DNA of 36,976 bases from Anaerolineae bacterium. GTDB taxonomy: Bacteria > Chloroflexota > Anaerolineae > B4-G1. The position numbers were made by a program, and so were the translations under genes. The stretch spans positions 1-36,976 of the forward strand of contig JASFVG010000002.1 of assembly GCA_050049955.1 (NCBI GenBank), given 5' to 3'. The notes beneath the pieces are model-generated. The model saw only the letters and a list, made by a program, of their open reading frames with translations. It ran no database searches and was not told the DNA's origin. This document shows, piece by piece, positions 1 to 36,976 of this stretch (position 1 is its first letter; each line of letters opens with the position of its first letter).

Positions 1-55
1 GGTCACAGAGGTAGGAGCCGATAAAGCCTGCCCCGCCGGTGATGAGAATACGCAT
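1..55 (-). CDS. NAD-dependent epimerase/dehydratase family protein, first 18 codons only (gene runs off the left edge)
   Basis: The reverse complement of 1-55 starts with ATG at 55-53 and reads MRILITGGAGFIGSYLCD. This is the GxxGxxG Rossmann start typical of SDR-type sugar epimerases/dehydratases. It is too short to appear in the ORF track. Confidence 0.55.
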   Translation of the reverse strand, partial: MRILITGGAGFIGSYLCD

Positions 56-137
56 GAGTCGCTCCTTGTCCTTGGGAGTCCGGCCCAGCAACTGCGTACG
101 GGGTGACTAGGGGCGCGAGCTGCGCAGCGTGGGTGCC

Positions 138-734
138 CTAGGCCGCAGCCTGCCTGCCCGAAGATGGGCCGGGGACCTGATTGTGCCCGCCAATCGCGGC
201 CTCAAGCGCATTGACGAAGATGTTGAAGGTTGACTCCCCGTAGAGGCAGAACACGATTCGCTCCAGAGATGTGCCACCGGTGATGTAGTCGATGGCAGCC
301 TTCAGCATGACGCCCGCGGCCTCGGCCGGAGGATAGCCGTAGATGCCGGTGCTGATAGCGGGTAGGGCGATGGACCGTAGGTCGTGCTCTTCGGCGACAC
401 GCAGGGCAGCCCACACAGCCGAAGCCAGGTCCTCCGCCGCCTTCACCGGCGAGCTGGCATTGTAGACCGGCCCCACGGCGTGGATAACGTATTCGGCCTT
501 CAGGTCTCCACCGGAGGTGATAGCTGCGGAACCCGTGGGTACCTCTCCGTGTTTCCGCACCCATGCTGTGCTCTCTCTTTGGATCACTGGTCCGCCAGCC
601 CGGGCGATGGCGGCAGCTACGCCGCCCCCGTGTGCCAGCCGCCGGTTGGCTGCGTTAACAATCGCATCCGTGTCAAGCGTAGTGATATCGCCTTGAACCA
701 ATTCAAGCACTGCCTGGTCGATTCGGGTCTCCAT
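138..734 (-). CDS. Macro domain protein (ADP-ribose binding / O-acetyl-ADP-ribose deacetylase-like)
   Basis: 198-aa ORF with the macro-domain signatures VQGDIT..DAIVNAAN, HGGGVAAAI and ISTGIYGYP. Confidence 0.85.
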   Translation of the reverse strand: METRIDQAVLELVQGDITTLDTDAIVNAANRRLAHGGGVAAAIARAGGPVIQRESTAWVRKHGEVPTGSAAITSGGDLKAEYVIHAVGPVYNASSPVKAAEDLASAVWAALRVAEEHDLRSIALPAISTGIYGYPPAEAAGVMLKAAIDYITGGTSLERIVFCLYGESTFNIFVNALEAAIGGHNQVPGPSSGRQAAA

Positions 735-764
735 TCACCTCCTCGTCGGAGTCCAGCCTCGATA

Positions 765-1418
765 CTAGTACCTGACGCGGACTTCCTTGAATCCCAGGGT
801 CAGAATCAGATGCCGGATGTACGATTCAGCGTTCGACTGGGCCATGTCCAGGATTCCGTCCTCCAACGCTGCCTCGAGAATCTCCTCCTCGGCGGCCTGG
901 CGTGCCGCAGTCTCAAGCTCCGCTTTCATTCCGATCACGCCTGTGTCGCGGTGGAACACGTAGGACTGCTCGCTGTCGAGGGCGGCGACGAAGACCTCGG
1001 CCTCGGGCAAGACGATGTCCACCCCGCCTTCGCCATCCACCGCAATATCGGTGTCTTCGAGCCTTGCTAGGTCGACCCCGGCGATAACCTGACCATGTGC
1101 GACGAAGATCAAGCGGTCGCCAAACAGGAAGGCAAACGGCCCCTGCTGAGACTCAGCCGTGATGATCTTCTCCACGGTGTAGGCAGCTGTCTCTAGCCGG
1201 CTGAGCCCTCGCACTTCGCGGACGATGGTCACAGGGTCGGGGACCACGGTGGGCGTCGGGTTGAGGATTTGCTCAAACTGCTCTTGCAGCGCCTGCTCCG
1301 CCTGGGCCAGGGGCCTGGTCACCCGTTGGATTGACCAGAAGACCATGGCGATACCGCCCAGGACAGTGACCAGGATCAGCACGAGCAGCACCGTTGTGAA
1401 GTCAATCTTTCTGTTCAT
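765..1418 (-). CDS. Membrane-anchored DUF4230-like protein
   Basis: N-terminal TM helix (FTTVLLVLILVTVLGGIAMVFW) followed by a roughly 180-aa soluble part with a HGQVIAGVDL motif resembling DUF4230. The start is placed at ATG 1418, which has GGGGAG 8 nt upstream. The track ORF extends to GTG 1427. The gene overlaps the stop of the upstream gene, consistent with translational coupling. Confidence 0.5.
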   Translation of the reverse strand: MNRKIDFTTVLLVLILVTVLGGIAMVFWSIQRVTRPLAQAEQALQEQFEQILNPTPTVVPDPVTIVREVRGLSRLETAAYTVEKIITAESQQGPFAFLFGDRLIFVAHGQVIAGVDLARLEDTDIAVDGEGGVDIVLPEAEVFVAALDSEQSYVFHRDTGVIGMKAELETAARQAAEEEILEAALEDGILDMAQSNAESYIRHLILTLGFKEVRVRY

Positions 1419-3609
1419 GGGCATCACTCCCCGGCAGCCATTGTACCAGACCGAGGGTCAAAAGGAAAGCGAATGCCAGGTCGACAAAGAATGTAGAGGC
1501 GTCGACCAAGCCGTGGGCGAGAGTATAGCCCATCGATCCCATGAGCCCGAACGTCAGCGCTCGCAGGTCGCGATCGGCACCACCCCGCCGCTGCAGGGCA
1601 CTCCCCCAGAAACCGACCTGGAGCAGGACGAACACGACCAGGCCTACCAGACCCAGTCGCGTGCCGTAGCTCAGCAGCAGGTTGTGGGGATGAGAGAGAT
1701 GCGGCTCCTGCCACGCGGACGGCAGGATGTACCGCCCCCGATACTGATAGAGGAAGTTGTCTGGTCCAACACCGAGCCACGGGTGGTCTAGGAACATGGT
1801 CCAGGATGCACGCCAAAGCTGGAGCCGGAAGAAGAGTGTACCACTGCGAGCGTCCAGCACCCCTGCGAAGCGCGGCGTGTTCAGGAGCCAGATGACGCCG
1901 ACCACGGTCAGCGCAATAGCGCCCACCGCCATCCAAATCCCGGGCCGGCCCTTGGTGCCGGCGTGCATCCTACCCACCCTCAAGCCAGGCAAGGGGAACA
2001 CGGTGGCTCCATCCGTCGAAGCGATCAGCAGCGCCAGAACCAGTAGGGTGCAGGGCAAACCCACGAGAAGAGCACCCCGCGAGAAGGTCAGAAGAACAGC
2101 CAGCGCAACGGGCACCATTCCCGCGCCAAAGACGATACGCCGACGACGCTTGGCTGCCATAAGCGTGCCGACCAGCTGTATCGGCAGCACCCGCCCCAGA
2201 TAGAGCGCTGCATTGTTGGGAGATCCATAGACAGAACGAAGGCGACGGAAGCCCTGCTCGGCAGTGATGATGTTCACGTCCAGTACGTACTGGACCAGCC
2301 CGATGATGGCCACGGCGGCGGCCCCGACCACCAGCGCGTCCACAAGACGCCAGACGGCCTTCCGACCTAGCTTTGTCGTCCGCAGCATCAGGTACAGCAG
2401 CGCCGGCTCCAGGACAACAACTCTCAGTTCTCGCAGCGCAACGTGGCGGTAGTCAGCGAAGAAGGTGGAAACGGCAGCGGTCAAGACGAGGAACAGGACG
2501 GCTACGTCGATGGTCGAGGGGGGCTGGGACCCGGCCAGAAGTGATCGGAAAGATGGAATGGGAACCCGAAGCGGGCCTTTCAGGAGTGCCGCGACAAAGC
2601 GGACAGCCCACGACAGGAGACAGAGCAAGGTCACGATTTCCACCATCGAGAACGCCTTGCCGAGCAGCGGCCGGGGGTAGAGGTAGAAGGGCACGGTTAG
2701 AGCGACAAGCGCCAGGCCCTGATCGAGTCGCAGGATGATGAGGACAGCCAGCACCGCACCACAAGCCACGGTGAGGGGAAACCAGGGCGAGACGTAGAAG
2801 ACCCCAGCAAGAATCGTGGCTAAGACCAGATATCCGGATTGGAGTCGCGGAGTCGGTAGGGCAACTATGCCAGCCGAGAAGCCATTGAGCACCTGCCCGA
2901 TCGCCTTGCTGGTGGAGCGAGATTCGGCAGCCGGCCCGCCTCTAGATTGGATCGGCTCCGCGGGCCGGGGCGCCGCTTGCTCCGCTTCACCCGCTCCGGC
3001 GTGCCGACGACGTCCCTCACCCGCTCCCCATCCAATCACCCCCAGCAGGCAGAGTATCGCCAGCGCGACCAGACCACGCAAGGCTTGATCATACGGTGCC
3101 GGATCAGGTCCACGGCCTACAGACCAGCCCACGATCGGCCATTGATCCCACCCGCGATCGGCCACGATCTCTCCGACGTGTGATCCGGCATCGAGCCCCC
3201 CTGCGATAGGAATTGTGTCTACCCGGGCCTCGTAGTCCGACGAGGTGAGCACTAGGTAGGCGCCACGCTCCGTCTTCGGCAGAAGGTTGGCTGGTTCGCC
3301 ATCGACTGTCACCCAGAGGGCAGCCCGATAGTTGCCTCTTCGCACTGTGAGAGCGAGACGGGTACCCGTGAACTGGAAGCTCACGCGATCTACCCCGGCC
3401 AGACTGCCAGCCTGGCTAGGATCGGCGCCCAGCTCGGAGAGCTCCCAGCCCCCCGTCCAATCGGCGTCCGCGTTCAGGGGTGTGAAGAGGACTGTCTCGC
3501 TAGCACGGACAGCGTAAGCCCGCGCGCCCAGTGCCGAAGCAGCCGACAGCAGACTGAACGCGAGGCCAGCCAGGCATAGTCGCGACCAGAGTTGCCCCCG
3601 CTTCCTCAA
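1402..3609 (-). CDS. O-antigen ligase / Wzy-family polytopic membrane protein with an N-terminal extracytoplasmic domain
   Basis: 735 aa. Signal/anchor (LCLAGLAFSLLSAASALG), a roughly 170-aa soluble domain, then more than 10 hydrophobic helices and a Wzy_C-like loop (SHPHNLLLSYGTRLGLVGL). TTG start with AAGGAG upstream. Confidence 0.7.
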   Translation of the reverse strand: MRKRGQLWSRLCLAGLAFSLLSAASALGARAYAVRASETVLFTPLNADADWTGGWELSELGADPSQAGSLAGVDRVSFQFTGTRLALTVRRGNYRAALWVTVDGEPANLLPKTERGAYLVLTSSDYEARVDTIPIAGGLDAGSHVGEIVADRGWDQWPIVGWSVGRGPDPAPYDQALRGLVALAILCLLGVIGWGAGEGRRRHAGAGEAEQAAPRPAEPIQSRGGPAAESRSTSKAIGQVLNGFSAGIVALPTPRLQSGYLVLATILAGVFYVSPWFPLTVACGAVLAVLIILRLDQGLALVALTVPFYLYPRPLLGKAFSMVEIVTLLCLLSWAVRFVAALLKGPLRVPIPSFRSLLAGSQPPSTIDVAVLFLVLTAAVSTFFADYRHVALRELRVVVLEPALLYLMLRTTKLGRKAVWRLVDALVVGAAAVAIIGLVQYVLDVNIITAEQGFRRLRSVYGSPNNAALYLGRVLPIQLVGTLMAAKRRRRIVFGAGMVPVALAVLLTFSRGALLVGLPCTLLVLALLIASTDGATVFPLPGLRVGRMHAGTKGRPGIWMAVGAIALTVVGVIWLLNTPRFAGVLDARSGTLFFRLQLWRASWTMFLDHPWLGVGPDNFLYQYRGRYILPSAWQEPHLSHPHNLLLSYGTRLGLVGLVVFVLLQVGFWGSALQRRGGADRDLRALTFGLMGSMGYTLAHGLVDASTFFVDLAFAFLLTLGLVQWLPGSDAHEQKD

Positions 3610-3874
3610 GGGCTCCTTAGTGCCGTGGTCTCGACTCTACTGCCTGCATACGCAGCGGGGCACCATCACTGATGTAAGCATAGAGTCAGCACGCGCCCTG
3701 AGCCGTGCCCTGTAGCCGGGTCGCTCTCCCGTGAGGTCCGGTTCGGCGACCGGGCGCGATTCCGTAGAAATAGTCGCTCGCACCCGCTGTCGCCTAGGGG
3801 CTCGCCGCCAATGCAAGGGCTCACAGGAAAACCCCATTCCGTCCGGGTCCCCGCGCGTCGCCCCCGAGATCACG

Positions 3875-5683
3875 CTAGCCACCGTCACTTCCGACTGGAG
3901 CGGAGGGGGCCGCATCGCTCGTCACCGGGGTGGCTTCTCCGGCCTCCCACTGAACCGCCGTCACACCGCCGGCGTCGGTCAGTTGCCGGACGCCCCCCGA
4001 GGGAAGTTGAATCAGGACCAGGTTCCCCTCGTAGACAGCCACGATCCAGCTTGCCCCTGGTCCCCACTCCATCTCCGGATACCGGAGTCCAATCTCCTCT
4101 TGTGCAGGGAAGATCACGTGCGCGTTCGACCCATCACGGTCCATCACCAAGAGGTCGTAGCCGCTAATCTGACTGGTGTATGGAGTGCGAGCGCGGCCAA
4201 ACGCGATGCCCCGGTTGTCAGGCGCGAAGCGGGGCTCAGCCCACATCCCAGCCTCACTTGAGAGCTCTGCGCTGATGGTTCCATCAGCCTTCAGCGTCCA
4301 CACGTCAAACACGGGACTATCTTCTGGTGATTCGCTCGCCACGGGTTGGCCGTGCAGCGTGGCTACAACGAACGCCCCTTCCGGCGACCAATCGACTCCC
4401 GGCGCCCAGACCCAGGGCGCATAAGTACGATAAGGGGGGAACTGAGCAAGCACCTTCTGGCGCCCATCGTAGGCGCGGATGACTCCGACCTCGTCAGCTC
4501 GCCCGTAGGCCAGGCCTTGCGCGCCCGGGGCCCAGGAATAGCTCGTTCCCCACCAGCCGTAGGAGCCGCCGCCTGTGGGCTCAATCACCTGACGGTTAGC
4601 AACCAGTTCGCCGGTGCTAGGGCGCGGGCGGGCGATCCACAGATCATTCTCCGCCCGCCAGCCAGGATTGCCCGCTGCTTTCCTGCCCGTCGTGAAGGCG
4701 ATTCGACACCCGCCGTTGCCGTTCGAAACGTCGCAGCCAGGCTCCCAGGCCGCCCAGAGCACGTTGTCTACCTCCAGCCGCACCGGCTCGGCGTCCACTG
4801 CCGCTGCGTCGAGAACCCACAGCGTGTTGAACGGCGCGTCTGGCCCGCTCTCCACCAAACCATCTGCCAGCTCGTCGTTTTCCGACCATTTACCGGACCC
4901 AACCAAGTCGTCGAGCGGCCTTCTCCAACGATCCGGTTCGAAGTCGCCTGGCGTGTCCTGTATCGGGCCGGGTCCCCGATCCGGCGTCCCTTCGGCCTCC
5001 GGCTGGTCGCTTGACTCAGACCCTGCCCGCGTATACAGCAGGTGCGAACCGTCCCCGGAAAGGGAGAAGACGCGACCATCCAGGTCGCCCTCATAGGTCA
5101 GGCGCCGCTGGTTGGTGCTGGTTCGGCGTATGACCCAAGCGTTATGGTCGGCGATGTAGGCTATCGTACCAGTGATCGCGACCGGCTCTCGCTCCACCTG
5201 TGCCCCGATGAGGAGAACCTCCGTCCGCGGCTCGCGCACGGTCACCCGTCGCACCAGGCTTCTGTCGGCTTCCACGCCATCCTCGAGGGTGACCCTGAAC
5301 GTCAGCTCTTCTATGCCTGTCACGCCCGGCTCGAGCAGCTGCGTCTCATCTCCGGAGATTGACGCATCGCGGACCGTGCGACGGTCAAAGGGGACCTCCC
5401 GCGCCTCTGTCTCCGTGCGGGTCTCGACACGAATGACATTCACGGTCATTCCGTCCTCAATCAGTGTGGGCTCAGCAGGCACGACCCGGTCGTCAGCATC
5501 CAGCGTAATCGCCGTCTTCTCTAGCAGATCCCGCACGGTGTGAGCTTCTGTGGCGAGTTTGCGCGTCTGACCATCAGCGACCAAGGTGACAGTTCGAGTG
5601 CCCATAAGGGCGGGTGACCCGCATGCCACCAAGGCAAGCGAGAGCAGCGAGAGCAGGAATGGCAGGGAGAGGCGCTTGACCAT
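3875..5683 (-). CDS. Lipoprotein with DUF348 and G5 domains plus a C-terminal TolB/PD40-like beta-propeller region
   Basis: Lipobox MVKRLSLPFLLSLLSLALVAC. DUF348-like segment VTLVADGQTRKLATEAHTVRDLLEKTAITLDADDRVVP. G5-like segment EVPFDRRTVRDASISGDETQLLEPGVTGIEELTFRV. C-terminal PD40-like strands (IAFGRARTP..YDLLVMDRDGSNAHVIF). The track ORF extends to GTG 5812. I prefer ATG 5683 because of the signal peptide and a promoter placed for a leaderless start. Confidence 0.65.
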   Translation of the reverse strand: MVKRLSLPFLLSLLSLALVACGSPALMGTRTVTLVADGQTRKLATEAHTVRDLLEKTAITLDADDRVVPAEPTLIEDGMTVNVIRVETRTETEAREVPFDRRTVRDASISGDETQLLEPGVTGIEELTFRVTLEDGVEADRSLVRRVTVREPRTEVLLIGAQVEREPVAITGTIAYIADHNAWVIRRTSTNQRRLTYEGDLDGRVFSLSGDGSHLLYTRAGSESSDQPEAEGTPDRGPGPIQDTPGDFEPDRWRRPLDDLVGSGKWSENDELADGLVESGPDAPFNTLWVLDAAAVDAEPVRLEVDNVLWAAWEPGCDVSNGNGGCRIAFTTGRKAAGNPGWRAENDLWIARPRPSTGELVANRQVIEPTGGGSYGWWGTSYSWAPGAQGLAYGRADEVGVIRAYDGRQKVLAQFPPYRTYAPWVWAPGVDWSPEGAFVVATLHGQPVASESPEDSPVFDVWTLKADGTISAELSSEAGMWAEPRFAPDNRGIAFGRARTPYTSQISGYDLLVMDRDGSNAHVIFPAQEEIGLRYPEMEWGPGASWIVAVYEGNLVLIQLPSGGVRQLTDAGGVTAVQWEAGEATPVTSDAAPSAPVGSDGG

Positions 5684-5689
5684 GGCAGG

Positions 5690-5718
5690 ATTATACCATC
5701 GGGGAGGGCCTGGGACAA
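5690..5718 (-). promoter_or_regulatory. Candidate sigma70-type promoter (TTGTCC-N17-TGgTATAAT) positioned for a leaderless transcript
   Basis: On the minus strand the -35 TTGTCC lies at 5718-5713, followed by a 17-nt spacer and an extended -10 TGGTATAAT at 5698-5690. The -10 ends 6 nt before ATG 5683, so the predicted transcription start falls on or next to the A of the start codon. There is no SD. Confidence 0.45.
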
Positions 5719-5907
5719 AGGGGAGGCATTCCTCGGGGGGTGCCACCGGCACGACCACAGCGGTGCCGCTCGACCACTTGCCCCGAGTGGGGATCAGGCT
5801 AGAATGGCTCACTGACAGCCCAGCTGCGTTCGCTCGCAGAGACGGACCAGAGAAGCTCGCGAGATCGGCGCTCCATGAAGGAGTTGTCCCAAATAGAGGA
5901 GGACACA

Positions 5908-7020
5908 GTGGTTTCGAAGCGCGGAAGCAACCAACACGACATCCTTATTGAGCGTATGCGCGCTCACGATCTTGAGGCTTTGGCACTGGTACCGGGGCCA
6001 AACCTGTACTACGTAACAGGGCTCTCCTTTCACCTCAGCGAGCGCCCAATCCTGGCGATACTGAAGACGGATGGCGCCCGCGCTATCGTCCTGCCTGTCC
6101 TGGAGGCAGCCAAGGTGACGCCTGCCGATGGCCTAGAAGTGTTTCCCTACACGGATGAACAGGGGCCCGGGACAGCGCTTCGGAAGGCGTGCGACGCTCT
6201 AGGGCTCGGCGAGTCCCGCCTTGGGGCTGAGGGCTTGCGCCTGCGCCTGCTGGAGGTGCAGCTGCTAGAGCGGCACGCGTCGGGCTGTCGCCTCGTGACG
6301 GCCGAGGACGTCTTGGGGGACCTCAGGATGCGGAAGGAAGAACACGAGCTGGGGCGGATGCGTTCGGCCGTCTCCGCGACCCAGGAAGCGCTTGCGGCCT
6401 TCACGGATCTGATCGAGGTTGGCGCAACAGAAACTGAGCTTGCATCGATCCTACGGATGGAGCTGCTGCGCGCTGGCGGCGACGAAATCGCCTTCTCCCC
6501 GATCGTCGTGGCTGGCCCCAACGCCGCTCTACCGCACGCAACGCCTGGGGAGCGTCCGGTAGGGCCTGGTGATTGCCTCATCGTGGACTGTGGCGCCAGC
6601 GTGGGAGGCTACATCGCGGACATCACGCGCACCTTTGTCGTTGGAGAGCCAGACCCGGAGCTGACCGACATCTACTCTGTTGTGCAAGCGGCGAACCGGG
6701 CAGGTCGTGCTGCCGTCCGGCCCGACGTACCGGCCGAGGAGATCGACCGAGCTGCTCGTCAGGTGATCGAAGATGCTGGCTACGGTGAGTATTTCATCCA
6801 CCGCACCGGGCACGGCATCGGACTGGAGGTGCATGAGCCCCCATACATCGTCGCCGGGAACAGGGAGCTCCTTGAGCCTGGTATGACCTTCACCGTCGAA
6901 CCGGGCATCTACCTGCCCGGACGGGGAGGCGTGCGCATTGAGGACGATGTCCTGGTGACCCTTGATGGTGGGGAGACTCTGTCCACCTTTCCGCGCGAGT
7001 TGATGAGGCTGTCGGAATGA
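5908..7020 (+). CDS. M24 family Xaa-Pro aminopeptidase/dipeptidase (PepP/PepQ-like)
   Basis: Metal-ligand pattern of M24B: DCGASVGGYIADITRTF, HRTGHGIGLEVHEPP, FTVEPGIY, GVRIEDDV. The start is placed at GTG 5908, preceded by GAGGAGG with a 5-nt spacer. The in-frame ATG 5875 of the track has no SD. Confidence 0.9.
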   Translation: MVSKRGSNQHDILIERMRAHDLEALALVPGPNLYYVTGLSFHLSERPILAILKTDGARAIVLPVLEAAKVTPADGLEVFPYTDEQGPGTALRKACDALGLGESRLGAEGLRLRLLEVQLLERHASGCRLVTAEDVLGDLRMRKEEHELGRMRSAVSATQEALAAFTDLIEVGATETELASILRMELLRAGGDEIAFSPIVVAGPNAALPHATPGERPVGPGDCLIVDCGASVGGYIADITRTFVVGEPDPELTDIYSVVQAANRAGRAAVRPDVPAEEIDRAARQVIEDAGYGEYFIHRTGHGIGLEVHEPPYIVAGNRELLEPGMTFTVEPGIYLPGRGGVRIEDDVLVTLDGGETLSTFPRELMRLSE

Positions 7021-7219
7021 TCCACACCCGGTCCTGTGGTTCCCTTCCACGCTTATCTGCTGCTATGTCGTGGAACTTGAGCAGAGAAGCCAGCCTCGCT
7101 GAATCCTAGGTTTGTCAACCACCAAGGACCTGCTACAATCTAGCCGCGGGCGCCGGAATAGAGGAAGAGCGGTTCAGACCCCGTATCGGAGGTGCCACTT
7201 GGGTATAGCGGAAGAGAGA

Positions 7220-7576
7220 ATGGAGATCCTGAAGATGGTCCAGGCCGGCCAGATATCGGCCGAGGACGGGGTAGCCCTTCTGGAGGCTTTGCAGGACAGA
7301 CCGGAGCAGGAGCCGGCTGTTGAGCCACCTGGTGCCGGGAGGCGACCGCGAAGACTCCGGGTCCGCGTGTCCGACCTGGAGACAGGTCGAGACAAAGTCA
7401 ACATCGATCTGCCCTGGAACCTGATCAACATCGGCATGAACATGGGCGCTCAGTTCGCGCCCGAGGAGATCGATTTGGAGGAGTTGATGCAGGTGTTGCG
7501 GGCGGGCACCGAGGGCAAGATCGTCGACGTGGAGGACGCAGAGGATCGCGAAAGAGTAGAGATCTTCGTCGAGTGA
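7220..7576 (+). CDS. Small SHOCT-like domain protein (LiaX/YvlB N-terminal-type helix), function unknown
   Basis: MEILKMVQAGQISAEDGVALLEAL matches the SHOCT-like helical motif. It is followed by a basic linker and a conserved-looking tail (KVNIDLPWNLINIG...GKIVDVEDAEDRERVEIFVE). The track ORF begins at TTG 7112 with an Arg-rich, non-protein-like extension, so ATG 7220 is preferred. Confidence 0.5.
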   Translation: MEILKMVQAGQISAEDGVALLEALQDRPEQEPAVEPPGAGRRPRRLRVRVSDLETGRDKVNIDLPWNLINIGMNMGAQFAPEEIDLEELMQVLRAGTEGKIVDVEDAEDRERVEIFVE

Positions 7577-7787
7577 GAAGACGGCCACACGTCGTCCGCA
7601 GAATCGCAGGCATGCCTGCGACCTCGGAGACCTCGGAGCTCTAGTGGAGCCTCGAGGTCTTCTGTCTCCATAGGCCAGTCTCGGCTCTGGGGCCTGGGAG
7701 CGGCCCTCGAGGTGCAGGTCCTAGTCCTGCCCGAGCAGCGTCTGGTCAGCCAGCGCGAGCCTGAGCGACAGCAGACTCGGGCACGAG

Positions 7788-10700
7788 CTAGACGGATCTT
7801 CGGACTACCATCAGCGTGAGATCATCGGACAGGGGACCGTCGCCCACGAAATCCGCAACTGCCCCAACGATGGCGTCCAGTGTCTCCTGTGCCGACTGTC
7901 GCCCGCAGAGGGAACGGATGTAGTCAAACAGCCGCTGTTCGCCAAAAAGCGCGCCGTCGGCGGAGAGGGCCTCCGTGACGCCGTCGGTATAGAGGATGAG
8001 TGCGTCCCCGGTCCTCAGCGCATGCTCGTGGTCCTCGTACCGGACCCGCCCTTGCACCCCCAACGCCATTTCGCCCCTTTCCATCTGCTCCAGGCTGCGG
8101 TCGTCCGACCGGACCACCAACGGTGGGTGATGTCCGGCATTGGCAAACACAAGCTGGCCGGTCTCCAGCGACAACGTCACGTAGAGCCCAGTCACGAACA
8201 TGCCGCGCGGGGCATCAGGTACCAGCAGGTCATTGACTTGCGTCAGGGTTTGGGAGGGAAGCCCGGCGTCTGCGGCAGCAGCGCGCATCAACGAGCGTGT
8301 AAGCGCCATGAACAGCGCGGCAGGCATGCCCTTGTCGGCCACATCGGCGATGACCAAGCCCAGTCGCCGGTCAGGCAACTCGAGGATGTCATAGAAGTCG
8401 CCGGCGACTTGACGGGCCGCGCGCCAGGTGACGGCCAGCTCCCAACCAGGCAGCGTCGGGAGATGACGGGGCAGGAACGTCTCTTGGATCTCGCGCGCCA
8501 ACTGGAGTTCGCGCTCTAGCCGCTCACGCTCTGCCATCTCCTGCTGAAGACGATCATTCTGAACAGCCAGAGCAGCCTGCTGAGAGATGCCGGTGATGAT
8601 TTCCAGTCGCCTTTCTCTAGGGCCACGCGCGCGTTCGGTTTCGCCGACCAGCATAACCCCCAGCGGCTCCCCCTTCACTGACATTGGCACGGCAAGTAGC
8701 GGGTTCGTGCGGATGGACGCCGGCGCAGCAAGTTGGCTAGCCAATCCCGGCGGGACAAGACCCGCGATCTCGTCGACGGTCTCCAGGGCAACCACCTCAT
8801 TCCGGTCACGGACAACGTCAAGCAACGGAAACTGGCCGGGCGCGAGGCGGTCCCCTACCGCTGAGATGCCGTATGCCTTGGCCAGGCGGAACACCCGCTC
8901 CTGCTCGCTCCACAGGAAGACGGCACAATGGTCCACGCCGACCAGCATAGGACCGATGCGGACGATGGCCTCCAGAACGTCATCCAGGTCACCTAGGCTG
9001 ACCACAGCCTGTGCTACTTGGAGCAGGGCTGCCGACACGTAGGCCTCTTCCTGTCGTGCCTCCAACAGGCGGGCGTTCTCTGCGGCGGTAGCCACCTGGT
9101 ACGCGATGCCGCGCAGGATGGCCATACGCTCTCCCTGGGACGGCTGTGGCTCGCCTCGGTCCTGGATGCTCTGGTAGTCAATGAGCATCGCGCCCAATAG
9201 GTCGCCGTGCGCAAGCAGCGGGAGCAATAGCGGGGATCCGAAAGTCGCAAGAGATTGGGCAGCAGCGCCTGCTGCCTCGGATGGCAGGCTGTCGACAAAG
9301 AACGGTTCCTTTGTGGTCCGCAGCCTGTCAAACGCGGGCACATCAGTGGGCGCGATGCGTAGATCGTGCAAACCCCGCCCCTCCTCACGAAGGCCCCCAG
9401 CCCTGGCTAACGTGAACACCTGGTCGGGTTCGTCCCAGAAGAACAGAGCGCAGCGCTCAACTCCAACGAGCATCGGGATCAAACGCACCACGGCATCAAG
9501 CACCTCGTCCAGGGCACCGAACGACTGAGTCAACTCAGCGACCTCGAGGAGGACAGTCGATACGTAGGCTTGCTCCTGGGCCTGCTGGTAGAGTCGGGTG
9601 TTCTCTATTGCTACGGCGGCGTAGTTGGCGAATGCAGCCGTCATGTTGCGCGATTCAGAACCGTAGCGTCCTGGCGCCCGGTGCGCCAGGGTGAGAACGC
9701 CCAGCCGGCGATCACCTGCACTCAGTGGCGCAGTGATCGCCGAGTAGTCAGGGGGGAAATCGAGCGTTGCACCAAGTGGCTCGGGCGGCGCCGCGGCGGT
9801 GCGAACGATGGGGCCTTCGGCCCATAGAGCGCGCTGGAGCCAAGCATCTGAGTCGGACACCGGGTCACTCACGCAGATCCGTTCTCTGGCGCCATGGATG
9901 GCCGATAGACAGAGCGCGTCCCCCTCCAGCAACCAGATAGCGGTAACATCGCAGGGCAGAAGGTTCTCCAAACTGGCAAGGATTGCGTCAAGCACGTCGT
10001 CGAGGTCGGTGCCGGCAGAGAGCAGCCCAGCCACATCTCGCATGCTGTCTGCTACCCGACGCCGCCAACGCTCCGACCTGTACAGGTTTGCGTTGCGGAT
10101 GGCTATGGCCACGCTGTCAGCAAGAGCATTGAGTAGAAGGCGATCATGCTCACCGAAGGCATCCAGGCGGTCAGTCTGTACGTCTAGGACGCCGAGCACT
10201 TCATCCCCGAAGACAAGGGGAACAGCCAGTTGACCACGAACCTCGATAGGCTGAGGTATGATCGGTCGATAGCGCGCATCACTGCGCACGTCGCCAGCCA
10301 CCGCTGCCTCTCCACGACACGCAGCCCAGGCCACCAGACCCTCCGAGTCATCCAGCGTGCAAACCGGCCTGCCCGCTTGAAAGCCCTCCGACGTGCCTGG
10401 AGGCCACCCGGCACGATACACGATTTGCTGCCGCGCGAGATCGATAGTGAAGAGATGCACCAGGGGATACTTGAACTGCTGATGGATCAGCGTAGCAACC
10501 CTACTGAGCAATTCGTCAAGGTCGAGGATCGAGGTAACTGCCCGGCTGACCTCAGCCACTAGGGACACCTGCTCAGCCCGGTGGCGCTCAACGGCGATCC
10601 GGTGGCTTAGCTCCAGAGCTGCGGCGGACTGGGACGCCAGGGCACGCAGCAGCTCGACCTCTTCATCACCCCAGGCTGGTCTCTCCGGTCGTCTGACCTC

Positions 10701-11012
10701 AAGGACACCCAAGGTGTTCGTCCCTGCCTGTAGTGGCAGTGCGACGACCGGACCGTCGCTAACTAGGGTCTGGCTCTCAAGAGCGCGGCGCATGACCGTC
10801 GAGAGCGGCTGGGACGTGGATGACGGTGCCCGGATCGCCGACGGCACACGAAGAGCGTCAGTGACCCATAGGCTGGCCTCTCCATTCGTGAGGTCAGCTG
10901 CCGTCTTGAGGATCTGCTCTCTCTGGAAGGCAGGCTCCGGCTGCGCCATGAGCGCCCTACCGAGGTCAGAGAGACGCCGCCACTTGGTCACCGAGAGGGA
11001 TTTGCCGGCCAT
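7788..11012 (-). CDS. Multi-GAF (about 5) PP2C/SpoIIE-type serine phosphatase (RsbU/RsbP-like)
   Basis: 1074 aa. Five roughly 165-aa GAF-like modules are separated by helical linkers (for example NTRLYQQAQEQAYVSTVLLEVAE and NARLLEARQEEAYVSAALLQVAQ). The C-terminal PPM domain has REIQETFLP, AGDFYD, VIADVADKGMPAALFM and LILYTDGVTEA. Confidence 0.85.
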   Translation of the reverse strand: MAGKSLSVTKWRRLSDLGRALMAQPEPAFQREQILKTAADLTNGEASLWVTDALRVPSAIRAPSSTSQPLSTVMRRALESQTLVSDGPVVALPLQAGTNTLGVLEVRRPERPAWGDEEVELLRALASQSAAALELSHRIAVERHRAEQVSLVAEVSRAVTSILDLDELLSRVATLIHQQFKYPLVHLFTIDLARQQIVYRAGWPPGTSEGFQAGRPVCTLDDSEGLVAWAACRGEAAVAGDVRSDARYRPIIPQPIEVRGQLAVPLVFGDEVLGVLDVQTDRLDAFGEHDRLLLNALADSVAIAIRNANLYRSERWRRRVADSMRDVAGLLSAGTDLDDVLDAILASLENLLPCDVTAIWLLEGDALCLSAIHGARERICVSDPVSDSDAWLQRALWAEGPIVRTAAAPPEPLGATLDFPPDYSAITAPLSAGDRRLGVLTLAHRAPGRYGSESRNMTAAFANYAAVAIENTRLYQQAQEQAYVSTVLLEVAELTQSFGALDEVLDAVVRLIPMLVGVERCALFFWDEPDQVFTLARAGGLREEGRGLHDLRIAPTDVPAFDRLRTTKEPFFVDSLPSEAAGAAAQSLATFGSPLLLPLLAHGDLLGAMLIDYQSIQDRGEPQPSQGERMAILRGIAYQVATAAENARLLEARQEEAYVSAALLQVAQAVVSLGDLDDVLEAIVRIGPMLVGVDHCAVFLWSEQERVFRLAKAYGISAVGDRLAPGQFPLLDVVRDRNEVVALETVDEIAGLVPPGLASQLAAPASIRTNPLLAVPMSVKGEPLGVMLVGETERARGPRERRLEIITGISQQAALAVQNDRLQQEMAERERLERELQLAREIQETFLPRHLPTLPGWELAVTWRAARQVAGDFYDILELPDRRLGLVIADVADKGMPAALFMALTRSLMRAAAADAGLPSQTLTQVNDLLVPDAPRGMFVTGLYVTLSLETGQLVFANAGHHPPLVVRSDDRSLEQMERGEMALGVQGRVRYEDHEHALRTGDALILYTDGVTEALSADGALFGEQRLFDYIRSLCGRQSAQETLDAIVGAVADFVGDGPLSDDLTLMVVRRSV

Positions 11013-11043
11013 CCGTCAACATCCGGCGAGGCAGTTGCAGCTA

Positions 11044-11080
11044 CTGCTGATCAGGCCTGCTCAGCAGGCCTGATCAGCAG
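11044..11080 (-). promoter_or_regulatory. Perfect 17-bp stem / 3-nt loop hairpin centred on the stop codon of the RsbW-like gene
   Basis: ctgctgatcaggcctgc (11044-11060), tca (11061-11063, the TGA stop on the minus strand), gcaggcctgatcagcag (11064-11080). The arms are exact reverse complements. It lies 32 nt upstream of the phosphatase start codon (11012), and no U-tract follows. Confidence 0.6.
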
Positions 11081-11582
11081 GCCTTTCTGGCTGCGGTACT
11101 CGCGCGGTCGGCTGCCCTTCTGTGGCTTCTCGCCCGGCGTCTTGTTTCCGCTTCACCAGCTTCAGCACGTTGCCAGCATCCGCCCGGAAGTCGAAATCGA
11201 CCTCGTCCATCAGCTCCCGAATGAAGTAGAGTCCGAGACCACCGCCGCTCCGCTCCTCAAGATCGTCGCTCAGGTCCGGTGGGGGCACGGAGTCGGGATC
11301 GAAGGGCGCGCCTTGATCACGGAGAATCACGGTCAGATCATCATCTTGAGCCCGACAGCTACACTCGATCTCGCCGCGCCCTTCCCCACCGTAGGCATGG
11401 TTGATGATGTTGGAGCAGGCCTCATCGACAGCCAGTCGCACCTGATAGACGGCATCGTTGTCAAACCCGGCCTCCTCGGCCGCATCACTCACGAAGCGGT
11501 CGATGGCCGCAAGGCTCTCGTATTCTGCAGGGAAGACCTGTGTCCGGTCCTTATCCATAGACACACAAAACGTGAAGCACAT
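11061..11582 (-). CDS. Anti-sigma-factor-type serine kinase (RsbW/SpoIIAB-like, HATPase_c)
   Basis: N-box VDEACSNIINHAY, G1 DQGAPFD and G2 GGGLGLYFIRELMD, plus an extra basic/Pro-rich C-terminal tail. The alternative start ATG 11558 (MDKDRTQ...) is equally plausible. Neither start has a clear SD. Confidence 0.8.
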   Translation of the reverse strand: MCFTFCVSMDKDRTQVFPAEYESLAAIDRFVSDAAEEAGFDNDAVYQVRLAVDEACSNIINHAYGGEGRGEIECSCRAQDDDLTVILRDQGAPFDPDSVPPPDLSDDLEERSGGGLGLYFIRELMDEVDFDFRADAGNVLKLVKRKQDAGREATEGQPTARVPQPERPADQAC

Positions 11583-11641
11583 CAGGTCACGATGGAACCC
11601 GAATTGCGCCTCACGCTGCAGGGCAGAATTAAGAAGGGGCG

Positions 11642-11977
11642 CTAGAAGGCACCCACTGCCGCAATGATCTCGTCGTAGAACTTGAAGAGAGGCAAGAACC
11701 CGGCCAGATCGAAGGCCTCATAGATGCGCTCGGGCACCCTAGCCAAGACGAGTTCGCCACGGCTCAAGCGCTGGCACCTCTTCTGCGTGTCAATCAGCAC
11801 TCTCAAGCCCGCACTGGAGATGAAGTCGACGTCATCCAAGTCGAGCACGAAGTTGTGCTGTCCTTTCTCCATGAACTCATTGAAAACCGCAGCCAGTTGA
11901 GGCGCCGTAGCGCTGTCAATGCGTCCTGACGGCTCCAACACGGCACAACGGTTGAACTCTTGCGTAGTGACCTCCAT
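11642..11977 (-). CDS. STAS-domain anti-sigma-factor antagonist (RsbV/SpoIIAA-like)
   Basis: 111 aa. The conserved phosphorylatable-serine context is LDDVDFISSAGLRVL. SD AAGGAGG lies 5 nt upstream of ATG 11977. Confidence 0.85.
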   Translation of the reverse strand: MEVTTQEFNRCAVLEPSGRIDSATAPQLAAVFNEFMEKGQHNFVLDLDDVDFISSAGLRVLIDTQKRCQRLSRGELVLARVPERIYEAFDLAGFLPLFKFYDEIIAAVGAF

Positions 11978-12059
11978 ACTGGCCTCCTTTTCTGGGCACT
12001 CCTCCTGCAGGCGCTATCCAGGCGCCATCCAAGCGTTATCGAAACTTCATCCAGCCGCG

Positions 12060-12088
12060 ATTATATCACGATGTCCGGTGTCCAACAA
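12060..12088 (-). promoter_or_regulatory. Candidate promoter of the partner-switching operon (TTGTTG-N17-TGaTATAAT)
   Basis: On the minus strand the -35 TTGTTG lies at 12088-12083, followed by a 17-nt spacer and an extended -10 TGATATAAT at 12068-12060. This predicts a roughly 75-nt leader before the STAS gene. Confidence 0.4.
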
Positions 12089-12337
12089 GAAGTCGCGTAC
12101 GTCGCTGGGTCAGCAGCGCCTCGTCGCACATTGCGCTCGCTACCCAGCCATCCGGCTGTGGATCCGGGATGCGTCGAGAAGCCACCAGGGGAGTCGCCAG
12201 CAGCGGCTACGATTCAAATGCCGTTCATACGAGACGCTAACGCGTTTCCTACGCTAGTCAGCCATAATCCATTCCATTCCATGGCTGTGTGCTATGCGAA
12301 ATGGCGACGCAATATAGCTCAGAACTGAGGTGCCTTG

Positions 12338-14806
12338 ATGCTGCAATCGCTGATCCAGAAGAAAGATGATGAACGGATGATGAGGGGCGATCTGCCACGG
12401 GACCTGCCTGTCCTGCCTCTACGCAACGTGGTGGCTTTTCCCCATACCATGCTGCCCTTGGCCATAGGGATCCCACGGTCGGTCGACCTGTTGGAGGACG
12501 CCATGAAGGGTGATCGGCTTATCGTGTTGGCAACGATGATCGACCCGTCGGTCGAGGAGCCCGGTCCCGATGGGGTTCACCGGATAGGCACTTTGGCTCA
12601 GGTCGAGCGGGTGGTGAGCTTGCAGGACAACGAGACGGCAGCGTATCAGGTCATTGTGCGGACACTAATGCGCGCGAGGATTTCGGAGTGGCTGGTAGAG
12701 GAACCCTACCTAACAGCTCGCATCGAGCCGAACCGCGAGACGGTGAACAACGAGACTGAGGTGGAGGCACTCCGACGCGAGCTGATTGACTTGGCACGCA
12801 GGATGGTTGCCTATTTCCCGCAGGTTCCTGAGGAGGCCGTCGACATGCTAGATCAGGTCGGGGATCCGGTTGTGTCGCTCTATGCGCTCGCATCAAACCT
12901 TCGGCTGGACGTGGAGGAGGCGCAGGAGGTCCTGTCAGGCCAGGAGCTCAGTACTCAGATGCGCTCCCTGATGCGCATCATGCAGCACGAGCTGGACGTC
13001 TTGGAGGTTAGTGAGGAGATTAGGGAGGAAGCCCAGTCTGAGATGGAGAAAACGCAGCGAGAATACTACCTGCGTCAGCAACTCAAGGCCATCCAGAAGG
13101 AACTGGGAGAGGACGAAGAGGCATCGGAGGCAGATGCCTACCGCCAGAGGCTCGAGGAGGCCAATCTCCCCGAGGAGGCTCGCAACGAGGCTGAACGTGA
13201 GCTAGGTCGGTTGGCGCAGCTGCACCCGCAGTCCGCCGAGGTAGGTGTGATCAAGACATACCTCGATTGGCTGCTCGATCTCCCGTGGACGGTTCTATCT
13301 GAGGACAACCTCGACCTGGTTCACGCGGAGAAGGTGCTCGATGAAGACCATTATGGCCTCGAGAAGGTCAAGGAGCGTATCATTGAGTTCCTGGCCGTGC
13401 GTAAGCTGCATCGCGAGCGCGACGTGGAGAAGCCCGAGGAATACGCGCCAACCATTCTCTGCTTCGTCGGGCCGCCTGGCGTGGGCAAGACTAGCCTGGG
13501 GCGATCCATAGCACGCGCATTGGATCGCAAGTTCACCCGCATGAGCCTAGGAGGGTTGCGTGACGAGGCCGAGATCCGGGGACACCGTCGCACTTATATT
13601 GGCGCCATGCCCGGTCGCGTCATCCAAGCGCTAAAACGCGTTGGGACGCGAAACCCCGTCTTCATGTTGGATGAGGTGGACAAGGTGGGTTCGAGCTGGC
13701 GCGGTGATCCCGCCAGTGCCCTGCTTGAGGTCCTTGATCCGCAACAGAACTACGCCTTCCGCGATCATTACCTGGACCTAGACTTCGACCTTAGCGAGGT
13801 GTTCTTCATTACAACGGCGAACACGTTGAGCACTATCCCGCCGGCGCTCCAGGACCGCATGGAGGTGATCGACATCGATGGCTACACCGAGCACGACAAA
13901 GTGCAGATTGCCCAAGGGTATCTGATCCCACGGCAGATCAAGGTCAACGGCCTGGAGCCTGACGAGGTGGAGGTTAGCGAGGGTGCACTGCGAACGGTCA
14001 TTCGCGAGTACACACGTGAGGCCGGCGTGCGAAACCTGGAGCGGGAAATGGGCCGGGCGCTGCGAAAGGTGGCGATGCGCATCGCCAAGTGCCCGGTTGA
14101 CCAGGCTGTTTGTACGGAAGTCCTGGACGAGGCCAAAGTGCGCGAGTTTCTAGGCAAGCCACGCTATCGCGACGAAGCGAAGCTGCGCACAGAGCTCCCG
14201 GGCGTGGCCACCGGCCTGGCGTGGACGCCGGCTGGCGGCAGCGTCCTTTTCGTGGAGACACGTGTGATGGAAGGAAAGGACAAGCTTCTGCTGACAGGAC
14301 AGCTGGGCGACGTGATGAAGGAGTCCGCCCAGATTGCCCTCAGCTTCGTGCAGGGCGATCTGCAGCGCCTGAGACTGGACAAAGACAGGTTGGAGGGGAA
14401 GACCGTGCACCTGCACGTACCGGCCGGCGCCATACCGAAGGACGGCCCGTCGGCGGGGGTGACCCTGGTCACAGCCCTCGTCTCTGGCTTGACCGGCCGC
14501 TCCGTTCGCGAGGATGTGGGTATGACAGGCGAGGTGACCTTGCAGGGGCAGGTGCTTCCCATCGGGGGCGTCAAGCAGAAGGTGCTAGCTGCCCATCGAC
14601 ACGGCCTGAAGACAGTGATCCTGCCGAAGGCCAACGAGGTGGACCTGGACGACGTGCCTGAGGAGATCCTGGATGACCTCCGGATCAAGCTGGTAGAGCA
14701 CGTGGACGAGGTTCTCCAGGCTGCTTTCGAGTCGGAGTTCAAGTTCGAATCCGCCAAAGTCGGCGGAAACGGTCGGGAAGGGAAAGCTGTCGAGGCGTTG
14801 GCATAG
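12338..14806 (+). CDS. lon: ATP-dependent Lon protease
   Basis: LON N-domain (LPVLPLRNVVAFPHTMLPLAIG), AAA+ Walker A GPPGVGKTS, and a proteolytic Ser-Lys dyad context (PKDGPSAGV and GGVKQKVLAAHR). ATG 12338 has GAGG 7 nt upstream. The track begins one codon earlier at TTG 12335. Confidence 0.95.
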   Translation: MLQSLIQKKDDERMMRGDLPRDLPVLPLRNVVAFPHTMLPLAIGIPRSVDLLEDAMKGDRLIVLATMIDPSVEEPGPDGVHRIGTLAQVERVVSLQDNETAAYQVIVRTLMRARISEWLVEEPYLTARIEPNRETVNNETEVEALRRELIDLARRMVAYFPQVPEEAVDMLDQVGDPVVSLYALASNLRLDVEEAQEVLSGQELSTQMRSLMRIMQHELDVLEVSEEIREEAQSEMEKTQREYYLRQQLKAIQKELGEDEEASEADAYRQRLEEANLPEEARNEAERELGRLAQLHPQSAEVGVIKTYLDWLLDLPWTVLSEDNLDLVHAEKVLDEDHYGLEKVKERIIEFLAVRKLHRERDVEKPEEYAPTILCFVGPPGVGKTSLGRSIARALDRKFTRMSLGGLRDEAEIRGHRRTYIGAMPGRVIQALKRVGTRNPVFMLDEVDKVGSSWRGDPASALLEVLDPQQNYAFRDHYLDLDFDLSEVFFITTANTLSTIPPALQDRMEVIDIDGYTEHDKVQIAQGYLIPRQIKVNGLEPDEVEVSEGALRTVIREYTREAGVRNLEREMGRALRKVAMRIAKCPVDQAVCTEVLDEAKVREFLGKPRYRDEAKLRTELPGVATGLAWTPAGGSVLFVETRVMEGKDKLLLTGQLGDVMKESAQIALSFVQGDLQRLRLDKDRLEGKTVHLHVPAGAIPKDGPSAGVTLVTALVSGLTGRSVREDVGMTGEVTLQGQVLPIGGVKQKVLAAHRHGLKTVILPKANEVDLDDVPEEILDDLRIKLVEHVDEVLQAAFESEFKFESAKVGGNGREGKAVEALA

Positions 14807-14823
14807 CCTGCGCCACACACAAG

Positions 14824-14869
14824 CAGGAAGCCCCAGGCGACTGCTAGGTCGCGTGGGGCTTCCTGTTAT
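14824..14869 (+). terminator. Probable intrinsic terminator downstream of lon
   Basis: caggaagcccc (14824-14834) pairs with ggggcttcctg (14855-14865), with an inner gcgac/gtcgc helix, followed by TTAT. The T-tract is weak. Confidence 0.45.
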
Positions 14870-15008
14870 GGGCATCGGAGCCGTGTAAGGATGGTGCGCG
14901 ATGGGGCCAGCCAGCCTGCGCAGTCGCCACACCCCCTACCGTTGACCTAGCCCGCACCGCATGCTATGATTGCGGCCAGTCGTAGCGGATCCACAGTAGG
15001 AGAGAGCA

Positions 15009-15824
15009 TTGAGCAATCTAACCTTGATGGCGGTCTTTGCGCATCCGGATGACGACGCCTTCGGAACCGGGGGCACGCTCAGCAAGTACGCGGCTGAAGG
15101 CTGCGACGTCCACCTGGTGACCGCCACACGGGGCGAGGCGGGTGAGATCGCCGAGCCGGACTTGGCCACCAGCGCCGACCTGCCCTTCGTGCGCGAGCAG
15201 GAATTGCGCTGTGCCTGTGGTATCTATGGTATCCACGAGCCCCGCTTCCTGGACTACGCGGACGGCTTGTTGCCAATCGTACATCAGGGACAGGCCGTAG
15301 GGAAAGTGGTACGCCTACTCCGCGAACTGAGGCCGCAAGTGGTGGTCACATTTGGCCCGGACGGAATCTACGGTCACTACGATCACATCGCTGTGCACCG
15401 CTGGACGACCATAGCCGTAGACCTGGCCGCTGACCCCGATTGCTTTCCGCATCACGGGGGCGCTACCTGCAGGCCGCATCAGGTTAGCAAGGTCTACTAC
15501 CGCGTGCTCCCTCAGGCGCTCGTTGAAGCGATGGGCGAGGGCAGCAGGCCTGCTGCGGCCATGATGGACGGCGTGCCCTTCTACATGGTCGGGCGAGCAC
15601 CCGACGAGATCACCACAGTCATCGACGTCGCCGACTACGTCAAGCAGAAGCTGCGAGGCCTCCAGTGTCACGCAACGCAGGTGGGCCGCCAAAGTCGCTT
15701 CTCCGAACGGGTCGAACGGGTGATCCAAGATCCCGCGTTCCGGTACGAGCACTTCGTGTTGGCGCGCTCGACTGTCGGCTGGGCGGAGGGTGTAGAGACG
15801 GACCTGTTCGCCAGGTTGAGATAG
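15009..15824 (+). CDS. PIG-L/LmbE family N-acetylglucosaminyl deacetylase (MshB/BshB-like)
   Basis: VFAHPDDDAFGTGGTL and YGHYDHIAVH zinc-binding motifs. TTG 15009 is preceded by AGGAGAG. The alternative start is ATG 15027. Confidence 0.8.
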   Translation: MSNLTLMAVFAHPDDDAFGTGGTLSKYAAEGCDVHLVTATRGEAGEIAEPDLATSADLPFVREQELRCACGIYGIHEPRFLDYADGLLPIVHQGQAVGKVVRLLRELRPQVVVTFGPDGIYGHYDHIAVHRWTTIAVDLAADPDCFPHHGGATCRPHQVSKVYYRVLPQALVEAMGEGSRPAAAMMDGVPFYMVGRAPDEITTVIDVADYVKQKLRGLQCHATQVGRQSRFSERVERVIQDPAFRYEHFVLARSTVGWAEGVETDLFARLR

Positions 15825-15927
15825 CCACCAAGTGAGAACTGCCGCAGCACTCATATCGAAAGGACATATTTGCGACCAGGGGAGACAAGCACGCAAGAAT
15901 CGCCACCACGGCCAAGCCGCGATGCAC

Positions 15928-17916
15928 CTACTGGCCCGTGACTCGGGGGGTAGATGAGCACTGAAAAAACGCCGGGCGCATCTGTCTCTCCATTTCGAAT
16001 TCCTCTGTCTCGCAGAAGGTCTTGCCACGGAAAGACCCGCACTCCTCAACGATCGCATCGAGCTTGTCGTCAGACCGCGTCACTGAAATAGTCCACGTGA
16101 CGGTCCACGTAGTCGAGTCGACAAGAAACGGCTCTTTCGCAGCCATCCTGTAACCCGTGAAACTCGCATTGGCCGTGGCAGGTGCCAATTCCGCCTCGCC
16201 TTCACTCGTGGGGGACACACTCCTGCAAGGGTAGAAGGTAGCCGTGCCGTCGCTCTCCTGGATGATATCCAGGTACATCAGGGCAAACGATATGGTTTCC
16301 GGAACTCGACCGTTGACCCAGAAGCCCAAGAAATGCTCAAGCGCAGAGCCTATGGGGCGGACGATGACGGTCTGACTCCTTGTCACCTCGTCGCCGTTGA
16401 GCTTCACGATTCGCCAGGTATAGGTAGTCGTCGTGGCAGGGTGCTCGACTCTCTCTCCCTCCGCGCCTACCACACCAACACCATCCAGGTGCACTTCACT
16501 CACGGGCCGGATATGCCAGAACAGGGTGGTGTGCTGTCCCTCGTCGATGGTTGGGGGGTCTACGCTGATGTCAATCTCTGGATTGACAGCAGCCACCGCC
16601 GTTTGAGCGACTGCTGTTTCTGCGGCGGCAGTCCCCACTAGATTCGGGGTCGCAGTCGGGGTGGGCGTGGCCGTCGCAGTCGAGGGCGAAGTGGGGACAG
16701 GCGTTGGAGTGAACGTGGGCGTTGTGGTGCCTGTCGGTGTCGGCGGCAGCGGTGTGCTGGTCGAGGTGGGGGTGTCAGTTGATGGCACCTCAGTATCGAT
16801 GGGCGGCACAGTTGCGGCAGTCGATTCCCCGGCGACCATCACAGGCGTTATGGTGTCCGTCGAACTCGCCTGACCAGGGAGCGGCCAGCCAGCCACAAGA
16901 AGACCCGCGCCGAGGAACAGCACCAGCAACGCCGCTAGGCCGGCGATCACGGGTCCCGAGGGTCGCCGCCGTCTGTGTGGCCCAGACAGCGGCTCATAGC
17001 TGATTTCAAAGGAATCGGTCGGTGGCGGTCCGCTGAGCGGTAGCATGGTGTCAAAGATCGCATTCGGCTCTGGGGCCGACTCCCTAATCGGCGGCTGAGG
17101 CGCGGCGGACAAGGAACCCTCAAGGGCATCTACCATTGCACCGGCCGTCGGATAGCGCTGGTCCCGATCCTTGGCCAGGGCACGCATCAACACGGCCTCC
17201 ACGGACCGCGGCAGGTCCGGGTTCACCTGCGAGATCCGTGGCACCGGCTCCAACACGTGCTTCATTAGTTGCTGGGTGGGGGTATCCCCTTTGTAGGGCA
17301 CCTCCCCGGCGAGCATCTCGTACAGGACGATCCCCAGAGCGTACACATCGGCACGGCCGTCGATCTCCACCCCACCCTCAACCTGTTCGGGGCTCATGTA
17401 GGCGGGTGTGCCGATGACGGCGCTGCCGGTGAAGGAGGCCGTAGCCTCGGTCAGCCGGACAATGCCGAAGTCGGAAAGGTAGGCACTTCCCCTCTGGTCG
17501 AACAGGATGTTGCCAGGCTTCACGTCGCGATGAACGACGCCTCTGGCATGGGCATAGTCCAGCGCCGCCGCGATGGGCCGCAAGATCTCGACGGATTCCT
17601 CCAGGGAGATCTCGGCCTGAGTGATGCGGTCACTCAACGTGCCGCCGGCCATGTAGCGCATGACTAGGTAGGGTTGATCATCCTGCTGGCCAAAGTCGTA
17701 GATGGGCACGATGTCCCGGTGCTCCAGAGAAGCGATGGTCTCGCCTTCATGCTGGAAACGCGCCAGGAACTGCGGGTCATGGGTGAACTGGCGGGGCAAG
17801 ACCTTGATGCCCACCTGGCGATTGGCGGAGGGGTCCTGCGCCAGGTAGACGGTTGCCATGCCGCCTCGGGCCAGCTCGGAGATGATTTGATAGCGGCCGA
17901 TCTGTAGTCTATTCAT
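15928..17916 (-). CDS. Hanks-type Ser/Thr protein kinase (predicted active) with TM helix, Pro/Thr linker and extracytoplasmic domain
   Basis: The kinase motifs are intact: VGIKVL (Lys), HRDVKPGN, DFG, GTPAYMSPE. TM helix VIAGLAALLVLFLGAGLLVAGW. PT-rich linker (TPTSTSTPLPPTPTGTTTPTFTPTPVPTSPSTATATPTPTATP). The C-terminal region of about 210 aa is Cys-containing. SD AAGGAG lies upstream of ATG 17916. Confidence 0.9.
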   Translation of the reverse strand: MNRLQIGRYQIISELARGGMATVYLAQDPSANRQVGIKVLPRQFTHDPQFLARFQHEGETIASLEHRDIVPIYDFGQQDDQPYLVMRYMAGGTLSDRITQAEISLEESVEILRPIAAALDYAHARGVVHRDVKPGNILFDQRGSAYLSDFGIVRLTEATASFTGSAVIGTPAYMSPEQVEGGVEIDGRADVYALGIVLYEMLAGEVPYKGDTPTQQLMKHVLEPVPRISQVNPDLPRSVEAVLMRALAKDRDQRYPTAGAMVDALEGSLSAAPQPPIRESAPEPNAIFDTMLPLSGPPPTDSFEISYEPLSGPHRRRRPSGPVIAGLAALLVLFLGAGLLVAGWPLPGQASSTDTITPVMVAGESTAATVPPIDTEVPSTDTPTSTSTPLPPTPTGTTTPTFTPTPVPTSPSTATATPTPTATPNLVGTAAAETAVAQTAVAAVNPEIDISVDPPTIDEGQHTTLFWHIRPVSEVHLDGVGVVGAEGERVEHPATTTTYTWRIVKLNGDEVTRSQTVIVRPIGSALEHFLGFWVNGRVPETISFALMYLDIIQESDGTATFYPCRSVSPTSEGEAELAPATANASFTGYRMAAKEPFLVDSTTWTVTWTISVTRSDDKLDAIVEECGSFRGKTFCETEEFEMERQMRPAFFQCSSTPRVTGQ

Positions 17917-18032
17917 TCTTGCTCCTTATCAGGCCTGCCGGCGGGTCAGCACGGCCTGGGAATGTCTACAGCTACCAGCCTATCTGCGCCCCTCTACTGG
18001 GCCTCGGAAGAGCCTCCTCGGCGGGTCATGCG

Positions 18033-18653
18033 TCAACTGGGGACAAACGCCAGGGTGATATTGCTGTACCCCAGGCCAATGGTGTCACTAGCTCGCAGCT
18101 CGTAGCTCCGCCCAAAGGACAGACGCTGGCCGTTGAGGAAGGTGGGGTTTCTCTCCACCAGTGCCTCCAGATAGTAGGCGCCGTCCCGCTCGGTGATCTG
18201 GGCGTGGCGGCGCGAGACGCGGCGGCTGCCCGCCAGCCACTCCAGATTGGCGGCCAGCAGCTCGTTGTGGGCCGGGTCAGCATCCGTCCGGCCAATGATC
18301 GCTGGCTGCCACTCGACGGGAAAGAGCACCTGGGTCGTGGCTTCCTGAAGCGCAAACCGGGCACCTGTGGCCAGTGGCCGGCGCAACTGGCGGAACGTGT
18401 CACGGATCCAGGTGAAGTCCAGCCGGTCGCCCGGCTGGACGCCCTGGTCCAGCAGCGTCTTGGTGCCCTCCAGCGGCCGCTGCTGTCCCTCCAGGTACAG
18501 GCCGTAGAGTTCCGGCGCCTCGCCGTCCAGTTCCTGAAACTCGCTCAGCACCTCCTCAATCAGACCGGCCACCGTCAGCGTCTTGCGCACCGCTACCCGC
18601 TGGTTGGTTTCGTCGAACACATCGACGGTCAGTTCAAGATAGTCACTCATCAT
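18033..18653 (-). CDS. Ubiquitin-like (YukD/EsaB-type beta-grasp) - FHA fusion protein
   Basis: The N-terminal roughly 80 aa (LELTVDVFDETNQRVAVRKTLTVAGLIEEVL...TLLDQGVQPGDRLDF) follow the beta-grasp pattern of the T7SS Ubl proteins. The C-terminal part is an FHA domain (AIIGRTD...VSRRHAQI...YYLEAL..NPTFLNGQRL...SDTIGLG). The ATGATG start overlaps the EccC-like stop by 11 nt. Confidence 0.65.
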   Translation of the reverse strand: MMSDYLELTVDVFDETNQRVAVRKTLTVAGLIEEVLSEFQELDGEAPELYGLYLEGQQRPLEGTKTLLDQGVQPGDRLDFTWIRDTFRQLRRPLATGARFALQEATTQVLFPVEWQPAIIGRTDADPAHNELLAANLEWLAGSRRVSRRHAQITERDGAYYLEALVERNPTFLNGQRLSFGRSYELRASDTIGLGYSNITLAFVPS

Positions 18654-21600
18654 TCGGCTCCAGGTTCAGGGTCTTGAGCTCGCGAGCCACGTTCACCAGG
18701 TCGACCGGCGACATGATGGCCATCAGGTCATTATCCATGCCCTCTGCCTTCAGTAGCGCCTTGAGCGCTCCGATGTCCACATCGTCTGGCACCGATTTCA
18801 TCAATGCTAGTGGCTGCTGCGGCAGGTCGGGCTCGTCCCCTTTTTCCTGCTCCCGAGCGACAGGTACGATGGCGGCAGCCTCGACTCCCTCACCGGTGCC
18901 GCCACGTTCTTCAGCGCCCTCTGCCTCGGCAGGTTCCTGGACGTGCTGCCAGGAAGCCTCATGCCCTGGAAAGCGCTCCCGGATCTCCTGCACCCAACGG
19001 TCCAGGCTCTCGGCCTGGCGCTTTTCATCCAGGTACGGCGTGGCCACCTGCAGCATCACGGTGCGGCCCGACCGGACGACAAAGCCGCGTCCCAGGGGCA
19101 GTTCGGCCTGGGCTAGGCTTCGCGGGATGCGGCCGTTGAGAGCAAGCACGGCGTCGTCCGACTGGAGGGCGATGCCCAGCCTGGGCATCTGGAGCTGCTT
19201 GCGCAGCTGCTCTGGTGAGCGCGTGATATGGGGCGAGCCGGCCACGACAAAGTGCAGGCCGTCCGTGCCTCGCTCGCGGGCCAGCGCCGCCAGGGCCGGG
19301 AAGGCCTCCCGCAGATCCCGAGCTTCTTCGGCAAAGGTGTCATAGTTGTCGATGATGACGAAAACTGCACGTTGGTCTTCCGCCACTTGCTGGCATTCTA
19401 CGTCCAGCGCTTCGATCAGGCCGGCCAACTCTTCGTTGTCGGTCACCGCAGCAACCACGTGTGGCAGGTCTGCCAGCGTCCGTTGCCCCCCATAGCGAGT
19501 GAGGCGCCGCTGGTAATCGATCAGAACCAGCGTGACCCCCTGCGGAGAGTACGTGTGGGCCAGGGAGAGGACCAGGCTTCGCAGCGTGGTTGTCTTTCCC
19601 GAGTTGGGCGGGCCGACCACCAGGCAGTGGGGACCCTGGACCGGCAGGTTGAGCACCCATGGCTCGAGGTTCCGGTCCTCGACGCCCAGCGGAACCTGGA
19701 TAGAAGCACCCGTCGTCGCCCGCGCCAACAGGTCGGACAGCAGAACTCGTTCCGCTAGCGTGCTGATCGGCAGCGGGCGTCTCTCCGCTGGCAGCCTTGC
19801 GGCAGCCTCCTGCAGCAACCGCACCAGATATCCCAACCGCCGTGTCTCGTCTGGCCCTGGCGACTCGCCGGCTGCGCCGACCGGCAGTGCGGCCTGGAAC
19901 GCCAGCGCCCGCCGTCCCACCTTGACGAACCCCCGCCCCGGGATGTCGTCGATGCCTCGCGCACCACGTCCGACAATGCCCGTGTACTCGGTCGGGTCGG
20001 AAAGTTTGAGCGCCAGCCGTTCGGTGAACAGGCTGTACAGCTTCCCGCCCAGGGCGCCCGGCAGTTCGGCGGAGACGGCAAAGTGCATGCCATAGGCCCG
20101 CGACTCGCGGGCCAGCGAGACCAGCATGGGCATCAGGTTGTCAAAACTCTCCCGAAACTCGGCGAAGTTGTCGATCACGACCAGGAGGGCCGGCAAGGCC
20201 CGCTCAGGCTGCCCTTGGTTGTAGCTGTAAAGGTCATCGGCCCTGGCACTGCTAAGCAACGCCTTTCGCTCCCCCAGGAACCTGTCCAGTTGTCGTAGCA
20301 GGCGCGTCACCCGTTCCTCTTCGTCGGGCGTGATGATGGCGCCAACGTGGGGCAGGTCGCGGAAGACGCCCAACTGGCGACCGCCAAAGTCGAGGACGTA
20401 GACGTGCAGCTCCTGGGGCGAGTGCGTAGCCGCCAGCGTCGTGATCATCGTGCGCAGGAACGTGGTCTTTCCCCAGCCCGAGGCGCCAAAGACGACGGCG
20501 TGTCCCCGCCGCAGGTCCACGACCAGCGGCATCTGCTCGGCGTGGTGAGGATTGTCGATCAGACCCTCCACAGCCCTCATGGCCTGGGTTTCCCAATCGA
20601 CACCTCTCCACCCACCGTCGCCGCGCAACCAGCGGGGCACGGCGCCATTGAGGACAACCGATTGCTCCATCTCGCCGGCCCTGTCGGCCACATCCAGGAT
20701 GGCGTTGATGCCCTCAGGATTCAGGTACCCGGCGTCTACTGGCGTCTGGAGGCTCATCGACTCCGGCAGGAAGTTGGGCCACGGCTTCCGCTGGGGCAGA
20801 GAGTGCTCTCGGGCCAGGTTGGCCATGGTATCGACCATCACCTCAAAGACCTTGGGCAGTTCGTCGGCGCTGCTGGCAGATCCCTTCCGTGACCGGTCGT
20901 GCCAGATGACGTCAGGCGTCTTCTCCTCCACGCCCCCGTGGAATTCGGAGCCGGTCCAGGCCACCTGGATCAACTCGACGTTCTCGTTGCCGACCTGCAG
21001 ATAGCCACGGCCGGGAATTCCCGTTGGCAAGTAGGCTGCGTCAGGCCGGCGTAGCACTTCAGAGCTCTCCTCCCGGGTCTCTACGCGCAGCGCAATACGG
21101 AACTTGATGTTGGCCCTCATCTGGTCTGTCACCCCCGTCGGACGCTGCGCCGCCAGAATGAGAGTGATGCCCAGCGCGCGGCCGAGGCGCGTGATGGAGT
21201 TGAGCTGCGCCTTGTACTCGGGGTTCTCAGCAATCATCTCGGCGAACTCGTCGATGAAGACGAACAGGTGGGGATAGGGCGCCGTCTTGAGCGCCTGCCC
21301 CTTGACCGTCACAGGATGGCCGTAGGGCGGCTCGTGCAGGCCGTTCTTGCGATAGTGGACGATGTGCTTGGACCCGGTTGCCACGTTGATGGCTTCGCGC
21401 CGGTGGATCTCGGCCATGATGGCGGCGAACATGCGCTCCACGGCGTTGCCCCTGAGGTTGGTCACGATGTCGACGCAGTGGGGCAGCTTGCGGAACGGCT
21501 CAAAGGCGGCGCCCCCCTTAAAGTCCACCAGCACGAAATTCACGATGCTCGGATCATAGTTGTAGGCCAGGCTCAGAATCATGGTCATCAGCAGCTCGGA

Positions 21601-23211
21601 CTTGCCGGACCCGGTACTGCCGGCGATCAGACCGTGGACGCCGTCGGCGTCGGCCGAGAACTTGAGCCGGCGGATATCGCCGCCCGAAAGCATACCCAGG
21701 GCCGACTGCAACCAGTCGGCCTGGTCCGGCCGCTGGCAGGATTGCCAGTTGGCCAGAATCCGCTGGCGAAGCTCCTGTGCCGTCGTGACCTGCAGCATAT
21801 CCAGCATCAGGACACTGCGCGGCAGGTCGGCACCATAGCTTTCGCGCACGCGCAGGGGTTCCAGATAGCGCGCGAATTGCTCCAGCGCCTGCGTACTGCG
21901 GATCACGTCTGCCCGGCCGGCGTGTCGGGCGGTGTTCACGCCAACCTCAGCGAAGCGGAAGCCGATCTCCTCCCCCGTCTGGCCCTCGCCCTTGGGCATG
22001 GAGGTGAGCTCAATGACCGCCTGGCATCCACCTGGTACCAGGCCCAGTTCGGGAACCAGGAAAAGGATCGCCGCCCCCAAGCGCGAGCCTTCGGCCATGA
22101 GCAGGGAGATGCCGGGGTCGCTCTCCAGTTCGGCCAGGGCTGACTCTGGAGGCACCGTCGCCAACATGTCAACCACCACCAGGAGGAACGGGCGGGTTAC
22201 GTCAGCATCCTGATCCTCCTCACGCAGCCGCATCTGCCGCTCCTCCAACACGGCTCGTAGCCGCCGCAAGAAACGGAAGGCTTTGCTTTGGTCTCTGTCA
22301 CCGTCTCGATCGGACTGGTCCTCGAAGCACAGAGCATCTCGCGACCCTTCGTCGCCGCAGTGAGGCAGCTGGCTCAGCCAGCGCCAGGCGCTGCGGGCGC
22401 TATGTAGTCCGAGGATGTACAGGCCAGCGTCAGTTGGAGCGTGAAAGGCACTATAGTGGACCAGCAACGCGCCCATGAAAGCATAGGCATCCTGCGCCGA
22501 CCCGCTGACGACGCCGAGGGCATCCTGGGCACATTCCACCTCGTTCCGCTCGGAAGCCGAAGGGCACAGGCGGATGGTGATGGCCACGTCACCCAGTACG
22601 CACGAGTCCTCGGCCAGGCGCATGGCACTTCGCACCAGTGGGTCTTCGGGGCCGCTAGGTTTCGAGAGCGCGTAGACGACCGTGGATGGCCGCGTGCCCA
22701 GACCGAGCCGCAGTGCACCAAAGTCGGGGTCGCTGGGGCGGCGTTCCCAAAGGCGAGTGCCCAGCCGCCCCTTCTGGTTCGCGTCCAGCTCACCCCGATG
22801 GGCCTCGTAGGCGATGCGCAGGACCTGGGACGGATCAGGGTAGTTGTGGCGATAGAACCGGCGCTGGATCCCGTGCTGGGTCGCCATCTCCTTGCGCAGT
22901 TCGATCAGCCCTTCCAGGTAGGCGGCCTGCCTTGCCCGTCTGCGCTTCCTCCCTTCGTAGTGGCTGTGGAGTGCCATGCCCATCGAAACGACGACCGAAA
23001 TGGCCATAGGGATCATGATCAACAGGTTGCGTCCGTTCCCAGAGATGGACATCAGCACGTAGCCGACAATGGACACCAGCGGCATGAAGACCTGGACGAG
23101 CGGCCGACTGGGGTTCCTCTCTTCTTCCGGTGGATCGGGAATCCCGACTTCACCGCTGGGTAGACCGGGCTGCAGCCGCGGCGGGCGCTCGATGTATCGA
23201 ACAGTGGACAT
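18643..23211 (-). CDS. EccC/EssC-like type VII secretion FtsK/SpoIIIE-family ATPase (2 TM, degenerate D0 domain, three P-loop domains)
   Basis: EccC-style N-terminus RYIERPPRLQPGLPSGEVGIPDPP, followed by two TM helices. D1 has Walker A GSTGSGKS (nt 21598-21621) and Walker B FVFIDEFAE. D2 has GASGWGKT and LLVVIDNFAE. D3 has GPPNSGKT and VFVIIDNYDTF. Only D1 keeps the catalytic DE, as in characterised EccC/EssC. The start is placed at ATG 23211 (AGGA 8 nt upstream). ATG 23220 and TTG 23298 of the track are alternatives. Confidence 0.9.
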   Translation of the reverse strand: MSTVRYIERPPRLQPGLPSGEVGIPDPPEEERNPSRPLVQVFMPLVSIVGYVLMSISGNGRNLLIMIPMAISVVVSMGMALHSHYEGRKRRRARQAAYLEGLIELRKEMATQHGIQRRFYRHNYPDPSQVLRIAYEAHRGELDANQKGRLGTRLWERRPSDPDFGALRLGLGTRPSTVVYALSKPSGPEDPLVRSAMRLAEDSCVLGDVAITIRLCPSASERNEVECAQDALGVVSGSAQDAYAFMGALLVHYSAFHAPTDAGLYILGLHSARSAWRWLSQLPHCGDEGSRDALCFEDQSDRDGDRDQSKAFRFLRRLRAVLEERQMRLREEDQDADVTRPFLLVVVDMLATVPPESALAELESDPGISLLMAEGSRLGAAILFLVPELGLVPGGCQAVIELTSMPKGEGQTGEEIGFRFAEVGVNTARHAGRADVIRSTQALEQFARYLEPLRVRESYGADLPRSVLMLDMLQVTTAQELRQRILANWQSCQRPDQADWLQSALGMLSGGDIRRLKFSADADGVHGLIAGSTGSGKSELLMTMILSLAYNYDPSIVNFVLVDFKGGAAFEPFRKLPHCVDIVTNLRGNAVERMFAAIMAEIHRREAINVATGSKHIVHYRKNGLHEPPYGHPVTVKGQALKTAPYPHLFVFIDEFAEMIAENPEYKAQLNSITRLGRALGITLILAAQRPTGVTDQMRANIKFRIALRVETREESSEVLRRPDAAYLPTGIPGRGYLQVGNENVELIQVAWTGSEFHGGVEEKTPDVIWHDRSRKGSASSADELPKVFEVMVDTMANLAREHSLPQRKPWPNFLPESMSLQTPVDAGYLNPEGINAILDVADRAGEMEQSVVLNGAVPRWLRGDGGWRGVDWETQAMRAVEGLIDNPHHAEQMPLVVDLRRGHAVVFGASGWGKTTFLRTMITTLAATHSPQELHVYVLDFGGRQLGVFRDLPHVGAIITPDEEERVTRLLRQLDRFLGERKALLSSARADDLYSYNQGQPERALPALLVVIDNFAEFRESFDNLMPMLVSLARESRAYGMHFAVSAELPGALGGKLYSLFTERLALKLSDPTEYTGIVGRGARGIDDIPGRGFVKVGRRALAFQAALPVGAAGESPGPDETRRLGYLVRLLQEAAARLPAERRPLPISTLAERVLLSDLLARATTGASIQVPLGVEDRNLEPWVLNLPVQGPHCLVVGPPNSGKTTTLRSLVLSLAHTYSPQGVTLVLIDYQRRLTRYGGQRTLADLPHVVAAVTDNEELAGLIEALDVECQQVAEDQRAVFVIIDNYDTFAEEARDLREAFPALAALARERGTDGLHFVVAGSPHITRSPEQLRKQLQMPRLGIALQSDDAVLALNGRIPRSLAQAELPLGRGFVVRSGRTVMLQVATPYLDEKRQAESLDRWVQEIRERFPGHEASWQHVQEPAEAEGAEERGGTGEGVEAAAIVPVAREQEKGDEPDLPQQPLALMKSVPDDVDIGALKALLKAEGMDNDLMAIMSPVDLVNVARELKTLNLEPNDE

Positions 23212-23287
23212 GGTGTGCATCCTAGTGTTCACCCCATCGGTATGGGAGCCGCTCGTGCATCTGGCTACACGGTCAGGTCCCCGTTGG

Positions 23288-24361
23288 CTACCTGCCAAGA
23301 GCGGCAGCTAGCAGGACCAGCACGGTGACAGCAAGGGCCGCGGCCAGGACGATAGCAAGGGTGCGCCAATTGGGCCGTGGCTCCCTGCCATCCTTCGGCA
23401 CCGGAGGCACGCTGACCTGCAGTTCCCTGGCCAGCGTAAGCACGTCCGGCTGGCGTCGCCGGTAGTCCTTGCTGACTGCCCGCTCAACGATCTGTGGGAT
23501 GTTCTTGAGATCAGGCCGGTTGATGGCCGAGAGTTCCGAGTGGAGCACGTCGTGAGCGACTTCCGCTTCAGCCCGCAGGCGGAACGGATATAGCGGCCGC
23601 CCGGCCAACATCTCGTACAGGATCAGTCCCAATCCATACACATCGCTGAATGCCCCTAGCCGACCCCCACGCGCCTGGAGCAACTCGGGAGCCACGTAGG
23701 CCGGGAAAGCGAGGCGGCGATGCCAGTGCTGCCCCGCGTCTGCCGGGGCCGTTACTACGCCCATGTCAAGCAGAATTGGGCGTGGAACCCCCTCTGCGTC
23801 GCGACGCACCAGTGTCATCTCAGGGCCAAGGCACAGGTGCAGGCGTCCAGCCTGGTGCATCAGCGTCACGGCGTCTGCCAGGCTCAACGTCAACCACACA
23901 GCGTGCCGGTACCAGGGCTGCGGATCTTCCCGGAGCAGGTCTCGTAGGGTTCTGCCCTTGATGTGAGCAAACACGGCGTAGCAGAAGGTCCGATCGCCAA
24001 GCACGGCCCTGCCGTAGGGATAGTCGTCCACGTCAGCTCGGGCATGCGCCGGGAGCAAGGTGGGGAGAGCTGGATGCTGTCGTTTCTGCCTTTGCAGAGC
24101 CATCAGGAATCCAGCCTCCCGCCCTAATCGCTCCTCGAAACCTTGGTGCGCGACCTTGATCAGGACCTTCTGGTCCTCACGCTCCGCTTCGTAGATGGCC
24201 GCCGCCGGCAGTACGGTGAGTAGCTTGATGATATCCGTCTCGCCCAGCGACTCACCGCACTCGAGGACGATCGGTTTGTCGTCCGTGGCGCAGTGGCTCT
24301 CCTGGCACCACAGGCTACCCACCGGCGCCTCGCGCCAGCAACGCAGGCAAACCTGTTTCAT
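23288..24361 (-). CDS. Zinc-ribbon / protein-kinase-like pseudokinase with a C-terminal TM anchor
   Basis: N-terminal CLRCW...CQESHC (four Cys). The kinase fold is recognisable (VLIKV, DMG, YVAPE, DVYGLGLILYEMLAG). The catalytic loop reads HLCLGPEM (nt 23816-23839) instead of HRDLKPxN, and no Gly-rich loop is present. The C-terminal TM helix is TLAIVLAAALAVTVLVLLAAAL, with only 2 residues after it. Confidence 0.7.
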   Translation of the reverse strand: MKQVCLRCWREAPVGSLWCQESHCATDDKPIVLECGESLGETDIIKLLTVLPAAAIYEAEREDQKVLIKVAHQGFEERLGREAGFLMALQRQKRQHPALPTLLPAHARADVDDYPYGRAVLGDRTFCYAVFAHIKGRTLRDLLREDPQPWYRHAVWLTLSLADAVTLMHQAGRLHLCLGPEMTLVRRDAEGVPRPILLDMGVVTAPADAGQHWHRRLAFPAYVAPELLQARGGRLGAFSDVYGLGLILYEMLAGRPLYPFRLRAEAEVAHDVLHSELSAINRPDLKNIPQIVERAVSKDYRRRQPDVLTLARELQVSVPPVPKDGREPRPNWRTLAIVLAAALAVTVLVLLAAALGR

Positions 24362-24468
24362 GGTGTCGATCTGTCCCTTTGGTCAGCGACAAGCCGCGGG
24401 CTATGGTCACAGAGGTCCATCGACCGCGTCGCCGGAACCCACCTCATCTTCGCACCTCGAGGAGATAC

Positions 24469-24762
24469 TCAGTGAAACCTGGTCGCGCCCAGAGCATCTC
24501 CGTGCTCATAGGAACGGATCGCCGACTCGAGGTCTGCACTCAGTTCAGCGCACTTGCCGGCGTACCTGTCGACCATCGGCTTCAGCGTTTCAAGGTATTC
24601 GGCGTGAGCTGCCGCGCCAACCGCACCCGTGAAGGCGGCAGCCTTGAGGACAGCGATGGTCGTCCCCATCGCCTTGCTGATTTGCTCAGCCTTCTCACCA
24701 ACTGAGTAGAACTGATCGGCCATCTTCTTAACAGCATCCACGTCCATGTGCACATCTGCCAT
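24469..24762 (-). CDS. WXG100-superfamily-like small helical protein (no WxG; C-terminal YxxxD motif)
   Basis: 97 aa with a predicted helix-turn-helix hairpin. The central turn is AFTGAVG in place of WxG. The C-terminus SYEHGD fits the YxxxD/E T7SS export motif. Strong SD GGGAGG upstream. Confidence 0.55.
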   Translation of the reverse strand: MADVHMDVDAVKKMADQFYSVGEKAEQISKAMGTTIAVLKAAAFTGAVGAAAHAEYLETLKPMVDRYAGKCAELSADLESAIRSYEHGDALGATRFH

Positions 24763-24825
24763 GGTAACCTCCCTGGGAGAGCCAGCTCGCGACAGTCTCT
24801 GACCGGGTTGAGCTCCCGGACGAAC

Positions 24826-25176
24826 TCACGTTCCGTGATAGATCTTCTCTGCCAGTTCTGCGAACTGGTCGGCGACTTGAGCTGCGGTTCTATCCGCTTC
24901 GTTTATGATGTCCCGAGCGCTGTTTATCCCCTCAACCTTCCTTCTGAAGCGGTCGATGATGCTCTCCGACTCAGGAAGGAAGGTGGAACGGCATTCCTGG
25001 ACAAAGAGCTCTGCACCAGCTCCTTCCCAGATGCCACCTTTCTCGACGCGAGTGACCATGTCCTGGATTGGCTTCATTACATCTTCAGCCCACCCTTGCT
25101 GAAGTTTGTTGATCCGTCCCACAACCTCGTCAACTGAGGGATTGACAAGCTTCAAGATACCCGACAGTAGCCCCAT
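24826..25176 (-). CDS. WXG100 family protein
   Basis: 116 aa starting MGLLSGILK. The canonical central motif is GGIWEGAGAELF. AGGAGG lies 6 nt upstream of ATG 25176. The longer track ORF (to 25413) overlaps the neighbouring WXG gene out of frame and is rejected. Confidence 0.75.
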   Translation of the reverse strand: MGLLSGILKLVNPSVDEVVGRINKLQQGWAEDVMKPIQDMVTRVEKGGIWEGAGAELFVQECRSTFLPESESIIDRFRRKVEGINSARDIINEADRTAAQVADQFAELAEKIYHGT

Positions 25177-25189
25177 CGTTCGCCTCCTG

Positions 25190-25486
25190 TTACTGATAGA
25201 ACTCACCAGCTTCTTTATCAGCCTCTTCCATCGCCCGCTTCGCATACAGGATGTCTTTCGCAAGTTCCGCGTGCTTCTCGGCCAGGCTCTCCATCGCCCT
25301 GGCCATCGCCCGGCAGCCCTGAGTGAACTTCTCGCCAGCCGAGCCCAGTAGGGCTCCATCCTCCAGTTGCTGGGCAATACTGAACACTTCGCTCTTTGCT
25401 GGCCCCAGGGCATCGGCGGCCCCGGTGTAGGCCCCGTGCAGCTCGTCCATGAACTCCATGTCCATACGGATTACATCTTCAGCCAT
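25190..25486 (-). CDS. WXG100-like protein (degenerate motif LLGSAGEKF)
   Basis: 98 aa, helical hairpin length. The central turn is GALLGSAGEKF, with the Trp replaced by Leu. SD AAGGAGG upstream. It lies immediately upstream of the canonical WXG gene (13-nt gap), the pairing expected for heterodimeric Esx-type partners. Confidence 0.6.
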   Translation of the reverse strand: MAEDVIRMDMEFMDELHGAYTGAADALGPAKSEVFSIAQQLEDGALLGSAGEKFTQGCRAMARAMESLAEKHAELAKDILYAKRAMEEADKEAGEFYQ

Positions 25487-25513
25487 GTCTACCTCCTTAG
25501 GACAGTTGTTCTA

Positions 25514-25577
25514 CTGCTGCGGGCCAAGAGTCCGTCCGCGAGGCCAGGACTCTGGGACAGATGGTGGCCCGCCGCAG
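25514..25577 (-). promoter_or_regulatory. Structured intergenic element (bipartite hairpin) between the first and second WXG100-like genes
   Basis: gcgggcca (25519-25526) pairs with tggcccgc (25565-25572). agagtcc (25527-25533) pairs with ggactct (25547-25553). An outer ctgc/gcag pair sits at 25514-25517 and 25574-25577. There is a 13-nt apical loop and an 11-nt internal loop. Confidence 0.4.
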
Positions 25578-25582
25578 GTAGT

Positions 25583-25888
25583 CTATGATCCAGTTCGAAC
25601 GTTGTGGGCGGCTTCTGCTTCTCCAGTCGCAGTATCAAGAATCTCCACAATCTTGTTGATGCCCTCGATACCTTGTTCCAGGGCATCCATCATACGCTCC
25701 CGACCCATTGCCACCTCATAAGCCTCGTCCCAGAACGAGTCTGCTGCGTCACCCTTCCACATCTTGTGTAGAGAATTCATTGCTAACGTAGTCCTGTTGC
25801 AAGGTTCCGCGAGGTCATGCCATACGTGTCTGAGTTTCGTGCCTATCTCCTTCAGCGCCTCGAGATCAGCCCGAATTGTGTCTGCCAT
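25583..25888 (-). CDS. WXG100 family protein
   Basis: 101 aa with central motif KMWKGDAADSFW (W-x-G). SD AGGAGGAGG upstream of ATG 25888. It is the first gene of the four-gene WXG block. Confidence 0.75.
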   Translation of the reverse strand: MADTIRADLEALKEIGTKLRHVWHDLAEPCNRTTLAMNSLHKMWKGDAADSFWDEAYEVAMGRERMMDALEQGIEGINKIVEILDTATGEAEAAHNVRTGS

Positions 25889-26132
25889 GGGTCCTCCTCC
25901 TGAGTGATGTTCCCCAGCCCTTCTCTCGATGGGTTTAGAACCAACCTACCGTGACCTCCAGTGTACCTACTGTGTGTATTCGTCAGTTCTCATCACCTCC
26001 TCGCAAGCACCGAAGCTGTCGTCAGAGCCTGGGCGAACCAGACTCCATGCCCCGCGCAGGTCTCCGAGCAATAGGCATCGGCTTCCTTCCTTCCCGACTG
26101 CGCGTACCCGCGACCCCGAGAGGCCATCCCGC

Positions 26133-27761
26133 CTACCGCCGCCTTGCCGGCTCCAAGACCAGGTGCGTTTCTCGGCCAATGCCGACCCGTGTGCGGGCCG
26201 TGATGTCCAGAAGCACAGGGCTCTCTGCAGCGATGCGCTCGCCGTTTACGTAGGTACCGTTGGCGCTCAGCTTGTCCACAATGTAGAGGCCGCGTTGGCC
26301 GAAGCGGATCTCGGCGTGGCGCCGCGAGACGCCCGTGTCGGTGGTGAGATCCAGGTCACACTCCCCTCGGCCGATGGTGAACGGAAAGCGCACCACATCG
26401 ATTCGCTCGCCCACTCGGCCCTGGTCGGGAAAGGCCTCAACAGTCACGGCAAGCCGCGGCGGGGCCGCCAGAACACGCTGCTGCGTCGTCGCCGGCTGGC
26501 GTTGGGACTCGCGCCCCACGGATGGTGGGTTGAGCGGCAGCCCTGCCGTCTTGGAGGCGCTCAGCCCTCCGGCCTGCATCAGCGGTGTGCCACTGATCCG
26601 CCTTTCCCACAGGCTGCGGAAGACCAACCAGCCCACCACGGCCAGAATGATGAAGGCTATGGTCACCGGTATCACCGGATTGGCTCGCAGCCCGTTCATG
26701 ACGACCTCCCCAAGCCCAGGTGGCCTGGGCGGCACGTAGGTGGTCTCGCCCGCTACGCTGGCTAGCGTTTGGCCCTCCGCGTCGAGGGCCTCCACCACGA
26801 CCACGTACTCCCCGGGCGAGAGCAGGGCCAGCGGAACAGTGATGGGCGGTGCGTCGGTCGCCTGCGCGTTATGCATCATGGCCACTTCGTTCTTGTCGGG
26901 ATGGATCAGCGAGACCCGATACTCCCGCACCCGCTCGTTGCTCTCTACTTCTAGGTCCACAAGCAGAGCTGGGACGTCGTGGTCGAAGTGAAACAAGGGC
27001 TGGGTCATTGCGGGCAAGGGCAGCTGGTAGGTTAGGACGTCTTCGATGGTGGTCAGTGTGCTGCCCGCTGCATCCAACGCCTGAACCACGACCAGGTATT
27101 GACCTTCGGCCACGCTGTCGAGCGATATGGTGATGGGAGGTGTACCAGCCGCCTCGACCCGCTGATCGAGAGTCACCACGTTCGTCCCTTCGCCCTTCAA
27201 GATCACCCGGTAACCGGCGATCTTGACGGCGTCCACCGTCTCCATGTCGATGTTCAGCGCCCTCGCCTCCAGATCGAGGGTGAATAGCAGAGCCCCAATA
27301 TGCACGCCCGTCAGGTCAGGGGCATGCACAAACTCGCGCTCTGCTGAAATGGGACTGCCCTGCTCTGAGATCAGAGGCATCCCATCCGGAGCGAACGCCA
27401 TGACCTCAACCCGATACGTCTGACCGGTGATCAGCCCGGCCGCCTCCAGTTGAATCGTTTGGCTGGCACCCGGCTGCGCGATGGCATACCGTTGCACTTC
27501 GACCCCTAGTTGGTTCCACAAGACGACCTGCAGGCTGCCAATCGCCTCGTGATGAGCCAGCGCCAGATCGAGTTCGTAGATGTCCCTCGCGGCATCATAT
27601 CTGACGCCAGTCAGGCTGACACTGGTAGGTACGGGCTGGTCGGACTGGGCCCTCACAGGCACCAGCAGCGCCGGCCCCAGCACCAGCAGCAACGTCCAGG
27701 CCACCACGCGTGTCCACCTCAAAGCAAACATCGAAAACAGGCGTCCCTTCATTGTGCCCAT
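26133..27761 (-). CDS. Single-pass membrane protein: signal/anchor, three extracytoplasmic ~95-aa repeats, TM helix, cytoplasmic FHA domain
   Basis: Signal-like segment WTRVVAWTLLLVLGPALLVPVRAQS. Three internally similar modules lie at about nt 26733-27626 and end in ...GQTYRVEVMAFAPDG, ...GQYLVVVQALDAAG and ...GEYVVVVEALDAEG. TM helix PVIPVTIAFIILAVVGWLVF (nt 26619-26681). FHA domain FPFTIGRGECDLDL...VSRRHAEI...LYIVDKLSANGTYVNGERI (nt about 26160-26399). The start is placed at ATG 27761 or 27752. The track extension to 27995 overlaps the FG-GAP gene. Confidence 0.75.
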   Translation of the reverse strand: MGTMKGRLFSMFALRWTRVVAWTLLLVLGPALLVPVRAQSDQPVPTSVSLTGVRYDAARDIYELDLALAHHEAIGSLQVVLWNQLGVEVQRYAIAQPGASQTIQLEAAGLITGQTYRVEVMAFAPDGMPLISEQGSPISAEREFVHAPDLTGVHIGALLFTLDLEARALNIDMETVDAVKIAGYRVILKGEGTNVVTLDQRVEAAGTPPITISLDSVAEGQYLVVVQALDAAGSTLTTIEDVLTYQLPLPAMTQPLFHFDHDVPALLVDLEVESNERVREYRVSLIHPDKNEVAMMHNAQATDAPPITVPLALLSPGEYVVVVEALDAEGQTLASVAGETTYVPPRPPGLGEVVMNGLRANPVIPVTIAFIILAVVGWLVFRSLWERRISGTPLMQAGGLSASKTAGLPLNPPSVGRESQRQPATTQQRVLAAPPRLAVTVEAFPDQGRVGERIDVVRFPFTIGRGECDLDLTTDTGVSRRHAEIRFGQRGLYIVDKLSANGTYVNGERIAAESPVLLDITARTRVGIGRETHLVLEPARRR

Positions 27762-27948
27762 CTTCCCCAGGGCGGTCCAGCCACGGAAGGCATTGTGGCC
27801 ATGGATCGGCAAACCCATGCCGCGGACCGGGACGCTGATCGCGCGGACTGGCGCGCGCCTTGCCGCGGGGGGCTGGATCCGGGCTTCGTTTCTGCTCCCC
27901 ACAGGGTCAAGAGACGGGGCGCACAGCGAGGTACTCTGTCTGACATCG

Positions 27949-29691
27949 TCACGAGACCCTCCCAGGTCTCTCTTGCGCGGTCGAACCCCGCCCATCGGAC
28001 GGGGATTGACGCTGTATCAACGGTAGGTAGACCCGCCGCCTCACCGGCCCGACTACGATCAGAGTAGCTCCAAAGCCATCTGCTTCCTCCGCGGTGCCCT
28101 CGATGCCCGGGCTGTCCTGGTGCCACATCTGGTCCTTGTCAGCCGACAGGCCGCTGGACGAGCCGTACAAGACGTTGACGGCGCCAGCGTTCGTTATGGC
28201 TGGGCTGGCCACGTCCTCTCCCGGAACCCCCACGGCCAGGTCGGCGTGACCATCCCCGTCAAGATCGCCCGAAGCCAAGGCAGATCCAAAGTAGTCCATC
28301 TGTTGAGCCACGCCGATGACCCCTGCACTGTCCTGATACCATAGCTGATCCCCCGTGGCGGTGAGTCCCGCGCGTGAGCCGTACAGGACGTTCACAACAC
28401 CGGCGTCTGCCACCTCTGGGTTCCCAACATCCTCATAAGGGACACCCACCGCCAGGTCGGCGCAGCCATCTCCGTCCAGGTCGCCAGCAGTCAAGGCGGA
28501 CCCGAACCGATCGCCGAGCTGAGCCACGCCACCAACGCCCGGGCTGTCCTGGTGCCACATCCGGTTCCCCGGGACGGTGAGCCCTACGGACGAGCCCATC
28601 AGGATGTTTACAGCACCTCCACCTGGCATAGGCAGTCCTCCGGCCGAATCTCCCGGCACACCCACGGCCAGGTCGAGATAACCGTCGCCGTCAAAGTCGC
28701 CGGTGGCCAAGGCAAACCCGAACTCATCAAACTCCCTGGGCGTGCCTTCAACGTCCGGACTGTCCTGGTACCACATTTGGTCCCCCATGGCCGAGAGGCC
28801 GTCGGACGAGCCGTATAGGACGTTCACGGCACCCGCATCTGTCACTTCTGGGTTTCCAACATCTTCATGCGGAACACCTATGGCCAGGTCGGCATAGCCG
28901 TCTCCATTCAGGTCACCGGCAGCCAGTGAATACCCAAACCAATCTCCCCACTCGGCCACGCCAACAGCTTCTGGGCTGTTCTGGTGCCACCACTGGTTTC
29001 CGACGGCGGTGAGCCCTTGGGATGAGCCGTATAGAACATTCAAAGCGCCAGCGTCTCCCAAGCCCTCGACATTGTCGAATGGGACGCCGACGGCCAGGTC
29101 GATGTAGCCATCCCCGTCAAAGTCGCCAGCGGCTAGAGCCAGCCCGAACCCATCCCCTGCCTCCCCGGCGCCCTCAATGCCCGGGCCGTCCTGGTACCAG
29201 AGCTGGTCTCCCACAGGGGACAGACCTGCGACCGAGCCATACAAGACGGCTACGGCACCAGCGTTTTCCACTTCCGGGCTCCCCAAGTCTTCATGCGGGA
29301 CGCCCACAGCCAGGTCGACGTAGCCGTCCCCGTCGAAATCGCCCGCGGTCAATGCACCACCGAAGCGATCGCCACCTTCAGCCCAGTCCTCGACGTCGTT
29401 GGCGTCCTGGTGCCATAGCTGGTCCTCCGCAGCGGTGAGCCCCGCGGAGGAGCCGTACAGGACGTTCACAGCACCGACATCGTCTAGTTCTGGATGCTCA
29501 CTACCATCCAGTGGGACACCTATGGCCAGGCCGGCGTAGCGTTCTCCGGCAGAGGCGGGAGAGAACCGATGATCGCCGCCGGCACCGCCGCCGTGTATCG
29601 GCATTGGGCGCACGGCGAGGGCTGCCCACCAGTTCAAGAGGAAACACAGGCACCCAGCGCTCCTGAGGACATAACTTCTCTTTCTACGCAT
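27949..29691 (-). CDS. Secreted FG-GAP (integrin-alpha-like) repeat protein, 7 repeats
   Basis: Signal peptide (SAGCLCFLLNWWAALAV). Seven repeats follow the pattern FGxALAxGDxDGDGYxDLAVGVPxEDxG....AGAVNVLYGSxxGLTAxGDQxWHQDSPGV and include DxDGDG Ca-binding-type loops. SD AGAGG upstream of ATG 29691. Confidence 0.85.
   Translation of the reverse strand: MRRKRSYVLRSAGCLCFLLNWWAALAVRPMPIHGGGAGGDHRFSPASAGERYAGLAIGVPLDGSEHPELDDVGAVNVLYGSSAGLTAAEDQLWHQDANDVEDWAEGGDRFGGALTAGDFDGDGYVDLAVGVPHEDLGSPEVENAGAVAVLYGSVAGLSPVGDQLWYQDGPGIEGAGEAGDGFGLALAAGDFDGDGYIDLAVGVPFDNVEGLGDAGALNVLYGSSQGLTAVGNQWWHQNSPEAVGVAEWGDWFGYSLAAGDLNGDGYADLAIGVPHEDVGNPEVTDAGAVNVLYGSSDGLSAMGDQMWYQDSPDVEGTPREFDEFGFALATGDFDGDGYLDLAVGVPGDSAGGLPMPGGGAVNILMGSSVGLTVPGNRMWHQDSPGVGGVAQLGDRFGSALTAGDLDGDGCADLAVGVPYEDVGNPEVADAGVVNVLYGSRAGLTATGDQLWYQDSAGVIGVAQQMDYFGSALASGDLDGDGHADLAVGVPGEDVASPAITNAGAVNVLYGSSSGLSADKDQMWHQDSPGIEGTAEEADGFGATLIVVGPVRRRVYLPLIQRQSPSDGRGSTAQERPGRVS
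28060..29580 (-). repeat. Coding tandem repeat, 216-bp (72-codon) period, about 7 copies (FG-GAP blades)
   Basis: The anchor string gccaggtcg (gccaggccg in the last copy) recurs at 28235, 28451, 28667, 28883, 29093, 29309 and 29525. The spacings are 216, 216, 216, 210, 216 and 216 bp. Confidence 0.8.
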
Positions 29692-29700
29692 CGCCGACCT

Positions 29701-29976
29701 CTATCTCTCGATCGTCATTCGTCCAGTTGTACTGGGATCTTTCCTGCTAGATGGTTTGGATCCTTGGCGCGCTAACTCAACCCTGAGGAAGGAGAGCAGC
29801 GCCTCCAGACTGCCGAATCCCTGCCGGCGTCGCTCGCCAAAGACCTCCTCCACGGCGAACCGCCAGGGACTTGCCCGATCTGTCCCACTATCCCGCTCCT
29901 GCCAGCAGCGCAGCAAATAGGCGCGATACCCCTCATATTCGTCCTTGCGCATCAGCAATCGCCTGAGATTGGGCAT
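29701..29976 (-). CDS. Small hypothetical protein (91 aa), first gene of the minus-strand cluster
   Basis: SD GAGGGAAGAG upstream of ATG 29976. The stop is 7 nt before the FG-GAP start. The sequence looks like a real protein (YRAYLLRCWQERD...PWRFAVEEVFGERRRQGFGSLEALLSFL). I recall this pattern from small proteins in Chloroflexota/Cyanobacteria but cannot name a family. Confidence 0.5.
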   Translation of the reverse strand: MPNLRRLLMRKDEYEGYRAYLLRCWQERDSGTDRASPWRFAVEEVFGERRRQGFGSLEALLSFLRVELARQGSKPSSRKDPSTTGRMTIER

Positions 29977-29991
29977 CTCTTCCCTCGATTC

Positions 29992-30020
29992 TTGTCAAAA
30001 GCAATAGACGCTGCTATAGT
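29992..30020 (+). promoter_or_regulatory. Candidate sigma70-type promoter TTGTCA-N17-TATAGT facing the SARP-STAND gene
   Basis: -35 TTGTCA at 29992-29997, an exact 17-nt spacer, and -10 TATAGT at 30015-30020. The predicted transcription start near 30027 gives a leader of about 300 nt before ATG 30327. Confidence 0.4.
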
Positions 30021-30326
30021 CGCCTACAATCGCGTCGCTGATGCACCGTCACCGAACCCCAATACTCGCCATTCTACGTAGGTGTTCACACAACAACGGG
30101 CCTAACACGAAGCTCTCAGGTCACGGTCACCGACATCTCAACGTACGGGGTTCGTCTGGTTCGTCGCTCCACTGGACGTCAACCCTCGGAGTGCACCGTT
30201 GGTGGGAAAGCCAGTCCGTGACTACGGTGCCATCTTTCGCCTTCATCAGGTGCGATTCGTCCATAACCTATCATCAAGCGCTTTGGCAACCCTTAGACGG
30301 TCATTAAGCAGTCCCTGGGGGAAGGA

Positions 30327-33300
30327 ATGAAGGGCGCATTCCACTTGCGGCTTCTGGGGCCGGTGCATATCGAGCACGATGGCAAGCCGGTGCGGGGCTT
30401 CAGGTCCCGGAAGGCGCTGGCGCTGCTGGCCTACCTGGCCGTGGAGGGTCAGCCCGTTCCCCGACAGCGTCTGGTCGACCTGTTCTGGGGGGACAAGGCG
30501 GAGTCTCAAGGCCGGAACAACCTCAGTTGGGTGCTGCACAGACTCTCCACACGCCTGCCGGGCTGCCTGCAGGCCGACCGCCACACCGTCGAGTTCCCGC
30601 GGGGACCTTCGGGCGGTAGCTGTTGGCTGGATCTTGACACCTTCGAAGAACTGGCGACACAGGGCGACGCCGCATCACTGGAAAGGGCTGCGGAGTTGTA
30701 TCGGGGGGAGTTTCTGGAGGGATTGTACCTGAAGGGCTGCCCTGAGTTCGAGCTGTGGCAGGTGCGGGAACGGGAGCGGTGGCGCCGCCGGGTGACCGGG
30801 GTGTTGAACGAACTCGTCGGGCATCACAGTCGGCAAGGCAAAATAGAACAGGGATTGCACTTCGCCCGCCGCCTATTGCGATTGGAGCCCTGGCGGGAGG
30901 AGGCTCACCGGGCAGCGATGCGGCTTCTGGCACAGGGCGGTCAGCGAAGCGCGGCGTTGGCCCAGCACGAAACCTGTCGCCGCATTCTGGCCGAAGAGCT
31001 GGGCGTGGAGCCCTCTGAGGCGACCGAACGCCTGTACCAGCAGATCCAGGCTGGAGACCTGGCGTCCGTGGCCGCGGTTCGCGGGCTCGATCTCCTCTCT
31101 CAGCCTCCAGCCCCTGGCGACCCCCCCTTCAAGGGGTTGGCGTTCTTCGACGTGGCCGATGCCGATCTATTCTTCGGCCGCGACATCCTCACTGCCCGCC
31201 TCGTCCAGCTTCTTGGCGAGCCACCGACTCCTTCCCCGGAGGAAGGAGTCGGTGGAGGGGGCTTCTTGGCCGTCGTCGGCACGTCGGGCTGCGGGAAGTC
31301 GTCGGTAGTGCGGGCCGGGTTGGTCGCGGCCCTACAGCGCGGCAAGCCCCTGGCCGATGGCACCCCACCGCCGGAGGGCAGCCACCTGTGGCCTGTGGTG
31401 ATCATCACCCCTACTGCCAACCCCCTGGAATCACTGGCCCTCGGCCTCACGCGCAGCGTGGACCCGATGCCGGCTGCAACCGCCCTAGTGGACAATATGG
31501 CCAGGGACTTCCGCAGCCTGCACCGCCATATCCGCAGGACGCTGTCCCCCTCTGCCCAGGCCCGGACGGGGCGTCGCCTCCTCCTGGTCGTCGATCAGTT
31601 CGAGGAGCTCTTCACTCAGTGTCACGATCCGGCCCAACGTGAGGCCTTCGTCGACAACCTGCTCACCGCCGCCGCTGCTCCCTCTCCCTCCCAGGGAGAG
31701 GGCTGGGGTGAGGGTGAGGGCCACGGTGGGGATGACGGTTCCACCCTTGTGGTCATCACCCTACGGGCCGACTTCTACCACCACTGCGCCCAGTTCGAGA
31801 GCCTGCGCGCAGCCTTGGAGCAGCACCAGGCCTACATCGGCCCCATGACGCTCGACGAACTGCGCAGCGCCATCGAGGAGCCAGCCCGGCGCAGCGGCTG
31901 GAACCTGGAGCCCGGCCTGGTCGACCTCCTCCTGCGCGACGTGGGCGACGAGCCCGGCGCTTTGCCCCTCCTCTCCCACGCTCTGCTCGAGACCTGGAAA
32001 CGGCGCCGGGGCCATACCCTTACACTCGGCGGGTACGCTGAGACCGGCGGCGTCCAAGGCGCGATTGCTATGACTGCGGAAGCGGTGTACCAACGACTGG
32101 ACGAGAGCCAGCAGGCCATCGCCCGCAACATCTTCCTTCGACTGACCGAGCTGGGAGAGTCGACGCAGGACACACGCCGCCGCGCCCGACTGGCCGAGCT
32201 CCTCCCGCGCCCCGAGGAGGCCACCACCGTAGAGACCGTCATCAACACGCTGGCCGACGCCCGCCTGATCACCACGGAGAGGGAGACTGTCCAGGTGGCC
32301 CACGAAGCGCTGATTCGCGAGTGGCCCTCCCTGCGAGAGTGGCTCGAGGAGGACCGGGCTTTCCGGGTTTGGCAGGGACGGCTGTGGGCGGCCCTGCGCC
32401 AGTGGGAGGCCAGCGACGGGGACGAGGGGGCGCTGCTGCGCGGCGCCCCTCTGATGGAAGCAGAGCAGTGGCTGGCGCAGCGTTCGGGCGACCTGAACCC
32501 GAACGAGCGCTCCTACATCCGGGAGAGCGTGAACGTACGGGAGCGAGAACAGACGGCGCAGGAGCGGAGGCGGCGGCGGCTGACGCTGGCGGCTGTGGGA
32601 GCGGCGGCCATCTTTCTGGCTCTGGCCGTATTTGGCAGGATAGGATGGCGGCAGGCCGAAGAACTGCGTCAAGAAGCGGAGGTGCGGCGCCAGGTCGCCC
32701 TCTCCCGACAGCTAGCGGCCCAGTCTGTCAACCAGCTGGGCGTTGGCAGCCACGCCACAGCCCTGCTCCTGGCCATAGAGGCGGGACGCGCAGCCGAGAC
32801 GGCTGAGGCTACTTCACTGCTGCACGAGCTCTTCACCCGCCTTGGGTATCCGATACTCACCCTCTCCGGTCACACGGATGGGGTTCAATGGGTCGAGTGG
32901 AACGAGGACGGAAGCCGCATCTTGACGGCCAGTTCTGATGGCACAGTCCGCGTGTGGGATGCGAGAACAGGCGCAGAGCTCATTGTGTTGTCCCGTCATG
33001 CGGGTGGTGTCACTCAGGCTATGTGGAACCGAGACGAACAGCTTGTTCTGACCGCTGGCGAGGACAGGGCAGCGCGTGTGTGGGATGCAGAAACAGGATC
33101 CGAGCTGGTCGCGCTGACTGGTCACAGGGATGCAGTCCGGCAGGCGGTGTGGGATTCCGACGAGAGCCGCATCCTGACGGCCAGCTCCGACGGCACGGCG
33201 CGGGTGTGGGATGCAAGCACGGGAGCCGAGGTACTCACCCTGTCCGGTCACGACGGGGCGATCAACCAGGCTGCGTGGAGCGACGACGAACACCGCATCC

Positions 33301-35171
33301 TAACCGCAGGGGACGACGGCACGGTCCGGGTCTGGGATGTCTCGACCCTTCGACAGCCTCAGGACGGCACTGCACTCGACACAGACGGAGGGATCGCTAC
33401 AGAACTGCTCATCCTCTCTGGCCATTCCCGGGCGGTCAATCGGGCGGTGTGGAATGGAGATAGCAGCCGTATCCTCACTGCCAGCGATGATGGCACGGCG
33501 CGGGTGTGGGATGCCGACACCGGAACCCCCCTGGTCACCTGCTTTGGCCACGCGGCCCCTGTCAACCAGGTGGTGTGGAACTCCGACGAAAGCCTCATCC
33601 TGACCGCGAGCGACGACGGCACGGCGCGGGTGTGGGATGCGGAGACGGGAACCAAACTGGTCACCCTGTCCGGGCATGCAGAAGCCGTCTCGCAGGCTTT
33701 CTGGAGCCGGGACGAGAGCCGCATCCTGACCGCCAGCGACGACGGCACGGCGCGGACGTGGGATACCTCGGCTGCGCTCAACACAGGGACCGAGACAGGG
33801 GCCGAGTTGCTCATCCTCTCCGGTCACGGGGACAGGATCACCCAGGTCAGGTGGAACGCTGACGAGAGCCGTATCTTGACTGGAAGTGCGGACAGCACGG
33901 CACGCGTTTGGGACGCGGAAAGGGGAGGGGAACTGGCCACCCTCTCCGGTCATAGAGGGGCAGTGAACCAGGCTGTGTGGAACGGAGACGCCAGCCGCAT
34001 CCTGACGGCTGGCCGGGATCGCACCGCGCGGGTGTGGGACTCGGTTACGGGGACAGAACTACTCACCCTCTCCGGCCACGTAGATGAGGTCAGACAGGTC
34101 TTGTGGAGCTCCGACGAGGACTGCATCTTGACGGCCGGCCAAGACAACACGGCGCGGGTATGGGATGTTTCGACGCTGCGGCAGACTCAGGACGGCACTG
34201 CACCCAGCACAGGTGCCGAGGCTGGTGTCAAACTGGTGACGCTTTCCCATCAGCGTGCCACTGTCATTAGCGACCCATGGGGCCTGCGAGCCATGTGGAA
34301 CTCCAATGGAAGCCGCATCCTTACCGCCGGCGACGACGGCACAGTACGGGTGTGGGTCGTCTCGACCCCACTCGACACAGGTGCGGAGACCGGCGACGAG
34401 CTGCTCACCCTGTCCGTCAGCGGTTACACGGTCCTCCAGGCCGTGTGGAACGCCGATGAGACTCGCATCTTGACCGCCAGCCGGGACGGGACGGCGCGGG
34501 TGTGGGATGTCTCGGCCGCCCTGGACACAGGTACTGAGACGGGGGCGGAGTTGATCAGCCTCTCAGGCCACACAGGGCCTGTCAATCAGGCAACCTGGGA
34601 CTCGGATGAGGGCCGTATCCTGACCGCGGGCGCTGACGGCACGGCGCGGACGTGGGACGCCGAGTCCGGACTCGAATTGCTCACCCTCCTTGGTCACACG
34701 CACGAGCTCTGGTCGGCGCAGTGGAACGGTGACGGAAGCCGCATCCTGACCGCCAGCTCCGATGGCACGGCGCGGGTGTGGAACGCCGAGGACGGGCTGG
34801 AGCTACTGACCCTCTCCGGTCACACTAACGAGATCCACCAGGCGGTGTGGAACGGCGAAGAAAGCCGCATCCTGACCGCCAGCTCCGACGGCACGGCGCG
34901 GGTGTGGGACGCGGCGACGGGGGCCGAGCTGTTCACCCTCTCCGGTCACACCGATGCGGTCAATCAAGCGGTGTGGAGCCGGGATGACAGGCTCATCCTG
35001 ACCGCCAGCTCCGACGGCACCGTGCGCCAGTGGTATGCCTGGATGGAGGACTTGCTAGAAGCCGCCTGCCAGCGCGCCCCTCGCAACATGAGCCAAGAGG
35101 AGTGGCAGGAGTTCATGAAGGATGAGCCATATCGTCCCACATGCCCGGGGCTGCTGGCGCCCGCGGCATAG
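30327..35171 (+). CDS. SARP (winged-helix + BTAD) - P-loop STAND NTPase - TM helix - 16x WD40 repeat protein
   Basis: SARP start FHLRLLGPVHIEHDGKPV and BTAD (ELYRGEFLEG...EEAHRAAMRLLAQGGQRSAALAQHETCRRILAEELGVEPS). STAND entry motif FKGLAFFDVADADLFFGRD. Walker A GTSGCGKS (31278-31301) and Walker B LLLVVDQFEE. Hydrophobic helix LTLAAVGAAAIFLALAVFGRIGW (32580-32645). Sixteen repeats end in R(V/T/Q)W(D/N/V/Y). SD GAAGGA upstream. Confidence 0.9.
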   Translation: MKGAFHLRLLGPVHIEHDGKPVRGFRSRKALALLAYLAVEGQPVPRQRLVDLFWGDKAESQGRNNLSWVLHRLSTRLPGCLQADRHTVEFPRGPSGGSCWLDLDTFEELATQGDAASLERAAELYRGEFLEGLYLKGCPEFELWQVRERERWRRRVTGVLNELVGHHSRQGKIEQGLHFARRLLRLEPWREEAHRAAMRLLAQGGQRSAALAQHETCRRILAEELGVEPSEATERLYQQIQAGDLASVAAVRGLDLLSQPPAPGDPPFKGLAFFDVADADLFFGRDILTARLVQLLGEPPTPSPEEGVGGGGFLAVVGTSGCGKSSVVRAGLVAALQRGKPLADGTPPPEGSHLWPVVIITPTANPLESLALGLTRSVDPMPAATALVDNMARDFRSLHRHIRRTLSPSAQARTGRRLLLVVDQFEELFTQCHDPAQREAFVDNLLTAAAAPSPSQGEGWGEGEGHGGDDGSTLVVITLRADFYHHCAQFESLRAALEQHQAYIGPMTLDELRSAIEEPARRSGWNLEPGLVDLLLRDVGDEPGALPLLSHALLETWKRRRGHTLTLGGYAETGGVQGAIAMTAEAVYQRLDESQQAIARNIFLRLTELGESTQDTRRRARLAELLPRPEEATTVETVINTLADARLITTERETVQVAHEALIREWPSLREWLEEDRAFRVWQGRLWAALRQWEASDGDEGALLRGAPLMEAEQWLAQRSGDLNPNERSYIRESVNVREREQTAQERRRRRLTLAAVGAAAIFLALAVFGRIGWRQAEELRQEAEVRRQVALSRQLAAQSVNQLGVGSHATALLLAIEAGRAAETAEATSLLHELFTRLGYPILTLSGHTDGVQWVEWNEDGSRILTASSDGTVRVWDARTGAELIVLSRHAGGVTQAMWNRDEQLVLTAGEDRAARVWDAETGSELVALTGHRDAVRQAVWDSDESRILTASSDGTARVWDASTGAEVLTLSGHDGAINQAAWSDDEHRILTAGDDGTVRVWDVSTLRQPQDGTALDTDGGIATELLILSGHSRAVNRAVWNGDSSRILTASDDGTARVWDADTGTPLVTCFGHAAPVNQVVWNSDESLILTASDDGTARVWDAETGTKLVTLSGHAEAVSQAFWSRDESRILTASDDGTARTWDTSAALNTGTETGAELLILSGHGDRITQVRWNADESRILTGSADSTARVWDAERGGELATLSGHRGAVNQAVWNGDASRILTAGRDRTARVWDSVTGTELLTLSGHVDEVRQVLWSSDEDCILTAGQDNTARVWDVSTLRQTQDGTAPSTGAEAGVKLVTLSHQRATVISDPWGLRAMWNSNGSRILTAGDDGTVRVWVVSTPLDTGAETGDELLTLSVSGYTVLQAVWNADETRILTASRDGTARVWDVSAALDTGTETGAELISLSGHTGPVNQATWDSDEGRILTAGADGTARTWDAESGLELLTLLGHTHELWSAQWNGDGSRILTASSDGTARVWNAEDGLELLTLSGHTNEIHQAVWNGEESRILTASSDGTARVWDAATGAELFTLSGHTDAVNQAVWSRDDRLILTASSDGTVRQWYAWMEDLLEAACQRAPRNMSQEEWQEFMKDEPYRPTCPGLLAPAA
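32853..35040 (+). repeat. Coding tandem repeat array (WD40 units, basic period 126 bp) with very high inter-unit nucleotide identity
   Basis: Strings of the type gcatcctgaccgccagc(tcc/gac)ga(c/t)ggcacggcgcgggtgtggga recur near 33170, 33470, 33595, 33720, 34740, 34866 and elsewhere. Five units carry 9-15 extra codons directly after the W-D position. Confidence 0.8.
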
Positions 35172-35202
35172 GAGAGGCGGACCACGAAAGGGGGAGCAGG
35201 AG

Positions 35203-36963
35203 ATGCCTGTCAAGAGGAAGATCATTCTGAGTATCATCGTGGCTGCCAGCGGCTTGCTCATCTCAACCTGTGCGCCGAGCGAAGCTACCGAGACCGTGCC
35301 CATCACCGTGCCGCCGGAGCAGGTCAAGGCCGAGGTGGAGGCCACCTCATCACCCGAAATCGGCGAGGCAACGCTGGAAGTGCCGACCGAGGTGCCCGCA
35401 GAGGCTGCGGAGGAGGTCCCAGAACTGTCCGAGGGTTGCACGTACAACGCCTACGTTATGGGCTGGGTGATGGATTACGCCGACCCTGAGAACGTCCTCA
35501 ACGTCGCTTACCACCCGGACTCGCCCTTCCAGTCCACCTTCTGGGACGACCAGGTCTACCGCGACTTGGCGGATCGGGCGCTGTTGGAGCAAGACTCTGA
35601 TGCCCGGATAGGGCTGTGGCAGCAGGCCGAGGACATTCTGGTGACCGACTACGCCGTTATCATTCCTATCTATCACTACGACCTCACCGCGCTGGTGCGC
35701 CCCGAGATCCAAGCCGAATACACGCCGTTTGGCATACCCAACTACAAGAGGTGGCAGTTGCCACCGGGGCAGGACACACTGCGAGTTACCTTACCCGTAG
35801 ACCCAGCGACGCTGGATCCGAACACTGCAGCCGACACGGACGCCCTCGATGTGCTGGACCAGTTAATGGAGCCCCCCTACCGCTACACCGGTGACGGCGG
35901 CCTAAGGCCAGCGGGCGCTGAGTCCTACGCGGTGTCGGACGACGGACTGGTCTATACGATCCATCTGCGGCAGGACGCCACATGGTCCGACGGTGAACCC
36001 GTGACTGCCCAGCACTATGTGGACGGGATCACCCGACTCCTAGACCCAGCCACGGGAGCCGACTACGCCTGGCTGATGTACCTCATCCGGGGTGCCGAGG
36101 CCTTCAACACAGGCGAGAGGGACGCCCCTTCCTCCGTTGGGGTGCGCGCCGTCGATGCCCAGACGCTGGAGATCACATTGGAGGAGGCAGCCTCGCACTT
36201 CGACAGCATCCTGGCCCTATATACCATGTACCCCATCCGCATGGACGTGATCGAGCAGTACGGCGAGGCGTGGATCGCGCCAGGTAGCTTCGTGGGGAAC
36301 GGCCCCTACCTGCTGACCGAGTGGGTGCGCGATGACTATATCGTCGTCGAGAAGAACCCCGACTACTGGGGGGCCGACACTGTGACGGTCGAGCGTATCG
36401 AGTTCTCCATCTTCGAGGAGGAAGCACCCAAGCTGGCCGCCTACGAGCGCGGCGAGCTTGACGCCACCGCTCACCTCTACGATGCGGAGTTGGTGATACA
36501 TATCCTCGACAAGCTGCCAGACCACCTCAGGCGCGTGCCCTTTCCCGGCACGTTCTCCGTCGATCTGAACACCCTTCGATCTCCGACGAACAACCTGAGC
36601 CTGCGCAGGGCCCTGGCATCCGCCGTGGACAGGTGGGCCATTATCGACGGGACCCTACATATGCCGTGGCGCCTCGCAGCCTGTGGCGCAATCCCCCCAG
36701 AGATTTCCGGCTACCAAGGCTGCGGCGAAGTCGGGTACGGCTATGACGCCACTGTTGCGCAGGAGTACCTGCAGGCTGCCTTGGACGAGATGGCCGTAGA
36801 CGACCCGGCAGATGTCTCCATCAATCTGTGGACCAACCGCGGTATGGAAGAACCTGCGAGGGCGATTGCCGATCAGTGGGAGTCTAACCTGGGCATCGAG
36901 ATCAAAGTAGCAATCATGGATTACAAGGGCTTTCTGGAGATCCTCGACGCCTGCTCGGGTTGA
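35203..36963 (+). CDS. ABC transporter substrate-binding protein, family 5 (peptide/nickel type), probable lipoprotein, apparently circularly permuted
   Basis: Signal MPVKRKIILSIIVAASGLLISTC, with GGGGGAGCAGGAG upstream of ATG 35203. SBP_bac_5 hallmarks are present: TLDP, GNGPYLL, EKNPDYWG, and GW..DYADPEN. The GW..DY.DP block lies near the N-terminus instead of the C-terminal third. The track ORF start at 35122 overlaps the upstream gene and is rejected. Confidence 0.8.
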   Translation: MPVKRKIILSIIVAASGLLISTCAPSEATETVPITVPPEQVKAEVEATSSPEIGEATLEVPTEVPAEAAEEVPELSEGCTYNAYVMGWVMDYADPENVLNVAYHPDSPFQSTFWDDQVYRDLADRALLEQDSDARIGLWQQAEDILVTDYAVIIPIYHYDLTALVRPEIQAEYTPFGIPNYKRWQLPPGQDTLRVTLPVDPATLDPNTAADTDALDVLDQLMEPPYRYTGDGGLRPAGAESYAVSDDGLVYTIHLRQDATWSDGEPVTAQHYVDGITRLLDPATGADYAWLMYLIRGAEAFNTGERDAPSSVGVRAVDAQTLEITLEEAASHFDSILALYTMYPIRMDVIEQYGEAWIAPGSFVGNGPYLLTEWVRDDYIVVEKNPDYWGADTVTVERIEFSIFEEEAPKLAAYERGELDATAHLYDAELVIHILDKLPDHLRRVPFPGTFSVDLNTLRSPTNNLSLRRALASAVDRWAIIDGTLHMPWRLAACGAIPPEISGYQGCGEVGYGYDATVAQEYLQAALDEMAVDDPADVSINLWTNRGMEEPARAIADQWESNLGIEIKVAIMDYKGFLEILDACSG

Positions 36964-36976
36964 TCTTCTCCAGTGT

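Follow-up and report, generated by a model that had tools for sequence, protein, structure and literature searches.

A conserved Chloroflexota gene cluster that most likely encodes a stripped-down type VII-like export machine with phosphothreonine-reading parts

[quoted passage not shown] In T7SSb, YukD links YukB to the pseudokinase YukC (PMC12637312), and the YukC pseudokinase domain is bound by the FHA domains of YukB (PMC9600267). Systems T7SSc to T7SSj, with kinases, PPM phosphatases, vWA and FHA proteins, were described in Bacillota and Actinomycetota in 2024, where a comparison with type VI threonine phosphorylation was also made (PMC11217815), and predictions of ESX-like systems for Chloroflexi go back much further (PMC4010439; PMC3482391). 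An earlier note on the DNA analysed here therefore overstated the novelty of the locus, which, though uncharacterised, belongs to a kind of system already known from other Gram-positive phyla and represents a variant specific to its own phylum.

The window, meaning the whole 36,976-nt stretch analysed (Anaerolineae bacterium, assembly GCA_050049955.1, contig JASFVG010000002.1), carries eleven co-directional minus-strand ORFs at 15928-29976, which the earlier note had read as one locus. All eleven were confirmed, but an FG-GAP gene and a 91-aa gene have counterparts in 0 of 80 related loci, so the unit was reduced to nine genes in the window, eight of which form the conserved core. The parts of the locus, encoded at 15928-27761 (minus strand), are a Hanks kinase, a YukD-FHA fusion, an EccC-like ATPase, a pseudokinase, four WXG100-like proteins (W1 to W4) and an FHA membrane protein, and the reading as a T7SS-like locus is supported. 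The start of the EccC-like gene was corrected to 23211 (MSTVRY; original ORF, 18643-23298), and that of the FHA membrane protein was moved to its most likely position at 27761 (original ORF, 26133-27995). The features are:

15928..17916, minus strand: accessory Hanks Ser/Thr kinase, 662 aa (Pfam Pkinase, 4.5e-47)
18033..18653, minus strand: soluble adaptor, 206 aa, N-terminal YukD/EsaB-type ubiquitin-like beta-grasp plus canonical FHA (Pfam, AF2/Foldseek)
18643..23211, minus strand: EccC-like T7SS ATPase, 1522 aa (Pfam, NCBIfam, PDB sequence search)
23288..24361, minus strand: tail-anchored pseudokinase, 357 aa (Pfam Pkinase, 1.9e-11; alignments; AF2/Foldseek)
24469..24762, minus strand: W4, EspC/EsxB-like hairpin without W-x-G, 97 aa (Pfam, family alignment)
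24826..25173, minus strand: W3, WXG100-like hairpin, 115 aa (family profile; no Pfam match)
25190..25486, minus strand: W2, WXG100-superfamily hairpin of EsxB/CFP-10 type, 98 aa (profile, Pfam, hhalign)
25583..25888, minus strand: W1, WXG100-like hairpin of EsxA type, 101 aa (family profile)
26133..27761, minus strand: single-pass FHA membrane protein, about 542 aa (Pfam FHA, 1.6e-13; TM prediction)
26574..26594, minus strand: S-G-T-P-L-M-Q, juxtamembrane cytoplasmic motif of the FHA membrane protein (coordinates checked by translation)
27949-29691, minus strand: FG-GAP gene (Pfam, six FG-GAP repeats)

The stop of the EccC-like gene overlaps the YukD-FHA start by 11 nt. Part presence was counted in 51 related loci with fully covered 10-kb flanks, and gene counterparts were compared across 80 related loci. 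All core parts occur together in 44 of the 51; the tallies for single parts are 49 for EccC, 49-50 for YukD-FHA, 48-49 for each small WXG100-like protein and 48 for the FHA membrane protein. The gene arrangement is thus conserved far beyond chance adjacency. Related loci carrying all core parts are exclusively from Chloroflexota MAGs, and the set includes no cultured strain. As the earlier note had observed, EccB, EccD, EccE, MycP, EsaA and EssA are missing: Pfam and profile searches found their domains in no large ORF of the window, and no equivalent is conserved in the 10-kb flanks of the 51 related loci, where no further conserved family was found either. Further membrane parts could lie elsewhere in the carrier genomes, outside the window and flanks covered. 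We conclude that this conserved gene cluster, carried by uncultured Chloroflexota, most likely specifies a pared-down type VII-like export machine with phosphothreonine-reading assembly parts. That it is a Chloroflexota-specific, membrane-minimal type VII-like secretion system under threonine-phosphorylation control, with export itself an inference, we consider fairly probable.

The EccC-like protein carries an RPPR[IL]xPxLP motif at its N-terminus, and has two TM helices as well as three P-loop domains of FtsK type (three FtsK_SpoIIIE stretches in Pfam, 1.2e-77). The catalytic Glu is confined to the first domain (GSTGSGKS and FVFIDE), the second having GASGWGKT with DN and the third GPPNSGKT with DN. 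The N-terminus matches that of EccC3 in the PDB sequence search (5e-6) and has no FHA domain, which bears out the actinobacterial style previously ascribed to it. NCBIfam scores are 681 bits for EssC, 474 for EccCa and 367.7 for EccCb (cutoff 346.55), against 79 for FtsK and 25 for TraB. The closest solved relative is T. curvata EccC (8e-86 across three domains), whereas FtsK matches one domain (1e-16); in a plasmid collection, T7SS ATPases align over 70-92% of the protein and true FtsK over one domain only. By sequence, the ATPase groups with EccC/EssC, not with FtsK. We accordingly give almost no weight to the locus being an FtsK/TraB-type DNA translocase or conjugation system, or an anti-phage defence with an FtsK/HerA-type ATPase and kinase. 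Generic P-loop families do appear in the Pfam output, and PADLOC returned domain-level matches for the ATPase (mad8, 194 bits; SspH, 174 bits) and for the kinases (PD-T4-6), but the ATPase matches score far under EssC and EccCa/b, the YukD-FHA, WXG-like and FHA membrane proteins are all without a PADLOC match, and genes for a relaxase, replication or a recombinase are absent from the window.

Within the plasmid collection, the window ATPase scores highest against a T7SSc-type locus of Brevibacillus laterosporus (434 bits; Streptomyces EccC scores at most 327 bits among the matches listed), which encodes EspC-like, VWA, YukD, EssC, WXG100 and kinase-like membrane proteins. T7SSc of Bacillota (TscA-G; Garrett, Higginson & Palmer 2024, PMC11217815) and the window have in common an FHA-less EccC-branch ATPase, WXG100 proteins, a YukD-type ubiquitin-like part and a membrane kinase-fold protein, with vWA found in the window's relatives, and both are without EccB/D/E and EsaA/EssA. 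Identity between the ATPases is only about 27%. No FHA protein is described for T7SSc, whereas two are core in the Chloroflexota locus; T7SSc has one small hairpin and the window four, and its PPM phosphatase and EspG-like protein were not found in the window. The vWA protein of T7SSc is cytoplasmic and free-standing, whereas in Chloroflexota relatives this domain belongs to the FHA membrane protein, where it precedes the TM helix. TscD has an active site and an ectodomain; the window pseudokinase, a tail-anchored protein, retains neither the catalytic Asp nor the catalytic Asn, and hhalign between it and a TscD-type kinase gave a probability of only 48%.

The four small proteins form two paralogous pairs, W1/W3 (hhalign, 99.3% probability) and W2/W4 (98.9%). 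Single-sequence WXG100 scores of W1, W2 and W4 are just under the Pfam cutoff (W2, 25.2 bits; W4, 25.8 bits), which counts against the export reading. The family profiles of W1 and W3 match G. thermodenitrificans EsxA 3ZBH (6.6e-10, full length, and 5.7e-7), the W2 profile matches M. tuberculosis EsxB over its full length (2.3e-5), and W4 matches T7SS_ESX_EspC (24.3 bits; cutoff 23.5), so their assignment to the WXG100/EsxAB type was upheld. A genuine W-x-G is present in only two of the four, W1 (W44 and G46 invariant in the family) and W3 (W49 and G51 invariant), and the turn of W2 is without Trp. W2 is the predicted partner of W1. W4 ends in a conserved, YxxxD-like tail, Y-x-x-G-D...G-x-x-R-F, with G88, D89 and F96 invariant and Y85 in 28/35 sequences of the family. 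Paired, non-identical small hairpins, one with a YxxxD-like tail, are also found in T7SSa/ESX, as are the ATPase N-terminus and domain order of EccC type; the window differs in the absence of EccB, EccD, EccE and mycosin, and in having its ubiquitin-like domain on a soluble FHA protein, not on EccD.

Relatives encode WXG100-fused proteins of 290-410 aa, which are typical T7 cargo (PMC3482391). These proteins, the T7-type C-terminal motif on W4 and the complete EccC architecture of the ATPase argue against a membrane complex that serves signalling, or cell-cell/developmental roles, in filamentous Chloroflexota, and in which the WXG100-like proteins would act intracellularly or at the septum and not as exported effectors. 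We hold such a complex to be decidedly unlikely, even with signalling domains abundant (kinase, pseudokinase, two FHA) and a Pfam/ORF search of the window finding no toxin, immunity gene or LXG-type cargo. Esx proteins do affect sporulation in Streptomyces, which we counted in its favour. In the export machine that we prefer, the EccC-like ATPase would be the membrane motor, and probably the channel too, exporting two WXG100-type heterodimers, W1-W2 and W3-W4. As EsxB and EccC suggest by analogy, the last ATPase domain may recognise the W4 tail as a signal, and in relatives the larger proteins with an N-terminal WXG100 domain would be exported as well.

The YukD/EsaB-type domain previously noted on the adaptor was confirmed by Pfam (YukD, 32.0 bits; cutoff 27) and by an AF2 model (pLDDT 91.2) showing a beta-grasp plus a beta-sandwich, for which Foldseek retrieved ubiquitin/ISG15 (TMt 0.77-0.79) and phosphopeptide-bound FHA domains (TMt about 0.8). 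The pseudokinase has HLCLGPEM in place of HRDLKPEN; across family alignments HLC is conserved instead of HRD and the catalytic Asn is lost, while the beta3 Lys, alphaC Glu, DxG Asp and APE are retained. It begins with a zinc-ribbon-like CxxC-x10-C-x4-C motif and ends in a TM helix (residues 335-353) with no ectodomain. A search with it returned 782 representatives (50% identity) at E <= 1e-30, and orthologues (E <= 1e-65) split sharply from generic kinases (about 1e-13). Its AF2 model (pLDDT 92.8) is a bilobal Hanks-kinase fold whose best Foldseek matches are PknB/PknA (E about 1e-15 to 1e-16), with no EssB/YukC among the top 50, and the EssB/YukC models of Pfam and NCBIfam are unmatched. Homology to EssB/YukC was rejected on these grounds; the membrane pseudokinase that the earlier note placed in that niche is at best an analogue.

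The modules common to the window and T7SSb are an FtsK-type ATPase, a YukD domain, FHA, a membrane pseudokinase and WXG100 proteins, and the two FHA domains of EssC equal in number those on the adaptor of Anaerolineales relatives. The window FHA domains, however, are on the adaptor and a separate membrane protein instead of the ATPase, and are canonical phosphothreonine binders, which those of EssC are not (PMC11217815; PMC9600267); the pseudokinase is PknB-like, and EsaA and EssA are missing. The "reshuffle" of T7SSa and T7SSb suggested by the earlier note thus describes analogous domain content, not demonstrated homology. By comparison with the YukD-YukB-YukC unit of Bacillus T7SSb, the adaptor's YukD domain would bind EccC and help link it to the tail-anchored pseudokinase.

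Two FHA-domain proteins were correctly recognised earlier (Pfam FHA, 1e-11 for the adaptor). The membrane protein is ordered as signal/anchor, Ig-like repeat ectodomain, TM helix, disordered cytoplasmic linker and C-terminal canonical FHA; most relatives also have an N-terminal VWA domain, which is absent from the window's protein and from that of a close relative (L084). By sequence, both FHA families keep the canonical phosphothreonine-binding residues: G121, R122, S147, R148, H150 and N169 are invariant among 53 adaptor sequences, and GR, SRxH and NG are conserved in the membrane-protein family. The motif [ST]-G-T-P-[VLF]-[ML]-Q, found in 51/56 members of that family, is a candidate phosphothreonine/docking site with Leu or Met at +3.

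The Hanks kinase was rightly described as active in type (HRDVKPGN and DFG motifs), but is an accessory part, not core. It has one TM helix (323-341) followed by a C-terminal ectodomain of about 320 aa, and PknB_PASTA_kin (338 bits) covers the kinase domain only. The ectodomain has no homologue in related loci, among which kinase position and ectodomain differ. Of the 51 related loci, 23 have a separate HRD/DFG kinase within 10 kb and 28 have none in these flanks; a PP2C phosphatase occurs in the 10-kb flanks of about 9 of 51. These counts, with the lack of any conserved Thr in the pseudokinase family alignment, weigh against phosphorylation control. The loci without a kinase, the variable kinase position and ectodomain, and the lack of a conserved Thr would suit the same exporter with its FHA domains as constitutive, phosphorylation-independent scaffolds as in EssC, where the FHA-pseudokinase contact is phosphorylation-independent (PMC9600267), and the kinase as an unrelated or loosely coupled envelope sensor. 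We consider this rather unlikely: unlike EssC, both FHA families, with over 50 diverged sequences, keep the full phosphothreonine-binding set, the nearest structural matches are FHA domains with bound phosphopeptide, and active kinases turn up within or next to the locus far above the rate of an unrelated gene, with PP2C phosphatases in some loci.

Under the phosphorylation-controlled model that we favour, assembly or activation would depend on threonine phosphorylation by the membrane Hanks kinase, since canonical phosphothreonine readers lie on the adaptor and on a single-pass membrane protein, unlike in T7SSb. Such a kinase is encoded in the window locus and in roughly half of the related ones; for the others, it would act in trans. 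FHA docking would most plausibly use the conserved TP motif on the FHA membrane protein, although with no conserved Thr in the pseudokinase the choice of phospho-site is guesswork. The parallel with the type VI PpkA / Fha1 or TagH / PppA pathway, a membrane Hanks kinase and FHA proteins beside a secretion ATPase locus, holds as logic only, the window having no type VI genes, and was already drawn for T7SS variants (PMC11217815). The TagH model is matched weakly by the window FHA domains (36 and 29 bits). A mycobacterial module of the MviN pseudokinase, FhaA and PknB (Gee et al. 2012, cited in PMC12599244) reportedly controls cell-wall precursor export, its FHA protein being recruited by phosphothreonine. 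Like the locus, it joins a pseudokinase domain at the membrane with an FHA protein and a kinase of PknB type, but its phospho-site is on the pseudokinase, whereas the candidate site in the window is on the FHA membrane protein.

Eleven co-directional ORFs were called between 15928 and 29976, and their products were assigned by Pfam scan.

ORFs of the type VII-like locus, with coordinates, strand and assignment.
15928-17916, minus strand: Hanks kinase (Pfam Pkinase, 4.5e-47; HRDVKPGN and DFG motifs)
18033-18653, minus strand: adaptor of 206 aa, a YukD domain followed by an FHA domain (Pfam YukD, 32.0 bits; cutoff 27)
18643-23298 (ORF), minus strand: EccC-like ATPase (three FtsK_SpoIIIE stretches in Pfam)
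23288-24361, minus strand: kinase-fold protein of 357 aa, with HLCLGPEM replacing HRDLKPEN (Pfam scan)
24469-24762, minus strand: W4, one of four small proteins of 97-115 aa; slightly below the Pfam WXG100 cutoff, and above the Pfam EspC cutoff as well
24826-25173, minus strand: W3, small protein; no Pfam match
25190-25486, minus strand: W2, small protein; slightly below the Pfam WXG100 cutoff
25583-25888, minus strand: W1, small protein; slightly below the Pfam WXG100 cutoff
26133-27995 (ORF), minus strand: membrane protein with FHA at its C-terminus (Pfam FHA)
27949-29691, minus strand: FG-GAP protein with six repeats (Pfam)
29701-29976, minus strand: 91-aa ORF; no family match

The start codon of the ATPase was corrected to 23211 (MSTVRY), and the FHA membrane protein most likely begins at 27761, not 27995. 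The other large ORFs of the window encode a Macro-domain protein, a DUF4230 protein, an O-antigen-ligase-like protein, a G5/DUF348 protein, an M24 peptidase, a PIG-L deacetylase, a solute-binding protein, a GAF-SpoIIE phosphatase with RsbW- and RsbV-type partners, a Lon protease and a BTAD-nSTAND1-WD40 protein. In the domain scan, no large ORF of the window resembled EccB, EccD, EccE, MycP, EsaA or EssA. Since the Pfam assignments agree and the remaining ORFs hold no look-alike of these six proteins, the earlier note described the eleven genes, and the components absent from among them, accurately. Promoter and terminator scans of 15000-30400 returned sites no more numerous than in shuffled sequence, so the operon structure is read from gene spacing only. 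An Rfam scan of the window gave no match. The G+C content is 0.58 at 24000-26000, over the small hairpin genes, and 0.62-0.66 elsewhere in the locus. A partner-switching module at 7788-11977 (minus strand) is probably unrelated to the type VII-like locus, because the opposite-strand Lon and PIG-L genes stand between the two; it consists of a SpoIIE/PP2C phosphatase of 1074 aa that also has five GAF domains, a HATPase_c_2 kinase of the RsbW type and a STAS protein. Divergent from the locus, at 30327-35171 (plus strand), a gene encodes a protein of 1614 aa in which a BTAD-type N-terminus is accompanied by an nSTAND1 NTPase (425 bits) and 13 WD40 repeats.

By sequence, the ATPase is a secretion ATPase of the EccC/EssC type. 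In NCBIfam it passed the cutoff for EccCb (367.7 bits; cutoff 346.55), and scored 681 bits for EssC and 474 bits for EccCa, each slightly short of the equivalog cutoff. A PDB sequence search placed Thermomonospora curvata EccC first (8e-86, spanning all three ATPase domains), followed by B. subtilis YukB and mycobacterial EccC5 (~1e-60), and matched residues 12-290 to the TM-plus-DUF region at the N-terminus of EccC3. The N-terminus of the protein carries a conserved RPPR[IL]xPxLP motif with two TM helices directly after it, and Pfam found no FHA domain on the ATPase. Three Walker A motifs are present, while Walker B reads DE in D1, the first P-loop domain, only, and DN in D2 and D3; this pattern fits the usual picture of EccC, with one catalytic and two regulatory ATPase domains. 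The earlier note had raised the possibility of a non-secretory FtsK/SpoIIIE protein. Such a DNA translocase was rejected on its scores (FtsK 79 bits and TraB 25 bits in NCBIfam) and on coverage: the PDB match to FtsK (1e-16) was confined to one domain, and in a plasmid collection the FtsK proteins of E. coli, Ralstonia and Sinorhizobium aligned over 12-16% of the window ATPase, against 70-92% for T7SS ATPases. A role in anti-phage defence was likewise unsupported, with PADLOC returning only generic ATPase and kinase domain matches and leaving six of ten proteins without a match. The last ~130 residues of the ATPase after D3 (~1395-1522; 18643-19050) are acidic and of low complexity with a short helical end, and have a column identity of ~0.2.

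As single sequences, W1-W4 score under the Pfam and TIGR WXG100 cutoffs. Families were therefore gathered from related loci and searched as profiles, which gave full-length matches to EsxA (3ZBH) for W1 (6.6e-10) and W3 (5.7e-7), and to M. tuberculosis EsxB/CFP-10 for W2 (2.3e-5). The W4 profile matched the PDB weakly, with designed helical bundles dominating, and W4 was placed through hhalign to its paralogue W2 (98.9%) and the passed EspC cutoff. W3 and W1 are also paralogues (hhalign 99.3%). The W-x-G motif is invariant in W1 and W3 and absent from W2 and W4. At the C-terminus, W4 carries Y-x-x-G-D...G-x-x-R-F, in which 28 of 35 sequences have the Y and all have the G, D and F; as judged from this pattern, the tail is of the YxxxD type. 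Taken together, the EsxA/EsxB profile matches, the paralogy of W3 with W1 and of W4 with W2, and the distribution of W-x-G make the four genes look like a duplicated EsxA/EsxB-type pair, in line with their earlier description as WXG100-like. Many related loci also contain genes for proteins of 290-410 aa in which an N-terminal WXG100 domain precedes a C-terminal part without assignment (for example at 3218-4135 of locus L022, 7370-8467 of L036 and 1664-2899 of L083), which are candidates for larger cargo or toxins. These proteins are encoded between the gene of the FHA membrane protein and those of the small hairpins; the window has a 244-nt gap at the equivalent position and no such gene.

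The kinase-fold protein is conserved as a pseudokinase. All 55 orthologues aligned share a motif of four Cys near the N-terminus, the beta3 Lys, alphaC Glu, DxG Asp and APE, HLC in place of HRD, a missing catalytic Asn, and a TM helix at the very C-terminal end. In the window protein this helix lies four residues from the C-terminus and leaves no ectodomain. The orthologues are separated from ordinary kinases by a sharp gap (E <= 1e-65 against ~1e-13), and a profile search of 1.84 billion representatives returned 782 proteins at E <= 1e-30. In Foldseek, the AF2 model (pLDDT 92.8) matched PknB and PknA best, with no EssB/YukC among the top 50. Sequence searches, including those of PDB and NCBIfam, concurred on PknB and PknA, and neither Pfam YukC nor TIGR EssB matched at E <= 0.01. 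Homology to EssB/YukC was ruled out on these grounds. The PknB/PknA matches in sequence and modelled fold, with EssB/YukC missing from both, argue that the protein is a PknB-type kinase that degenerated independently. The earlier note had placed the pseudokinase in the EssB/YukC niche; it does fill a similar position, but it is not a member of that family.

Both FHA proteins appear able to bind phosphothreonine. The AF2 model of the adaptor (pLDDT 91.2) consists of a beta-grasp domain, which Foldseek matched to ubiquitin/ISG15, and an FHA beta-sandwich, matched to phosphopeptide-bound FHA domains such as those of DgcB, Rv0020c and GarA. The Gly-Arg, Ser-Arg-x-His and Asn of this FHA domain are invariant across 53 sequences; in Anaerolineales a longer adaptor carries two FHA domains. 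The FHA membrane protein comprises a signal/anchor, an ectodomain of Ig-like repeats, a single TM helix, an extended linker of low complexity and a canonical FHA domain. Most of its relatives (for example the one encoded at 13365-15557 of the related locus L004) carry an N-terminal VWA domain, which is absent from the copies in the window and in L084, the closest relative with DNA. Directly C-terminal to the TM helix, 51 of 56 members have the motif [ST]-G-T-P-[VLF]-[ML]-Q, which in the window is SGTPLMQ (26574-26594). FHA domains usually prefer Thr with Leu or Met at +3, and the motif fits this preference. The juxtamembrane motif may be a docking site for an FHA domain, a candidacy that we infer from sequence.

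ATPase homologues, the best at 67% identity, were found in MAGs of Ardenticatenaceae, Anaerolineales, Promineifilaceae and Caldilineaceae, and three of the neighbourhoods shared the gene order of the window. A pseudokinase-alignment scan of one genome per species gave 107 relatives, of which 80 were kept, all 80 from Chloroflexota MAGs. When the window proteins were searched against all ORFs of these loci, the 51 loci with complete 10-kb flanks contained EccC in 49 cases, YukD-FHA in 49-50, W2 in 49, W1, W3 and W4 in 48 each, and the FHA membrane protein in 48; all core parts occurred jointly in 44. In 49 of 73 loci, and in the window and Anaerolineales, the pseudokinase gene points the same way as EccC; in the other 24 (L004-L010 and others, including Ardenticatenaceae) it is inverted in place and so divergent from the EccC and hairpin genes. 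Of the 51 loci, 23 have a separate kinase gene, with HRD and DFG, within 10 kb, and its position varies: in L084 (65% ATPase identity) it is upstream of the FHA membrane protein, and in the related locus L086 it is divergent and has a solute-binding ectodomain. No related locus holds a counterpart of the window kinase's ectodomain. From the part counts and the kinase linkage we conclude that the conserved core is eight genes, with the kinase as a frequent accessory. The FG-GAP gene, whose product has a hydrophobic N-terminus, and the 91-aa gene have a counterpart in none of the 80 related loci and are co-directional neighbours, not parts. The neighbourhood conservation that the earlier note had proposed as a test is thus borne out for eight of the eleven genes that it had treated as one unit. 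Clustering of the leftover flank ORFs revealed a single further widespread family, a diverged W1, and a PP2C (PPM) phosphatase in about nine related loci; within these 10-kb flanks it yielded no conserved polytopic membrane protein.

By broad criteria for type VII secretion, the locus has an EccC/EssC-type ATPase with TM helices and three P-loop domains, adjacent WXG100 proteins and a YukD-type component. It differs from T7SSa, in which EccB, EccD, EccE and MycP stand beside EccC, as none of these was found in the window or conserved within 10 kb in related loci. Neither EsaA nor EssA of T7SSb occurs in the window or among the conserved flanking genes. Also unlike T7SSb, the ATPase lacks FHA domains and has an RPPR motif at the N-terminus with TM helices immediately after, and the pseudokinase, without an ectodomain, matches neither model of EssB/YukC, which has an extracellular C-terminal domain. 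The best ATPase match in the plasmid collection was a T7SSc-type protein of Brevibacillus laterosporus (434 bits, 27% identity, 92% coverage). Its locus (L085; NZ_CP011076.1, 1190444-1218601, on a 1.38-Mb replicon), which is unannotated and in which genes were called and scanned by hand, encodes an EspC-like protein, a VWA protein, two proteins without assignment, YukD, an FHA-less EssC, a WXG100 protein and a protein of 707 aa that combines WG repeats with a kinase-like but divergent N-terminus. This last protein was rejected as an orthologue of the pseudokinase, the hhalign match being weak (only 48% probability). Unlike the window, the Brevibacillus locus has no FHA protein. Among the T7SSc components, TscD is an active membrane kinase, whereas the window kinase-fold protein is catalytically dead and tail-anchored; TscE is a cytoplasmic vWA protein, whereas the vWA domain is missing from the window copy and fused to the TM-FHA protein in relatives; TscF is a PPM phosphatase, found here in only the few loci mentioned; and no protein like EspG (TscG) was recognised at the locus.

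Clusters of WXG100 and FtsK/SpoIIIE genes have been predicted in Chloroflexi for years (PMC4010439; PMC3935865; PMC3482391; PMC10765036). Garrett, Higginson and Palmer described variants T7SSc-j in Bacillota and Actinomycetota, among whose components are ATPases without FHA, kinases of the membrane, PPM phosphatases, vWA proteins and FHA proteins encoded separately, and drew the parallel to type VI threonine phosphorylation for them; their survey was based on RefSeq and does not mention Chloroflexota (PMC11217815). The novelty claimed earlier therefore holds in part: the literature searched contained no description of this architecture, but Chloroflexi clusters, kinase/FHA variants and the type VI parallel were already published. 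From sequence and predicted structure we conclude that the locus is a phylum-specific type VII-like variant of an already known class, distinguished by the YukD-FHA fusion, the tail-anchored zinc-ribbon pseudokinase, the VWA/Ig-TM-FHA protein with its conserved TP motif, the duplicated hairpin pair and the absence of further conserved membrane parts at the locus.

Judged by family membership, the ATPase is most likely the motor and the hairpin pairs its predicted cargo. [quoted passage not shown] In T7SSb the FHA domains are on the ATPase; in the window, FHA is on the ubiquitin-like protein and, unlike EssC FHA, has kept its phosphothreonine pocket. With this pocket intact in a T7SSb-like building block, we would expect an assembly step like that of YukD, YukB and YukC to be phosphorylation-dependent here, and the membrane Hanks kinase to drive it, its variable ectodomain sensing different signals in each lineage. 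Chief among the alternatives is a scaffold role of the FHA domains that needs no phosphorylation, with the kinase only loosely coupled; the uneven occurrence of the kinase among loci favours this alternative, while the strict conservation of the phosphothreonine-binding residues argues against it. A bolder proposal, which we think possible but doubtful as a whole, is that the locus would be the first example of a T7SS subtype, as yet unnamed and found throughout Chloroflexota, that combines three properties. Its conserved membrane parts would be only EccC, the tail-anchored PknB-derived pseudokinase and the single-pass FHA protein. Phosphothreonine would truly gate assembly, the Hanks kinase phosphorylating the juxtamembrane GTP[VL][ML]Q and the YukD-FHA adaptor then coupling the ATPase to its membrane partners. 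Finally, the ubiquitin-like, FHA, kinase-fold and ATPase modules would be separate genes, with the kinase-fold protein near PknB. Because the modules would still be separate and the kinase-fold protein still near PknB, such a subtype, if real, could show how EssB-type pseudokinases and degenerate EssC FHA domains arose from a working kinase/FHA switch.

To our knowledge, type VII secretion has been studied in Actinomycetota and Bacillota only. Chloroflexota of the Anaerolineae type are filamentous and abundant in sludge, sediments and soils, and we know of nothing reported on their protein export or competition. The locus is a compact and well-conserved version from a third phylum, and, with very few membrane parts as known from the locus and its flanks, it is a useful minimal case for what a type VII channel requires. 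Since the FHA domains look fully competent for phosphothreonine and a specific conserved motif is open to mutation, it could cleanly test whether threonine phosphorylation switches on a T7SS, an idea that for the newly catalogued variants stands as a proposal to date. Current views are not overturned by the locus.

Some relatives carry further elements. In L086 (on a 3.76-Mb contig), the YukD-FHA gene is immediately followed downstream by one (15419-19657) for a Peptidase_S8 protein of subtilisin type with 1412 aa. This protein recalls the mycosin of ESX systems, but it is a single case and is not conserved in the other loci. Longer EccC-like proteins also occur in Chloroflexota, including a 2847-aa ORF adjoining the pseudokinase (1255-9798 of the related locus L081) and the homologues P0012, P0013, P0019, P0026, P0033 and P0042 (2100-2350 aa, 38-45% identity), and their lengths hint at additional ATPase domains or at another subtype.
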